Below are positions 1 through 64,000 of a stretch of DNA of 64,000 bases, piece by piece (position 1 is the first letter of the stretch; the number at the start of each line of letters is the position of its first letter). This DNA is from an uncultured Verrucomicrobiae bacterium (lineage in GTDB: Bacteria > Verrucomicrobiota > Verrucomicrobiia > Chthoniobacterales > UBA10450). Under the pieces are notes generated by a model. That model was not told where the DNA came from. It made no database searches and worked only from the letters and a program-made list of their open reading frames with translations. Location of the stretch: positions 1-64,000 of the forward strand of contig CAVYXA010000006.1 in NCBI GenBank assembly GCA_963772365.1. Reading direction: 5' to 3'. The position numbers and the translations under genes were made by a program.

Positions 1-87
1 GTTGTTGTTTCAAATTCGCTAACAAATGTCAATCAATTTTACGTCGCTCCAGGAGATTCGCCTCGTGATTTTGGCGAAGGTTTGAAA

Positions 88-150
88 TTGTAGGGAAAGC
101 GCGTCGCTTGCCGGACCCATGAGACGGCAAGCGACGCGCCTGCCCTACAA
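88..150. repeat. GTAG-type REP-like inverted repeat (TTGTAGGG...CCCTACAA)
   Basis: TTGTAGGGAAAGCGCGTCGCTTGCCG / CGGCAAGCGACGCGCCTGCCCTACAA arms; a related single arm lies at 57823-57852. Confidence 0.8.
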
Positions 151-164
151 CCTTGCGGAGAATT

Positions 165-220
165 TGGGTCGGCCGGGACTCGAACCCGGAACCAACCCCG
201 AAAGCGTTCGGGGCTGCTCT
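165..220 (-). repeat. 3' fragment of tRNA-Lys with anticodon arm replaced by hairpin CCCCGAAAGCGTTCGGGG
   Basis: TGGGTCGGCCGGGACTCGAACCCGGAACCAA is identical to 486-516, followed by an 18-nt hairpin, then CTGCTCT as in the tRNA. Confidence 0.9.
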
Positions 221-226
221 CTGAAA

Positions 227-475
227 TCAAACAGCGGACTGCAAGGCCAATACCGCGAGACCGGGATTCTTCTTTCGTTTCAACGCCAGCTCGAACTTTC
301 TCGCTTCGGCCATTGACGAGAATTCCTTCGAAGCGACTAGCTCAATTGCTCCACCCAGTCGACGGGTCGTATAGTTACTACCGCGCCGATGTTCTTCGAT
401 TCGACGAGCCAAGTTGTCGGTAGACCCGATGTAATGCCGGCCGGATTCGCCGCGTAACATATACACCCAAGCCAT
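227..475 (-). CDS. small stand-alone GIY-YIG nuclease
   Basis: WVYML...HYIGSTDNLARRIEEH...EARKFELALK motifs; 82 aa. Confidence 0.9.
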   Translation of the reverse strand: MAWVYMLRGESGRHYIGSTDNLARRIEEHRRGSNYTTRRLGGAIELVASKEFSSMAEARKFELALKRKKNPGLAVLALQSAV

Positions 476-485
476 AAGCGAAAAT

Positions 486-558
486 TGGGTCGGCCGGGAC
501 TCGAACCCGGAACCAACGCCTTAAAAGGGCGCTGCTCTACCGATTGAGCTACCGACCC
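486..558 (-). tRNA. tRNA-Lys(UUU), CCA not encoded
   Basis: Cloverleaf GGGTCGG/CCGACCC; anticodon arm GCGCC-CTTTTAA-GGCGT; T-loop GGTTCGAGTCC. Confidence 0.96.
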
Positions 559-588
559 GTGATTTCGATTTAGCGCATTTCTCGGTCA

Positions 589-641
589 GAACCAACCCCG
601 AAAGCTTTCGGGGCTGCTCTACCGAATTGAGCTACCGACCC
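589..641 (-). repeat. 5' fragment of tRNA-Lys with anticodon arm replaced by hairpin CCCCGAAAGCTTTCGGGG
   Basis: CTGCTCTACCGAATTGAGCTACCGACCC matches the tRNA 5' half (one extra A); 589-620 is a 31/32 direct repeat of 189-220. Confidence 0.9.
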
Positions 642-668
642 CCCGGTGGAGGTGTCACTTTCTGATGC

Positions 669-1352
669 TTGCATGATTTTTCAATATACAATGAGCGCCA
701 GCGCAAGGTGATCTCACACGAACATAAATGCATTTTTGTCGAGGTGCCCAAGACTGGGTCGACCAGTATTCGCGCGATCCTGGGAAAGGCCTGGCGGCCG
801 CATCTGAATCTGTGGCAGATCAAATTCCAGATGGAGAATTATTGGACCCGCTATGGCGGCAGGAAGAATCGGATCATGGAAGTAATTTATCTTATTTTAC
901 CAAAGGAACGTCGCCGCATAATCGGGCAAAAGCAGTTCGAGACCTATTTCAAATTCGGCCTTGTTCGAAACCCGTGGGACCGTGTGGTCTCGCTATACGA
1001 ACGCAATGAAGCCTTGCAACTCCGGAATCAAATGAGCTTCGAACAGTTCGTGGATTGGATCCAATACAGCAGCGCCACCTGCATTCATTCATCACCGCAC
1101 CGCTATCAACTGGATTGGTTTGTCGATCCTAATGGGAATCTGCTGGCCGATTTTATCGGCAAATTTGAAAGGCTTGAAGAAGACTGGGCCTTTGTGGCAC
1201 GAAAGCTCGGAGTCAGCGAGACATTGCCGCATCGCCGGGAAAATCCACGGGAACGGCATTACACGGAATATTACAATCCCCGGACACGGGACGTGATTGC
1301 CAAGAAGTTCAAGATCGACATCGATCGATTTGAATATGAGTTCGGCCGATAA
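669..1352 (+). CDS. sulfotransferase family 2 domain protein
   Basis: IFVEVPKTGSTS (5'-PSB loop) and VRNPWDRVVSLY (3'-PB); start may be near 708. Confidence 0.85.
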   Translation: MHDFSIYNERQRKVISHEHKCIFVEVPKTGSTSIRAILGKAWRPHLNLWQIKFQMENYWTRYGGRKNRIMEVIYLILPKERRRIIGQKQFETYFKFGLVRNPWDRVVSLYERNEALQLRNQMSFEQFVDWIQYSSATCIHSSPHRYQLDWFVDPNGNLLADFIGKFERLEEDWAFVARKLGVSETLPHRRENPRERHYTEYYNPRTRDVIAKKFKIDIDRFEYEFGR

Positions 1353-2126
1353 GATTCAGGCGATCGTCCTCAGCTTCGATCGACATCGCGCAATTACCGA
1401 TCACATGATCCTGCAATACGAACGGCTCTGGCCGGATCATCCATTTATTTTCATTGTTCCCTATCAGAAGCTCCAGCGATCCGACAGTGACCGTGTAAGA
1501 TACGTGAAGGCGCCCGGCGGAAAACCGTCAGATATTCCGTTTACAGTCCTGAAGCTGATTGCAGATCTCGACGATGAAGAGCTGGTTTATTGGTGCTCTG
1601 ACGACAAGTATCCGATTCAACTCATCTCCGACAAAATCGCGCGCCTGCTGAATTACATCCAGAACTCGCCAGATATTGCGGGGCTAATGTTTTGCCGTTG
1701 CCGGGCGACGCTGGACGAGCCTGAATTGACGCTTTATCCGGGCGAACGAATCACACCGGATGGCGACGTTCTGCTGGAACGCAGGGCGTGGTATCAGTTT
1801 TGGATCCATCAGTTCGTGCGTGTAAAAGTGCTTCGTCATTATTTTTCCGAACTGCCGGATCGACCTTGCCGAGCGCGAAAGCACTCGACGAATTTCGGGA
1901 AGAGATCGTAAAGCTCCCTGACCACCGATTATTTGTGACCAAGGAAAACCTCGCAGTGTTCGGCGAAAGCACGCAGCGCGGGATTATCACTCGAAATTGT
2001 TACGACAGCATCCGGCAAAGCGAACATTGCGTTGCCGGAGTGGTTTCGTCATCCCAATCGCGAACGGGTGACGCTGGGGAAATCTGTAGGATTCCGATCT
2101 ACAAGCTTTGTAGCGGCGGTCTATGA
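1336..2126 (+). CDS. hypothetical protein, possibly glycosyltransferase-like (frameshifted near 1860 and 2020)
   Basis: ORFs 1297-1911 and 1788-2126 join into one coherent protein; YWCSDDKYP motif; coupled to the upstream sulfotransferase. Confidence 0.55.
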
Positions 2127-2178
2127 CCGTCGCAAACTCCAGCGGCATGGATGGCGACGCTCACAGAGCGCGGCTACA
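2109..2178. repeat. GTAG-type REP-like element (TGTAGCGGCGGTCTATGACCGTCG family)
   Basis: Imperfect inverted repeat; related copies at 15483-15506, 27343-27418 and 34567-34590. Confidence 0.85.
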
Positions 2179-2815
2179 CCGGAACGTCGTAAAGGCGAGT
2201 ATCCAGTCTAACCAACGTGTAACCGAAACGTTCGATCTCGGCGGCGAACTTTTCTTTCACAATCTCGATTAGCTGATCGTCGTAATATTTGGAGTAATGC
2301 TGGCGGTCGGAGCGATTGTATTGCGGCAGAGGCGCTGGCGGAATGTCGATCTTGGCGCAAACAATACGGAAATCTTCCGGCAAATTCTCGAACCGCATGA
2401 TGTAATCCACATTGCCGAACGGGTCGGTTTCGTCTTTCTCCAAACGCAGATAATCCGCGAGCGATATCGCTTTCGAAACCATTTTTATGAATTCCTTCGC
2501 GGTCCCAAGCTCTGTCGTCCGGCGAGTCGGCCGAAAATAATAGGAGATCATTCGGTCCCATGGATTCCGAACACAAGTGAACTTGAAGAGCTGTCGAAAT
2601 TGTTCTTCCCCCAGTGCTGCTCGATATTCGGCGAGCGTGGAGTGTTTTTTGAGATTGTACTTCGGATTGCGCAGTCCGAAGCGTTCTACGCCATCCTGCT
2701 CGCGCCGCAGCGCCACGATTTCATCTTCGGAATAATCGCGCAGAATAGTCTGGATCGAGTTGCCGCCGGTGCGCGGCACATGAACGAAAAGAAAACGCTT
2801 TTGAAATGAGATCAT
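2174..2815 (-). CDS. sulfotransferase family 2 domain protein
   Basis: FLFVHVPRTGGNSI and VRNPWDRMISYY motifs. Confidence 0.85.
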   Translation of the reverse strand: MISFQKRFLFVHVPRTGGNSIQTILRDYSEDEIVALRREQDGVERFGLRNPKYNLKKHSTLAEYRAALGEEQFRQLFKFTCVRNPWDRMISYYFRPTRRTTELGTAKEFIKMVSKAISLADYLRLEKDETDPFGNVDYIMRFENLPEDFRIVCAKIDIPPAPLPQYNRSDRQHYSKYYDDQLIEIVKEKFAAEIERFGYTLVRLDTRLYDVPV

Positions 2816-2845
2816 GTGGCAGGCCCGTTCAAGAGCCTATTCTCA

Positions 2846-2937
2846 TGTCATGTTGAGCGAAGCGAAACATCTTTAATTATCGCTCTGGGACAGTGAATCT
2901 AAATGATCGGAGATTCTTCGCTTCGCTCAGAATGACA
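2846..2937. repeat. TGTCAT...ATGACA REP-like inverted repeat
   Basis: TGTCATGTTGAGCGAAGCGAAACATCT / AGATTCTTCGCTTCGCTCAGAATGACA; related copies at 4387-4478 and 31983-32074. Confidence 0.85.
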
Positions 2938-2956
2938 GTGACTGGATTGAGACGCT

Positions 2957-4392
2957 TCAAATCCTAAGCCTGTCCTGAGTTTTTTCCTGCCAACGGTTAA
3001 TTTCATCGCTACAGCGCGATACTACAGGCGCGTATTGTCGATCCTCGTAAAGATTTCGCGTTTCAAAAGGATCAGTCGTTCAAATTGTACAACTCGTTTA
3101 AGTCCTTATCCCGCAAGGCAAAGCTTCCAGCCATCGCTCGAAATCTCGGTGCGCGTCGATTCATCAATTGCACGCTTAATGACACGACGTGGCGCAAGCG
3201 ACGTTCCTTTCTTCACCTTGGTTCGGTTCGGCGCCCATTCGATAAAGATGCTTTCCGGCGGAGAATCTTCTCCGCGGATCAAGGGCAGCAAACTTTTGCC
3301 CTGACAGGAACTCGGTTGCGGTTTCCCGAGCAGGCTTAGCAAGGTGGGAATGAAATCGATCTGGCTTACCCGACGCGAGATCAATCTGCTTTGCCGTTGG
3401 TCGGGCAATCGAATCAGCCACGGGACGCGCACCGCTTCTTCAAACATCACTTCTTTCCCGAACAAATGATGCGCCCCCAGCATGTCGCCGTGATCGCTTG
3501 TATGCACTACGATCGTGTTGTCAGCGATGCCTGCGCGCGCGAGGCACGACAGGATTGCGCCGATGCTTCTATCGACAAGCGTTACCAATCCAAGGTAGCG
3601 CTGCTTCATTCCGCGATATTCTTCCAGGGTGATCCCAAAAAAGAATTGTGCAGGTAAACGTTTCCGGTCCCGGAGCGCTTCGGCCTGCTGCCATTCCCGC
3701 ATCAGACGATAGCGAAGCGGGATGTCGCTCTGTTCCGGCAGCGTAGCCGTTGGATCGAGATCGACTTCGCTGAGCGAATGTTCGTCATTAAATGGCCCGT
3801 TGTAGGGAGAGTGCGGTTCCTCAAACGCGACAACGAGAATGAACGGATCGCGCTTGTGGTTTTCGATAAATTCGCAGGCGTGTTTCTCGATGAATTCGGG
3901 CTTGGATAATTCGAGCGGCATATTGCTTACTGCGACAGTCGAAAACGAGCCGTCCGCTTCATCTGGGGTCATGCCCTTCGACAGCAAGAATTTGTGATAA
4001 TCGGTCCCGGGTCGATCGCGAACGGAGAGCCAATTCTCAAATCCGCGTTGCGGCGTTGTCTCATTCCCCAGATGCCATTTACCGAAATAAGCAGTGCGAT
4101 AATCACTATCGCCGACGAGCTCGGGCAGAACCCGAAACGGAATTCCGAGTTTGAGGCTGTTCCGGGTGCAACCAGTCGTATGCGGCCATAATCCGGTCAT
4201 CAGGGCCGATCGGGAAGGAACGCAGACCGGGTGCGTGACATAGGCGCGCTCAAAGACGACCGATTCAGTTGCCAGTTTCGTAAGGTTCGGCGAATGAACA
4301 TTTGTGCCGCCGAAACTGGCGATGGTGTCAGCACGCTGCTGGTCCGGCAGAAAAATGAGGAGATTTGGTTTTTGTTGTTTGCCTGTTGTCAT
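2957..4392 (-). CDS. Cys-type sulfatase (frameshifted near the C-terminus, about 3110-3070)
   Basis: CVPSRSALMTG formylglycine motif, GKWHLG, SDHGDMLG; C-terminal ELYNL...PFETRNL...DRLRI continues in other frames to a stop at 2957. Confidence 0.9.
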
Positions 4393-4478
4393 TCTGAGCG
4401 CAGCGAAGAATCTCCGATCATTTGTTCGGCCGGCGACAAGCCAACAATCGGAGATGTTTCGCTTCGCTCAACATGACA
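4387..4478. repeat. TGTCAT...ATGACA REP-like inverted repeat overlapping the sulfatase start codon
   Basis: TGTCATTCTGAGCGCAGCGAAGAATCT / AGATGTTTCGCTTCGCTCAACATGACA. Confidence 0.85.
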
Positions 4479-4596
4479 GAAACGAAAATACGCGGCCAGA
4501 GGGAAGCTGGCAGCTTCCTTTAGATTCAACCGCATGCAGGATGAAAGATAAATCTTTGCTGCGGCTGCGAAACATCAGATTTGTTTGCCAATAGCT

Positions 4597-5876
4597 ATGA
4601 GATGGATTGGAGTCTTGGTTTTTTCCCTTGGATTGGTGACCGTCGATCGATCGCGCGCGGCGGATTTTGATCTGGCGGCAAGCGCGATCAACGAACTGGC
4701 TGTCGATCTTCATCGCCAACTTGCTACAAATGATGACAATCTCTGCGTTTCGCCCTATTCCATTCAAAACGCGCTGGCCATGGCTTCCGCCGGAGCCGAC
4801 GGGGATACGCGTAGCGAGATGTCCCGCGTCTTGCATCTGCCGGATGAGGGCAATGCTATTCATGCTTCGTTCGCTTCGCTTCATCGTGCTCTTAGTGAAA
4901 TCGCCGCAAAGACCACTCAAAGTGCGAAACAATCCGGTGGACCGAGAGAACCGATTATACTGGCGGTGGCCAACCGTTTATTTGCCCAGAGCGGTTACGA
5001 TTTTCGTGATTCATTCCGTGCCCTGGTCAGGAAATTCTACGACGCACCATTGGAGCCGGTCGATTTCAAGAAAAATCCGGAGCGCGAGCGGCAACGCATC
5101 AATGAATGGGTTGCCAAACAAACGCGGGATCGGATTCGCAATTTAATCCCGGCGGGCGGCGTCACGGAAGCGACACGCCTGGTTCTGACCAACGCGATTT
5201 ATCTCAAAGCGCCCTGGGCTTCGCAATTTTCCGAGGGAGCAACCAAGCCCCGACCATTTCGTGTGCGCGGCAAAACCGTTGTCGATGTTCCGATGATGAA
5301 TGAACGCAAGAATCTTGGGTACGCGAAGCATGACGGATTTACCGTGGTCGGCGTGCCCTACACTGGTGGCGAACTTCAGTTTGTCGTCATTCTCCCTGAC
5401 AAAAACGACGGGTTGCACGCACTCGAACAGCAGGTGAACGCCGGAATGCTGGCCCAATGCGCGAAGCTTGAGGACCACGATGTCGATCTGTCGATGCCGA
5501 AATTCAAATTCGAGCCGCCAACCATCGCACTTGCCGCGACATTGAAAGCGCTGGGTATGCATTCCGCATTCGATGAACCGGCGGGCAGCGCCAATTTCGG
5601 GCGGATCGCTCCGCGAAAACCGAATGGCTACCTCTACCTTTCCCAGGTTTTTCACAAAACGTTTATCTCCGTGGATGAAAAAGGGACCGAAGCGGCTGCC
5701 GCCACAGCAGCAGCAATGGTGGCTGGCGCGCAGCGCCAGGACCCCCGCCGCCGCCACCGATCATTGTGAAAGTGGACCACCCGTTTCTTTACGCAGTTCA
5801 GCATGTTCCCAGCGGCACGTGCTTATTTCTTGGAGGTGTGACCGATCCGCGAGGAACGAGCGCTTCAGAAAAGTAA
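4597..5876 (+). CDS. secreted serpin (frameshift in the reactive-centre loop, about 5730-5760)
   Basis: SPYSI, LVLTNAIYLKAPW, hinge VDEKGTEAAAATA; C-terminal VKVDHPFLYAV...LFLGGVTDP in a shifted frame. Confidence 0.9.
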
Positions 5877-5926
5877 AAATCGATGAATTAAGTTGGCGGC
5901 TGTCACAGACGTCCTACAATGATCGC

Positions 5927-6136
5927 ATGAGTCTCTCTCCCAACGATCAAAAGGGTATCAGTGTGATCCTGCTGTACATGGCTCTTCTCTTCTTTTTGAT
6001 CGGAATGGCAGCGCGGATGAAGTCCGAGTTTCATTATCGTCAGGAAATCTCCGCTACCAGCCTCACCACGGCGGGAGTTCTTGTCGCCTTGGCTGTGATT
6101 ATCTTTCTATTCGCTAGAAGAAAGAAACAGCAATAG
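5927..6136 (+). CDS. small membrane protein (two TM helices)
   Basis: Two hydrophobic segments and a basic tail RRKKQQ. Confidence 0.55.
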   Translation: MSLSPNDQKGISVILLYMALLFFLIGMAARMKSEFHYRQEISATSLTTAGVLVALAVIIFLFARRKKQQ

Positions 6137-6168
6137 GCCCGGCTTTCGCAAAGACCGTGGAGTTTAGC

Positions 6169-6210
6169 AAAAAAAATCGGCGGCAACCGGGTTGCGATTC
6201 GCCGCCGATT
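6169..6210 (-). terminator. intrinsic terminator
   Basis: AATCGGCGGC/GCCGCCGATT stem followed by a T-tract on the minus strand. Confidence 0.7.
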
Positions 6211-6228
6211 CTTCGATGACTGTCGATC

Positions 6229-6612
6229 TTATTCGTCCATTGCGTCATGCATCTTTTTTCGAGCATCACGCATTTCCTGATGGGCCGTCTTCAGATCGTC
6301 GAGCTTCTTTTGCTGTTCAGGAGTAAGCAGCGGTCGAATCTTGGACATGGTGTCGTCCATGACGGCATGCGTCTTCTGCATTGCCTCCTGATGGATCGCA
6401 GTGATCTGGGGTTTGGCCTGATCGATGATCGGCTGGACCTTGGCCTGTTGATCGGCCGTCAGGTCGAGCGTTTGGGTCAAGTGCTCGAGACCAAACGTGC
6501 CTCGGTGTCCATGCCAGCCACCGCCACGATGACCGGGATTTGCCTGCACCAGGGCAAGACCGCCCAGCGCGATGGCTGCAGCGGCGGCAAGTGTAAGTAG
6601 GTTTCGTTTCAT
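6229..6612 (-). CDS. periplasmic Spy/CpxP-like (LTxxQ) protein
   Basis: Signal peptide; LTADQQ and LTPEQQ motifs. Confidence 0.8.
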   Translation of the reverse strand: MKRNLLTLAAAAAIALGGLALVQANPGHRGGGWHGHRGTFGLEHLTQTLDLTADQQAKVQPIIDQAKPQITAIHQEAMQKTHAVMDDTMSKIRPLLTPEQQKKLDDLKTAHQEMRDARKKMHDAMDE

Positions 6613-6670
6613 AGTTTGGTTTGTTTGTTTTTCTTTGAGCTCCGAACCATTTCGGGCTCGTTATAGCTGA

Positions 6671-6698
6671 TGACCGCGCGGCGGAGTTGTGGGTTACA
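6671..6698 (-). promoter_or_regulatory. putative ECF-sigma promoter TGTAAC-N16-CGGTCA
   Basis: Mirror of the plus-strand motif; upstream of the Spy/CpxP-like gene. Confidence 0.65.
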
Positions 6699-6704
6699 AA
6701 AAAA

Positions 6705-6732
6705 TGTAACCGCAACGCGTTCAGGCCGGTCT
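6705..6732 (+). promoter_or_regulatory. putative ECF-sigma autoregulatory promoter TGTAAC-N16-CGGTCT
   Basis: AAC -35 and GTC -10 pattern just upstream of the ECF sigma gene. Confidence 0.65.
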
Positions 6733-6763
6733 TGGTCAATAGTGTGGATGCGCTCTCGAATAC

Positions 6764-7336
6764 ATGGAAAATTCTGATGCCAGCGCGCTGGTGGAAGCCG
6801 CGTTGCGGCATGATGACGAAGCGGCTCGCGAGCTGGTTCGCCAGTTATATCCACTTGTGGCGAAAATGGTCCGCTCCCATCGGCCACGACGAACTTCTGA
6901 GGAGGATCTTTGCCAGATGATTTTTATTCGAATGTTCCAAAAACTGGACCAGTTTTCCGGGAAAGTGCCGCTCGAGCATTGGGTTTCGCGGATTGCGGTT
7001 AACACCTGCCTCAATCAAATCGAGGCCGAAAAAGTCCGCCCGGAATTGCGCCACGCCGATCTGACGGAGGAAGAACAGGCCGTCGTCGAAAATTTAAGTG
7101 CATCCCAAAACGAACTGGGACCCGACCGGAAGCTGGCTTCGCGGCAACTCGTCGAGCATTTAATGGATCTCTTGAAACCGGCGGAGCGATTGGTCATCGA
7201 TTTGCTTTACTTGCAGGGACGTTCTGTTGAAGAAATTCGAAACCTTACCGGCTTGAGTACCTCATTGATCAAAGTGCGGGCGTTTCGGGCACGGCGGAAG
7301 ATGAAGGCGCAATTTGAAAAAATTTCGGCGAAATAA
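6764..7336 (+). CDS. ECF RNA polymerase sigma factor
   Basis: Region 2 (EDLCQMIFIRMF, WVSRIAVNTC) and region 4 HTH (SVEEI...IKVRAFRAR). Confidence 0.9.
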   Translation: MENSDASALVEAALRHDDEAARELVRQLYPLVAKMVRSHRPRRTSEEDLCQMIFIRMFQKLDQFSGKVPLEHWVSRIAVNTCLNQIEAEKVRPELRHADLTEEEQAVVENLSASQNELGPDRKLASRQLVEHLMDLLKPAERLVIDLLYLQGRSVEEIRNLTGLSTSLIKVRAFRARRKMKAQFEKISAK

Positions 7337-7341
7337 CGTTT

Positions 7342-7638
7342 ATGAAGGAACCTCTGGATCGACTCTTTCGGTCGGCGGCAAAAGCGCGCGATGAAGCTCC
7401 GGTCTCGGCGCCATTTGGCTTCGACACGCGCGTAGTTGCTTTGTGGAGGTCCGGGCAACCGAATGGCGACAAAGGCCTTGGCCGTTTGCTACGAAGTGTT
7501 CTGGCAGTCTCTATCGCCGTGATCGTGCTGTCTTCATCGGCAATCGTTTACGAAATCAGTCAGGAACGCGAAAACAGCGAATCATTCAGTAATGCATTTG
7601 CCATCGCGGATTCCGCGATTCAATCCGAAGTTCCGTAA
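7342..7638 (+). CDS. putative membrane anti-sigma factor
   Basis: Single TM helix and PFGFDTRV motif; directly follows the ECF sigma gene. Confidence 0.6.
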   Translation: MKEPLDRLFRSAAKARDEAPVSAPFGFDTRVVALWRSGQPNGDKGLGRLLRSVLAVSIAVIVLSSSAIVYEISQERENSESFSNAFAIADSAIQSEVP

Positions 7639-8079
7639 ATGAACCGCGCGTTGCACTGGAAATTGATAGCCGGGTTCCTCCTGGTGTTTATCGCTGGCGG
7701 CACCACAGGAGCATTCTTTGGTGCTGCTCATGCGCGTCATGAATTTTTCGAGCCGCCTCGGCGCGGATTAATTAGCGAGCGAATGCGGGAACATTTGCGC
7801 AGAGATCTGGATTTAACGCCCGAGCAAGTCGCGAAGATCTCGCCGATCATCGACAAAACAGCCGCTGAGCTGGAGAAAATCAGACAGGACACAGGTCAGC
7901 GCGTGCGCGAACTTATAACCAAATCGCATCAGGAAATCGCCGCCAATCTCACGGAGCCGCAGCGGGCCAGGTTGAAACAAATCGAAGCGCACTACCGCCA
8001 CTGGCACCATCATCACCGGCATGGGCGCAGGCGATGGCATTCGCCGCCACCGCCTGACCGACCGGATGCAACTCCGTAG
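7639..8079 (+). CDS. membrane-anchored LTxxQ (Spy/CpxP/ZraP-like) protein with His-rich tail
   Basis: N-terminal TM, LDLTPEQ and LTEPQ motifs, HWHHHHRH tail. Confidence 0.7.
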   Translation: MNRALHWKLIAGFLLVFIAGGTTGAFFGAAHARHEFFEPPRRGLISERMREHLRRDLDLTPEQVAKISPIIDKTAAELEKIRQDTGQRVRELITKSHQEIAANLTEPQRARLKQIEAHYRHWHHHHRHGRRRWHSPPPPDRPDATP

Positions 8080-8115
8080 CGGCAATTGTTCTGCGCGATT
8101 CCGGACCTGACCCCG

Positions 8116-8289
8116 CTACAGCACTTTCTTCCCCGCGGCGATTCCAGCGATCAAAAAGATCAGGAACAACACCACGAAAAGAAAGAACAGAAACTTCGCG
8201 ATGCCAGCAGCCGCAGCCGCAATACCGCCAAAACCAAAGATCGCAGCCACGATTGCAATCACTAAAAAAACAACAGCCCAATATAACAT
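8116..8289 (-). CDS. DUF1328 (YtjA-like) small membrane protein, 57 aa
   Basis: Translated by hand: [38 protein letters not shown]...; AAGGAGGT RBS; below the ORF-track cutoff. Confidence 0.9.
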
Positions 8290-8349
8290 TTTGATTTACC
8301 TCCTTGTAATTCAATTCGTATCTGAGATTGAAGCCGCGCGTGGCAATTG

Positions 8350-9357
8350 CTACAGAATCCCGGCGATCTCCCGCAGTAATCCCGGCCCTCGATAAACGAG
8401 GCCTGTGTAAATCTGTATAAGCTGCGCGCCGGCTTGGAATTTTTCGCGGGCGGATTCCGCGTCAAAAATTCCACCGCAGGCGATGATGGGGATTGTCGAT
8501 CTTGCGGCGATCATACGCACCAGTTCGGTTGATTTCGCACGTAACGGCGGCCCGCTCAATCCGCCGGTTTGATCGCGATCCTTCGGGATTGTCGAATGAT
8601 CGAGGGTGGTGTTCGTGGCGATGATCGCCGCGACTTTATTCTGTTCGCAAGTTGTGATGACTTCTTCGACCTGTTCGCGAGTAAGATCGGGCGAGATTTT
8701 CACGACAATTGGCTTCGACGCCCGATTTTCCCGATCGATTTCGCGCAACAAGATCGACAAGGATTCCTCTTCCTGGAGCGTGCGCAACCCCGGCGTATTC
8801 GGCGAACTCACATTGAGCACGATGTAATTGGCAAAATTTTTCAAGCGCCGAAACGAATGGAGATAATCCGCCGGTGCTTGATCGATGGGCGTTAACTTCG
8901 ACTTCCCAATGTTGATGCCGACCGGGACCCGCGGCCAGCCCCCGCTTTCGCGCAATTTGCGTAAGCGATTTGCGACAATGTCCGCCCCGTCATTATTGAA
9001 CCCCAGTCGATTGATCAATGCTTGCTGCCCCGGATAACGAAATATCCGCGGACGCGGATTTCCCGTCTGTTGCCTGGCCGTTACTGTGCCGATCTCGATG
9101 AACCCAAATCCGAGCGCCGCCCAGGCGGATAAAGCTACGCCATTCTTGTCGAAACCGGCGGCCAAGCCTATCGGGTTGGGGAAAGTAAGGCCGAAGAGCG
9201 TTTTCGGTTTCGGTTTAGGTTGAAGTAACTTCAGGGTGCGCAGGAGAATACCGACATCCGAAGCGGCGCGCAGGAAACGTAACGCAAAATCGTGTGCGCT
9301 CTCGGCATCGGACAGAAAAAGCAGCGGACGCACAAAGCGTTCGTACGCATTTTTCAT
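8350..9357 (-). CDS. pyrD: quinone-dependent dihydroorotate dehydrogenase
   Basis: GLAAGFDKN, NVSSPNTPGLR, GGLSG. Confidence 0.95.
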   Translation of the reverse strand: MKNAYERFVRPLLFLSDAESAHDFALRFLRAASDVGILLRTLKLLQPKPKPKTLFGLTFPNPIGLAAGFDKNGVALSAWAALGFGFIEIGTVTARQQTGNPRPRIFRYPGQQALINRLGFNNDGADIVANRLRKLRESGGWPRVPVGINIGKSKLTPIDQAPADYLHSFRRLKNFANYIVLNVSSPNTPGLRTLQEEESLSILLREIDRENRASKPIVVKISPDLTREQVEEVITTCEQNKVAAIIATNTTLDHSTIPKDRDQTGGLSGPPLRAKSTELVRMIAARSTIPIIACGGIFDAESAREKFQAGAQLIQIYTGLVYRGPGLLREIAGIL

Positions 9358-10679
9358 TTGCCGATGCAGAACTGGCCAAAAACGGAATCAAGAATCTCCT
9401 CAACGTCCACTATTCCGAGAATTTCTCCAATCGCACGCAGCGCCTCGTTAAGATCGACAGCAAAGTATTCTGCAGAGACGCCATCGCACATCGCGGTGCG
9501 CGCTCGGTCACATGCCTCCAAAACGCGTCGTAGGCAATCCCGATGTCGCAGATTAATCGCAACGGCACTTTCCGGTCTCAAATTTTGTCCCGAAATGCGG
9601 GCCAGAATTTCCTTTTCCAGCTCGGGAATTCCTTCGCCGGTTACACAGGAGATACGTAGAGCCGGAACATCTTCCCAATCGCTGTGTTCGGGCAAGTCGC
9701 TCTTGTTTAGAATAACGATTTCATTCGACTGGCCGACACGATCATTAAAATGCGGAGGCTTTGGCTGGCTTCGATCTGCGATATGAAGAAGCAAATCGGC
9801 CGTTTGCAGCGATTTCTCCGTGCGAGCAATTCCTTCCCGCTCGACGCTTTCTAATGCTGTTCGCAGACCAGCTGTATCGAGCAAGCGAACGGGAACGCCG
9901 CGAAGGTTGATCGTTTCCTCAATCGTGTCGCGTGTCGTTCCATGGGATTCACTAACGATGACGCGCTCGTAACCAAGCAATCGGTTGAGCAAACTTGATT
10001 TGCCGGCATTCGTGGCGCCGTAGATCACCACACGAACACCTTCTCGCAGGATTCGGCCCTGATCGGCAGTGGCCAGAAGATCCGAGGTTTTTTCTCGAAT
10101 TGAATCGATTCGGGCCAACAAATTTTCACCCTGGTCGGGCGTGATTACTTCCTCTGGAAAATCGATCGATGCTTCAACATTGCCGAGAAGTGCGATTAGC
10201 TCACCGCGAATCTTATTGGTCTTTTCACCGAGCCGGCCCTCCAGTTGTTCGGTCGCCGAGCGCAAAGCCAGATCGGTCCTGGCGCGGATCAAATCAATGA
10301 CGGCTTCGGCTTGAGTCAGATCCATCTTGCCGTTGAGAAACGCGCGCTCAGTGAATTCGCCGGGACGCGCCGGACGAGCACCAGCGCGCAAACAAGCTTC
10401 CAGAACCTTCGCTGTGACCAATGTTCCCCCGTGACAACTAATCTCGACTAAATCTTCGCCTGTGTAACTGGAGGGCGTACGATGAATCGAGATCACAGCT
10501 TGGTCGATCAATCGCCCAGATTCATCGACGATTTCGCCCAGATGCTGCACGTGAGAATCGAATTTGGCCGGCGACTCTTTCCCTCGAAAAATCTTTTCAG
10601 CTACTGCCACTGCGTTCGCACCTGAGATGCGGACAAGCGCAATCGCTCCCTCGCCCGGAGGCGTGGAAATAGCAACCAT
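9354..10679 (-). CDS. mnmE: tRNA modification GTPase MnmE (start uncertain, may be slightly upstream)
   Basis: GEFTERAFLNGKMDL, GATNAGKSS, GTTRD, DTAG, C-terminal FCIGK. Confidence 0.95.
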   Translation of the reverse strand: MVAISTPPGEGAIALVRISGANAVAVAEKIFRGKESPAKFDSHVQHLGEIVDESGRLIDQAVISIHRTPSSYTGEDLVEISCHGGTLVTAKVLEACLRAGARPARPGEFTERAFLNGKMDLTQAEAVIDLIRARTDLALRSATEQLEGRLGEKTNKIRGELIALLGNVEASIDFPEEVITPDQGENLLARIDSIREKTSDLLATADQGRILREGVRVVIYGATNAGKSSLLNRLLGYERVIVSESHGTTRDTIEETINLRGVPVRLLDTAGLRTALESVEREGIARTEKSLQTADLLLHIADRSQPKPPHFNDRVGQSNEIVILNKSDLPEHSDWEDVPALRISCVTGEGIPELEKEILARISGQNLRPESAVAINLRHRDCLRRVLEACDRARTAMCDGVSAEYFAVDLNEALRAIGEILGIVDVEEILDSVFGQFCIGK

Positions 10680-10717
10680 TGTTTCCCCGGGAATGATTTG
10701 TCGATCCTGCGCTTTCT

Positions 10718-11821
10718 CTAGCGAGCCGGCGGCAGAACTTCTCTCAGCGCTGCGATGCATTTCTTGTTCTGTTCCATTGTTCCCACGGAAATGCGAACCC
10801 ATTCCGATAATCCGTAACCTTTGAGCGGTCGGACGATGACCTTCTTTGCCAGCAGCTTTTTAAAAACGGTGGGCCCGTCACCGACGTTCACCATGACAAA
10901 ATTGGCGACGGCCGGAACAAAGCGCAGCTTCATGGCGGCAAATTCCTTCTCGAGATAAGCGCGTCCTTCATCAACGACCCGCTTGGTCTTGCGTTGGTGA
11001 TCGACATCGTCAAGCGCAGCCAGTGCGCCGATCTGACCGATCCCCGTCACGTTGAATGGTTGCCGCGTTTTTTGCAGAACCGCGATCAATTCGGCCGAAG
11101 CCACGCCGTAACCGATTCGCAAGTTCGCCAGGCCATGAATTTTTGAAAATGTGCGCAGGACGACGACGTTCTGCCTGCTGCGCACGTACTGAAGAACATC
11201 GGGCGGATTATCGAGAAACTCGAAATAAGCTTCGTCGAACACGATGATGATATTTCCCGGGACGCGCGAGATGAAGTTGTTGATCTTCTCCTGAGAAATG
11301 AGCGGTCCGGTCGGATTATTCGGATTGGCAATAAAGATGAGCTTGGTTTTCGCGGTGATGGAATCGAGCATCGCGTCGAGATCGGGTTGAAAATCGGGCG
11401 TTGGCGTTTCGATCGTGCGCGCATCGAAAAGGCTGGCCACGAGTTTGTAGCAAATGAAGGCGTATTGCACGGTCACTACGTCATCGCCCGGCTTCAGAAA
11501 AGCGTGGCCGAGAAATTCGATGATCTCGTTAGAGCCATTGCCGAGAATGATGTTCTCTGATGCAACTCCGAGCTTTCTTGCCAGCGCCTTTCGTAAATAA
11601 TAACCGTTGCCGTCGGGATAAAGATGCGCGGAGTCGAGCGCACGTCTGATCGCTTCCAAAGCTTTCGGGGATGGCCCCAACGGATTTTCGTTCGACGCGA
11701 GTTTGACAATGTGGTCAGGATCGGCATTCAGTTCGCGCGCCGTCTCTTCGATCGGCTTGCCCGGTTCATAAACGATCAGATTGCGCAACTGCGGGTTCGC
11801 CTGGTCCCAGATCGAGGACAT
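10718..11821 (-). CDS. hisC: histidinol-phosphate aminotransferase
   Basis: KLASNENPLGPSP, NPNNPTG, DEAY, RTFSKIHGLA. Confidence 0.93.
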   Translation of the reverse strand: MSSIWDQANPQLRNLIVYEPGKPIEETARELNADPDHIVKLASNENPLGPSPKALEAIRRALDSAHLYPDGNGYYLRKALARKLGVASENIILGNGSNEIIEFLGHAFLKPGDDVVTVQYAFICYKLVASLFDARTIETPTPDFQPDLDAMLDSITAKTKLIFIANPNNPTGPLISQEKINNFISRVPGNIIIVFDEAYFEFLDNPPDVLQYVRSRQNVVVLRTFSKIHGLANLRIGYGVASAELIAVLQKTRQPFNVTGIGQIGALAALDDVDHQRKTKRVVDEGRAYLEKEFAAMKLRFVPAVANFVMVNVGDGPTVFKKLLAKKVIVRPLKGYGLSEWVRISVGTMEQNKKCIAALREVLPPAR

Positions 11822-11921
11822 GGAGTAATGGAGTAGCGGAGTATTGAAGCAATGACAATCGTAACAATGGCTCTAGCCGTTCTATTTGCCAGCCGAGCGC
11901 CGCATCCGCTACACTAGTGGA

Positions 11922-13100
11922 ATGGCAAATGCCGAGATGGTTTATCTCGATAACAACGCGACCACGGAGCTGGATCCAGCGGTCATCGAGGAGATGCTGC
12001 CGTTTCTAACGAAAAATTACGCTAATCCGTCGAGCGGGTATCAATTTGCCGCAGTAGCGCGCAAGGCGATCGACGCGGCGCGGGAGCGAGTCGCGGCATT
12101 GCTAGGCTGTGAGCCGGGCGAGATTGTCTTCACGAGCTGCGGGACCGAATCGAATAACGCGGCGATCAATGCGGCTGTGCAATTCGAGCCTCGCGGCAAA
12201 CATGTTGTCACCAGCGCAATCGAGCACAGTGCCGTTCTCCGGCATTGCGAAGATCTGGCCAGGCGCGGATGTAACGTTACTTTTCTCGGGGTTGATCGAG
12301 ACGGAAATATCGATGTTGCCGAGCTGGAGAAAGCGATCCGGCCGGAAACCGCCATCGTTTCATTGATGTGGGCAAATAACGAGACGGGCGTCTTGTTTTC
12401 GGTGGAAAAAATCGCCGAGATTTGCCGACAGAAGCGCGTGCTTTTTCATACCGATGCCGTGCAGGCTGCGGGGAAAGTCCCGATTCGACTCCGAGACATG
12501 TCGATCAATTTTCTTTCGATCTCAGCCCACAAATTTCATGGGCCAAAAGGAGTCGGTGCGCTTTATGTCAACCGAGCCACGCGATTTCGTCCTTCCATCA
12601 TTGGCGGAAGCCAGGAAAACGGGCGCCGGGCCGGGACCGAGAATGTAGCCTCGATCGTCGGTTTGGGAAAAGCGGCCGAGTGCGCGTTGGAATCTTTATC
12701 GGACGAAGACACCAGGGTCCGAGCAATGCGCGACAAATTTGAAGGAGCGATCTTGGAAAATATTTCCGAAGTGTCGGTGAATGGCGCCGGCTCGATGCGA
12801 TTGCCAAACACGTCGAATCTCTCATTCGCCGGAATTGAATCGCACGCAGCCTTGATCCTGCTGGACCGACATCGCATCTGCTGTTCCGCCGGATCGGCCT
12901 GCAAAACGGGGTCGAGCGATGGCTCGCATGTCCTGCGGGCCATGCACATGGAAGATCGCGCGCAGCGCAGCCTCCGTTTTTCCTTCGGTAGGTTCAATAC
13001 CGAAGAGGAGATCGATCAAGCAATTGAAACAGTACCAAAGGTAATCGCCAAATTGCGCGGCCTTTCTGCAACAGTGCCGACGGCAACCACCATTGCCTGA
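11922..13100 (+). CDS. cysteine desulfurase (NifS/IscS family)
   Basis: YLDNNATT, SAHKFHGPKG, SAGSAC. Confidence 0.93.
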   Translation: MANAEMVYLDNNATTELDPAVIEEMLPFLTKNYANPSSGYQFAAVARKAIDAARERVAALLGCEPGEIVFTSCGTESNNAAINAAVQFEPRGKHVVTSAIEHSAVLRHCEDLARRGCNVTFLGVDRDGNIDVAELEKAIRPETAIVSLMWANNETGVLFSVEKIAEICRQKRVLFHTDAVQAAGKVPIRLRDMSINFLSISAHKFHGPKGVGALYVNRATRFRPSIIGGSQENGRRAGTENVASIVGLGKAAECALESLSDEDTRVRAMRDKFEGAILENISEVSVNGAGSMRLPNTSNLSFAGIESHAALILLDRHRICCSAGSACKTGSSDGSHVLRAMHMEDRAQRSLRFSFGRFNTEEEIDQAIETVPKVIAKLRGLSATVPTATTIA

Positions 13101-13114
13101 CCTCTGCTAAGGGA

Positions 13115-15310
13115 TCAGTGATTCGTGCTGGCTGTCTTTGGCCCGTGCGTAAGATCGACGAGATCAGCCAGGATATTCAGTGCTTCGTCCCGCTCCGGAT
13201 CGACGGCGGGCTCTTTCGTGCCGTCATCGCCGCCTATCAAATCCGAATCGTCATCGTCGGCAGCCTCCGGTGAGACCTTCTCGGTTACCCCATTCTTTTT
13301 GGCCTCAGCCAGTTTCCCCGGATACATGATGAGCTGCAGGTTTGGCTTATCGACGGTGTCGAGCGTCACGCGATAAATGCTGGGCTCGACGTCATGACGC
13401 GCCAGACGCTCCTTAGCGCGGGCTTCTTTGCGCGCCTTATCATCCTGCAGCTCTTTGCGACGAACATCCTCGTTCAGTGAGATGCGGTTATCGGCCAGTT
13501 TTTTCCGCAATCGATCCAAATCTTCCATCACATAATGGAAGTCCGGATTGCTGGCCACGCGTTCCGCCGATCGCCCTTTTAATTGGTCGATAAAAAGCGA
13601 ATGCGTGTCGGACCACTTTGTGTATTTCACCTTCGAGACCTCATCATATGGCAATGCGTTCTTAAGAGCGCTCTCGCCAACTACCTCCGGCAGGTCGGTC
13701 AAGCTGGGCAGTACGATGTCAGATGTCACTCCGTGAAGCTGAGTAGAACCACCGGCGACCCGATAGAATTTTTGGATCGTGAGCTTGAGCGCGCCATCGT
13801 CCTGGGATCGGCTTCCCAGCAGGGAAGTAAACCGGCCGATCTCGAGAATCGTCTGCACCGTGCCTTTTCCGAACGTGCTCCCATCGCCAACGATGACGGC
13901 CCGGCCATAATCCTGAAGAGCAGCCGCAAAGATTTCGCTGGCCGAGGCGCTTTGGCGGCTGGTCAAAACGACCATGGGGCCCGAATACGCGGTGTCCGGG
14001 TCGGGATCGCTCGACACGACGATGTTGCCGTTTGGATTTTTCGTCTGGACGACCGGTCCTGATTTCAAGAACAAACCGGTGAGGGAGATCGCCTCCTCGA
14101 GAGAACCGCCGCCATTGCGGCGAAGATCGACAATCAACCCGGCGATATTTTCTTTTTTCAACCGCTTGAGCAGCGCCTGGACGTCCTTGGTCGTGCTCTT
14201 TTTGTGGCCCTCCATGTCCGCGTAAAACGATGGCAAAGTCAGCCATCCAAGTTTTACCGGGCTTCCGTTTTCATCCTTTCGAATGATGATGTCGGCGCGC
14301 GCCTCCTGGTCCTTCAGTTTAATTTCATCGCGCACGATCTCGACGTTTTTGCGCTTCGAAGGATCGGCGGCATCTGCCGGGATCACCAGCAGCCGGACCC
14401 GTGTGCCCTTTTTGCCCCGAATCATCTCAACGACCTTGTCCAACCGCATTTCGCGAACATCGACAAAGTCAGCCGAACCTTGGGCCACGGCGGTGATACG
14501 ATCTCCGACTTTGAGGTGGCCATCTTTTTGCGCCGGCCCGCCGGGAACGAGGCTCTCGATCTTGGCATAACCATCCTCCGAGCGAAGCATCGCGCCGATT
14601 CCAACGAGCGAAAGACCCATATTGATGCTGAAATTCTTGAGGTCGGCCTTGCTCAGATATTCCGAATGCGGGTCGTAGGTTTGCGCCAAAGCATCGAGAA
14701 AAATCTTCAATTGCTCGGTCTTGTCCTGCTCGTGAACATTTCGATCAATCCGATCGTAACGGCGCGCGATCAGTTGCGGCCCCGGCTCGATCGGGTGCTC
14801 GCTCAAGCGCTCCTGAAGCAATTCGTTCTCAATTCGCCCGCGCCAGAGCTGATCGGCTTCAGCCTCATCCTTTGGCCATGGCGCCTTTTGCCGGCTGACT
14901 TCGATGGTGGCCATGGTGTTGAAATCCATTGGCTGCTTGAGCAGCTCTTTCACTTTAACCACCCGATCGTCCACTCGTTTGGTGTAAAGATCGTAAATCG
15001 CGTAGGCCGGCTTGAGATTGCCCAACACAACGTCGTCACCGAGCGATTTGCCATATTTCGCCGTCAGAGCATCGACATCTTTTTGAGTGAAAAAGAGATG
15101 ACTGTAATCGAGCAGTTCCAGATAGCTTTGCAGAAATTTCTGAGAAACATCGGCGTTCAGGGGCTGGCGGGTGTAATGGCCTTCCTCCAAAAGCCGTCCG
15201 ACCGAAATCGCAATTTGGTCAGCATCCGCTTTGGCCAGGACGGGCTTGGGATTTACCGCACAGACAAAAACGACGGCCGAAGCCGTCAACAGTGCGCCGA
15301 AACGTTTCAT
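13115..15310 (-). CDS. prc: carboxy-terminal processing protease (Prc/Tsp, S41)
   Basis: DPHSEY, PDZ domain, DLRRNGGG, SASASEIFA, GKGTVQ. Confidence 0.9.
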   Translation of the reverse strand: MKRFGALLTASAVVFVCAVNPKPVLAKADADQIAISVGRLLEEGHYTRQPLNADVSQKFLQSYLELLDYSHLFFTQKDVDALTAKYGKSLGDDVVLGNLKPAYAIYDLYTKRVDDRVVKVKELLKQPMDFNTMATIEVSRQKAPWPKDEAEADQLWRGRIENELLQERLSEHPIEPGPQLIARRYDRIDRNVHEQDKTEQLKIFLDALAQTYDPHSEYLSKADLKNFSINMGLSLVGIGAMLRSEDGYAKIESLVPGGPAQKDGHLKVGDRITAVAQGSADFVDVREMRLDKVVEMIRGKKGTRVRLLVIPADAADPSKRKNVEIVRDEIKLKDQEARADIIIRKDENGSPVKLGWLTLPSFYADMEGHKKSTTKDVQALLKRLKKENIAGLIVDLRRNGGGSLEEAISLTGLFLKSGPVVQTKNPNGNIVVSSDPDPDTAYSGPMVVLTSRQSASASEIFAAALQDYGRAVIVGDGSTFGKGTVQTILEIGRFTSLLGSRSQDDGALKLTIQKFYRVAGGSTQLHGVTSDIVLPSLTDLPEVVGESALKNALPYDEVSKVKYTKWSDTHSLFIDQLKGRSAERVASNPDFHYVMEDLDRLRKKLADNRISLNEDVRRKELQDDKARKEARAKERLARHDVEPSIYRVTLDTVDKPNLQLIMYPGKLAEAKKNGVTEKVSPEAADDDDSDLIGGDDGTKEPAVDPERDEALNILADLVDLTHGPKTASTNH

Positions 15311-15482
15311 TCTAGGAAAAAAAGAGCCTGCTATGATCGCAGAGTTCCGAGGGAAAGCAAACATAAGAGATGTAGTTAATGAGCAAAGTTGAGACAATCG
15401 CGCAGCGTGAACATTCAAAGTTCGAAGAAAGTACTAAGTTCAGATGCATTTCCCTGTGAAATGAAGGTCGTGAGGCAGTTTG

Positions 15483-15506
15483 CGAGGGCCATAGACCGCC
15501 GCTACA
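15483..15506 (-). repeat. single arm of the TGTAGCGGCGGTCTATG REP family
   Basis: Reverse complement TGTAGCGGCGGTCTATGGCCCTCG. Confidence 0.75.
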
Positions 15507-15527
15507 GAAGATAACATCCTCGAACTG

Positions 15528-16136
15528 ATGAAGTATAAGAGCTTTTGCGGTGGCATCTTCGAAACCAATTGCTATTTCATCGAGGCGCCGGAGGGCTGGA
15601 TTTTGTTCGACGCGCCGGAGGGTGCCTGCGCCTGGGTCGAATCGTTGGATGTCGATCTTAAACTCCTGCTGCTTACTCACGGGCATTTTGATCACACTCC
15701 CGACGTGGCGAAGGTAAAACGCCGGTTCGGTTGCCCCATTGGCTGCCATCGCGAGACAGCACCGATGATCTCCGATCCGGAGTTTTTTCGAAGATTCGGA
15801 TTCCAACTCGAAGTGGAACCAACAGAACCCGATTTTTTTATCGAGGAAACAACGGCCCGGAAATTTCTCGGCTGGGAATTACAGGTCCTCGAGGTACCGG
15901 GTCACTGTCCGGGCAGCCTCTGTTTCTTTTCGCGAAAGGATCAGCTGTTGATTGGTGGCGACGTTCTCTTCGCCGGAAGCATAGGGCGAGGCGATTTGCC
16001 AGGTGGCGATCTCGATGTTTTGATCGACGGGATTAGAAAGAAACTTTTGCCTTTAGGAGACGATGTGACGGTTCTGCCTGGGCATGGCTCGGAAACCACA
16101 ATTGGCCGGGAGCGACTAACAAATCCGTTCTTGTGA
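15528..16136 (+). CDS. MBL-fold metallo-hydrolase (glyoxalase II-like)
   Basis: THGHFDH, PGHCPG, GDVLF, PGHG. Confidence 0.9.
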   Translation: MKYKSFCGGIFETNCYFIEAPEGWILFDAPEGACAWVESLDVDLKLLLLTHGHFDHTPDVAKVKRRFGCPIGCHRETAPMISDPEFFRRFGFQLEVEPTEPDFFIEETTARKFLGWELQVLEVPGHCPGSLCFFSRKDQLLIGGDVLFAGSIGRGDLPGGDLDVLIDGIRKKLLPLGDDVTVLPGHGSETTIGRERLTNPFL

Positions 16137-16143
16137 CTTCACC

Positions 16144-16524
16144 CTATCGCCACGGGTAAAAATCGCGCGGCTTTACATGGAGCGCCAATTCAATTTGGTG
16201 CAGATCGTGACGGGCATGTTGAACGTCGCGCCGGAGCTGGCGGCGATTATAGTGTCCTTGCCGGTATTGAGAATTGATCTCGTCGATGTTGCGCGACGTC
16301 GCCAGAAAATCGCGCCGGATCTCCCGGCTGCTCTTGTGGTTTCGGAATTCCCAACGCACGTGCCCCCGCATCCGGTTGAGTTGATGAATGGCGTCTTCCA
16401 AATGATCTGACCACGGCCAGGTAATGCCGAGGCGAATATCGCTGTCCGACTCGGTTGCGGGCGCGGAGTGCGACGCGAGATTGATGCTCAACACAATCGC
16501 TGCAATCCAAAAGAACCTCTTCAT
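16144..16524 (-). CDS. hypothetical secreted protein
   Basis: Signal peptide MKRFFWIAAIVLS; fills the gap between neighbours. Confidence 0.6.
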   Translation of the reverse strand: MKRFFWIAAIVLSINLASHSAPATESDSDIRLGITWPWSDHLEDAIHQLNRMRGHVRWEFRNHKSSREIRRDFLATSRNIDEINSQYRQGHYNRRQLRRDVQHARHDLHQIELALHVKPRDFYPWR

Positions 16525-16599
16525 GCAAATTTCCGGCTAACAGCTTTGGACGAAATTGCCAAGCCGAGATTCAAAAGCGAGTGGAAAATTCGGAACGGA

Positions 16600-17586
16600 T
16601 CACGAAAGATTTCCCAGGAGTTCCTCGAGCGGATGAAGATTGTCGATCTTCGCCACGATGCCGCGCAGCGATTGCAGCGCCTTGGGAACATGTGTGAGAA
16701 AGCTTTCGTGCCCTTTCACAAGGCCCAAAAATCCGTAAGCGCCGAGTGCCTGCATAAGTCGCTGCATCGCGCATTGCTGGAGCTTGTCCTCGAATTCACC
16801 GTTTACCACGATCCCGCTCTTGATTTGCTCCTCGCGATAATATTGGAGCAATTCCTGCCGCTCCACTTCGCTAAGATCGACATAAGGATCGTACAGCAGG
16901 GAGGCGAGATCGTATTCGGCAAGGCCCGGTCGCATTCCCTGAAAATCAATCAGATACGCCAGACCATTCCGAATGATGATGTTTTGCGATTGAAAATCGC
17001 GGTGGATGAGCACGCGCGGAAAACGGGCGAGACGTTGTGCAATCTGCTGAAGCGCTGGTAACGCGTTCAGGGCTGTGATCCGGGCCGCGTCTAGCTTGAA
17101 GTATCGGCCCAGACAATTCTTGAAAAAGTAATTCTGTTCCCAGCGATAAAGGGCAGCATTGAATTCGGCTGGCAGATTCTTCCGCATTCCATCCGGAATT
17201 GTCAGCCGATGAAGCTTTGCCACTTGATCGAGCGCTGATTCGTAAAAGGCGCGGCGGACGAGCCAGCTCTCATCTCGATATCCGAAGAGATCATTCTCGC
17301 CGAGATCTTCAATCCAGATCAATCCTTCGGCTGGATCGTGAAAATAGATTTTCGGAGCCCGAATCTCGTGCTCGGCCAAAAATTGAGCGATTCGCACATA
17401 ATGACGGTTTTCTTCCCGCTCGAGACTGTATTTAACGAGAATGATCGACTGCTCCGGCGAAGAACGAATCCGATAAAACTTGCGGTCTGATCCGCCCTTC
17501 TCAATCGGCGCGATCTCGATTCGATCGACATCCAACCGCGGGAAATGCATTCGCGTCTGGTGGAGAAGGAGATCGTCGATTCCCAT
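16600..17586 (-). CDS. phosphotransferase, AmgK-like anomeric sugar kinase
   Basis: GGSDRKFYR, EDLG, HRDFQSQN, IDFQ, YDLASLL; paired with a nucleotidyltransferase. Confidence 0.8.
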   Translation of the reverse strand: MGIDDLLLHQTRMHFPRLDVDRIEIAPIEKGGSDRKFYRIRSSPEQSIILVKYSLEREENRHYVRIAQFLAEHEIRAPKIYFHDPAEGLIWIEDLGENDLFGYRDESWLVRRAFYESALDQVAKLHRLTIPDGMRKNLPAEFNAALYRWEQNYFFKNCLGRYFKLDAARITALNALPALQQIAQRLARFPRVLIHRDFQSQNIIIRNGLAYLIDFQGMRPGLAEYDLASLLYDPYVDLSEVERQELLQYYREEQIKSGIVVNGEFEDKLQQCAMQRLMQALGAYGFLGLVKGHESFLTHVPKALQSLRGIVAKIDNLHPLEELLGNLS

Positions 17587-17590
17587 GGGA

Positions 17591-18547
17591 TCAGATATCG
17601 ATGTTACGATGACTGCCGCGGACTTTTTGGTTGGCGCCGACAATACAACGCACGAGCTCGCTTCCGGAAGCAATTTGTGCACCGGGCCATAAGATTGTGT
17701 CCTCCAAGACTGCTCCGGCGCCTACGTGGCAATCTTTTGCCACAATCGAACAACCACGAATCTCAGCCGTAGCATCGACAATCGCACTTCGATGAATTGC
17801 GACCGGCCACTCCTGTTCGTTCACAAAGTGTGGATGCCATTCGCCGCGCGAGATGACGCGGTGGACGCCCAGATACTCCGCCCGCGAACCTATGTTGAAC
17901 CAACCCCCTTTCTCGAGCACCACGCCGCCGATTTTGCCACCCTCCGAAATCCACTTGGTCAGAATCGGAATGAAAGAGATTTTCTGTGAAGATGGAATTC
18001 GGCGGAAGATCGACGCATTCCAAACGGCAACGTTGGCGAAATCGTAATCCCCAGGAACCCCGTAGCGCTCCCCGATGTCAACGATTCGATTTTCCCGCAA
18101 GGCAACTTGCGCACCAAAATCAGTCCGCCGTAATGCGACTGTCACATCGTTCTCAAAATCGATATGTTGTTTGATCAGCGGCTCGAGCGGCAGATCCGTC
18201 AAAATGTCCCCGCTGTAAGTGATGAACGGCTCGGGCCCGAATCGCGCTTCAACGTTCTTAATGCCACCGCCGGTTTCCAGAAGCACCGGCTCGTTAACGA
18301 ATTCGATGCGACGATCGCGATAGCTATTTTCAGGAAAGGTATTGGCGAACGCGTCTGGCAGAAGATGTGTATTTACGATGAATTTTTCGATCCCGTTCTC
18401 AATCAAATGATCGAAAGGGAAAGTGATAAGCGGCTTTTGAAAGATTGGGATAAGGGGCTTGGGCAGCTTATCGGTGAGCGGACGGAGGCGAGTGCCGAGG
18501 CCGGCGCCGAGGACGAATGATTGGGTGATTGAGCGGCGGGAACTCAA
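17591..18547 (-). CDS. NDP-sugar nucleotidyltransferase (MurU / GMP-pyrophosphorylase-like)
   Basis: LGAGLGTRLRPLT..PKPL, ETGGG, C-terminal hexapeptide repeats; start uncertain. Confidence 0.85.
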   Translation of the reverse strand: MSSRRSITQSFVLGAGLGTRLRPLTDKLPKPLIPIFQKPLITFPFDHLIENGIEKFIVNTHLLPDAFANTFPENSYRDRRIEFVNEPVLLETGGGIKNVEARFGPEPFITYSGDILTDLPLEPLIKQHIDFENDVTVALRRTDFGAQVALRENRIVDIGERYGVPGDYDFANVAVWNASIFRRIPSSQKISFIPILTKWISEGGKIGGVVLEKGGWFNIGSRAEYLGVHRVISRGEWHPHFVNEQEWPVAIHRSAIVDATAEIRGCSIVAKDCHVGAGAVLEDTILWPGAQIASGSELVRCIVGANQKVRGSHRNIDI

Positions 18548-18596
18548 GGTGAATGAGGCCAAGTATATTGCACCAGCCTGCAACCGCCGCCAGTTG

Positions 18597-18959
18597 TCAT
18601 TGTCGATCTCGGAAGGTCTTCCATTCGCGCCTTGATCGAATGCTGGAAGTCTCCGCTTCAGCAATGGCACTTTCCAGTTCTCGCAACGCTTGAAGGACGC
18701 GAGTCGGGTACTTGCTAATCCAGCGCTCAGAAATTTGCACAAGCGGCGCGGGATTAAGGTAATGTAGTTTCTGACGGCCGCGCCAAAGATGAACCACAAG
18801 ATTGGCGCGCTGAAGAAGTGTTAGGTGTTTGGATACGCCTTGCCGTGTCATTTGAAGATGCCGAGAAAGCTGCCTCAGCGTTTGGCCATTGTTATTGTGC
18901 AATTGATCCAGTAATGCGCGGCGGCCAGCGTCGGCTAAAGCTTTGAACACGAGATCCAT
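18597..18959 (-). CDS. ArsR/SmtB family transcriptional regulator
   Basis: VFKALADAGRRALL, MTRQGVSKHL, GRQKLHYLN. Confidence 0.85.
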   Translation of the reverse strand: MDLVFKALADAGRRALLDQLHNNNGQTLRQLSRHLQMTRQGVSKHLTLLQRANLVVHLWRGRQKLHYLNPAPLVQISERWISKYPTRVLQALRELESAIAEAETSSIRSRREWKTFRDRQ

Positions 18960-19048
18960 TGCGCACAAATGCAACCGTTTGGTTGCATGTCAAATACGAA
19001 CTCATCCCGGGCGGGCATTCGAAGCTGGCGGAGGCGATCCACGTGATC

Positions 19049-20107
19049 TCAGGGATAAGCCCGTTTCGCCCGGCGGATACGATTCCCGCCAGCCCACTCA
19101 TCCGCGATCATCGGTTCGCTTTTCCGTCTCAAGTAGAGTGTGCGCGTCCCGAAATCGATGATTCCATGATTGAGGTTCAAAATCTCTGCGCCTAGCAGCC
19201 CCGCCACGGGAGGAGAGCCGCGTAGCAGGCCGCCATGAATTAGCCCCGCCAGATCAACCACGCCCACGTCGCGATTATTCAGATCGACGGAACCGATTGA
19301 GAGTTTCCGAATGTAGGCCATCCGGATACCTCGTTGCTTTAGATTTACTGCAGCCGATTGAAATGGCGTTTCACGCGTCGGGATCCTCATTCGTTTAACG
19401 AAAGACCGGTGAAGCAGCGTGGCAAATGAACCGGTATCCACCATGAGCCTGGCGGCTCTTCCATTAACGGATCCGCGCACGTATAAATTAAATCCCTCAC
19501 TTACCTGGATCGGGACGGCTTGAAACCCGCGATGATCGAGTCCGGGTAGACTCCCGGCCACATCGGGATTGGTTTTTAGAAACAGGCGCCGACGATGACA
19601 GTCGATTACGGCGTTGGTCGGGAAAAGAATGTCGGCGCCGATAATGCCATCGATCTCCTGTTCCTCGGCCGCGCGCATCGATTTCGCCGAAGGGCCCAAA
19701 TCGATGAGCACGACGGGTTCATCTACCAGCTCCAGACTGCCCAGCCGGAGCCTTTTCACAATTCCGACGCTGTTGAAGACGCCATTGATCTGAAGGCGAG
19801 ATGGCAGGCCGGGACTATTGGCGATGCCGGCCACTCGAAAATGATCACGCCGATGCACTGCAATAGCGCTCACCGGGGCTCCACTATCCACCCCCAGCCA
19901 CGCGCTTCTGCCGTTAATATATGCGCGCACGAGAAGATGATTTTGCCGCGAGCGGACCAATCGCAGGGCGTCGAATTTCGACGGCGCGACCTGAGGGGAA
20001 TTCCGTCCGTGGGTTCGCGCGTCAGATACTGGCGCAGGAATGGCCAGGAGCAGGAATAGGATCGACAATATTCCCCGCGCGACGCAACGCCCCTTTGTTG
20101 AAATCAC
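19049..20107 (-). CDS. secreted two-domain retropepsin-like aspartyl protease
   Basis: VDSGA...GIIGAD and VDTGS...GLLGAE; start uncertain. Confidence 0.8.
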   Translation of the reverse strand: MISTKGRCVARGILSILFLLLAIPAPVSDARTHGRNSPQVAPSKFDALRLVRSRQNHLLVRAYINGRSAWLGVDSGAPVSAIAVHRRDHFRVAGIANSPGLPSRLQINGVFNSVGIVKRLRLGSLELVDEPVVLIDLGPSAKSMRAAEEQEIDGIIGADILFPTNAVIDCHRRRLFLKTNPDVAGSLPGLDHRGFQAVPIQVSEGFNLYVRGSVNGRAARLMVDTGSFATLLHRSFVKRMRIPTRETPFQSAAVNLKQRGIRMAYIRKLSIGSVDLNNRDVGVVDLAGLIHGGLLRGSPPVAGLLGAEILNLNHGIIDFGTRTLYLRRKSEPMIADEWAGGNRIRRAKRAYP

Positions 20108-20164
20108 GGGCGCAAGAATAGCATATTCGGCCAAAAACTGAAAAGCCTTTTGCACGGCAAAAAG

Positions 20165-20235
20165 AGCGGGCAACGGGAATCGAACCCGCATGGCCAGCTT
20201 GGAAGGCTGGAACTTTACCATTAAGCTATGCCCGC
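20165..20235 (-). tRNA. tRNA-Gly(UCC), CCA not encoded
   Basis: GCGGGCA/TGCCCGC acceptor; CCAGC-CTTCCAA-GCTGG anticodon arm; GGTTCGATTCC. Confidence 0.96.
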
Positions 20236-20357
20236 CGGGAAAGGAGCGAATAATCTGCTCCAGGAAATTCAAAAACCAAGCGTTTTTGAGAGCGCACGGG
20301 CGCAATACTCGACCGGCAACGACGTCGCCGGGAAGATCACGAAGCGAATTGACTCAG

Positions 20358-21032
20358 TTATTTCCGACGCTTCCGGCGCAGGATGCGAACCAACGGCAAT
20401 GCGCCGAGCGCGAGCAAAGTCATGGTGCTCGCCTCAGGAACTTGATGGAACGATTGTGCGACTTCGGAGATGGTCACAAACCCGCCATTGGTCACACCAA
20501 AGGCGATATCTTTCGTGACGCGTAGAAATGGGAGAGCCGGGTCGACGTCGAGGTTATCTCCCGGTTCTCCAAATGGATCACTGAGGTCCTTGACGTCCAA
20601 ATGACTATTCGCAACCACATTGCCAGCCTGGTTTCGAGCGACTTCGTCCACAGAAAGGAATGTGCCGTCACCGTTTGCACTGCCTGCATAGTACTGGTCG
20701 ATCATCGATATGAGGCCGGCGGTCGAGGTCACGGTATAGTTCAACAGCAAATCCGCCGTAGCCGTGCCGCCGCTTATGATACTCATGTTTCCGGCATAGG
20801 TCAGGTAATAGACTCCGCCTTGAATCGAAGCCGTGACCTGAATTTGCGACGGATCGAAATCTGTCAATCCACTCGCCGAGAAACTGAAACCACCAAAAAT
20901 TTTGTCGCCAATAGTGAGCGTCCCGCCGGTTGTGGCCAGGTGAAGCAAATTGTCTGATGATTGCGCAAAAGCGGGCAATGCCAATGTCGCCAGCGCAGCC
21001 GCGACAGCCAAATTGATAAAAGTCTTTTTCAC
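20358..21032 (-). CDS. PEP-CTERM sorting-domain protein
   Basis: Signal peptide; C-terminal VPEAST + TM + RRKRRK; GGAGG RBS before GTG. Confidence 0.85.
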   Translation of the reverse strand: MKKTFINLAVAAALATLALPAFAQSSDNLLHLATTGGTLTIGDKIFGGFSFSASGLTDFDPSQIQVTASIQGGVYYLTYAGNMSIISGGTATADLLLNYTVTSTAGLISMIDQYYAGSANGDGTFLSVDEVARNQAGNVVANSHLDVKDLSDPFGEPGDNLDVDPALPFLRVTKDIAFGVTNGGFVTISEVAQSFHQVPEASTMTLLALGALPLVRILRRKRRK

Positions 21033-21193
21033 TGATCCTCCTGGTTGTGATGTTGAACCAGCATCGTTATGCGCAGGATGGTGGTCAGCCGTCAAGAAAA
21101 AAACTGACATTTTTTCAGTTTTTTTGCCAACCGCGCCGGGCTGCTTGCGCTTGCTTTTCGTTTTCCTCGGGCGTAACAGAAATACGCTGCACC

Positions 21194-21904
21194 ATGCGCG
21201 TTTTCTATATTTTATTGCTGTTTACAGCGGCTATGATCGCTTCCGCCTGGGCCGATCTGACTTTGGTTCAGAACGTTCAGGGAACCGGTTCCCCTAGCGA
21301 GGTAACAATCAAAATCAAAGGCGACAAAGTTCGCATCGATGCTTCGCCCAATGTGACCACCATCTTTAATAGCGGCAGTGGAGAGCTGATCAACCTGATG
21401 AAGGAAGAAAAGCGAGTCGTGCGAATTCCGGCGGACAAACTGAAGGCGGCAGCCGAAATGATCAGCAAATTCAGCTCACGGAAAAAGGTCGCGGAAAAGC
21501 CGAAGCTGACAGCCACTGGCCGGAAGGAAACAATCAATGGATATGAGACCCAGGAATACGTTTACGACGGGCCCGATTTCAAAGCTGTTTACTGGATCGC
21601 GACTGACTACCCGAATGGCGCGGAGATTCTCAAGCAGTTACAAGCCATAAAAACAGATGCTTGGAACGTCACTGGCATGAATTGGCCGGACTATCACGAT
21701 TTCCCCGGGCTTCCGCTCAGGACTCATTTCACATCGAAAAATGCCGCCGCTGCCGGCGCCGATATTACGAGCACCATCGTCTCTGTAAACCAGGATCCCG
21801 TGAGCGACTCCGAATTCACCGTTCCCTCGGATTTCAAGGAAGTGAAGGTCCCGGACATCTTTGGCGGGAAAGAATCTGAGCCGCCGGTTTCACCGACTCC
21901 GTGA
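21194..21904 (+). CDS. DUF4412-like secreted protein
   Basis: Signal peptide, TGRKETINGY, FTVPSDFKE. Confidence 0.75.
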   Translation: MRVFYILLLFTAAMIASAWADLTLVQNVQGTGSPSEVTIKIKGDKVRIDASPNVTTIFNSGSGELINLMKEEKRVVRIPADKLKAAAEMISKFSSRKKVAEKPKLTATGRKETINGYETQEYVYDGPDFKAVYWIATDYPNGAEILKQLQAIKTDAWNVTGMNWPDYHDFPGLPLRTHFTSKNAAAAGADITSTIVSVNQDPVSDSEFTVPSDFKEVKVPDIFGGKESEPPVSPTP

Positions 21905-21913
21905 GAACTCGCG

Positions 21914-22505
21914 ATGGGCGAAGCGACTGTGTTGCTGCTTGCTTCGACCTCACCCCGCCGCGCAGAATTACTCGTTCAGGCTGGTTTTGAATTTGAAGTC
22001 GTTTCGCCTGCGGCCAGGGAACGCGCCGATGTCGATCTTACGCTGCGCGAAGTGACATTGCTCAATGCGATCCGGAAAGGAATGCCGATCGCGCGTTCAC
22101 ATCCCGATCAGGTCGTACTCGCAGCCGACACTCTGGTAGCGCTGCACGATGAGGTAATCGGTAAGCCTGTCGATCTCAAGAATGCCGCCCGCATCCTTCG
22201 ACGCCTAAGCGGACAAACTCACGAAGTTTGTTCGGCTGTACTGAATATATCATCGTAGAACCGGACGTTCGACAGTGTTTCAGGAAATTTCCCACGTGCG
22301 CTTTTTCCGACTGAACGACGAATGGATCGAGAACTATTTCAGAAAAGTAAATCCGCTCGACAAGGCGGGTGCTTACGCCGCGCAACGAGAAGGCGCGGAC
22401 ATCATCGACAAGATTGAAGGCTCCTATTCGAATGTAGTCGGTTTGCCCATGGAAAAGACCGTTGCCGCGCTGGCTGCGTTCGGCATTCGACCGAAGAGTC
22501 GCTGA
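21914..22505 (+). CDS. maf: Maf-family nucleotide pyrophosphatase (frameshifted near 22250)
   Basis: LASTSPRR, AADTLV, GKP; second part DKAGAY...NVVGLP. Confidence 0.88.
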
Positions 22506-22608
22506 GAAAAAACCGGCCGACTATTTGCGAGATCATTGAAGTATTTCCTCGGGCTACAAAAATACCCTTGCAACAATTTGGCGGGATTTGTTACACGGTA
22601 ATATCTTT

Positions 22609-23292
22609 ATGCAATTGTCCGCGAACGCTCGCGCGCGAGGGGCACGCGAGCGAAAATGGCGGGTCGTGGTAGTCGGTGACACGTGTGTCAGCGAACAAGG
22701 AATGGCCACGATTCTTGGACGCGATAAAAGATATCAGATCTGCGGCAGTGCACATGGTTTCTATGATGCGGGCGAACTAATCCGAAAACATTGCCCGGAT
22801 ATTCTCTTGATCGAGCCGTTCCTGGAAGATCGTGACGGCATTCGCTGGATTAACGATCTGGCGACTGAATTTTCCCGCACGCGGATTCTAATTGTGTCAC
22901 GGCAACCGGAACACACCTATGCCGAGCGCGCACTCCACGCCGGCGCAGCCGGCTATTGGATGAAAAACGGATCGGCAGAGGAACTGTTGCGCGCGGTCCA
23001 GGCGGTGGCAGCGGGTGAAATTTATGTGAGTCCGTTGATCACTGCGCGGGCCGTACAGAAGTTCGCCCGACGGGATCACGCCCCGGAGGGGCTAGAGCTC
23101 CTCAGTGATCGGGAGCTGTCGATCTTCTCGTTAATCGCCGGCGGGCAAGGAGTCGGCCGGATTGCGAACCAGCTCGGCATTAGCCGCAAGACGGTCGAGA
23201 GTCATTGTGAGCATATCAAACTGAAACTCGGCTATGCCAGTGCCGAAGAACTGCGGCGCGGCGCCCGCGGATTATTGGGGAACTCAGAATAA
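22609..23292 (+). CDS. NarL/LuxR-type response regulator with atypical receiver domain
   Basis: REC + LSDRE...SRKTVESH HTH; Glu at the phosphoacceptor position (PDILLIE). Confidence 0.85.
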   Translation: MQLSANARARGARERKWRVVVVGDTCVSEQGMATILGRDKRYQICGSAHGFYDAGELIRKHCPDILLIEPFLEDRDGIRWINDLATEFSRTRILIVSRQPEHTYAERALHAGAAGYWMKNGSAEELLRAVQAVAAGEIYVSPLITARAVQKFARRDHAPEGLELLSDRELSIFSLIAGGQGVGRIANQLGISRKTVESHCEHIKLKLGYASAEELRRGARGLLGNSE

Positions 23293-23339
23293 TTGACTGG
23301 GGATCCCTGATGATGGATTTGGGGAATGGAATGTCAGAG

Positions 23340-23354
23340 TGGCACGGGCTTTGC
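23340..23354 (+). promoter_or_regulatory. putative sigma-54 promoter
   Basis: TGGCACGGGCTTTGC matches the -24/-12 consensus TGGCAC-N5-TTGC; upstream of the large secreted protein gene. Confidence 0.55.
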
Positions 23355-23565
23355 CCCGCGTTCGTTAGTCGAAGATTGAACATCTGCCTCGCCCTCCTCG
23401 ATAAACGCTTCAGAGATTTTTTAGTTCCGAAGCAGGGTTCTCCCTGATAGCACAATCGGGGATTCTGTAGGTGCAAAATTCCGTGCTTTTCCGCGATATA
23501 CGGCGATCGGCAAAGTTCCCTACTCTTTCGGAACTTAGAGAAAACTAACTAACCCTGAAAGAAAG

Positions 23566-26500
23566 ATGAATATTCCAAAGTTTTTTAGCTCCCGCATCGG
23601 CAAAGATCGACGCACCGCGCTCCTTCTGTGTGAGGATTCAATCAAGAGCAAGCAATCTCTTAAGCACAGTAGACTTCGGTGGCCTCGCCTCGTCGCGATG
23701 ATCGCTGCAGCGTCGGCTAGCGTGACGTTGTGCGTATTTGCCACGAGCAATCCACCTACTGCGAAACCATCCAAGAATGTAACAGGAACGGGTGCGCCAT
23801 CCGTGACTCCGTACGTCGACATTGCGTCGGCGGGTCCGCTTGCCCATGTCTGGATCGGTAACGAGCTAAGCTGCCAGGTTCAACACATGATGGATGGAAA
23901 TACACACGAGTTCTACCCCCCTAACACGATTCCGGGTGATTGCGGCACTTTCATCGCCATGGCCGGGACGCTTTATGCACCGGATTTCAACAACCATGGA
24001 CTCACGTACACGCAAAATCTCGGGGCGCGCACGGTGTTCACGCCTATCAGCCAAACCCCCGTAACCGGCTCTGGCACGACTGCCGATCCGTACAAAGTTG
24101 TTACGGGTTGTTGGTGTCCCCGCCACGGGACTTGAAATCGAGCAGACCGATAAGTACGTCGTCGGCGAAGAGCATTACACAAGCGACGTCAAGATCATCA
24201 ATCAGGGTGGCTCCATGGCTTGCGGCATCCTCTATCGCGCTGCGGACGCGTTCCTCGGAGAATCCGATTCCGGCTACGGCTTCACCAACGTCTTCGGGAC
24301 GCGCAATGCCGTGGGTTGCTCCTTCAATCCAAACAATATGCCGCCCGACAGAATCGAAGAATGGATTCCGTCAACCGGCGGGAACAATTTCTACGAGGCC
24401 TTCTACAGCCAAGTTTGGAGTCAGATCGGCACCAAAACGCCTTTCCCCGATACGTGCCGCTGCGCGGACAACATTGATAACGGTGCCGGCATCAGTTGGA
24501 ACTTCTGCGTTGCAGCTGGTGAATCCGTCACGTACTCGCATGTGACAACGTTTTCGCCTCTTGGCTTGGAAGGGCTCGTTACTTCGAAGACTGCTGATAG
24601 CCCGACGTCGCACATCGGAGCGCAAAACGGATACACAATCACCATCACGAATCCGAACCCGAATCCCGTCACGCTGAATTCGATTACGGATACCCTCCCT
24701 GCGGGGTTTAGCTACGTCCTAGGTTCGACCTCGGGGGTGACCACCAATGATCCGGCCGCCAACGGACAGATGCTTAGTTGGAGCGGCCCGTTTATTGTCG
24801 CGGCGAACAGCTCGGTCTCCCTTCACTTTGCGGTCATCGTTGCGAGCATTTCTGGCGATTACTTTAACGAGGCGGGCGGCGACGCCGCTGGCGGCTACAC
24901 CGTGATCGGCACGGGCCCAACCGCTCAAATCACCGCGCTGGGTGAAGTGTTTTCAGCGGAGCAATGTTGTGGCGAGAAACCGCATTTCAATGATCCCGAG
25001 TACGCGACCTATACCGGCCGGGTTGCAGTGACGACCAGTTTTGCCGTCGACGACACAGATGACGAGCACGGTTGGGTGCTGGCCATCTTTGACCTAAAAG
25101 ACCAAGAAAACGGTTGCTGCAATTATAACTACGTGCCTCCGTTCTATCACGGCCCAACCGGCATGCATTGGACGCGGTCACACATGGGGAGCCAGCAACT
25201 GGGAAGCATTTTCGGGGTCACACTGGACGAAACAGGCAACATCTACACCACAGCCAGCACAGCCTACAGTGTCGACGTCTTTCCGAATGGCGGAACCGGG
25301 GGAGAGATATACAAGATCGACGGAATCACCGGGTTGGTTAGCACCTTCCACACGCTGCCCAATACTGGACACGCAGGGCTAGGGAATATTACTTACGATT
25401 GCGTGCACGAAAGGTTCTATGTTAGCGATATCGATAATGGTCTCATCTACGAGCTCGATCAAAACGGTAACGAACTAAGCTCCTGGGACCATGGACACAA
25501 TCTTCCGACAGCACACCCACCGGAGCCGAGAATTGACGATGATTCCTTACCATTTACGCCGCTGGGGCGCAGAGTATGGGGGCTGCAGGCGCAGAACGGG
25601 CGGCTTTATTACGGTATTTGGTGGGAAGATTTAGGGCGCCCTAGTCCGACACACGCCAACGAAATCTGGTCCATCGCCCTAGACGCGAATGGCGGCTTTG
25701 TGACTGGGACGGATCAACTGGAAATCACCATGCCTGTGATCACAGTGAATGGCCAAGTTCAGAATTATTCCAATCCTGTTTCCGATATCAGCTTTGGCCC
25801 CGCGGGGACGATGCTGCTAACAGAGCGCAGCATGAGCGATGATTCTAACCCTGGGGCTCATCAATCGCGCGCCGTTGAATGCGCTCTTAGCGGCGGGGTC
25901 TGGACCTGCGACCCCGCGAAATTTAGGATTAGTACTTTGTATCCTCCTGGAAGCTGCGCCGGCGGTGGCGATTACGATTTTAGCGCTGGCGGCAGGGTGT
26001 GGGTATCGGGCGATGCGTTGCACCTTGGCAACCCGGATTCCATCTATGGGCTGCAGGGGCTGCCCAGTGCTGGTGGCAGCATAGTGGAGAGCATTTTGAT
26101 TGACCTCAATCGCGACCTGACTTCTCTTGACAAGACGCGAATTGGCGATGTCGAAGTTCCCTGCCCTGATTGTGAAATAAACGGCACGGTCGTTACGCCG
26201 TCCACGATCGGGGGTCCTTATACCTACCAGTTCACTATCACGAATCATTCGAATCAGGCAGCCAGTACGATTGTGCTCCTTCCGATAAGTGGTGTGACTT
26301 CAATCGATCCCCCCGGATTCCACTTCGACCAGCCACTCCTGCCTGGCCAGATGAGCCGAATGTACACTGTCACCTTGAATGGCGTTCAGCCTGGTGTCCA
26401 AGCCTGCTTCAATATCGCTTTGGTCGCTACGAACGGCAGCACGTGTTGCTCGCAACAGTTATGCGTTCCGATACCGAGCTGTTTCGAGGTCCTGGAGCAG

Positions 26501-27304
26501 CATGTCGATTGTCTGCCGAACAATATGGCAAGGCTGACGATGACAATCAAAAACCTTGAGACTTACACGCTCTACTATGCGGAAGTTATTCCGTGGGATC
26601 CCAGCAAGACGGCGACGCCTTTCACTCTGAACCCTCCGGTGCCGCCTCTCGGAACGACGACGATACAGACGATCATCTCACCGGTCGCGCCGGGCGAGAC
26701 CGTTCTCTACACTTTGACAGTCCACTATTCCGATCTGGAGACCTGTTGTTCCAGAGACCTTACTTTCACGGCCAATTGCGCGCAGGCTGGGCCGGGGTTG
26801 CTGAGTGCTGTGTCGCGAATGACTCATGGCGCAGGGGGGGACTTCGATATTCCTTTGCCCCTGGACGGAACGCCAGGCATTGAGGATCGGGGGAGCGCCC
26901 CCGGAAGCCTGACTCTGGTCTTCACTTTCGACGAAGATGTAGCCGGCGGCGACGCGATGGTCATGGAAGGAGCGGCTACTGTTAATGGACCGCCTACTTT
27001 TAGCGACAATCAGATGTTCGTAAACCTTACCGGCGTTGCCGATGCCCAGACGATCAAGCTCCAGCTCGATGTGATGGACATTAATGGCCACATGCATAGT
27101 CCCCAGACTGTACGCGTATCCATCCTTTACGGTGACGTTACCGGCAACGGGGTTGTAAATGCGAGTGACGTTGCGCTGACAAAATCACACCTTGGTGAAC
27201 CGGTTAATTCAACAAACTTCCGCTCGGACGTGAACAAGAACGGCAGCATTAACGCCAGCGACGTGTCGTTCGTGAAATCGCACGTCGGTGATGGGCTACC
27301 GTAG
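23566..27304 (+). CDS. large secreted multidomain protein (DUF11-like, beta-propeller-like, Cys-rich, C-terminal dockerin); frameshift near 24110
   Basis: ORFs 23566-24135 and 24098-27304 join (DPYKVVT / VVGVPAT); SKTAD...YTITITN...DTLPAGF; paired GDVTGNGVVNASD / SDVNKNGSINASD. Confidence 0.8.
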
Positions 27305-27342
27305 ACTTCTAGTTTGTAACGCAATTCGCCAAGAACTATTTG

Positions 27343-27418
27343 CTGTAGCGGCGCTCTATGAGCGTCGCTATCCTTAATGCGAGGTGAGTTTGCTACCGGT
27401 CACAGACCGGCGCTGCAG
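27343..27418. repeat. GTAG-type REP-like element
   Basis: CTGTAGCGGCGCTCTATGAGCGTCG ... GGTCACAGACCGGCGCTGCAG. Confidence 0.75.
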
Positions 27419-27534
27419 AGTCACTTTCGCGCCAGCAACTGCCGCAGAACGAAGGGGAGAATGCCTCCGTGTTTGTAATAATCGATCTCGATCGGTGTAT
27501 CGATCCGGAGCTTCACCGGCACCGATCGTTTTTC

Positions 27535-27564
27535 CCTGCCCGCCGTAGCCTTGGCGGAGGAGGG
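27535..27564. repeat. 30-nt element inserted in frame ([10 protein letters not shown])
   Basis: CCTGCCCGCCGTAGCCTTGGCGGAGGAGGG is absent from the other acnA copy. Confidence 0.75.
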
Positions 27565-27901
27565 TCCATCTTTGCCTTTGATCTCGAGCGTGAGTTGTTG
27601 TCCTGGTTGGATCGAGTCGGATAAGCCTGTGATCGAGAAGATCTCCGATCCGTCGAGCCCGAGAGATTGCGGATTGGTTCCCTCGGCGAATTGCAATGGC
27701 AACACGCCCATCCCGACGAGGTTCGATCGATGAATCCGTTCGTAACTAGCGGCGATCACTGCTTTGACGCCAAGAAGACGCGTTCCCTTCGCTGCCCAAT
27801 CGCGCGATGAGCCTGTTCCGTATTCGTGACCAGCGAGAATGACCAGAGGAATCTTTTCCTCCTGATATTTCATCGCGGCGTCGAAGATCGACATCTGGTC
27901 G

Positions 27902-27966
27902 CCTGTAGTGGCCGCTGTCTCAGCGGCAGACGCAGATTTGCCGCCGGGGACGGCGGCCTCTACAGG
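27902..27966. repeat. GTAG-type palindrome inside acnA-fragment coding sequence
   Basis: CCTGTAG...CTACAGG inverted repeat; same element at 29500-29570. Confidence 0.85.
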
Positions 27967-28251
27967 AAAATATTTCGTACTCCACCCTCGGTGCCGGGCA
28001 CCATCAGGTTTTTGATACGTACGTTTGCGAACGTGCCGCGTGTCATGACCAGATCATTTCCCCGGCGCGAGCCATAGCTGTTGAACTCCTGCGGTTGAAT
28101 CCCGTGCGAAATCAAGTACCGCCGCGCTCCGCCTTTATCGCCGAGGGCTCACCGGTTCAAATTCTACGTCGCCAGCAATTGACGTAGCATGTCCTGACGG
28201 TTATTGGCGGACGAGAACAGGCGGATTTGTCATGATTTGATAGATTTGATT

Positions 28252-28276
28252 TTGTGCACAATGTGCACAATACTCT
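28252..28276 (+). promoter_or_regulatory. tandem TGTGCACA palindromic operator and -10-like TACTCT
   Basis: TTGTGCACAA-TGTGCACAA-TACTCT ending 5 nt before the antitoxin ATG. Confidence 0.6.
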
Positions 28277-28281
28277 AAGAT

Positions 28282-28659
28282 ATGACCACGGCATACGTAT
28301 CCGGGCGCGTGCCCGCTCGATTCGAGCGGCTCGTCGCGAGGCAGGCGCGCGGCGCTAAGACTTCAAAGAGCGATCTGGTTGCGCGCTATGTCATTGAAAA
28401 GAGCCTTGAGACCGAGTTTCCCGGTATTTCCTTTCGCGATTCGCTTGCTGGTCGGGAGGCATATGTCTCCGGCCGTCGCGTCGCGATATGGGAAGTGGTC
28501 ACTGTTTATCAGGACACGAACTCTGTGCAAAAAACGGCACAGCATTTCGGCTGGCCATCGGTTGTGGTGAAGCGTGCCCTCGCTTACGCGAAAGCGTTTC
28601 CAGAGGAAGTGGAGCGAGCTCGCGAGGAAGAAACGAATGCCCGACCGGTTGTTGGCTGA
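28282..28659 (+). CDS. DUF433-domain antitoxin with N-terminal RHH-like region
   Basis: FPGISFRD...GRRVAIWEVV...ALAYAKAFPEEV. Confidence 0.8.
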   Translation: MTTAYVSGRVPARFERLVARQARGAKTSKSDLVARYVIEKSLETEFPGISFRDSLAGREAYVSGRRVAIWEVVTVYQDTNSVQKTAQHFGWPSVVVKRALAYAKAFPEEVERAREEETNARPVVG

Positions 28660-29017
28660 CGAGAACACGTCCCATCGATTTGTCTCGGCCTGCCGGCGCC
28701 TTGCCCCAAAGTTCCCCATCGATCACATCGCGGACTGGCAAGGAGGCTCATGGCTTGGCTTGGATGACGCCTCGTTGCTGATTTCATGCGCCGAGGCCAG
28801 GCTGATCCTGGTCGCATTTGATCGCGCGACGCTCGCATGGCACGCCGGGCAGTTGCTCCGTAGCGGCCATGATCACGGTGGGCTCATTCTCTTTCGCCGT
28901 ACCGTTCGCAGCAACGATTACGGTCAGCAGGCACGTTTGCTCACGCGGTTCTGGCTGCACGAGGCGACCGCTTGGGACTGGTTGAATCGCATCGTCTATT
29001 TACCCAAGCCGCCGTAA
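28637..29017 (+). CDS. DUF5615 / PIN-like toxin
   Basis: LLADEN, GLDDASLL, LVAFD, HGGLI; overlaps the DUF433 gene. Confidence 0.8.
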   Translation: MPDRLLADENTSHRFVSACRRLAPKFPIDHIADWQGGSWLGLDDASLLISCAEARLILVAFDRATLAWHAGQLLRSGHDHGGLILFRRTVRSNDYGQQARLLTRFWLHEATAWDWLNRIVYLPKPP

Positions 29018-29050
29018 AGCTCATTCCGGTGGCCGTGTCGCCCGGGTGAT

Positions 29051-31987
29051 CTATCGAGCCAGCAACTGCCGTAACACGAACGGCAAAATCCCGCCGTGCT
29101 TGTAGTAATCGATCTCGATCGGCGTATCGATGCGTAATTTCACCGGCACCGATTTCTTTTGGCCAGCGTTACTTTCGATCTCCAGCGTTACTTCCTGACC
29201 CGGTTGGATTTTGTCGGATAAGCCGGTGATCGAGAAACGTTTCCGAGCCGTCGAGTCCAAGCGATTGAGGATTGGTTCCCTCAGCGAACTGCAATGGCAA
29301 CACGCCCATTCCAACGAGGTTCGATCGATGAATCCGCTCGAAACTCGCCGCGACACAGCTTTCACACCCAACAGGCGCGTGCCTTTCGCAGCCCAATCGC
29401 GCGATGAACCGGTTCCGTATTCATGACCGGCGAGAATGACCAGAGGAGGTTTTCGTTTCTTGTATTTCATCGCTGCATCGAAGATCGACATCTGCTCGCC
29501 CTGTTGAAGGGGCCGCTGTCTCAGCGGCAGACGCAGATTTGCCGGCGGAGGGCACGGCGGCCTCTACAGGAAAATATTTCGTAACGCCACCTTCGGTTCC
29601 GGGCACCATCAGATTCTTGATCCGGACATTGGCGAATGTGCCGCGTGTCATTACCAGATCGTTCCCCCGGCGCGAACCGTAGCTGTTAAAATCCTGCGGC
29701 TGAACTCCGCGCGAAATCAAATATTGCCCCGCCGGCGATGTCGCTTTGATCGCGCCCGCCGGCGAAATGTGATCGGTCGTGACCGAGTCGCCGAAAATCC
29801 CCAGCGCTCTCGCGCCGATGATATTGTCGATCTTGCCAACTTCCATCGAGAAATCTTTGAAGAACGGCGGCTCGTGAATGTAATCGCTCTTTTCGTCCCA
29901 CTGATAAACTTCGCCGGTGCTCGACGGGATTTCGTTCCATTTCGGGTTTTGCTCGGCGAAATCGCGATAGAGCTTCCGGAAAATTTCCGGCTTAAGCGCG
30001 GATTGCATGGCTTCGCGGATTTCTTTCAAGTTCGGCCAGAGATCGCGGAGGAATGTATCCTTTCCATCCTTGTCCTTTCCGATCGGCTCTTTGGTGAGAT
30101 CGATATCGACGCGTCCCGCTAATGCGAACGCGACCACAAGCGGGGGCGACATGAGAAAGTTCGCTTTGATATTTTGATGCACGCGCGCTTCGAAGTTGCG
30201 ATTGCCAGAAAGCACGGAGGCCGCAATGAGATCGTTCTTATTGATCGCCTCTTCGATTCGCGGATGCAGCGGCCCGGAATTACCGATGCAAGTCGTGCAG
30301 CCATAACCGACCAAATTGAACCCGAGCTGATCGAGATATTTTTGCAGCCCAGTTTTGTTCAAATAATCGGAAACCACGCGCGAGCCGGGCGCGAGGGAAG
30401 TTTTCACCGCCGGATCGACATGCAGTCCGCGCTCCACTGCTTTTTTCGCGAGCAGTCCGGCTGCGAGCATCACGCTCGGATTACTGGTATTTGTACAACT
30501 CGTAATGGCGGCGATCAGCACGCTGCCGTGGCCGATTCGGCTTTGACCATGATGAAAGGGATCGGCAGCCGCGGTTTCGATTTCGCTTGCCGTATCCGGC
30601 GTCGGTCGGTTGGAAATCATTTCCAGCTTGTTCCGTGCTTCGCCCGTGTCGATATCCTCCAATCGCGTATCCGTTGAAGGCATGTCGCCGTCTTGCGGCG
30701 CCTGCCATTCAACTGGACCGGATATTTCGCGCTAAGATCGACATCGGCCTTTCCGTAACCGCCGTCTTTCACCGATTTTTTCATCAAGTCGCGAAAGGCG
30801 GTCCCGAGCTCGGGCAGGTTGATCCGATCCTGCGGTCGCTTCGGTCCGGCTACGCCCGGCTGCACATCGCCGAGGTTTAATTCCAGATCGACGCTGTAAT
30901 CGATTTCGCCTTTGCGCGGCATCCCGAACATTTTCTGAGCGCGGAAATAATTCTCGAACCCCGCGCATTGTTCATCGGATCGTCCGGTCGCTCGCAAGTA
31001 CGCGACTGATTCTTTATCGACAGGGAAAAATCCCATCGTCGCGCCGTATTCAGGCGACATGTTTCCGATGGTTGCCCGATCGGGAACTGGAAGGGATGCC
31101 GCACCTTCGCCGTAGAACTCGACAAACTTGCCGACCACTTTTTGCGCTCGCAGCATTTGAGTGATGTGCAGGACGAGATCGGTCGCGGTCACGCCTTCGC
31201 GCAATTGCCCGCTCAAGTGCACGCCAACGACTTCCGGTGTCAAAAAATAAACCGGCTGGCCTAACATGCCCGCTTCCGCTTCGATGCCTCCTACGCCCCA
31301 ACCGACCACGCCGAGCCCGTTGATCATCGTCGTATGCGAGTCGGTCCCCACGAGCGTGTCGGGGTAGAAGATGTTTGATGTTTGGTCTTTGATGTTTGAT
31401 GTGGTTGAGAGAACACCTTTCGCCAGGTACTCGAGGTTTACCTGGTGCACGATGCCGATGCCGGGCGGAATGAGTTGAAAGGTGCTGAAGGCCTGTTGAC
31501 CCCATTTCAAAAATTGATAGCGCTCCCGATTGCGTTTGAATTCCATTTCCAGATTCAATTGCAACGCGCGCGCCGAGCCAAAGAAATCGACTTGCACGGA
31601 GTGATCGACAATGAGATCGACCGGCACCAGCGGCTCAATGATTTTTGGATCGCCCCCGACACGTTTTACTGCGCTACGCATCGCCGCAAGATCGACAACC
31701 AGCGGCACGCCAGTGAAATCTTGGAGCACGATCCGCGCAACCACGAAAGGGATTTCTTCGTTAGCCGGCTTCTTGGCATTCCAGTTCGCCAGCGTCTCGA
31801 CATCTTTGCGCCGAATTCTTTTCCCATCGCAGTTTCGCAACACCGATTCGAGCACGATCCGAATGCTGACCGGCAACCGCGAAATTTTACCGATTCCTTG
31901 TTCCTCGAGCGCCGGCAATGAATGCAGAAACCCTTCGCGGCCGTTTCCGGCATCGAATTTCTTCAGAGTATTGAATTCGTCCGTCAT
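29051..31987 (-). CDS. acnA: aconitate hydratase A (several probable assembly frameshifts at about 30690, 29500, 29460, 29350, 29260)
   Basis: [50 protein letters not shown] spread over ORFs 30617-32044, 29421-30683 and 29051-29491. Confidence 0.93.
29500..29570. repeat. GTAG-type palindrome inside acnA coding sequence
   Basis: GGCCGCTGTCTCAGCGGCA...TGCCGGCGGAGGGCACGGCGGCCTCTACAGG. Confidence 0.8.
31370..31402. repeat. heptamer tandem repeat (GATGTTT)n inside acnA
   Basis: GATGTTT GATGTTT GGTCTTT GATGTTT GATGT encodes [11 protein letters not shown]. Confidence 0.75.
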
Positions 31988-32074
31988 TCTGAGCGTAGCG
32001 AAGCGGAGTCGAAGAATCCCGTGGCAATGCCTAGGGTCGTGCAACGGGAGGTCTCGACTTCGCTCGACATGACA
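31983..32074. repeat. GTCAT...ATGAC REP-like inverted repeat overlapping the acnA start codon
   Basis: GTCATTCTGAGCGTAGCGAAGCGGAGTCGAAGAATCCC ... TCGACTTCGCTCGACATGACA. Confidence 0.8.
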
Positions 32075-32078
32075 GTAG

Positions 32079-32573
32079 TTAGTTCAATTCCGCCAGCTTC
32101 GCTTTGATTTTGTCGAAATTCGGCAACTGCGTCGGATCATCGCTGCTCTCGGCGTATTGGATCACGCCTTTTTTATCGACGATGAACGCGGAGCGTTTGG
32201 CCACGCCACTCATGCCGAGATTTTTTTGCGGAAGAAATGCATCGTAGGCGACGCCGTAATCACGAGCGACTTTGTGTTCGTAATCGCTCAGCAGCGGCAC
32301 GGTGATATTTTCTTTTTTTGCCCAGGCTTCTTGCGCAAACGGGTTATCGCCGCTGATCCCATACACCGCGGCGTTGAGACCGATGTAAGCGTCGAAGTTC
32401 TGGCTGACGTCGCACATTTCGGTCGTGCAGACGCCGGTGAACGCCATCGGGAAAAAAAGCAGCACGGTATTTTTGCTGACGAAATTCTCGCTCAGCTTGA
32501 TCTGCTTTGGGCCCTCCGGGGTTTTGGTAGGCAATGAGAAATCTGGCGCTTTGGTTCCAACTGCAAGTGGCAT
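32079..32573 (-). CDS. peroxiredoxin (AhpC/TSA redoxin)
   Basis: [15 protein letters not shown]. Confidence 0.9.
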
Positions 32574-32656
32574 GATTGATCCTCCGGGTTGAGTTTAACG
32601 GGGGGAATTCACTATAGGATCGACAGCTTCTCGGTCAAAAGGTTTGCGTCGAATTT

Positions 32657-32730
32657 AGCCCAGGTTAACACGGATTTTCACAGACAATTTTGAAGGAACA
32701 TCTGTGTTTCATCTGTGTTCATCCGTGGCT
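32657..32730. repeat. imperfect inverted repeat built of (ATCTGTGTTC)-like units
   Basis: AACACGGATTTTCACAGA ... TCTGTGTTTCATCTGTGTTCATCCGTGGCT. Confidence 0.55.
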
Positions 32731-32745
32731 TACGATGCCTTTTCA

Positions 32746-33234
32746 ATGGAACTCTTCTGGTGGCTCGTCACGATCGTGTTTTTCGCCGTGGGCCTGATCG
32801 GCACCGTGCTGCCATTTTTGCCCGGCACGACCATTATTCTAGCTGCCGCAATCGTGCATCGCATCATGATAGGTCCTACAAAGAGCGTAAGCTGGGCAGT
32901 GATCGCTGTCCTGGTCCTGCTCACACTAGCGAGTTATGTGATCGATTTTCTCGCCGGCTATTTCGGAGCAAAATATTTTGGAGCCAGCGGTTGGGGAAAA
33001 TTTGGCGCCATCGCCGGCGCAATCATCGGAATCTTTTTCGGTTTGATTGGGTTGTTTGTCGGCCCGGTGATCGGCGCCATTGCCGGTGAATTCATTGCCG
33101 GTAAGAAAATGATCGACGCGGGACGCGCCGGCTGGGGCAGTTTACTGGGGAATCTCGCCGGCATGGTGAGCAAACTGCTCATCGGTCTTGCAATGATCGT
33201 AATTTTTTTCCTGACGGTACCGGCGCCCTTTTAG
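32746..33234 (+). CDS. DUF456 family membrane protein
   Basis: GLIGTVLPFLPGT, GAKYFGASGWG, GPVIGAIAGE. Confidence 0.85.
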   Translation: MELFWWLVTIVFFAVGLIGTVLPFLPGTTIILAAAIVHRIMIGPTKSVSWAVIAVLVLLTLASYVIDFLAGYFGAKYFGASGWGKFGAIAGAIIGIFFGLIGLFVGPVIGAIAGEFIAGKKMIDAGRAGWGSLLGNLAGMVSKLLIGLAMIVIFFLTVPAPF

Positions 33235-33241
33235 TTCAGGT

Positions 33242-33889
33242 GTGACAGAGCAATCAAACAAAGAACACGAGTTGGAGCCTATTCGAGGCTTGATCGAGAG
33301 ACGGCAGATGTATCAAGCCGTGCTCGCGCGTGTGGCGTTGATTGGCGGGACATTGTCGATCCTAACCGCTGCCCTGATTTATCTAAACAACGAGGTCAAG
33401 CGATTCCTGGATCGCCCAATCCAGGCGCGTAATTTTGCTTTTGCCTGGATCGATGTGCTGCTGCTCACGGCGATTGCCGCAGTGTTCTTCCTGGTGCGCG
33501 GATCGCGCACCAATGGCGACGGAATGGCTGCGGCCCGGCAGCGGCTTACTTTGCGAACAATTGCACCGTTCTGCCTGATTCCGGCTACGTTCACAGCATG
33601 GTTTTTCGCTACCGGGTACCTCGGCGCAGCCGAGCTTGATCTGGTCACGATTTGGATTTGTTCGTACGGATTAATGCTGCTCTCGACGTCATTTTTTGCG
33701 CCGCGTTCAGTCGAACTTCTCGGCTGGGCATCACTTCTGAGCGGTCTGGCCATTCCGTTAATGGCAGACAAGATCGACAACTGGGCTGGCAGCGTTCCAA
33801 CAATCCTTATGGGAACTGTCTTCGGCATTTACCACCTCGTGTTTGCCGCGTTGAACTGGGCGCGGAAATCGGTGTCCGCGCAGCAGTAA
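33242..33889 (+). CDS. hypothetical multi-pass membrane protein
   Basis: About six TM segments; FGIYHL near the C-terminus. Confidence 0.7.
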   Translation: MTEQSNKEHELEPIRGLIERRQMYQAVLARVALIGGTLSILTAALIYLNNEVKRFLDRPIQARNFAFAWIDVLLLTAIAAVFFLVRGSRTNGDGMAAARQRLTLRTIAPFCLIPATFTAWFFATGYLGAAELDLVTIWICSYGLMLLSTSFFAPRSVELLGWASLLSGLAIPLMADKIDNWAGSVPTILMGTVFGIYHLVFAALNWARKSVSAQQ

Positions 33890-33936
33890 CGGCGAAATCG
33901 CTGATGGATTGGTTTGCGAACTGCTCCAAAAAAGGA

Positions 33937-34182
33937 GTGCGCACATTCATTATTGTTCTGATCATTGCCGGGCTCGGTTATTTGTTTCTGGTTCAGAAAC
34001 AGCATCAAGCGTCACCGGAGGCCAAACCACCGGGGATCGAGTCGAACACGACGCCGGAACTGCTGACGCCGGCGCCCAGAGGTCAGGCGTCGAAATACAA
34101 CTTCATGAAACGCGCTCTTGACCGCGCTGCGGACGTTAGAGATCAGGCGCGCGCCCGGACCCAGGATGCACAGAATCCTTGA
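33937..34182 (+). CDS. hypothetical protein with N-terminal TM
   Basis: TM then NFMKRALDRA; start uncertain. Confidence 0.5.
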   Translation: MRTFIIVLIIAGLGYLFLVQKQHQASPEAKPPGIESNTTPELLTPAPRGQASKYNFMKRALDRAADVRDQARARTQDAQNP

Positions 34183-34228
34183 AGCCAGTCGGACTTTCGG
34201 ATTGTCGATCCTGTGATAGATTATTCGC

Positions 34229-34686
34229 CGATGGCAGATGATCGCCGGTGAATCGCAAGGTTCGCTGGAGGAAAGTCCGAACACCATACGGCAGCATGCC
34301 GCGTAGAATACGCGGGCGCCGCGGTTGAAAAATCGCGGCGACGGAAAGTGTCACAGAAAACAGACCGCCGGTTCTTTGAAACAGGAGACTGTAGGGGAAG
34401 CTGACAGCTTCCCTTCAAAAGCAGGCAAGGGTGAAAAGGCGAGGTAAGAGCTCACCGCTCGCGGAGTAATTCGCGAGGCACGAAAAACCCCCTGCGGTGC
34501 AAGACAAAACAGAGGAAGGACAGCCGGTCCGAGAAAGATCCTCGGGTATCGTCGCATCACGATGACTGTAGCGGCGGTCTATGACCGTCGACGGTGGTTA
34601 TCGGGCGGCTCGCAAAAGCGAGTTGAGATAAATGATCATCCTCCCGAAGAAATTCGGGACGACAGAATTCGGCTTATCGCCATCGA
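34229..34686 (+). ncRNA. rnpB: RNase P RNA (bacterial class A)
   Basis: GAGGAAAGTCCG, AGTGTCACAGAAAACAGACCGCC, AGGGTGAAAAGGCGAGGTAAGAGC, ACAGAATTCGGCTTAT; P1 CGATGGC/GCCATCG. Confidence 0.97.
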
Positions 34687-34692
34687 TAATAT

Positions 34693-34732
34693 GAAGGGCG
34701 CTTTCGGAAACGAAGGCGCCCTTCGCTTTTTT
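34693..34732 (+). terminator. rnpB intrinsic terminator
   Basis: GAAGGGCGCTTTCG-GAAA-CGAAGGCGCCCTTC followed by GCTTTTTT. Confidence 0.85.
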
Positions 34733-34791
34733 GGTGTGGGAATGTCATGAGTATTGCTCTGATAGCTGCTCTGCGGTATTTTACGCGTGTC

Positions 34792-35052
34792 ATGCCTGCG
34801 ACATTGGATGCTCCGAAGATTGCGGATCGATTGGAAAAGGCGCTTCGCGTGCAATCGGAGATCGATAAGCTACGCCGTAAGCTAGCGACACCGTTTGCAG
34901 GTGTGCCCAAAAATCTGCTCACTCGCAATCGCTATGGCCTGAACGCAGCCGAAATGGGCCAGATCGCGCGAAATCTACATGCCAGAGCGAAAGAAAAGAT
35001 CGCGTCCCGACGGAGTAAAGAGTTCCGCGGGTCGATCGAAGAAATCTTATAG
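34792..35052 (+). CDS. small hypothetical protein, probable antitoxin
   Basis: 86 aa; overlaps the start of a RelE-superfamily toxin gene. Confidence 0.55.
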   Translation: MPATLDAPKIADRLEKALRVQSEIDKLRRKLATPFAGVPKNLLTRNRYGLNAAEMGQIARNLHARAKEKIASRRSKEFRGSIEEIL

Positions 35053-35343
35053 CGTTCGGCTCGACGAGGATCTTTTGGCGGAACTCCGTCAGTGGCCAAA
35101 AACGGACCGTAAGCGCGTTGGAGAGATCATTCGGCGTGTGGAAGAAAATTCGGTCGACCTCATCTGCACTCGGGAGTGGGTATTCGCGACCTTTCACCCG
35201 GCCGCAAGCAGCTTCACGTCTACGAATGTCGCGTTAGCCGGCCATTGCGGCTGATATTCACACTGGAGCCGCAGTCACTTCTTTATTTTCATATGATCGG
35301 GACGCACGACGAAGTGCAGAAATTCCTAAGATCATTTCGCTAG
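34979..35343 (+). CDS. RelE/YafQ-superfamily toxin (1-nt frameshift near 35150; start uncertain)
   Basis: Joined reading ...RVEENFGRPHLHSGVGIRDL...VYECRVSRPLRLIF...HMIGTHDEVQKFL. Confidence 0.7.
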
Positions 35344-35550
35344 CCGACTTAACACATTCTCAAACGGAATCGTTTTTTCGTGGCGGCGACCGGCGATCAC
35401 GCCCAAATCGTGCAGGTCTTCCAGCAGCTCTTCGTATTCTTCGATTGGAAGAATAACCGCTTTTTTTTTGCCATTTTTCACGACGTATTCCGCCGCCGAT
35501 TCGCGCTCTCTCATCTCAAGCACGTTAGCGCCGGGCTTTCGCCGCGCCAA
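35332..35550 (-). CDS. orphan Phd/YefM-like antitoxin, possibly 5'-truncated
   Basis: YVVKNGKKKAVILPIEEYEELLEDLHDL motif. Confidence 0.65.
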   Translation of the reverse strand: MARRKPGANVLEMRERESAAEYVVKNGKKKAVILPIEEYEELLEDLHDLGVIAGRRHEKTIPFENVLSRLAK

Positions 35551-35564
35551 CTCTCCACTCGTTC

Positions 35565-35635
35565 ACGGAATTCGGGTTATCGCCATCTAAATATGAAGGT
35601 ATCAAGGACGCTTTCGGAAAGGCGCCCTTCGCTTT
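35565..35635 (+). repeat. degenerate direct copy of the rnpB 3' end plus terminator
   Basis: ACGGAATTCGGGTTATCGCCATCTAAATATGAAGG...CGCTTTCGGAAAGGCGCCCTTCGCTTT versus 34662-34729. Confidence 0.85.
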
Positions 35636-36137
35636 ATCTTAAGACTTCGTGATCAATGACCTCGAATTTGTAATTAGACGTTTGTTTGTTCGGAAAGATT
35701 ACAAGATTTAGACCATTGCATCTAGCCGACGGGACCAGCATGCCGTCATGACCAAGCCACTCGACCGCGCCCCCAATTCGTTGGCAACTGGCATGGTCCA
35801 TTGAAACGAATGTGTTTTTGTCGATAGAAAATTGCTGAAGGACGCTCCACGCAGACAGATCAAGAACACAGCTCAAAGAAACTGCAATCCTGTAGATTTT
35901 TCGTTCGGACGAGGGCCGCAATGGTTGCAAACTTATCTGATAGTCCGCTTCTGCAATCGCAACGATGCGTTCAAGGCTTGTGTAGATCGCAGAAACGCCT
36001 TCGGGGTTCCACCGCGCTCCATTGACGTTTTCCTTTTCAGGCGATGTTCGGCCAAAGCGATGACGATAGACCGTGCCTTCCCAATTTATCGGGTCGAAGG
36101 ACTCTAACAGCCTGACGGTTTCTCGATCGACAACCAC
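35634..36137 (-). CDS. RES-domain toxin (NAD+-phosphorylase family)
   Basis: VYR, GARWNP, IYTS...AIAE, GMLVPSAR...NLVIF. Confidence 0.9.
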   Translation of the reverse strand: MVVDRETVRLLESFDPINWEGTVYRHRFGRTSPEKENVNGARWNPEGVSAIYTSLERIVAIAEADYQISLQPLRPSSERKIYRIAVSLSCVLDLSAWSVLQQFSIDKNTFVSMDHASCQRIGGAVEWLGHDGMLVPSARCNGLNLVIFPNKQTSNYKFEVIDHEVLR

Positions 36138-36139
36138 AC

Positions 36140-36475
36140 TTACACGTAGGCCCCATCTTTCAATTGAGCGATAATTCGGAGAACAGCACTAATGTCGCCG
36201 CGCTGAATAGCGTCTACTGGTCTCGCGCCATTAAGCATTTTGTGCGGCGAGAAAAGCCAGAGGTGCGCCTCCTGTGGTTTATACAATTCTGCCAATTCAC
36301 CGATGAGCCACCCAAGACTTAGAAGGCTGTCGCGAAGTCTCGGCTGAGGTTCGGCTTTGCCGACACGCCAACGCGAAATTGTTTCGGGAGTCGTGTTAAG
36401 CAACTGCGCCACTTCACGCGCACTCATGCCAGAAGAGGTTTCAATGTGTTCTATTTTCTTAGCGAGAGCGTTCAT
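36140..36475 (-). CDS. Xre/MbcA/ParS-type antitoxin (HTH + DUF2384-like)
   Basis: VAQLLNTTPETISRW; WLFSPHKMLNGARP...DGAYV. Confidence 0.88.
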   Translation of the reverse strand: MNALAKKIEHIETSSGMSAREVAQLLNTTPETISRWRVGKAEPQPRLRDSLLSLGWLIGELAELYKPQEAHLWLFSPHKMLNGARPVDAIQRGDISAVLRIIAQLKDGAYV

Positions 36476-36484
36476 ACATTCATC

Positions 36485-37323
36485 CTATGCGGTTGCGCGA
36501 ACCCTGACGATTCGCCTCTCTAAGGGCTGGGAAACGCTTGGTTGTTCATTACGACTCATCTCGCCAAGAGTTGCGCGCCAGCCATCAAGTCTGCGTCTAT
36601 TTCTTTCCAACTTTGTTTTGATTATTTCGGACAAACCGGAATGGACAGTCGCACGTCCCATATTGTCCGTAGCGGGTCGAAGAATTTGGTCAAGATAGCC
36701 AGATGAATTCGTAACCACAAGCCTTGAATTGGAAGTCCAGCTAAAGATGCCTTCAAACTGTTCTTTGGGGGATCTCTCGGAAAATCTGTGTCGAAGTAGC
36801 TAAAGGGTAAAAAATCACAGTTTCGGCACCGCCATTTGAGTCAAGATGACGACGCAAACTCAGCGTCAATCGTCGATCGATCTCAAGCCAGGGATCTTTG
36901 AAGCCGGTTTCTAAGAAATGGGTCGGAGCTAAAACCGCATTGACTCGATTCTCGGCGACGAAAGTCGCAATTTTTTCGGTGATCGCTTCAATATTCTTAG
37001 AAGTGAAATCTTGGACAACGTTGGGTCGCGCACCCGCCCAAACCAGATTTGAACGCTTGAATGTCGACCATCGTGGAGTTGCCAGTTCCAGCATCATTGG
37101 ATCTAAAACGGATGTACAAATTACGATTCCAGAGTTCGGACCGAAGGCCTTCTTGAAAGCCGAAGTGCGTCGGCTCAAAAACTGCGCCGACCGCGCCGGA
37201 ATGACCTTCCGACAACAATTGGTCTAAAACCTTGTGATCGCTCCGACCAGGTCGGAAAAACAAACCGAACTGCTCACCGGCGTCCTCAAGTAATTGCAAA
37301 GGAGGGTAGATTGATGGTGGCAT
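36485..37323 (-). pseudogene. disrupted hypothetical gene heading the Xre-RES operon
   Basis: Three consecutive same-strand ORF pieces (36997-37323, 36753-37178, 36485-36718) read as one protein across frameshifts; visibly AT-richer than flanks. Confidence 0.55.
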
Positions 37324-37394
37324 AGAAGTTATCGTTGATGTTTATGCCGACATTATCATTGACAAATACATTGTCAAATCTTTTCCCACTGGGA

Positions 37395-38465
37395 TTAAAT
37401 AGAGTCATCGAGCCAGGCGAGCAAATGCGCAACCGTTTCTTCGGTTTCGTCGCCCATATTGGAGAGGCGGAAGGTTTTGCCGCGGATGGGGCCGTAGCCG
37501 GGATCGATGACGAGATGATGTTTTTCGCGGAGGCGCTGGACCATCGACAAGATGTCGATGCCACGATTGTTTTTGACGCAGGTGAGCGTTTTTGAGCGAA
37601 AACCTTCCTCGGCAAAAAAATCGAAGCCGCTACGCTTCACCCAATCATGGACGAGCCTGTTTGTCCCGGCGTGTCGCGCGTAGCGCGCGTCCAGTCCTTC
37701 CTCGAAGATTTCCTCGAGTTTCGATTGCAAGGCGAATATATGACCAATGCTCGGCGTGGTTGGCGTCATCCATCCGGCCTGTTGTTTTTTGAATTCAAGA
37801 AAATCGAAGTAATAACCGCGATCTTTTTGTTTGCCGGCGCGCGCGAATGCTTTCTCGGAAACACTAAACAGCGAAAAACCGGGCGGCAGCGCGAGCGCTT
37901 TTTGCGAGCCGGTGAGCATCACGTCGATGCCAAGCGCGTCCATCTCGATCTTCATTGCCGAAAAGGACGAGACGGTGTCGAGGATCAATGCGACGTCGGG
38001 ATATTTGGCGAGCGTGCAGCAAATTTCGGGTAACGGATTCATAACTCCGGTCGAAGTCTCGCTGTGGATCAATGTGACGGCGTCGAACTTTCCAGTGGCC
38101 AATTTTGCATCGACATCTTTGTGATCGATGTGTTTGCCCCATTCGACTTGAAGCGGCTCGGTGTTCTTGCCGCAACGTTTCGCGACATCGAACCATTTAT
38201 CGGAGAATGCGCCGCACATGCAGCAGAGCACGCCACGATCGACCAGATTGCGGATCGACGCTTCCATCACGCCCCAGGCCGATGAAGTGGAAAGAAAGAC
38301 CGGCTGTTTCGTTCCGAAGAGCATTTGCAGTTTCGGATGGATGTCGCGATAGAGATTTTTGAATGGCTCGCCGCGATGACCAATCATCGGGCGCGAGAAT
38401 GCCGCCATTGTCTTTTGTGAAACTTCGACCGGACCTGGAATGAAGAGCTTGTCGTGCGGGAGCAT
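37395..38465 (-). CDS. class V PLP aminotransferase (alanine-glyoxylate / serine-pyruvate family)
   Basis: LFIPGP, HSETSTG, DTVSS, GSQKALALPPG. Confidence 0.9.
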   Translation of the reverse strand: MLPHDKLFIPGPVEVSQKTMAAFSRPMIGHRGEPFKNLYRDIHPKLQMLFGTKQPVFLSTSSAWGVMEASIRNLVDRGVLCCMCGAFSDKWFDVAKRCGKNTEPLQVEWGKHIDHKDVDAKLATGKFDAVTLIHSETSTGVMNPLPEICCTLAKYPDVALILDTVSSFSAMKIEMDALGIDVMLTGSQKALALPPGFSLFSVSEKAFARAGKQKDRGYYFDFLEFKKQQAGWMTPTTPSIGHIFALQSKLEEIFEEGLDARYARHAGTNRLVHDWVKRSGFDFFAEEGFRSKTLTCVKNNRGIDILSMVQRLREKHHLVIDPGYGPIRGKTFRLSNMGDETEETVAHLLAWLDDSI

Positions 38466-38474
38466 GAACAAAAT

Positions 38475-38509
38475 CATCGAGCATCGAACATCGAACGTCC
38501 AACGCCGAA
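38475..38509. repeat. heptamer tandem repeat (CATCGAA)n
   Basis: CATCGAG CATCGAA CATCGAA CGTCCAA CGCCGAA. Confidence 0.7.
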
Positions 38510-38553
38510 CCGGACAAGTTGCCTTGGCTGATTGCGCGATGTAGGCGTTATCC

Positions 38554-39573
38554 GTGAAATCGTTCTTACTTTTTTGCGCGATCGTTTGCGTCGGGCAAGT
38601 CGTCGCGGAAGAGAAGGGCCCTAATTATTTGGTGTTCGTCAGCAATGAACACTCCGGCGATTTAAGCGTGATTGATGGATCAACAGATGCCGTCATTGCA
38701 GCATTTCCAGTCGGCAAACGGCCGCGCGGGATTCACGCGACACCCGACGGAAAACGCGTGTTTGTTACGTTGAGCGGATCGCCTCGAATGGCGCCCGGCG
38801 TGGATACCGAACGCGCACCGGCCGACAAAACCGCGGACGGACTGGGCGTGATCGATCCGGTCGCGCGCAAGTTAATCGATCGCTGGCACGTCGGATCCGA
38901 TCCGGAGCAATTCGCGATCAGCAGAGATGGAAAGTTTGCATTCATCGCAAACGAAGACGACGCGACCGCGTCGATTGTCGATCTTAGCTCGGGTCAGTCG
39001 CGCGGGAGGGTGAAAGTCTCGGAGGAACCGGAAGGCGTCGGTGTGAATCCGCAGAATGGCGAGGTCTACGTCACGTGCGAGGCGAAAGGCGAAGTCTTCG
39101 CGATTGTCCCGGACGAACAGCGAGTGATTGCAAAGATCGACACCGGGGGGCGGCCGAGATCAGTCGCGTTTTTACCGGATGGTTCGCGAGCCTACGCGGC
39201 GTGCGAGAATGGAGGCTACGTCGCGGTCATTGATGCGGGGACCCACAAGGTGATTTCGAAAATCCAATTGCCACAAGGTTCGCTCCCGATGGGCACGGCG
39301 ATCTCTTCCGATGGAAAGCACCTTTGTGTCTCAACAGGTCGCGGCAACACGGTCGCGATCATCGACACAGCAACGAATTCCGTTTCCTCGATAATTCCAG
39401 TCGGCAAACGGGTTTGGGGCATCGCGCTGAGCCCTGATGGTTCGAAACTCTACACCGCCAATGGCGCATCGGACGATGTTTCCGTTGTCGATCTAAAACT
39501 GCGCAAGGAGTTGCAACGTATCAAAGTCGGCGGAGGGCCGTGGGGCATCGCGGTTGTGACCCCTCAACAGTGA
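38554..39573 (+). CDS. YVTN-type beta-propeller secreted protein
   Basis: Repeated VG..P.GI...PDG...YV units; signal peptide. Confidence 0.85.
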   Translation: MKSFLLFCAIVCVGQVVAEEKGPNYLVFVSNEHSGDLSVIDGSTDAVIAAFPVGKRPRGIHATPDGKRVFVTLSGSPRMAPGVDTERAPADKTADGLGVIDPVARKLIDRWHVGSDPEQFAISRDGKFAFIANEDDATASIVDLSSGQSRGRVKVSEEPEGVGVNPQNGEVYVTCEAKGEVFAIVPDEQRVIAKIDTGGRPRSVAFLPDGSRAYAACENGGYVAVIDAGTHKVISKIQLPQGSLPMGTAISSDGKHLCVSTGRGNTVAIIDTATNSVSSIIPVGKRVWGIALSPDGSKLYTANGASDDVSVVDLKLRKELQRIKVGGGPWGIAVVTPQQ

Positions 39574-39598
39574 TCCGGCTTGAGATTGCAATGCCGGT

Positions 39599-40111
39599 TC
39601 ACGCATCAGCTTTGATGAAGCTGATATCGCCACTGCGTTCAACGCGGGCCACTGCAATCTTGGAGAGGTCCTCAGTTTTGGCGCTCAAGCGCATGTCTTC
39701 TTCCAGATCGTGTTTGGAGATGTGATGCCGTCTCATGGCATTCCAATTGATCTCGCCGTTTCTGACGAGTACGTGCGGCTCGCCTTTGATTAGAATTCCA
39801 AAGGCGTGAGACCGGCAGGCCACGGAAGCAAAAAGCCGATGAAGAAATACCAATACAAATCCGCCACCGATCGTTGGAAAGAAAGGTGCGCTGCCATTGA
39901 TGGCTCGGGCCAGAACCGAAGAAAGGACGACAATCAGAACGGCGTCGAAAATCGTCTTCTGCGCGAGTGACCGTTTGCTTCCCAACCGAATCATGAGCAG
40001 AGCTGCATTCAAAACGATGATGCCGCGCAGCGAAATTTGAAGGAAGGTCAGCTTGTGCGGCTCCACTCCGATGCCGATTAGCGTTTCAGTAAAAGTCCAG
40101 AATGAGTTCAT
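39599..40111 (-). CDS. DUF421 (YetF-like) membrane protein
   Basis: KRSLAQKT.FD, KGEP..LV.NG, VERSGDISFI. Confidence 0.85.
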   Translation of the reverse strand: MNSFWTFTETLIGIGVEPHKLTFLQISLRGIIVLNAALLMIRLGSKRSLAQKTIFDAVLIVVLSSVLARAINGSAPFFPTIGGGFVLVFLHRLFASVACRSHAFGILIKGEPHVLVRNGEINWNAMRRHHISKHDLEEDMRLSAKTEDLSKIAVARVERSGDISFIKADA

Positions 40112-40238
40112 GGTTGCAATTCTATTGAGCGGATAACGTATGGCGAGGTGATTGAATTGGCGCTCCCCGCAACCAGCAATTGGTAAATCCAATCCACCGG
40201 CGGCATGCGTTTCAGTTACTGAGAGGATTGGAGATTTT

Positions 40239-40475
40239 ATGGCCCGCGGAAGTAAGAAGAAATACAGTTCCAAACAAAAACGGCGAGCTCACAAGATCGA
40301 GAAGGGTTACAAAAAACGCGGCGTCAGCAGCAAGGAAGCGGAGCGTCGCGCTTGGGCCACCGTAAACAAATCGAGCGGCGGTGGGAAGAAGAGCGGTAGC
40401 GGCCGCGGCAAGAAACGGAGCAAAAAGAGTTCACGCAAAGATGGCCGCAAAGGTGGGAAAAAGAAGAAACGTTAG
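40239..40475 (+). CDS. small highly basic protein (ChaB-like 'RRAWATVNK' family)
   Basis: YSSKQKRRAHKIEKGY...EAERRAWATVNK; GGAG RBS. Confidence 0.75.
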   Translation: MARGSKKKYSSKQKRRAHKIEKGYKKRGVSSKEAERRAWATVNKSSGGGKKSGSGRGKKRSKKSSRKDGRKGGKKKKR

Positions 40476-40699
40476 GCGAACGTTGTCGATCCAGAATAAC
40501 GGCAGGTTCAACTAAGTTTGGGAAAGGGGCCGCAAAGGGGAGCGCGCCCCGCTTTTTTTTGCGAGAAATTGCGTGTCCGCTACCAGATTGGGGTCGGCGT
40601 TGCAACTCGGGTCGAAACTTGCGCGCAAAAGCTCCTCGTGGCATAAGAGCAAACTCGCCCGACGAAGATTGATCGGGCTCAACACCGACAAACCGAATC

Positions 40700-41428
40700 A
40701 TGCCGACAGCTTCACCTCCTTCCACCGATGTCGCGCTCGAGACGAGCGTCTTTTGGTTCCGCTACCGAAGGGAGATCATCGCCCTCGTTATTCTTGGCTT
40801 GCTCGCCCTGCTCGGATATACCGGTTATCGCCTCTACATCGCACATCGTGACTCAGAAGCCGCAGCACTCCTTGCTGGCGCTAAAAGAATTCCGGACTAT
40901 CAGCAAGTCATTGATCGCTATCCTGGGACTCCGGCAAGCGCCGACGCGTATCTTTTGCTGGCTGACACGCAGCGCGCAGACAAAAAGTTCGCCGATGCGA
41001 ATGCCACGCTCCAGGCGTTTATTAGCAAAAATCCAAACCACGAGCTCGTCACATCGGCGCGAATGGCGATGGCGGCCAATCTGGAAGCGATGGGCAAAAC
41101 GGATGAAGCGCTGGCCATGTATCAGCAAATTGCCTCGAGCTACCCGAAAAGTTTCAATGCGCCTTTGGCGCTCATGTCGCGAGTCCACCTGTTCAAGGCA
41201 ACGGGGAAAAATGACGAGGCGCGTCAGACTTGCGAACAGATCATGACCCAGTATCGCGACAGTTTTTGGGCGAGAGAAGCGGCCCAGCAACTTCGCTCGC
41301 TGCAGCTAAAGATGCCCGTGGCGTCAGAGCAAAAATCCGCGACCGGTCCGGCGAATCAACCACCATCATTGCTGGCGCGTCCGCCCCTAGCGCAACCTCA
41401 ATCAGCGCCGACAGCGAAGCCGAAGTGA
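40700..41428 (+). CDS. membrane-anchored TPR protein (YfgM-like)
   Basis: N-terminal TM followed by TPR-like helices (YPGTPA, YPKSFNAP). Confidence 0.75.
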   Translation: MPTASPPSTDVALETSVFWFRYRREIIALVILGLLALLGYTGYRLYIAHRDSEAAALLAGAKRIPDYQQVIDRYPGTPASADAYLLLADTQRADKKFADANATLQAFISKNPNHELVTSARMAMAANLEAMGKTDEALAMYQQIASSYPKSFNAPLALMSRVHLFKATGKNDEARQTCEQIMTQYRDSFWAREAAQQLRSLQLKMPVASEQKSATGPANQPPSLLARPPLAQPQSAPTAKPK

Positions 41429-41498
41429 TTTAGAGACCATCGCGGGCTTCCGGCTTGGTTCTTCCGACGCGATGAACCTGCGCTTTAACGCAGAGAAA

Positions 41499-41894
41499 TT
41501 ATCGTTTCGAGAATTGGAAACGTTTCCGCGCGCCGGGTTGCCCGGATTTCTTCCGTTCTTTCATTCGCGGATCGCGACGAAGCAGGCCTTCGGATTTTAA
41601 CGTGCCGCGCAGGTTAGGATCGATCTGAAGCAGGGCGCGGGCAATCGCGAGTCTCGCCGCACCGGCCTGACCGCCGGCGCCGCCGCCGCTGGCGTTGATC
41701 GAGAGATCGTAAGAGTTCACGACTTTTGCGCTCTGGAGTGGCTGCAACACGGTGTTTTGCAGTGGCGCCGTCGGGAAATAATCTTCAAAGGCGCGGCCGT
41801 TGATGTCGATCTTACCGCTCCCGGACGTCATGCGGATCCTTGCGATGGAAGTTTTGCGACGACCGGTGGCGATAAATTCTTCGGATCGAGCCAT
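41499..41894 (-). CDS. rpsI: 30S ribosomal protein S9
   Basis: TGRRKTS...KERKKSG...ARKRFQFSKR. Confidence 0.98.
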   Translation of the reverse strand: MARSEEFIATGRRKTSIARIRMTSGSGKIDINGRAFEDYFPTAPLQNTVLQPLQSAKVVNSYDLSINASGGGAGGQAGAARLAIARALLQIDPNLRGTLKSEGLLRRDPRMKERKKSGQPGARKRFQFSKR

Positions 41895-41907
41895 AAAGTA
41901 GAAGGTG

Positions 41908-42339
41908 TTAAGAAACTGAGGCTGAAGCTGGTTTCTGTGCGCTGTGCGGGTGGGATTCGCCCCGGTAAACCTTTAGTTTACGATATACCGCGCGACCGAG
42001 CCGATTGTGCGGAATCATTCCGCGCACGGCCCGTTCGACCAGCAGTTCAGGATGTCTAGCACGCCGGGCCCGGACGTTTTCAGATTTATGTCCGCCCACG
42101 TATCCGGAAAAACTCATGTAGGTCTTTTGCTCTTCCTTCTTGCCCGTAACGCGCACCTTATCAGCGTTAATTACAATGACGAAATCGCCAGTATCGACGT
42201 GCGGGGTGAAGATTGGTTTGTTTTTCCCGCGCAATAAATTCGCCGCCTTGGCCGCAACTCGGCCCAGCACCTGGTCCTTCGCGTCAATGAGCCACCACTG
42301 ACGCTCGACGTCTTTAGCTTTGGCGGAGTAGGTCTTCAT
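41908..42339 (-). CDS. rplM: 50S ribosomal protein L13
   Basis: LGRVA...[15 protein letters not shown]...AVRGMIP...HPHSAQKP. Confidence 0.98.
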
Positions 42340-42461
42340 TTCGGTCTGAAAAAGGGGACGGAAACTACCGGGCAGAGGCGGCGCTGTCAACTCACTGAGG
42401 CATAAACGTGCCCGGTTGTTATCGGATAAAGATGGCACCCGAGGTGCTTCTAGAAATTATA

Positions 42462-43124
42462 ATGCGCCGCCGCTTGGTCCTTTCTCTGGTTCCGTTCGTC
42501 TGTCTCCATTTCGCCGCAGCAGATGACGATTTGTCTGCTCCGGAATCGCTCGTCTCCGGCAGCGCTATCGTTCACGAAATAAATCTGGCGCGTCAGAATC
42601 CCGCAGTTTACGCCAGCTACCTCGAAGAATTGCGCTCTCGTTGCGATGGCAAATTCCTCCGCCAGCCAGGACACGTGAGAATTTGCACGAAAGAAGGCGT
42701 CCACGGCTTAAATGAAGCGATTCGGTTCCTTCGTTCGATAAAGCCATTACCGCCGTTGATCGTGTCGCCCGGCATGTGCAAGAGCGCGGCTGATCATTGC
42801 GCCGATCAAACGGGAGGCCGACTTGGCCATGCCGGGAGCGACGGGAGTAACCCCGGACGGCGAATGAGTCGTTATGGTTTCTGGGACTCGGCCTGGGCCG
42901 AAAACATTTGGTACGGAAAAACCACGCCACGCGACATTGTCATCCAGTTGATTGTCGATGATGGCCTGTCGGGCCGTAAACATCGTAAGAACATTTTTAA
43001 TTCGACCTTTAACTATGCCGGTGCCGCCTACGGCCCGCACGCGATCTACGGTAGCGTGTGTAACATCGACTTCGCTGCGAATTACATTGAGCGCGATTCA
43101 GCCGTGATTGCGCGCGGCTATTAA
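42462..43124 (+). CDS. CAP (SCP/Tpx-1/Ag5) domain protein
   Basis: EINLARQNP, GHAGSDGS, ENI.YG, DDGLSGRKHRKNIF. Confidence 0.85.
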   Translation: MRRRLVLSLVPFVCLHFAAADDDLSAPESLVSGSAIVHEINLARQNPAVYASYLEELRSRCDGKFLRQPGHVRICTKEGVHGLNEAIRFLRSIKPLPPLIVSPGMCKSAADHCADQTGGRLGHAGSDGSNPGRRMSRYGFWDSAWAENIWYGKTTPRDIVIQLIVDDGLSGRKHRKNIFNSTFNYAGAAYGPHAIYGSVCNIDFAANYIERDSAVIARGY

Positions 43125-43218
43125 CTGCAAGCCAGTTACACCTTCAGAATTGTTAAGATCGCAACGGGCTGTCGATCTTGCGCTGTCGCCAAATCGGGAG
43201 CAAACATAGTCCTTCCCC

Positions 43219-44061
43219 ATGATCGAAGGACAAACTGCGCAGAGAGGCAAAGAAAAATTTCCCGATCCCGCCATTGACGGACGCATGTGCGAGTTGTGCG
43301 GCGGCCGGACCTTTTCGATGTTGCACAGCTGGGAAGCGGATAATCGCTGGAATCCAGCGGGTACGCCGATTGCCGTTTGGAAATGCGCATGCGGCTTTAC
43401 TTTTCTGCATCCTGTACCGTCGATCGACCAACTGCCGGATGAAGGGGATTGGTGGTCGGGAAAACGAAAGAGATTTAGCCGAAAGCGGCGCCTGAAGGCC
43501 GCCTGGAATCAGCTTCGCAGGAAACTGTTTGGCGGCCCGAAGGAACGTTTCCTTTGGTACATGCGCAAGGTTGTGCCATCCGGCCGGTTTCTCGATGCTG
43601 GTTTTGGCAAAGGAGAAATGCTGCTATTGGCCAGCCGCTTCTATGATTCTGTCGGGATCGATCCTTCGCCGAGCGCCGTCGCATGGGGAAAAGGCAAAGG
43701 TCTGAATGTGGTCCAAGGAACACTTGAGAACTACCAGTGTGAGCCCAATTCGTTCGACTCAATCTTGCTCGATTCCGTAATCGAACATGTTGAACATCCC
43801 GGCGCACTTCTCCAAAGAGCGCACCAGCTGCTGCGCGATGGCGGCGTCGTGATCATCGTCACGCCGAAGTTAAACGGCCCTGCGCATCGGTTGCATGGAG
43901 CGGATTGGAACGGGTTCCGGCATGGCTATCATACATTTCTGTTTACGGGGAAAACTTTGGGCGAGCTTATGCGCAAATCCGGCTTTCAGGTTTTGCGCTG
44001 GCCCAGGAGAAACCGGATTCTTGATGACATCCTTGTTTTGTGGGGCCGAAAGACAACTTAG
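43219..44061 (+). CDS. class I SAM-dependent methyltransferase with N-terminal Cys cluster
   Basis: CELC...CACG; FLDAGFGKG; VIEHVEHP. Confidence 0.85.
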   Translation: MIEGQTAQRGKEKFPDPAIDGRMCELCGGRTFSMLHSWEADNRWNPAGTPIAVWKCACGFTFLHPVPSIDQLPDEGDWWSGKRKRFSRKRRLKAAWNQLRRKLFGGPKERFLWYMRKVVPSGRFLDAGFGKGEMLLLASRFYDSVGIDPSPSAVAWGKGKGLNVVQGTLENYQCEPNSFDSILLDSVIEHVEHPGALLQRAHQLLRDGGVVIIVTPKLNGPAHRLHGADWNGFRHGYHTFLFTGKTLGELMRKSGFQVLRWPRRNRILDDILVLWGRKTT

Positions 44062-44207
44062 AAAGCGAAACAGTCAGAGAACAGGAGTTCACAACCCCAC
44101 AAGGTCACGGCTTTTTCTAATTTGGTCGTTTGCCCTGATTGGTTGCTACTAAGGACAACGCGCTGACAATCTGCTATCTCTTGGCCATGCCGAATGGACA
44201 AAACCTG

Positions 44208-44786
44208 ATGAGCAGCTTCGAGTTTATCGCGGCGCTCATGTCGATCATCATCGGCCTCGGCGTAACGAATCTCCTGGCCGGCGCTGGCCGAACATTCTAT
44301 CGCCGCAGACAAAATCCGATCGATGAAGTCCACATTGTCTTTACGGCAGCGACGCTGCTTCTCCTCGTCTTGCAATGGTGGGTCACATTCAAATGGAATA
44401 CGCAGGTCAATTGGAGCTTCGACGAGTTTTTGGTCCTGATTGTTTGGACAATTTCACTGTACATGTTGACGGTTTTTCTCTATCCGCCCGATCTTTCGCA
44501 GGAAGAGGAAGGGTCAGATCGGTTTCATCGGAACCGCACCGGATACTACTCGAGCTTCATCGTGATGTGTTTGCTCGACATCACCCAAACAGCCATCCGC
44601 GGCGAACTTTTCCAGCCGATCTGGTATTTGCCTTATGTTTCTCAATATGCGCTGCTGGCTGGAGTAGGATTAATTGCCCGACGGCGCGGGTATAATCGTT
44701 TTTTTGCCTGGTATTTGCTCATCACACTGTTGATCTGGTCGCTCGTAGTGCGGCGATATCTGGTGAGCGATTCGATCAGCGGCTAG
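44208..44786 (+). CDS. hypothetical membrane protein
   Basis: FEF...SIIIGLGVT; several TM helices. Confidence 0.7.
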   Translation: MSSFEFIAALMSIIIGLGVTNLLAGAGRTFYRRRQNPIDEVHIVFTAATLLLLVLQWWVTFKWNTQVNWSFDEFLVLIVWTISLYMLTVFLYPPDLSQEEEGSDRFHRNRTGYYSSFIVMCLLDITQTAIRGELFQPIWYLPYVSQYALLAGVGLIARRRGYNRFFAWYLLITLLIWSLVVRRYLVSDSISG

Positions 44787-45669
44787 GTTGCGCGCCGACG
44801 AGAATAGCGATCACGTTTTCCATTCCGCTAACGACAAGCGCGAATCGGCTGTAATCGAGTTTGTCCGGTGTATCTGTTGCGCTGTGATAGTGTGGGTAAC
44901 GAAATGGCGCTGTATCGGTAATCATTATTCCCGGATAACCATGTTCCCAAAACGACCACTGGTCGGACCACGCCACACCGGGAATAAATGCCGGCAAAGC
45001 CACGCCTTGCGATGGGATCTTTGCCTGCGCCCGAAAGATCGACATGGCACGTCGCAGCAGCGCGCGTGAATGCATATTGGCAACAAAGCCAATGAAATTG
45101 CCGACCTTGGGATAAAGCAACCCGAGGCCGGGAGCTGGATAAGTTTGGGAATGCGGTACATCGGAAAAATAGCCGATCGTTTCCAGACTGATCATTGCGC
45201 CGATGCGCTCGCCACGCGCTTTGCATCGGCTCGCGTATACGAAGCTGCCCATTTGCGGTGTTTGAAAGAACGGCGGCTCTTCATTCACAAAGGCGACGAA
45301 ACGCAGCGTGGCCGATGTCGATGTTCTGGCGAAGCGTCGGGCTAAAGCGAGAAGTGCGGCCACACCGCTCCCGTTGTCATTCGCGCCAGGCGATCCCAAG
45401 ACCGAATCGTAGTGTGCACCGACGATTACGATTTCTGGTCCGGCGCCGGGAATCTCGCTGTCGATGTTGTGACAAGTGCGCCCATGCAAATCGTAACTGA
45501 TCCGCTGCGGCTTCAATCCAGCCCGCGAAAAGGAACTCTCGATAAAATCGGCTGCCGCGCTGAGTTGCGCGTAATGCCAGACGTTTCGCTCGCCGACCTT
45601 CCCGGCGATTGTTTGAACATCCGCTTCCAATTCCGCGCGGAGATTCAGATCATCCACCTTATCAGCCAA
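44776..45669 (-). CDS. M28 family peptidase
   Basis: GAHYDS, GANDNGSG, NEEPP, SDQWSF, YH..TD. Confidence 0.9.
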   Translation of the reverse strand: MADKVDDLNLRAELEADVQTIAGKVGERNVWHYAQLSAAADFIESSFSRAGLKPQRISYDLHGRTCHNIDSEIPGAGPEIVIVGAHYDSVLGSPGANDNGSGVAALLALARRFARTSTSATLRFVAFVNEEPPFFQTPQMGSFVYASRCKARGERIGAMISLETIGYFSDVPHSQTYPAPGLGLLYPKVGNFIGFVANMHSRALLRRAMSIFRAQAKIPSQGVALPAFIPGVAWSDQWSFWEHGYPGIMITDTAPFRYPHYHSATDTPDKLDYSRFALVVSGMENVIAILVGAQPSR

Positions 45670-46786
45670 TCTTCTTGCGGAACAAAAGTGCGCAGAAAGA
45701 AAAGAGAACGATCGACATCGCGATCAGAACGACGAGGTGCGGCCAGTATTCGAAAAAATGCGCGCCGCGCAGAATGATGGCTCGGGCCAGGGAAATAAAA
45801 TACGTGGCCGGAAGAATCGCGCCCAAGGCATAAAAAATCCAGGGCATCGTTTCGCGTGGAAAAACAAAGCCAGAAAAGAAAACACTGGGCAACATGTAAG
45901 TCATGGACATCTGGAGCGCTTGCATCTGGTTTTTGGCTTTGATTGCCACGAGCAGGCCGAGGCTGAGCAAAGCGAAGACATAAACGAATGTAGCAACCAG
46001 CATTGCCAAAACGCTCCCATTGATCGGCACCGCAAACATGAACCTCATGATGAGGAAGAGAATCACCGCCATGGTCATGCCAATGCAAAGATACGGCACG
46101 ATTTTGCCGAGCATCAGGCCCCAACGGCTGAGAGGACTAACGAGCAGAGTTTCGAGGGTGCCTTTTTCACGCTCTCGCACAACAGCCATGGCCGTTGCAA
46201 AAGTGGTGCCGATTTGCAATACGATCCCGATCACGCCCGGGATGTAGAAGTTTGGGCTGCGCATCGTGGGGTTGTAAAGCATCTGCGGACGGATATCGAT
46301 CGGGACATCGCGACGGCCAGTCTCGCGCAAAAGTGTTTCGACGGATTGGCGAAGACCCACGGCGAGCGCGGTGTTGAGCGCTTGCAAAGCCGTCGTGGAA
46401 TTGGAGCCATCGATCAATAGTTGCACTTGGGCCGGTTGTCCGGCGCGCAAGTGCTCGGTGAATTTGGGCGGGATATCCAACCCCGCATAAGCGCGCCCGC
46501 TGCGAATTACGCTCGCCATTTCGTCGATGCTTTGCACGGCCCCGACCACCCGGAAGGTTTCCGTGTTCACGAATCGGTCGATGAATTGCCGGCTTGCTAC
46601 GCTGCGGTCCTCATTCAAAATTACCATCGACATATTTTTGACGTCGGTGTCGAGTGCGTAGCCGAACGCGATCATTTCGACCAGCGGCGGAAAAAACATG
46701 AAGAACAGGGTCATCGGGTCGCGCCAGACGACGATGAATTCCTTGAACAGAATGGCACTGAGACCGCGAAAAGGTTTATGTTTCAT
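45662..46786 (-). CDS. ABC-2 type transporter permease (YbhS/YbhR-like)
   Basis: IDGSN, VREREKGTLE.LLVSP, FSGFVFP. Confidence 0.9.
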   Translation of the reverse strand: MKHKPFRGLSAILFKEFIVVWRDPMTLFFMFFPPLVEMIAFGYALDTDVKNMSMVILNEDRSVASRQFIDRFVNTETFRVVGAVQSIDEMASVIRSGRAYAGLDIPPKFTEHLRAGQPAQVQLLIDGSNSTTALQALNTALAVGLRQSVETLLRETGRRDVPIDIRPQMLYNPTMRSPNFYIPGVIGIVLQIGTTFATAMAVVREREKGTLETLLVSPLSRWGLMLGKIVPYLCIGMTMAVILFLIMRFMFAVPINGSVLAMLVATFVYVFALLSLGLLVAIKAKNQMQALQMSMTYMLPSVFFSGFVFPRETMPWIFYALGAILPATYFISLARAIILRGAHFFEYWPHLVVLIAMSIVLFSFCALLFRKKIG

Positions 46787-46934
46787 TTTTTTTCCGCTGC
46801 GGCCCATCTCTAGCTGATACTTGAAACTTCGTAGGTTGCATTTTGCGCGCAACCTTAACCTGGCATGAAATGGAGGATAAGATTTCGATGAAAAGTATTT
46901 GGCTTTTTAGCCAGAAGCGGGCATTTCTACTACG

Positions 46935-49091
46935 ATGCAAAGTGGGCGAGTCCTGGTTCAACAGCCCGACGAGCGATTAGCTGGTGCGATTGTTAGTGCG
47001 CTGCATGAGGCTGCGCCGGAGGCGGGCGTCACCATCGGTGGCAGCCTGGAAGAGGCCCAGCAGCTCGTCGCCGATAACCATCCAGATCTTTTTGTTCTCG
47101 ATCTCGATGCCGCGCCCGGTCTCGGCCAGGATTTTCTTTACGATTTGCGAACCAGTCATCCGAATGCCCGTGCCATCATTCTCACCGGGGCACATCTCCC
47201 GACTCAGCAAGACCAGGTTGCAGGGCTGGGCGCCATTCATTTTTTAGAAAAGCCTTTTCCGCGCGAGGATTTTGTGGAGCTGGTTGAAGCGCTGCTTCGG
47301 CCCGCTGCCGGAGAAACTGGCGAAAAATTCCGCGGCACATTAAGCGATCTTCACATCGCAGACATCATCCAGTTGAAATGCATGAGCGGAGCAAACACCG
47401 CGCTGGAATTCACCAGTCCGGCCGGAGAGAAAGCGCGTGTTTTTTTTGAAAATGGCCAGGTCCGTCATGCAACGGCGCCGGGCAAAGAAGGATTGGCCGC
47501 TTTTAACGACATCGTGACGTGGAAAGGCGGAACGATTTCAGAAGTCGCAGATCGCGGATCCGTGCCGCATACAATTCGTCAGAACTGGCAATTCTTACTA
47601 ATGGAAGCCGTGCGAGAGTCTGACGAAAAGGCTGCTTCCGAAGCAAAGACGTTTCGGCCGAAAGCGACTTCCACGCGCAGAGTGCTTGTAATCGACGACA
47701 GCCTGATGTTGTTGCGTTTTGTGGAAGAGATCCTCACGGAGGCCCATTATAAGGTCGTGACCGCACCGACGGGCACGGAGGGATTGCAAGCCAGCAAAGA
47801 CGATCCTCCGGATTTGGTTCTGCTCGATTACGTTCTTCCCGATATGAAAGGGGATGAGGTCAGTCGCAAATTGCTCGAAGATCCGGCGACCGCCGATATC
47901 CCGGTAATCTACATGTCCGGTTTCGGTGCCGATCTGCGGCCGGATCGCATCGCTAATGCAAACGTCATTGCCTTCTTGAATAAACCGTTCACTTCGGATT
48001 TGCTTATTAAAACTCTCGAGAGTCATATGCCGAAATCAACTGGCGAACCCGAGCCATCGAAACCTGAAAACACACCAGAGCCGGAGCAGGTTGTCGATCA
48101 GACTGAAGAGGCGCCTGAAACTGAAGAAGCGCCTATTTTCCAGGAACCAGCCGAGCCCGAAGTGCAGCAAACCGCCGCACCGGCGGAGGAATGGTGGAGC
48201 CCACCATCTGGCGCGCCAGACTGGTCACAGCCGGAGACGCAACCGACGCCCGCATCACCCGCAGCCGAGAAGATCGATCTGCCCGATGAATCCGCAACGG
48301 GACAGGCCTTTTTTTGCGGCGACACGCATTTCTTTTCGTTGCATTGGGCGCTGCAAACAATTGCCAAAGAAAATCTCACCGGTTCTCTCCGCATGTTTTG
48401 GGAGAACGCTCCGGTTGAACTTTTTGCCCAGAATGGACACATCCTTTTCGTTACCACTCGCGATCCGGAGCTTTACTGTCCGGAAGCGCCTGTGACGCTG
48501 GTGAATGTGGACACTGAAAGAGTGGCTGCGGCGCGCAACCAACAAATGCAAACCGGTTGTCCACTTTTCCTGACACTGGCGCGTGAGGAATTGATCCTGC
48601 GCGATCCGGCGATTCAACTGGTTCAACATTACGGCCAGAAGCTGTTTGCGCGGCTTTGGACCGCGGAACGAGTGCGTCTCATGTTTGAGCAAAGTGCCGA
48701 GCTTCCGGAATTCACCCGTGAGGTTTCGCCCGAGCCGGATATCGATCATTGGGCGCTTGGTTGTTTGCGATTTATTCAATTTCAGGATCTCGGATCGATC
48801 CTCAATTATGATCCGGCGTCGATTCCCGCGTACACAAGGGACGGATTCGAACGGGTCCAAAACCTGAAACTTACCGTGGCGGAGGCGCAATTTGCTTCGC
48901 AGTTCAACGGCGTCCGCTCTATTGCCCAGATTGCCAAAAATCTGCGGCTCGATTTGAAATTCGCCAGGCTGACGCTCTTCCGTTTTCTGGCCCTCGAAAT
49001 TGTGGAATGCTGGCCGCCGAGCACCGGACCCAAGCCGGAGAGCAAGAGTATCTTTCAGCGGTTCACGCACACGATCGGCATCGGCGAGTAG
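46935..49091 (+). CDS. multidomain response regulator: REC, DUF4388-like, REC, linker, DUF4388-like
   Basis: Two receivers (VLDLD...EKPF; LLDYVLP...NKPF); FRGTLSDL..ADIIQL; Pro/Glu-rich linker. Confidence 0.8.
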   Translation: MQSGRVLVQQPDERLAGAIVSALHEAAPEAGVTIGGSLEEAQQLVADNHPDLFVLDLDAAPGLGQDFLYDLRTSHPNARAIILTGAHLPTQQDQVAGLGAIHFLEKPFPREDFVELVEALLRPAAGETGEKFRGTLSDLHIADIIQLKCMSGANTALEFTSPAGEKARVFFENGQVRHATAPGKEGLAAFNDIVTWKGGTISEVADRGSVPHTIRQNWQFLLMEAVRESDEKAASEAKTFRPKATSTRRVLVIDDSLMLLRFVEEILTEAHYKVVTAPTGTEGLQASKDDPPDLVLLDYVLPDMKGDEVSRKLLEDPATADIPVIYMSGFGADLRPDRIANANVIAFLNKPFTSDLLIKTLESHMPKSTGEPEPSKPENTPEPEQVVDQTEEAPETEEAPIFQEPAEPEVQQTAAPAEEWWSPPSGAPDWSQPETQPTPASPAAEKIDLPDESATGQAFFCGDTHFFSLHWALQTIAKENLTGSLRMFWENAPVELFAQNGHILFVTTRDPELYCPEAPVTLVNVDTERVAAARNQQMQTGCPLFLTLAREELILRDPAIQLVQHYGQKLFARLWTAERVRLMFEQSAELPEFTREVSPEPDIDHWALGCLRFIQFQDLGSILNYDPASIPAYTRDGFERVQNLKLTVAEAQFASQFNGVRSIAQIAKNLRLDLKFARLTLFRFLALEIVECWPPSTGPKPESKSIFQRFTHTIGIGE

Positions 49092-49118
49092 CAAATTCTG
49101 CCAAAGCCGCGGTCGCCC

Positions 49119-49808
49119 ATGAGCCGGAAAGTTCTCGTCGTCGATATCGGCGGGACGAATGTGAAGCTGCACATATCACCTCGCGACCAGCGAAAATTTC
49201 CCTCCGGTCCAGAAATGACGCCCAAGGAGATGCTCAGAAATTTCAAAAAAGCCGTCGAGGACTGGCGGTTTGAAGCGATATCGATCGGTTTTCCCGCGCC
49301 GATTCGCCAGGGCCGGATTCTCAGAGACCCAAAACACTTGGGCAAAGGTTGGAGCAGGTTCGACATTCGCAATGCATTCGGGAAGCCGACGCAGGTAATC
49401 AATGATGCGGCCATGCAGGCGCTCGGCAGTTATCGCGGGAAACGCATGCTTTTTCTCGGGCTGGGCACTGGTCTCGGCTCAGCTCTGGTTTGGGAAAAAA
49501 CATTGTTCCCGCTTGAGCTCGGCGATTTACCCTACCGGCACGGCGACATCATTGAGGAATGGCTCGGCCAGCCGGGTCTCGATAGGATGGGGCGAAAGAA
49601 ATGGATGCGCGAAGTCGAGCACGCGATCCTGCAGTTAAAAAAGGCGTTCATCGCCGATCATGTTGTGGTCGGTGGCGGCAATGCCCGTTTTTTCAAGCGG
49701 TTGCCCGCAGGGTTCGAGCGCGGTGATAATCGGAATGCCTATCGTGGCGGCCTGCGACTGTGGGAGATCGACAAGGAAACCGGACGCAAGAAATGGAACG
49801 TGATTTGA
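49119..49808 (+). CDS. ROK family sugar kinase (polyphosphate glucokinase-like)
   Basis: VDIGGTNVK, NDAA, GLGTGLGSA. Confidence 0.85.
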   Translation: MSRKVLVVDIGGTNVKLHISPRDQRKFPSGPEMTPKEMLRNFKKAVEDWRFEAISIGFPAPIRQGRILRDPKHLGKGWSRFDIRNAFGKPTQVINDAAMQALGSYRGKRMLFLGLGTGLGSALVWEKTLFPLELGDLPYRHGDIIEEWLGQPGLDRMGRKKWMREVEHAILQLKKAFIADHVVVGGGNARFFKRLPAGFERGDNRNAYRGGLRLWEIDKETGRKKWNVI

Positions 49809-49825
49809 TTTCTGGCGCGCGGAAA

Positions 49826-49907
49826 TGCCAGGGAGGGGACTCGAACCCCTAAGGATTGCTCCACCAGATCCTAAGTCTGGCGCGTCTGCCAATTTCGCCA
49901 CCCTGGC
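49826..49907 (-). tRNA. tRNA-Leu(UAG), CCA not encoded
   Basis: GCCAGGG/CCCTGGC acceptor; CCAGA-CTTAGGA-TCTGG anticodon arm; long variable arm. Confidence 0.96.
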
Positions 49908-50033
49908 GGCAACGGCGCTACTTTAACACAAGTCTCGTTGCTTGCGTCGCGAACGCGATCAATTCTACGGCGAATGCCGAAAGCTGTGGGCAGAGGCTTT
50001 GACCTCGGCAGTTCGAGAATCGACAATGATGAG

Positions 50034-50789
50034 ATGAATTCGATCCGGCTCATGGCGATCACCTTCGCGGCTAATATCGCTGCCTCGTTCGCGGTGCAGC
50101 CGGGGTCAGCGCCAGCGGCTACAACTTTTGAAAGCGGTGACACGCAAGCAACTTTAATCGAGCTTTTCACGTCGGAAGGTTGCAGCAGTTGCCCGCCGGC
50201 AGATGCGCGGTTGAGTAAATTCAAAAGCGATCCGGAGCTTTGGAAACGGATCGTCCCGGTCGCGTTTCATGTCGATTACTGGAACCGCTTGGGATGGACT
50301 GATCCCTTTTCGCGTCCGGCGTTTACGGACCGCCAGCGACGCTATGCCGCAGTCTGGCGAATCGATTCCGTGTACACGCCGAACTTTGTCGTGAACGGTC
50401 GGCAATGGAAAAACTGGTACAACGGTAATGCTCCACCAGCGACGAGCGAGAAAGTCGGGAAGCTTCGAATTGTGCTGAATGGCAATCAGGCAATCACGGG
50501 CAGTTTCGAGAGTGATCAACCGGGCCCGCTCCAATTGGAAGTCGCTCGTCTTGGCGCAAATCTCGAATCGGACGTGAAACGCGGTGAAAATAGCGGACGC
50601 AAACTGCGTCACGACTTCGTTGTGCTCGATCTGGTGAAGATCGACATGGTGAAAAGCGGCGATCATTGGACGGCGACCGGGTCGCTGCTGGGCACATCGG
50701 CACAACCAAGCGCCATCGCCGCCTGGGTAAAATCGGCCGATGGCGCTCCGCCCATCCAGGCGACCGGCGGTTGGCTATCGCAAGATTGA
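50034..50789 (+). CDS. DUF1223 domain protein
   Basis: ELFTSEGCSSCPPAD, FHVDYWN.LGW.DPF. Confidence 0.9.
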   Translation: MNSIRLMAITFAANIAASFAVQPGSAPAATTFESGDTQATLIELFTSEGCSSCPPADARLSKFKSDPELWKRIVPVAFHVDYWNRLGWTDPFSRPAFTDRQRRYAAVWRIDSVYTPNFVVNGRQWKNWYNGNAPPATSEKVGKLRIVLNGNQAITGSFESDQPGPLQLEVARLGANLESDVKRGENSGRKLRHDFVVLDLVKIDMVKSGDHWTATGSLLGTSAQPSAIAAWVKSADGAPPIQATGGWLSQD

Positions 50790-50817
50790 CGTTTACTCTG
50801 CCCGATTAACCGGACGC

Positions 50818-53800
50818 TCAGCTACTCTTTGCCGGATTACGGTTTGGAAAAGGCGGGATCGGCGGCAGCTCGTACTTTTTAGTCTTTAGCTCTTCCTGGA
50901 GCTCTTGGATCGCTCGATCGAGCTGTTGATCTTCTCCGTGAAATTCTTTGGCCGGGTCGTTGTCTACATAGATGTCGGGATCGACGCCGTGACTCTCGAT
51001 GATCCAGCCTTTGCCATCCTTTGAATAAGGCGCGAACTCCGGCTTGAAAAGTTGTCCTCCATCGATCAACGGAAGCGGATCACGAATGCCGATCACGCCG
51101 CCCCAGGTGCGCTTGCCAATCAGCTTGCCCAATCCCAGCGTCTTGAAGCGGTATGGAAAGATATCGCCATCCGACGCCGAGAACTCGTTCATCAATGTAA
51201 CCATTGGCCCGAGGAAAGTCTGCGGCGGATTGGTTTGCGGCACGCCGTTGCGAAACATCTCGACCATGACGAGCGCGCGGCGGAGGCGCTCGATTACAAG
51301 AGGCGAGACAAAGCCGCCCCCATTGCCACGAACATCGACAATGAGCGCCTTCTTTCGAATCTGCGGGAAGTAGCGTTTCGTGAATTCATTCAGCCCGGGC
51401 TGACCCATATCAGGAATATGGACATATCCAGCTTCGCCGTTCGTTTTCTTGCTGACGTACTCGATGTTGTGCTGGACCCAGGCGAGATAATAAAGCGGCG
51501 ACTCATCCGCCGTCGGCACAACCGTGATGTCGCGTGCGCCTTGATCGTTAGGTTTGGAATTGGTCCGGAGGATGACTTGTTTGTCGGCTGTGCCAATGAG
51601 CGCGTCGTAGATATTGGGCAAAGTCGATACAGGTGTGCCATTAACAGCGAGAATATAATCGCCTGGCTTGACGTTTAGACCGATGGCAGTCAGCGGCGAG
51701 CGCGTTTCTTTATCCCAATTCTCACCCGGCAAAATGCGATCGACGCGATAGGCGCGACTGGCCGGATCGCGCGAGAGTTCCGCACCGAGGAGTCCAAGTT
51801 TGACCCGAGGTGTCTCCGGGCGCTCGCCGCCGGAAACGTAAGCGTGGCCATTATTCAATTCGCCAATCAGCTCACCGATGATGTAAGTGAGATCGTTGCG
51901 GTGATTCACATACGGTAGAAGAGCCGCGTATTTGTCGCGCATGGCCTTCCAATCGATGCCGTTCATGGTTGGCGAATAGAAAAAGTCGCGCATCTGGCGC
52001 CAGGCTTCGTAGTAGATTTGTTTCCACTCGGCGCGGCGATCGGCGATTTCGTCGAGATCTTTCAGTTCCAGTTTGTGATCTTTTGTCTCGAGTTTTTCTT
52101 TCGGCAGATCGATGATCGCATAGTCCTTGTCGATCTTCACCAGCATCTTCTTGCCGTCGAAGCTGATTTGGTAGGCATTCACATCGCCAAGCACCGTCTC
52201 CTTGCGATCTTCGAGGCTGTAAAAACAAAGACGCCATTTCTGTTTATCCGGGTCCTGATTCTCCTCGTCTTCGCCGGCAGTATCGCCAACTGTTCTCCGC
52301 AGATAGAAAACGCGATCATCGACCAGGCGCAGGTCTTTGTAGTTCGCCGGTGTGATGTCGAGGCCAACGATCCGGTTTTGAATGCCGTCCAAGTCCACCT
52401 TTACTGTGATCGGTTTCTTCTCCTTCTCGCCCTTCTTCTCCTCTTCTTTGTCGCTCTTCTCTTTTTCTTTCTTTTCCGCTTTGCCGACTTCGTCGCTGCG
52501 CGGGCCGAGCGGCGATTCGGTTTCCTTCGAGAGCGTCACGAGGTAAACGCGCTGCATGTCGAGGTAAATATTCTCAAATTCCTCTTCGCCGAAGGTCGGC
52601 TTGAAATCGCGACTCGATGAGAGCATCAAATATTTGCCGTCATTGCTGAAGGAAACACGGCCTGAGGCATACCATTCGTCCGTCACCGGCACTGCTTTTT
52701 TGCTGGCTACCGAATAGAGATAAACCTTGGGCTGTTCATTTTCCTCCGGTTGTCCCCAGGCGATCCAGTGACTGTCAGGCGACCAATCGTACGACTCGAT
52801 TTCGCCATTCTTGTCCTGGGCCACTTCGGTAACGGCTTTGCTTGTCACATCGGCATATCGCAAGCGCTGCCTGCGATCGCTCCAGAGCAGCTTCTTGCTA
52901 TCGGGCGACCAGACCGGTTGGTAATAATAGGTGTCAGCTGCCTTCGTTATCTGTTGCGGCTCGCCTTTCCCGTCCTGGGATCGAACATACAATTCGTTTT
53001 CGCCGCTCTCGTCGGAATTGTAGGCAATCCATTTGCCGTCAGGCGACCAAACGGCGTCACGCTCGTGCGCATTGGAAGTTTTCGTTAAAGCACGAGCGTT
53101 GCCGTGCTTGGCCGGTACTGAGAAGAGATCGCCCCGCGCCACGACAATGACGCGCTCGCCATCGGGCGAGAGATTCACCGATTCGACGTGCTTCGAAGCA
53201 TCGAGATACTGCGCGCGGCCGGAAGCGAAATCTTCCCTGATGTCGATCGGCAACGGCGTGGCTTGTCCAGTCGCCAGATCGTACCGCCAGATGTAACCGG
53301 CTTGTTCAAACATGATGGCGTCCTTGCCAATCGTAGGAAACTTGATATCGAAGTCCTTAAACTGCGTCAGCTGTTTGGTTTCCTTGGTGTTGCGATCGAT
53401 CGAGAAAAGATTCATGCGGACGTCTCGATCGGAGAGGAAATAGACTTTGTTGTCCGGTCCCCACATTGGACAAATATCTTGCGCGTCGGGATTGTTCGTA
53501 AGGTTTTCGGTTTGCTCCGTCTTGAAATCGTAGATCCAGACGTCGTCTACCATTCCGCCGCGGTAATGTTTCCAGGTGCGAAACTCGCGAAACACGCGAT
53601 TGAAAGCCATCTGGGAGTCATCGGGCGAAAAGGAAACAAAACCGCCGCGCGGGACCGGCAATTGTTTAGGCAAATCCGCATCCATCGCGACGGTCTCGAG
53701 ATCGCCGATGAAGGAGTTGAACGAGGTGCGGCGGGAACGAAAGACGACCAGAGGCTTGGTATTCTCCCAGCCCATGACGATATTGTTAGGGCCCATTCGA

Positions 53801-54168
53801 TCCGAAATATCATCGCGGCTCAGAGTCGCCGTTGTGGTTAGCCGCTTCGGCTGACCGCCTTCAGCCGGCATGACGTAAACTTCAGTATTACCATCGTATT
53901 GCGAAGTAAAGGCGATCTGTTTTCCGTCCGGGGAAAAATGGGGAAACGAACTGAACCCGGGACCGCTCGTCAGCCGCCGAGCTGTTCCTCCGTTCTTATC
54001 AACCGTATAAACTTGTCCGGAGTAGCAGAAGACGATCTGATCACCGTTTGTCGTTGGGAAACGCAACAGCCGCGTGGTGTCGGGTAACTTTTGTGCCGAA
54101 GAAATTCGGACCGAGCTAAGGTCCAGGGCGACCGTACAGACGAGAAAAAAGAGATGAACAATTTTCAT
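50818..54168 (-). CDS. tricorn-like S41 protease
   Basis: PD40 propellers, PDZ, DVRGNGGG, SASDGD, RTWGG. Confidence 0.92.
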   Translation of the reverse strand: MKIVHLFFLVCTVALDLSSVRISSAQKLPDTTRLLRFPTTNGDQIVFCYSGQVYTVDKNGGTARRLTSGPGFSSFPHFSPDGKQIAFTSQYDGNTEVYVMPAEGGQPKRLTTTATLSRDDISDRMGPNNIVMGWENTKPLVVFRSRRTSFNSFIGDLETVAMDADLPKQLPVPRGGFVSFSPDDSQMAFNRVFREFRTWKHYRGGMVDDVWIYDFKTEQTENLTNNPDAQDICPMWGPDNKVYFLSDRDVRMNLFSIDRNTKETKQLTQFKDFDIKFPTIGKDAIMFEQAGYIWRYDLATGQATPLPIDIREDFASGRAQYLDASKHVESVNLSPDGERVIVVARGDLFSVPAKHGNARALTKTSNAHERDAVWSPDGKWIAYNSDESGENELYVRSQDGKGEPQQITKAADTYYYQPVWSPDSKKLLWSDRRQRLRYADVTSKAVTEVAQDKNGEIESYDWSPDSHWIAWGQPEENEQPKVYLYSVASKKAVPVTDEWYASGRVSFSNDGKYLMLSSSRDFKPTFGEEEFENIYLDMQRVYLVTLSKETESPLGPRSDEVGKAEKKEKEKSDKEEEKKGEKEKKPITVKVDLDGIQNRIVGLDITPANYKDLRLVDDRVFYLRRTVGDTAGEDEENQDPDKQKWRLCFYSLEDRKETVLGDVNAYQISFDGKKMLVKIDKDYAIIDLPKEKLETKDHKLELKDLDEIADRRAEWKQIYYEAWRQMRDFFYSPTMNGIDWKAMRDKYAALLPYVNHRNDLTYIIGELIGELNNGHAYVSGGERPETPRVKLGLLGAELSRDPASRAYRVDRILPGENWDKETRSPLTAIGLNVKPGDYILAVNGTPVSTLPNIYDALIGTADKQVILRTNSKPNDQGARDITVVPTADESPLYYLAWVQHNIEYVSKKTNGEAGYVHIPDMGQPGLNEFTKRYFPQIRKKALIVDVRGNGGGFVSPLVIERLRRALVMVEMFRNGVPQTNPPQTFLGPMVTLMNEFSASDGDIFPYRFKTLGLGKLIGKRTWGGVIGIRDPLPLIDGGQLFKPEFAPYSKDGKGWIIESHGVDPDIYVDNDPAKEFHGEDQQLDRAIQELQEELKTKKYELPPIPPFPNRNPAKSS

Positions 54169-54254
54169 GGACAAAGGTTGAGCTCAGGAAGCTGGCGTTG
54201 AAAAAGTGGGATGCAACTCCCATTTCGAAGGACGCCGCCGACCAACGGTTTTGT

Positions 54255-54668
54255 CTATAGCGGAGTTTTTCGCGCACGATGCCACGGCGCCTTCAGTTTC
54301 CAGACGAGCAGCATGTTTTTCTTGCGCAATCTGCAGTCATCCTGAATCAGAGTGAGCTGGAGCGTATCGTGTACTCGAGCGAATCGGTAGATGCCTTTGC
54401 CATCACAGCCTTTCGGCCTTAGGCCGCTGGTAATTTTTAAGATCAGCTTGTCTCCGATAAGATCGTATTTTCCCCCGACATCCCGCCTTCCGTTCTGCGT
54501 AAGATCGACATCAAATGTGCCATTCGGTTTGATCGTCCAGACGGCTCCGAGCGAATTTCTCCATGTCCCAACAAGGACATTCTCCCGGTTTTCGGGAAAA
54601 AACAGGCCACAGCTGGAAAAAAGTAACATGGCAATGGCCATGACGGCACCGCGAAAGAACCACCGCAT
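54255..54668 (-). CDS. hypothetical lipoprotein
   Basis: Lipobox-like FSSC; LVGTW motif. Confidence 0.55.
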   Translation of the reverse strand: MRWFFRGAVMAIAMLLFSSCGLFFPENRENVLVGTWRNSLGAVWTIKPNGTFDVDLTQNGRRDVGGKYDLIGDKLILKITSGLRPKGCDGKGIYRFARVHDTLQLTLIQDDCRLRKKNMLLVWKLKAPWHRARKTPL

Positions 54669-54879
54669 TTTCACCTGCCTAAACTGAAAAGTTTCCAAGG
54701 GCCGGTCAAGAGCGGAGCACACTGGAAAGCTAATCAAACATCAACCGGTGCTCGCGCTAGCCGGGCCCGGCCCATTCGCGTCGGACACAGATCTGCATCT
54801 TGTCTGTGGTGCGGCGGTGCTCAATGCGGCAACTCCATTGGCATCAGTCATCGACGACATTGATGCGAGCCGGGTTAGC

Positions 54880-56067
54880 TCAACGATTTATATCGCCGGC
54901 TTCCAGCATTCGGACGCGCTTGTCGATGTATGGCAATCGGATTGTGAGAATAAGGCCTTTGCCTTGGTTGCTTTCGATGGCGAGTTCGCCGCCGTGTTCG
55001 CGCACGATCCGCCGCACAATCAATAGACCTAAGCCGGTGCCCGAAGCTTTCGTTGTGAAATAAGGCTCAAAGACCCGGCTGAGATTTTCGGGCGACATCC
55101 CGCCGCCAGTATCTGTGAAAGTGACGAGGACGTGGGTTTCATCCCGATCGGTCCGAATCCGCAAGACACCGTGGCGTTTCATCGCTTCGAAACTGTTCTT
55201 GATTACATTAAAAAACGCCTGCTTCATCTGGTCGCGATCGATTTGAAGCCACGGCAAATCCGAGCGCAGTTCCTGTTCGACCACGATTTCGCGGTCTTTG
55301 ATCTCAGGAGCAAAAAAACGAACTGCTTCTTCGACAATTGTATTCACATTTTCCGCCTGGAATTGCGGTTTGGACGGACGAATCGCGCGCAGGAATTGCG
55401 TCACGATCGAATCCAGCCGGCTGACTTCGGATCGCGCGATAGCAATTGATTCCTGAAGCTCCGGCTGCGTTGCACTGTCGAGTTTACGGGCCTGTCGTTC
55501 CATTAATTGCAAATGAATGTCCAGCGAGTTGAGGGGATTCCCAATTTCGTGGGCCACGCCTGCAGCGAGCAGGGTCAATGCATTCAATCGTTCGGATTCG
55601 AGCGTCTGTTGCGCCGATCGTCGGCCTTCTGTGATGTCGCGCAAGATCATCGCGTGACCGACCTGATCGCCTGCGATGTCGATACTGTCGGCCGTTTCAC
55701 GCCGCTCAATGACCAGCGGCACGACGTAGAAGTTGATAAAGCGATTGGCAGGATAAAAAATCTCCGTGTCGCGACTCATGGCTGCGCCGCTCTTGGTGAG
55801 AGACGACCAATCCAGACCGCGCACCCGTTCATCCAGCCGTTTCCCGATCGCGTCCTCGGCATTTAGACCGAAAATCTCACAGGCGGCATGGTTGAGATAA
55901 TTGATCCGACCCTTTGAATCCGTCACAATGATTCCCTCCTGAATGGCATTGAAGATTGTCTCCAGGAATCCTTTCTCCTGGGCCAGACGGATCAGGTAAT
56001 TCTGGACTTCCTCGGGGCCGACACGGCCGAGGCGTTCGATTAATTTCTCGAGAAAACCAGCCTTCAT
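54880..56067 (-). CDS. PAS-domain sensor histidine kinase (NtrB-like)
   Basis: AHEIGNPL, DTGGGM, FTTK.SGTGLGL. Confidence 0.92.
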   Translation of the reverse strand: MKAGFLEKLIERLGRVGPEEVQNYLIRLAQEKGFLETIFNAIQEGIIVTDSKGRINYLNHAACEIFGLNAEDAIGKRLDERVRGLDWSSLTKSGAAMSRDTEIFYPANRFINFYVVPLVIERRETADSIDIAGDQVGHAMILRDITEGRRSAQQTLESERLNALTLLAAGVAHEIGNPLNSLDIHLQLMERQARKLDSATQPELQESIAIARSEVSRLDSIVTQFLRAIRPSKPQFQAENVNTIVEEAVRFFAPEIKDREIVVEQELRSDLPWLQIDRDQMKQAFFNVIKNSFEAMKRHGVLRIRTDRDETHVLVTFTDTGGGMSPENLSRVFEPYFTTKASGTGLGLLIVRRIVREHGGELAIESNQGKGLILTIRLPYIDKRVRMLEAGDINR

Positions 56068-56184
56068 TGCTTGTGTTCCCTTTAACTTCGCTTGCGGCGA
56101 AGCTTGTCAACCAGTCTATCGAGTTCCGACGAATTCGTTGGTTGTCGCGAAATTCCTGCTAGAATCTCCATCGGAGGATCGAAT

Positions 56185-56718
56185 ATGAACAAAATATTCT
56201 TATCAGCGATTGTCAGTGTGATTACATTGCCATTGATGCAGGCCGCCGAGATGCAAAAACAACCGGAAGCGGGACAACCGGCGCCCGATTTTCAATTGAC
56301 GGCCGGCGATGGGTCTCACGTGAGTTTGAAAGATTATCGGGGGAAATGGGTGGTGCTCTATTTTTATCCAAAGGATTTCACCAGCGGTTGCACGCTTGAG
56401 GCCAGGAATTTTCAGCGCGACCTGTCGAAGTACGAACAAACCGGCGCGGCCATTCTCGGCGTAAGCGTGGATACGGCAGAATCGCACAAGGATTTCTGCG
56501 CAAAGGAAGGATTGAATTTCAAACTGCTGGCCGATCCCGATGCTCAGGTTTCAACCGAGTATGGATCGGTGATGGATTACAAGGGCAGCAAGCTGGCCGC
56601 GCGGAATACATTCCTGATCAATCCGGATGGAAAGATCGCGAAAGTTTATACCGGCGTGAAACCAGCCGAACATAGCGAGCAGGTTTTGAAAGATCTGGCT
56701 GCTCTCAAGAAAAGCTGA
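56185..56718 (+). CDS. peroxiredoxin (BCP/PrxQ family) with signal peptide
   Basis: YFYPKDFTSGCTLEA. Confidence 0.9.
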   Translation: MNKIFLSAIVSVITLPLMQAAEMQKQPEAGQPAPDFQLTAGDGSHVSLKDYRGKWVVLYFYPKDFTSGCTLEARNFQRDLSKYEQTGAAILGVSVDTAESHKDFCAKEGLNFKLLADPDAQVSTEYGSVMDYKGSKLAARNTFLINPDGKIAKVYTGVKPAEHSEQVLKDLAALKKS

Positions 56719-56734
56719 GCGATCGTCTAAGATT

Positions 56735-57820
56735 TCACGCCAAAGCGAGATTCGGATCGATTTCGTCAGTCACCTTGGATCTGAATCCGGCCCTTAAACG
56801 CAACAGCGCTGCAAACGCAATCATCGCGGCATTGTCAGTGCACAGCCACGAGGCGGCAGCTTTGAATTCAAGCCCGAGCCGGGCGCATTCTTCCTCCAAT
56901 CTATTCCGTAGATTCTGATTGCAGCTGACTCCACCGCTGACAGTCACAAGGTCGACATGGTATTTCCGCGCGGCTGCAATTGTTTTGCGCACGAGCACAT
57001 CTACCACAGCCGCTTGGAACGATGCGCAAACATCATTCAAAACATTGTTTCGAGCGAAGTCGATTTTCGGTAACAAATAACGGACCGCCGTCTTTAAACC
57101 GCTGAAGCTGAAATTCTCCGAGTCAGGCATGCTTCGCGGTAAATCAAAACGCGCGGGGTCACCGTTGCGGGCATGCCGTTCGATCTCCGGACCACCGGGA
57201 TAGCCGAGCCCGAGCAGTTTCGCGACTTTGTCGAATGCCTCGCCGGCGGCATCATCCACAGTTCGGCCGATCAAACGATAATTGCTCAGCCCACGCACGA
57301 GGATCGACATGGTATGTCCACCACTTACGATCAGAGAAACGTGCAGTGGAATGTGCTCCAGAGTTTTTGGGACATCACAATCACCGGCGTTTCGCGTCCG
57401 CCTCTCCCTCACGGGGGGAGGTGCACTCGCCGAGGCGAGGCGGTGAGGCCTATCTTCCACAAAAAAAGGTGAAAGCAAATGACCTTCGAGATGGTTGATC
57501 GCGAGAAACGGTTTCCCAAAGCCGACCGCGAGACCTTTCGCGATCGAGGCGCCGATCATCAATGAGCTGGCCAGCCCGGGTCCGCTTGTGGCGGCGAAAG
57601 CATCGATATTCGCGATGTCGATCTTAGCCGCCTGCGTTGCGCGTTCCAGTAACCGAGGCGCATGAACAAGATGATTCCGCGAAGCAATTTCCGGCACGAT
57701 GCCACCGTATTTTTCGTGGGTGTGAATTTGTGAAGCCACTTCGCTAGCCAGCAACTCGCGTTCACGTAGGATTGCTACGGCTGTTTCGTCGCACGATGTT
57801 TCTATAGCCAGTATCGTCAC
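56735..57820 (-). CDS. tsaD: t6A threonylcarbamoyltransferase subunit TsaD, with an internal insertion
   Basis: ETSCDET, HLEGH, VSGGHT, DDAAGEAFDK, CTDNAAMI. Confidence 0.95.
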   Translation of the reverse strand: MTILAIETSCDETAVAILRERELLASEVASQIHTHEKYGGIVPEIASRNHLVHAPRLLERATQAAKIDIANIDAFAATSGPGLASSLMIGASIAKGLAVGFGKPFLAINHLEGHLLSPFFVEDRPHRLASASAPPPVRERRTRNAGDCDVPKTLEHIPLHVSLIVSGGHTMSILVRGLSNYRLIGRTVDDAAGEAFDKVAKLLGLGYPGGPEIERHARNGDPARFDLPRSMPDSENFSFSGLKTAVRYLLPKIDFARNNVLNDVCASFQAAVVDVLVRKTIAAARKYHVDLVTVSGGVSCNQNLRNRLEEECARLGLEFKAAASWLCTDNAAMIAFAALLRLRAGFRSKVTDEIDPNLALA

Positions 57821-57822
57821 AA

Positions 57823-57852
57823 TGAAATTGTAGGGCAGACGCGTCGTCTGCC
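57823..57852. repeat. single arm of the TTGTAGGG REP family
   Basis: TGAAATTGTAGGGCAGACGCGTCGTCTGCC versus TGAAATTGTAGGGAAAGCGCGTCGCTTGCC at 83-112. Confidence 0.7.
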
Positions 57853-57899
57853 AATCGAAGCCTTCCGAAACGGTTGCGGTAGCACGCAACCTTCGCGGA

Positions 57900-59195
57900 T
57901 TACTTCTTTACTGGCTCAGTGATTGGATTGGTTTGCTGGGCGTAAATCATAACGCCCTTGAGAGCATCGATAGCGCGCATCATCTGCGGATCCTTTGATC
58001 GAATGAAATTCTTGTCCTGCTCTGGATTCGCATTTCCGACGGCTCGGAAAGTCGCAAGCGCCCGGGCCTGTTCTGCCGTCATCGGCACTCGAATGTTCGG
58101 CGTCACTCCCTTGCCATGAATGACCTGTTTGCTCGGCGTATAGTATTTCGCCGTTGTGATCCGCAATGCGGATCCATCCGGCAGCTGAAGAACATTCTGG
58201 ACCGATCCTTTGCCGAAAGTCGTCTCTCCCACAAGTACCGCCCGGTTCAAATCCTTTAGGGCACCGGCCACAATCTCCGCCCCACTGGCGCTGCCTTCAT
58301 TAATCAAAACAGCCAATGGAAATCGCGGTCGCCGCCGTGTAGTGCTCGACGTGGCGTACTCACGTTGCTGGGACGCAACACGTCCCTGGGTGGAAACGAC
58401 GTTTGTGTTTGGAGGCAGAAATTCTCCGCATACATCCACGGCGCTGTTCAATAACCCGCCGGGATTATTTCGAAGATCGAGAATCAACGCCTGCATTCCT
58501 TGTTTCTGCAAATTGTCCAGAGCCTTCGACAGTTCGTCCGCGGTCGGCTCGTTGAATTGGATCAGGCGGACGTACCCGATCTTAAATGGACCGGTTAAAT
58601 CGGAATCCAGCACTTGTGCCGCTTTGACGCTTTGCACCTTAATCTCCGTCCGTTCGAGAGTGTATTCTTTGATCTCTTTGGTGGATGGTCGAAGCAGCGT
58701 AAGACTTACCTTCCGTCCGGGCGGTCCCCGTAGAACAGTGACCACGTCTTGCAGCTCCATTTTTTCGGTGGAGTTGCCGGCTATTTTGAGGATCTGATCG
58801 CCCGAGACGATGCCAGCCTTCGCGGCGGGCGTATCCTCCATTGCACTAACCACGGTGGGCAGTCCGTTCTTCATCGTCACCTCGATGCCCAGACCGTTGA
58901 ACCGGCTGCGGGTATCATCCTGCATGTCCCGGAAATCGTTCGGATCCATGAACTGGCTATGGGGATCGAGCGAGGAAAGCATTCCTTTCATCGCAGCTGC
59001 AATGAGATCGTGATAGTCGGTCTTGCTGCCATCGACGTAATCCTGCCGGATTACTTGAAGCGCCTTTGCGAAAATCGAGATTTGCGAGTAACCGTTGTCT
59101 TCTTCCTCGCCTGCCGCCATGGCGTTTGTCAAACCGCCAGGCATGACAAGGAAAGAAGAGAGGCCAATTAACGCGATCAGAAGGTTCCGTCTCAT
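57900..59195 (-). CDS. S41 C-terminal processing peptidase (CtpA-like)
   Basis: LDPHS, DLRNNPGGLL, SASGAEIVAGAL, GKGSVQ. Confidence 0.92.
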   Translation of the reverse strand: MRRNLLIALIGLSSFLVMPGGLTNAMAAGEEEDNGYSQISIFAKALQVIRQDYVDGSKTDYHDLIAAAMKGMLSSLDPHSQFMDPNDFRDMQDDTRSRFNGLGIEVTMKNGLPTVVSAMEDTPAAKAGIVSGDQILKIAGNSTEKMELQDVVTVLRGPPGRKVSLTLLRPSTKEIKEYTLERTEIKVQSVKAAQVLDSDLTGPFKIGYVRLIQFNEPTADELSKALDNLQKQGMQALILDLRNNPGGLLNSAVDVCGEFLPPNTNVVSTQGRVASQQREYATSSTTRRRPRFPLAVLINEGSASGAEIVAGALKDLNRAVLVGETTFGKGSVQNVLQLPDGSALRITTAKYYTPSKQVIHGKGVTPNIRVPMTAEQARALATFRAVGNANPEQDKNFIRSKDPQMMRAIDALKGVMIYAQQTNPITEPVKK

Positions 59196-59301
59196 GTTAT
59201 GAAGAAATCGCCCTTATCATCGCGCATGCGGAAATCTTTCGCAACGCGGCTGGCCGATCTCGCTCATTCGCGCAACCGAGATAGAGTCCCCGACCTGTGA
59301 C

Positions 59302-61068
59302 ATGAAATTTTCTTTGCGCCTCATTTTCCTGCTTCCGGTTTTTCTGTCGGCCACGGCCGGGATGGCGGTGCAAACGGCTGACGACGACTATGAAAATGTC
59401 GCTGAGGAGTACATCAAAGGTTATTTTGCCGCGCGACCGCTCGAAGGCACCGCTCTCGGTCTGCACGAATACGACGGAAAAATCACCGATTATGACCGGC
59501 TCGCTCTCGATGCGGAACTGTCGCGGCTCCATCGGTTCGACGATCGCTTGAGCAGGTTCGATCTCGACAAGTTGAGCGCTCGGCACGCCATCGACCTGCG
59601 CATTCTTCAAGCGGCCATCCGAGGGGAACTCTTCCGAAGGGAGGCGATGTCGATCTACGAGCGGAACCCGATGGTCTATGCCCGGGCGGCCAATTTGAAT
59701 GTTTTTATCAAAAGGAGCTTTGCGCCGCTCGAAGATCGGGTCCGCAGCATCATCGCAATTGAGCTGCAGGTTCCCAACATCATCATTGCCGCCAAGACGA
59801 ATTTGGACGAGGTCCTTCCGAAGCCCTACGTCGAACTGGCCATTCAAATCGCAAAAGGCAATGCGGATTTTCTAAGGAAAGATCTGGTTGCGGCAGTGGT
59901 GGACGTGAAAGACGAACGCATCAGAAGCGATTTTCAGGAATCGAACCGCAAAGCTGCCGCCGCGCTGGGGGATTATGCCGACTGGTTGCAGCGGGAGCGG
60001 TTGCCCAAAGCCACTCCCGAATTCGCCATCGGCGAAGAGAAATACGCGCGGATGCTAAAAGAAGCCGAACTGGTCGATCTTCCGCCTGACAAAATTCTGG
60101 ACCTTGGCTTGGAGGCGCTGAAGGCGGAGCAGAAACGGTTTGCGGATTCGGCCAAAATTGTCGATCCAACCAAGGCTGCTCCCGAGGTATTCAAGGAGAT
60201 TCAAAAGGAGCATCCAACGGCCGATAACCTGATCCCGAGCATCGCAAAGAATCTCGATCAAATCCGCAAATTTGTAGTCAGCCAAAAGCTGGTCACGATC
60301 CCATCGGATGTGCGGCCCAAGGTGAAGGAGACTCCGAAATTCGCCCGGGCTACGTCATTCGCTTCCATGGATTCGCCGGGACCGTTCGAACGACGCGCCA
60401 CCGAGGCGTATTACTACATAACGCCAGTGGAGAATGATTGGTCCGACAAGCAGAAAGAGCAGTGGCTCACTGCATTTAATGATTACACTTCGGACGTCGT
60501 CTCGATCCACGAAGTGTACCCTGGCCATTACGTGCAATTCTTGCATCTGAATGTTTCGGCGACCACAAAGGTGGAGAAGATCTTTGGCAGTTACGCATTC
60601 ATCGAGGGCTGGGCGCATTACTGCGAGCAAATGATACTCGATGAAGGATTTCCGAGAGCGTCGGGAGCGACGCCTAGCGCTGAGGAGGCAAAGCGCGCTG
60701 CCAAGTATCGCATGGCCCAATCGTCTGAAGCGTTACTGCGTCTTTGCCGCTTATGCGCGTCGATTCAAATGCACGCGAAGAACATGTCGATCGACGAAGC
60801 GACAAAATTCTTTCGGAAAAACTGCTACTACGAGGAGAAACCGGCCCGAGCCGAAGCCATGCGAGGAACATTTGACCCTGGCTACCTCAATTACTCGTTG
60901 GGTAAACTGGAAATCCTCAAATTACGAGAGGATTACAAAGCGCAGCAGGGAAACGAATTCTCGTTGCAGAAGTTTCATAACGAACTGCTCAATCACGGCA
61001 TGCCACCCATTCGCTTGCTCCGAGAGATAATGCTCAAGGACAAAACGAAATGGGACGAGGTGCTGTGA
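59302..61068 (+). CDS. DUF885 domain protein
   Basis: HEVYPGHYVQ, EGWAHY.E, Y.LGKL.I. Confidence 0.88.
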   Translation: MKFSLRLIFLLPVFLSATAGMAVQTADDDYENVAEEYIKGYFAARPLEGTALGLHEYDGKITDYDRLALDAELSRLHRFDDRLSRFDLDKLSARHAIDLRILQAAIRGELFRREAMSIYERNPMVYARAANLNVFIKRSFAPLEDRVRSIIAIELQVPNIIIAAKTNLDEVLPKPYVELAIQIAKGNADFLRKDLVAAVVDVKDERIRSDFQESNRKAAAALGDYADWLQRERLPKATPEFAIGEEKYARMLKEAELVDLPPDKILDLGLEALKAEQKRFADSAKIVDPTKAAPEVFKEIQKEHPTADNLIPSIAKNLDQIRKFVVSQKLVTIPSDVRPKVKETPKFARATSFASMDSPGPFERRATEAYYYITPVENDWSDKQKEQWLTAFNDYTSDVVSIHEVYPGHYVQFLHLNVSATTKVEKIFGSYAFIEGWAHYCEQMILDEGFPRASGATPSAEEAKRAAKYRMAQSSEALLRLCRLCASIQMHAKNMSIDEATKFFRKNCYYEEKPARAEAMRGTFDPGYLNYSLGKLEILKLREDYKAQQGNEFSLQKFHNELLNHGMPPIRLLREIMLKDKTKWDEVL

Positions 61069-61095
61069 GCCGCGCTTATTTCCGATCAGTCCAAA

Positions 61096-61710
61096 TCAGG
61101 ACGACTTGTATTTGACTGAGCAGCCGTAGGGTCGTGTGGTCGGCTTGCTGATAGGTTTGCCGGCCAACGATTCATCGAGAGCGGCCTTAACGTAATTAGT
61201 CGACGTGGGTATGTCGGCCGGGTTTGGCGTGGCCTTGCTATCAATCGCGCCTTCGTAAACGATTTTTCCTTCCGGATTGATGATGACCATGTCAGGCGTG
61301 TTTTTAGCCCCATAAGCGCGGCCGACTTTGCCTTCGGGATCGAGCAGAAACGCCGTCTGATGCGCATTCCAGCCAGTCACGATTTTTTCGGCTTGCTCCG
61401 CAGTCAGGTTACCCTGGGTTCCGGGGGCGTTGGAATCGACGGTGAGCCAGACAACTCCTTTGGTGGTAAATTCCTTTTGCAGGTTTTGCATGTTGCCGCT
61501 GCCGTAATGTTTCTTCACAAACGGGCATTCCGGATTGAACCATTCCAGCACGACGTATTTGCCCTTGTAATCAGCAAGCGAATGCTTCTGACCTTTGGCG
61601 TCAGACAATGTGAAAGCGGGCGCCGTGCTTCCGACTGGAGGAGCATCGGCAGCTAGGAGAGTTGTGGCGATGAGTGAACTTGCAGTGATGAGGATCGATT
61701 TGGTTTTCAT
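61096..61710 (-). CDS. secreted thioredoxin-like / redoxin protein
   Basis: WFNPECPFV, YEGAID, PYGCSVKY. Confidence 0.85.
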   Translation of the reverse strand: MKTKSILITASSLIATTLLAADAPPVGSTAPAFTLSDAKGQKHSLADYKGKYVVLEWFNPECPFVKKHYGSGNMQNLQKEFTTKGVVWLTVDSNAPGTQGNLTAEQAEKIVTGWNAHQTAFLLDPEGKVGRAYGAKNTPDMVIINPEGKIVYEGAIDSKATPNPADIPTSTNYVKAALDESLAGKPISKPTTRPYGCSVKYKSS

Positions 61711-63863
61711 GGTTTGTTTACTATTGAACGAATGGCAACGCTCGGGGAAATGGTTTCGAGTTTCTCTAAAATCATATGTTTAGTCAGCAACTCTGGAAAA
61801 ACAATTGGTTCAGCCGACGAAGCCGGATAAAGCACATAAAGTGGGACACCTGGGCGGCCGAATCGTTGCAATAATTTTGTGATCGCAGGGTCGCCGTTAG
61901 TCCAGTCGGCGACCAGCTTCGTCACTCCGTGGCGGGAAAACGCTTCGCGGACTTCGGCGCTATTGAGCACCGTTTTCTCATTGAACTTGCAAGTGATGCA
62001 CCAGGCGGCAGTAAAATCGACAAACACCGGGTGACCTTGCGCCAGCTCGGCCGCGACGCGGGATTCGATGTTGCCGGCGGCGGATCCTGATCTTGCAACT
62101 GATACCGATCGGAATTTTTCTCCGATAAAATAGGCGCCGCTACCGAGTACGAGCACGAGCATGAGCACAAAGACAAAGATCCGGTTTCCAATGGATGCTG
62201 TCGGCACGAGAAACACACCTTTCATCCAGCATGCGATGCCGAGCACGAGCAGAAAACTGGCGGCCCAGATCAATGCTTCATAGCCGCGTTGTGCGCCGAT
62301 CACATAAAGGAGAAAGAGAAGCGTCGCGAGCAAAAGAAAGCCCATGAGTTGTTTCACACGTTCCATCCACGCGCCGGGTTTGGGTAGAAATCGTAGCCAG
62401 GCCGGATGCGCACTTAGTGCGAGATAGGGGAGACTCATTCCTGCAGCGATCGCGACAAACATCGCAAAGATGATCAGAGGCGATTGGGTGAAGGCGAAAC
62501 CGAGAGCCGTGCCGAGAAAGGGGGCAGTGCAAGGCGTCGCTAAAACTGTCGCGAACACGCCGTGAAAAAACGAGCCAGCATCACCTTCCCGCGCCACTGA
62601 TCCGACCAAACGCGTCGCGGTTTCTGGCGGATTAATTTCAAACACGCCCAATAGGTTGAGCGCAAAGACCGTGACCAGCGCGCTTAGAGCCAACACAAAG
62701 TACGGATTGGTGAATTGCAACGCCCACGTGATCTGATGTCCGGCGGCTTTCAGCGCAATCAACAGCACTGCGAGCCCGATAAACCAGGCAAAAATTCCTG
62801 CAACAAACAGGGCCCCATTCCGGAAAATGTGACGTCGATGTTGGCCGGCTTGCTTGACGAACCCAAAAATCTTGAGCGAAATCACGGGCAAGACGCATGG
62901 CATCAAATTCAAAATGATCCCGCCCAGGAACCCGAAGAAAAGGTAAGTGGCAAGGCCGCGGGACGCTGTCGAAATGCCTGTCCCAGCGGCGCGAAAATTT
63001 TCCTCGGCAGCCGGTTGTTTGGTTGAGACAACCGCCGCTGCGCCTCCTTGGAAGTACCAGCCTGTGCGATTTGGATCGGTCGCGCTCGCGCCAGCCACAA
63101 TCAAACCGTGCAACTCAGTCGGCGGTTTGTTCTCGAACGGAATCTTAAACGTGACTTGATCATCTGTGCGCGATTCGATGCTTGCGTGGCCCACCACCGT
63201 GTTTTCCAGCGGCAACGGATAAAGATCGACGAACGAATAGCCGGCGAGCCCACTGTGCTGGAAACCAAATGAGATCGCGGAAGCGGCGCGGTCCCAATTC
63301 TCGATCTTACCCGTGGTCTGCGGCAGCAATTTGCGATATCGCGAAAATAGCTCGGTGTTCGCCGGCTGAGTCGACGCGGCAGTCGGTAATTTCAACTCGA
63401 GTTTTGCGCTGCCAGGAACACAGATTTTTTCGCAGACGAGCCAGTCAGCGTCGGCCGCAAGTCTGACGGTGGAATCGGAAATCGCAGCTGGCGGCGTGAT
63501 TTCTTGGATGAGTAGAACTTCATCGCTGTAGCCGTAGGTGACGATGTCGCCCGGATCTTTGAGCTTGAGCGGAATAGGCCATTGAATGTCGCCGATTTTC
63601 CAGCCTGGCGGTAATTTCCATTTGATCTCGGTCGGCAATCCTGCGTCGCCGGAAAACTTCCAATAGGTGTGCCAGCCCGGCGCCATGCGCAGCAGAAGAC
63701 CGACGCTGAATGGTTTCCCAGGAACGACGCCGTTTGTATCCGACAGCAACGTCGCGTTAACCAGTTTCTTGCCCTCATAGGTTTGACCGCTCGTCAACAG
63801 GGTCGCTCCGAGGACCGACAACAGAAATATGCCGATAAAAAGAACGAATCGGCTAGTTTTCAT
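61707..63863 (-). CDS. DsbD-family thiol:disulfide interchange protein
   Basis: GWHTYW, CEKIC, LMPCVLP, ATPCTAP, AWCITCK. Confidence 0.9.
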   Translation of the reverse strand: MKTSRFVLFIGIFLLSVLGATLLTSGQTYEGKKLVNATLLSDTNGVVPGKPFSVGLLLRMAPGWHTYWKFSGDAGLPTEIKWKLPPGWKIGDIQWPIPLKLKDPGDIVTYGYSDEVLLIQEITPPAAISDSTVRLAADADWLVCEKICVPGSAKLELKLPTAASTQPANTELFSRYRKLLPQTTGKIENWDRAASAISFGFQHSGLAGYSFVDLYPLPLENTVVGHASIESRTDDQVTFKIPFENKPPTELHGLIVAGASATDPNRTGWYFQGGAAAVVSTKQPAAEENFRAAGTGISTASRGLATYLFFGFLGGIILNLMPCVLPVISLKIFGFVKQAGQHRRHIFRNGALFVAGIFAWFIGLAVLLIALKAAGHQITWALQFTNPYFVLALSALVTVFALNLLGVFEINPPETATRLVGSVAREGDAGSFFHGVFATVLATPCTAPFLGTALGFAFTQSPLIIFAMFVAIAAGMSLPYLALSAHPAWLRFLPKPGAWMERVKQLMGFLLLATLLFLLYVIGAQRGYEALIWAASFLLVLGIACWMKGVFLVPTASIGNRIFVFVLMLVLVLGSGAYFIGEKFRSVSVARSGSAAGNIESRVAAELAQGHPVFVDFTAAWCITCKFNEKTVLNSAEVREAFSRHGVTKLVADWTNGDPAITKLLQRFGRPGVPLYVLYPASSAEPIVFPELLTKHMILEKLETISPSVAIRSIVNKP

Positions 63864-64000
63864 TCCAGTAATTAACATCAAGCCAGAGTTGCAGCAATTG
63901 CGCCCGGCACGCCGCATTGACTAAAGAAGAGCGAGACTATGCAAAATCCCGCGTGAAGAGTGGCTAAAGCTTGGGACTGCCTACGGCGTGTTCTTTCGAA

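Follow-up and report, generated by a model that had tools for sequence, protein, structure and literature searches.

It is still an open question how toxin-antitoxin (TA) pairs reach bacterial chromosomes when no mobile element carries them. A window of DNA (the whole stretch analysed here, 64,000 nucleotides; positions 1 to 64,000 of the forward strand of contig CAVYXA010000006.1, assembly GCA_963772365.1) from an uncultured Verrucomicrobiae bacterium (Chthoniobacterales; UBA10450), a soil bacterium of a family abundant in soil, raises this question in concrete form. An earlier note had described three loci in it, at tRNA-Lys, acnA and rnpB, in which a conserved gene is followed by a small cargo and then by a second copy of the gene's own 3' end, and had proposed a single recombinase-free route for all three. 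The layout is indeed present at each locus and the repeats are real: 161-199 versus 482-520 for the tRNA-Lys 3' end (39 nt, 95% identity), 27424-28127 versus 29051-29732 for acnA (713 alignment columns, 80%) and 34662-34729 versus 35565-35635 for the rnpB 3' end with its terminator (76 nt, 78%; alignment score 76 versus at most 26 in 500 shuffles). All three are direct, longer than 30 bp and unique in the genome, and they enclose inserts of less than 20 kb without a mobility gene. We also found neither a recombinase nor a transposase in the 80 ORF translations scanned in the window (the scan that covered serine recombinases) and no PF00589 or PF01797 match. The three loci are nonetheless not the product of one mechanism: the proposed shared route gives way to a one-off insertion at acnA, a locus-bound RelBE at rnpB and a separate cassette at tRNA-Lys.

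Three window loci with different histories

The full-length acnA gene (29051..31987, minus strand) has two frameshifts of one base each (near 30700 and 29350) that are probably long-read indels. Its downstream 3' copy (27421..28127, minus strand; core ~83% identical) shares a REP insert with the full gene, carries a 30-nt palindromic insert at ~27535-27564 and is directly followed by a GTAG-type REP (27339..27419, unstranded) with up to 18 distant matches; its mismatches number 16/9/77 at codon positions 1/2/3. The enclosed plus-strand genes encode a putative RHH/DUF433-like antitoxin (28282..28659; indicated by Atlas features at 0.94-0.96 only, with no Pfam match) and a putative DUF5615/PIN-like toxin (28637..29017; Pfam E 4e-4, below the cut-off), homologues of which have an antitoxin homologue alongside in every case with flanking sequence. 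The cargo thus lies on the strand opposite to acnA, which the earlier note had missed. Among the 141 genomes with an acnA match, the second 3' copy occurs in this genome only, and the comparison of empty sites is one at genus level. We considered acnA as an insertion hotspot and rejected this, as the gene is single in 140/140 of the other matching genomes; the one exception, G107, has its two matches on different contigs. Nor does the cassette hitchhike on acnA, as had been supposed: 0/80 homologous TA loci have acnA, and none of 23 metagenomic homologues of the pair is bracketed. In a tree of upstream versus downstream copies the two acnA ends are sisters, a topology that local duplication would equally give, and no mosaic breakpoint is visible in acnA.

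At rnpB (class A, 467 nt, swollen by REP-like inserts; gene 34226-34692, with terminator 34226..34732, plus strand) the bracket encloses a putative antitoxin (101-aa ORF, 34747..35052, plus strand; family searches all blank), a YafQ/RelE-like toxin gene (34979..35343, plus strand; one frameshift near 35148) and an orphan Phd/RelB antitoxin (35332..35523, minus strand) whose close homologues belong to RelBE pairs that occupy the rnpB 3' locus in other genera, and it closes with the duplicated 3' end and terminator of rnpB (35565..35635, plus strand). The toxin has no Pfam/NCBIfam match and owes its designation to homologues named YafQ/RelE by their sources; the predicted structure of the RelE-like fragment (pLDDT 51) gave no Foldseek match. 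The offset of the copy from the antitoxin start is the same as in two relatives (G019 and G061), the copy start being fixed across three genera, and in a RelBE tree the cassettes of these two relatives pair (82%) while the neighbouring genes do not, the other nodes being weak. This RelBE is bound to the rnpB locus, yet the gene end is duplicated in only 3/9 loci. The site is empty in four relatives (G275, G007, G016 and G002), two others (G011 and G018) show independent insertions with different cargo, and in two relatives a methyltransferase is enclosed, so that cargo is not restricted to TA and nuclease genes as had been supposed. The accreted region at this locus, again missed earlier, continues beyond the copy up to 37394 and includes a RES-Xre pair outside the bracket (35634..36475, minus strand); the ancestral neighbour, an aminotransferase gene, follows at 37395-38477.

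The tRNA-Lys locus, which lies 165 bp from the contig end, is a separate, target-specific and hairpin-marked GIY-YIG cassette. The intact tRNA-Lys(TTT) gene (486..558) is followed after 10 nt by a single-domain GIY-YIG nuclease gene (227..475, 82 aa; Pfam PF01541, 1.6e-14), and at the stop of the latter begins a displaced tRNA 3' part (165..221) comprising the 3' side of the D-arm, a palindrome, the T arm and the acceptor strand, all on the minus strand. The palindrome, P (CCCCGAA-N4-TTCGGGG; 196..213, unstranded), occupies the place of the anticodon arm and recurs at 596-613 within an upstream copy of the tRNA 5' half (589..641, minus strand). The repeat and the nuclease had thus been recognised correctly, while the extension of the copy to ~221, the palindrome and the second copy make the locus fuller than described. 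Structure-database (PDB) matches of the nuclease are UPF0213 proteins only. Relatives carry the same P in their Lys and CAT-tRNA cassettes, P covaries with nuclease clade and target tRNA (83 sequences), and the tRNA copies begin ~8 nt 5' of P. Homologues of the nuclease lie directly after a tRNA at 48/66 loci. At tRNA-Lys itself, 11/30 loci are filled and 17/30 have neither gene nor copies, three of these with a relic start; one has the 5' copy alone and one is masked. In the filled allele the tRNA remains intact. Target specificity, patchy presence, relics and empty alleles, the hallmarks of homing endonucleases, are therefore all found here, and the cassette is likely to further its own spread. 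The tRNA locus is the only one for which a nuclease trigger would be plausible.

Gene-end repeats across the genome enclose TA genes

Self-alignment of gene 3' ends across the genome revealed that the layout is general: 23 of 2304 ends recur downstream in direct orientation, compared to 2 in inverted orientation and 0 for mid-gene segments. The supposed limitation to 3' ends does not hold, as 5' ends show the mirror image, with 16 repeated upstream versus 5 inverted and 4 mid-gene controls. Brackets of this kind surround 9/21 TA toxins but only 5/150 small genes (Fisher p 1.5e-6), inverted brackets surround 0/21 toxins, and enrichment is also seen around small GIY-YIG genes, bearing out the predicted association with TA and nuclease cargo. 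Conversely, 12/21 toxins here and 21/28 in four relatives have no bracket, which, with the 23/23 unbracketed homologues of the acnA pair, indicates that most TA arrivals leave no scar or lose it. The affected host genes (ispH, thrS, thiC, acnA, dehydrogenases and RNAs) are not polymorphic toxins with a toxin tip and an immunity gene. The repeats span 40-700 nt at more than 20 unrelated target genes and are 5-30% diverged at protein genes. In 20 copies, hand-picked from the scans, the pooled mismatches at codon positions 1/2/3 were 88/71/275 (275/434 at third positions) with 0 stops in 902 codons, showing that the copies are the ends of once-working orthologues. Some copies, those at hepT and the first thiC copy of G020, enclose no ORF.

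The layout recurs in relatives (thiC and icd in other genera, rnpB in G019 and G061), including an independent event with other cargo at the same gene, icd/leuB, in G067. No integrase remnant accounts for these loci: the genome has 8 tyrosine recombinase (PF00589) and 9 Y1 (PF01797) matches, and for the 22 loci that share a contig with a tyrosine recombinase match the nearest is at least 13.8 kb away. A REP touches 0/21 cargo-side joints versus 17% of intergenic windows, and short homology together with an insert was found at 0/19 other copies (all p at least 0.145); a REP or hairpin at every joint was accordingly rejected for these 21 joints and 19 copies.

A foreign 3' end in the working thiC gene

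Replacement of a 3' end in the true sense, as the earlier note had envisaged, is demonstrated at thiC, where the working gene has a foreign 3' end and a native-like end is displaced; it is also the only locus at which we met a laterally acquired working end with the old end downstream. Identity of thiC to G078 and G001 is mostly 84-96% and drops to 70-77% after nt 1600, its last 400 nt are 84% identical to G081, of another genus, and 73% to same-genus G001, and informative sites change allegiance near nt 1630. A tree of the ends splits the pairing with G081 from the rest (bootstrap 98), the displaced copy being family-typical. In G147 and G098 the polarity is reversed, with a native working end and a foreign copy, while at acnA, thrS and icd no direction is readable. 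The insertions at thiC are layered, and one restriction endonuclease-like gene lies within the layers. We also looked for shared cargo behind the G081-type end and found only a short common stretch.

Five genomes (G000, G147, G098, G020 and G091) have element J in their displaced thiC copies, 12-25 nt inside the copy and at five positions of the gene. J is 81 nt long and non-coding, is inserted after GAA/GAG without target duplication and ends in TCAA, a right end as in IS608/ISDra2. It has no match in Rfam, no cognate transposase was identified, and the G000 copy carries three further inserts.

Discussion

We think it reasonably probable that acnA, rnpB and about 20 further loci are scars of host-driven, integrase-free recombination and that tRNA-Lys represents a separate GIY-YIG cassette. 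The incoming piece would be DNA of a relative, consisting of a conserved gene end and the small gene beside it, that enters through one homologous anchor, the gene end, either by a single crossover with the circularised piece or by a crossover at the anchor together with an illegitimate joint at the opposite end of the piece. This would keep the host gene intact, in many cases as a mosaic, and would leave a second end beyond the cargo. Two diverged ends shaped by selection, a mosaic working thiC, both polarities and empty sites in relatives are observed; RecA dependence, uptake by natural transformation and a circular intermediate are what we infer from them. The enrichment of TA cargo may be due to addiction, which would prevent its loss by looping-out between the repeats. 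The genome has the competence genes comEC and dprA, and an uptake-sequence-like 10-mer is abundant in it and depleted in cargo (2 versus 11.7 expected), with no enrichment at the affected gene ends (8 versus 5.8). The small hairpin element at the copy start in thiC and the tRNAs is a feature that plain recombination does not predict.

These hairpins could mean that at all loci a GIY-YIG or Y1 (HUH) enzyme cuts single-stranded DNA immediately 5' of a small hairpin and so defines the end of the circularising piece. The constant start of the tRNA copies relative to P, the way P follows nuclease and target, the position of J in five genomes, the 9 Y1 matches and the cleavage of single-stranded DNA by SsnA upstream of its own hairpin, as described in PMC11893778, all fit such a cut, but the blank results at the 19 other copies and the 21 cargo-side joints do not, and J may merely accumulate in dead copies, as the further inserts in the G000 copy suggest; we regard this reading as rather unlikely. 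Its wider form, in which Chthoniobacterales would possess a general integrase-free route, is an unlikely but far-reaching one: small single-stranded DNA nucleases would cut taken-up DNA just upstream of their own hairpins, which would be P in the case of tRNAs, J in that of thiC and decayed elements at other loci, the unit of hairpin, gene end and cargo would circularise, and one RecA crossover would insert the circle, so that TA genes poor in uptake sequences would be carried in by core genes rich in them. If so, the GIY-YIG cassette at the tRNA would represent the autonomous version, a new class of homing element.

An integrase acting in trans at att sites in gene ends, its gene lying elsewhere or lost, is improbable. 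The 3' ends of tRNA genes are well-known att sites, the rnpB copy starts identically in three genera and tyrosine recombinase genes exist in the genome, yet the breadth of unrelated targets, the length range of the repeats, their synonymous divergence, the variable starts at thiC, the involvement of 5' ends and the lack of a joint motif in common all speak against it. Quite improbable, too, is local tandem duplication with partial deletion and neutral decay, TA genes having inserted later into dead space: it would suit the sister ends of acnA, the ORF-less copies and the free-standing occurrence of the acnA TA pair elsewhere, but third-position bias, the absence of stops and the foreign thiC end largely refute it for coding cases. 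As the assembly is of metagenome type and has indel errors, a strain- or species-chimeric origin also comes to mind, which is very improbable given that the layouts occur in independent genomes (the filled tRNA-Lys loci, rnpB at the same offset, thiC and icd in other genera), that contamination of the genome is 1.95% and that a chimera would not be expected to prefer TA cargo.

Host-driven recombination at gene ends thus remains our preferred reading, and since 9/21 toxins here lie in a readable scar and thiC has swapped its end, the route is testable by comparison and transformation assays. That core genes such as thiC are cross-genus mosaics in an abundant soil family affects marker phylogenies, and the tRNA-linked cassette offers many pairs of a small nuclease and a hairpin whose targets can be predicted.

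Comparison with known systems

The principle is not new, contrary to what had been supposed, being known for restriction-modification (RM) systems that insert with a long duplication of the target and for the tips of Rhs/T6SS. RM systems insert with long target duplication (Nobusato 2000, cited in PMC3874152; Furuta 2010, PMC2853133), mostly in naturally competent species, between direct repeats of variable length (46 to ~420 bp), some of which overlap gene 3' ends (PMC2853133, PMC3874152). In both cases addictive genes lie between long direct repeats with no other mobile genes, whereas the cargo here consists of type II TA pairs or tiny nucleases, the repeats are orthologue ends with 5-30% synonymous divergence instead of a fresh target duplication, and ~20 loci occur within one genome. 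Integrative elements such as phages, ICEs and islands have their own or an adjacent recombinase, which is not found here, and with respect to an att core the loci are divided, with a fixed start at rnpB in three genera versus variable starts and 5-30% divergence at protein genes.

Like PATEs and other IS200-IS605-type miniature elements (PMC3119063), element J has a short non-coding sequence and makes no target duplication, but no cognate transposase was identified for it, and nothing in the literature covered ties it to gene-end duplications. Ssn family members are GIY-YIG nucleases for single-stranded DNA whose NTS/SRM hairpins co-vary with the enzyme (PMC11893778). The window protein likewise is of the single-domain class (~80-95 aa, below ~100 aa) and is flanked by its own short hairpins, but its gene lies inside a tRNA gene and its hairpin lacks a CGTC tag, replaces the anticodon arm and is not of SRM type.

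Homing endonucleases that replace host gene 3' ends occur in fungal mitochondria. A related 5'-end case has been reported (PMC8393795), and T4 SegB is a free-standing GIY-YIG homing endonuclease tied to tRNA genes (PMC2330249). The window cassette shares with these the tie to tRNA, patchy occurrence with relics and a duplicated host gene end, and differs in its bacterial chromosomal setting, in consisting of the catalytic domain alone and in the hairpin-marked half-tRNAs on one or both sides. In the literature covered, which included few subscription papers and no supplements, we found nothing on TA cassettes at duplicated housekeeping-gene ends and no paper on a hairpin-marked tRNA GIY-YIG cassette or on the uptake-like 10-mer.

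Homology-facilitated illegitimate recombination usually deletes recipient DNA, whereas the duplication seen here requires either a circle or a joint that lands within the gene again. This process brings foreign DNA into competent bacteria by combining one homologous anchor with one illegitimate joint (PMC5361080, PMC2884548), and it or recombination with circles has been proposed (PMC2935791, PMC5361080) for rhs C-terminal displacement (Jackson 2009, PMC2935791) and T6SS effector-immunity arrays (Kirchberger 2017, PMC5361080). As in those systems, an incoming 3' end with its neighbour gene replaces the resident end, which is pushed downstream, and layers pile up at thiC; but while the new tip of Rhs/T6SS proteins is itself the polymorphic-toxin payload, here the housekeeping protein is left almost unaltered and the payload rides along as a passenger.

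Duplicated gene ends enclose toxin–antitoxin genes throughout the genome

Self-alignment of the window recovered the three repeats (tRNA-Lys, acnA and rnpB) where the earlier note had placed them, and its statement that no recombinase or transposase is present held, with 0 among 80 window ORF translations and 0 window matches in family scans of the genome. The gene labels fared unevenly: GIY-YIG is firm, its nearest named relatives being from Chthoniobacterales/Verrucomicrobia, and the Phd/RelB antitoxin scores above the NCBIfam cut-off, while the RelE/YafQ-like toxin takes its label solely from the names of homologues and the DUF433/PIN pair matches weakly. The genome comprises 3.35 Mb in six contigs, the window being the first 64 kb of contig C6, and acnA, like other genes, carries single-base frameshifts suggestive of a long-read assembly with leftover indels; the genes split in this way in the window (maf, 21914-22505; acnA, 29051-31987; yafQ-like, 34979-35343) probably reflect assembly errors. 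Repetitive palindromic elements (REPs) of the GTAG and GTC types are both abundant (window 2106-2178, 2846-2950, 4381-4482, 27339-27419 and 31982-32074), and 159 of 531 repeat intervals genome-wide lie within long predicted CDSs, some of these being repeat domains.

To survey the genome, we called genes with a simple hexamer model, masked dispersed repeats and compared the ends of 2304 genes (RNAs, and CDSs no shorter than 450 nt) with their own flanks, counting copies outside long CDSs at a 40-bit threshold. The 3' end recurred downstream in 23 direct versus 2 inverted cases and 0 for mid-gene segments, confirming the predicted generality; the 5' end also recurred upstream (16 direct, 5 inverted, 4 mid-gene), so the architecture is not limited to 3' ends as had been supposed. 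Some of the 23 and 16 cases are paralogue or IS repeats, and the off-side classes (9 and 10) contain reciprocal hits and tandem segments. With cargoes identified by Pfam and hosts by NCBIfam, the 3' cases include ispH and HicBA, thrS and HicAB, an aldehyde dehydrogenase gene and HicAB, icd/leuB and MazE/PIN, and thiC with several layers, and the 5' cases cas4/1 and Phd/PIN, an ECF sigma gene and HicA, and a TPR gene and FitA/PIN.

In an independent test that started from toxins found by family searches, 9 of 21 toxins in this genome were bracketed by direct repeats no more than 1.5 kb away, compared with 5 of 150 random small genes (p 1.5e-6), and none of the 21 by an inverted repeat. Four relatives yielded 7 of 28 bracketed toxins and 12 of 19 bracketed small GIY-YIG loci, 11 of the 12 with a tRNA inside the locus (best 30 loci or fewer per search, minus four hits to long proteins and five repeat entries from arrays already counted). 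The gene-end architecture is real, general and TA-enriched. In locus L061 (C1:91000-97000) the TA-bearing duplications of the ispH 3' and cas4/1 5' ends flank a cas4/cas1-cas2 pair together with a repeat array, and at L086, L093, L097 and L099 PD-(D/E)XK and four-helix-bundle genes are wedged into operons, with repeats of 25-45 nt.

Copies derive from orthologues, and the working end can be replaced

Local duplication followed by neutral decay would spread mismatches evenly over codon positions. Instead, 20 hand-curated copies (the second thiC copy excluded from the sum) carry 88/71/275 mismatches at positions 1/2/3 and no stop in 902 codons (p 2e-37), and the acnA copy, read in frame around its inserts, 16/9/77; because of this third-position bias and absence of stops, the copies are the ends of working orthologues. 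The working thiC gene shares mostly 84-96% identity with comparison genomes G078 and G001 over its first 1600 nt and 70-77% beyond; its last 400 nt are 84% identical to G081, from another genus, and 73% to same-genus G001 (127 of 201 genomes matched). In trees its 5' segment is nearest G078/G007 (91%), whereas its 3' segment and G081 separate from the others (bootstrap 98) and the displaced copy is family-typical; informative sites change near nt 1630, and the displaced copy is native-like beyond about 1700. This pattern shows a real 3'-end replacement at thiC, as the earlier note had proposed. G147 and G098 have the opposite polarity, with a foreign copy and a native working end (92% and 88% identical to the nearest genome, respectively); both polarities are expected if a single crossover falls at varying positions. 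The thrS and icd data were too short or mixed.

As to the route, comEC and dprA are present, and the 10-mer AAGATCGACA occurs 1048 times, about 34-fold above Markov expectation, on both strands and in several frames, with many copies in the window (e.g. 27889-27898). It is common to family loci, absent from 48.7 kb of other-family loci, and resembles a DNA uptake sequence, a role that it may have. Together with its two main variants it is rarer in cargo (2 versus 11.7 expected) and not enriched at affected gene ends (8 versus 5.8 expected). An 81-nt non-coding element, J, lies 12-25 nt into displaced thiC copies in five genomes, namely G000 (the genome under study), G147, G098, G020 and G091 (loci L074:2171-2254, at C1:710671-710754 of G000, and L441, L442, L444 and L460); it inserts after GAA/GAG and ends in TCAA. 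A strict pattern for J matched 15 times across 101 genomes, in 7 of them, and among the 13 matches examined four directly head a thiC copy, the others lying in tandem units or between genes; about 10 weak copies occur in G000, some within REPs or genes. A general hairpin trigger is disfavoured, in that none of 21 joints contacts a REP (background 17%), and the short-homology-plus-insert geometry was seen in 0 of 19 other copies.

Differences among the three window loci

One route for all three loci, as first envisaged, is not supported. A second acnA 3' end occurs in this genome alone of the 141 (out of 151) that gave a match; the upstream and downstream acnA ends are sisters in trees, and 250 family genomes contain no close match to the toxin. 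Hitchhiking of the cassette on acnA found no parallel, since acnA is absent from all 80 homologous metagenomic TA loci (53 clusters), and of the 23 whose two flanks each reach 500 nt, none is bracketed; the acnA case is a single event involving a free-standing TA. Its hairpin inserts (window 27905-27965, 29490-29560 and 27535-27564; L103, L102) occupy the same sites in other genera, G067 sharing a REP insert and G092 the downstream copy's 30-nt palindrome.

Members of the orphan antitoxin's RelBE clade sit at the 3' locus of rnpB in 9 of the best 11 loci (including G014) and in 0 of the other 19, and the rnpB copy is confined to G000, G019 and G061, at an identical offset, so a cassette is bound to this locus whether or not the duplication is present. 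The site is empty in G275, G007, G016 and G002, giving the comparison of empty and filled sites that had been called for. In G011 and G018, separate rnpB repeats enclose a methyltransferase, and cargo is therefore not restricted to TA or nuclease genes. The duplication may supply a terminator to both transcription units. The window rnpB (34226-34692, 467 nt) is one of the longest in the family loci retrieved and carries REP-like inserts near 34389-34413 and 34567-34590; a RES-Xre pair and broken ORFs (35634-37394) fill the remaining gap to the ancestral neighbour, outside the repeat.

The displaced tRNA-Lys copy begins where the nuclease gene stops, about 8 nt ahead of the anticodon arm; in place of that arm stands an 18-nt palindrome, which an upstream 5'-half copy also bears. 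Homologues occur in 57 of 150 family genomes; among the matches listed, 48 of 66 distinct loci directly follow a tRNA (23 Lys-TTT, 23 CAT, 2 others), 37 with a 3' and 23 with a 5' copy, and several Patescibacteria loci show a mirror layout. In a tree of 83 sequences, grouping follows target tRNA and palindrome. The best 30 tRNA-Lys loci (43 genomes matched) comprise 11 filled, 17 without gene and copies (3 with a relic start), 1 with the 5' copy only and 1 masked. The cassette, with its putative nuclease, looks like a homing or Ssn-like element; it is distinct from the gene-end architecture and more novel. In L062 (C1:376900-379200), five near-identical 321-bp GIY-YIG/half-tRNA units come after tRNA-Met and adjoin a tRNA-Asn GIY-YIG cassette, each bearing a palindrome of its own. 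The tRNA-Lys palindrome stands alone at 12 places in G000, replacing stem-loops within REPs and also following tRNA 3' ends.

Relation to known systems

Neither duplicated housekeeping-gene ends with TA cargo nor a hairpin-marked tRNA cassette is described in the open-access literature searched. RM genes are reported to insert unaccompanied by any other mobile element, with long duplications of the target (Furuta 2010, PMC2853133; review PMC3874152), displacement of rhs ends through recombination with circles is proposed (Jackson 2009, PMC2935791), and homology-facilitated illegitimate recombination is invoked (Kirchberger 2017, PMC5361080; Touzain 2010, PMC2884548). We lean towards reading the gene-end architecture as a variant of such one-anchor gene-end displacement. 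For the tRNA cassette and J, the nearest models are Ssn nucleases (PMC11893778), SegB (PMC2330249) and PATEs (PMC3119063).
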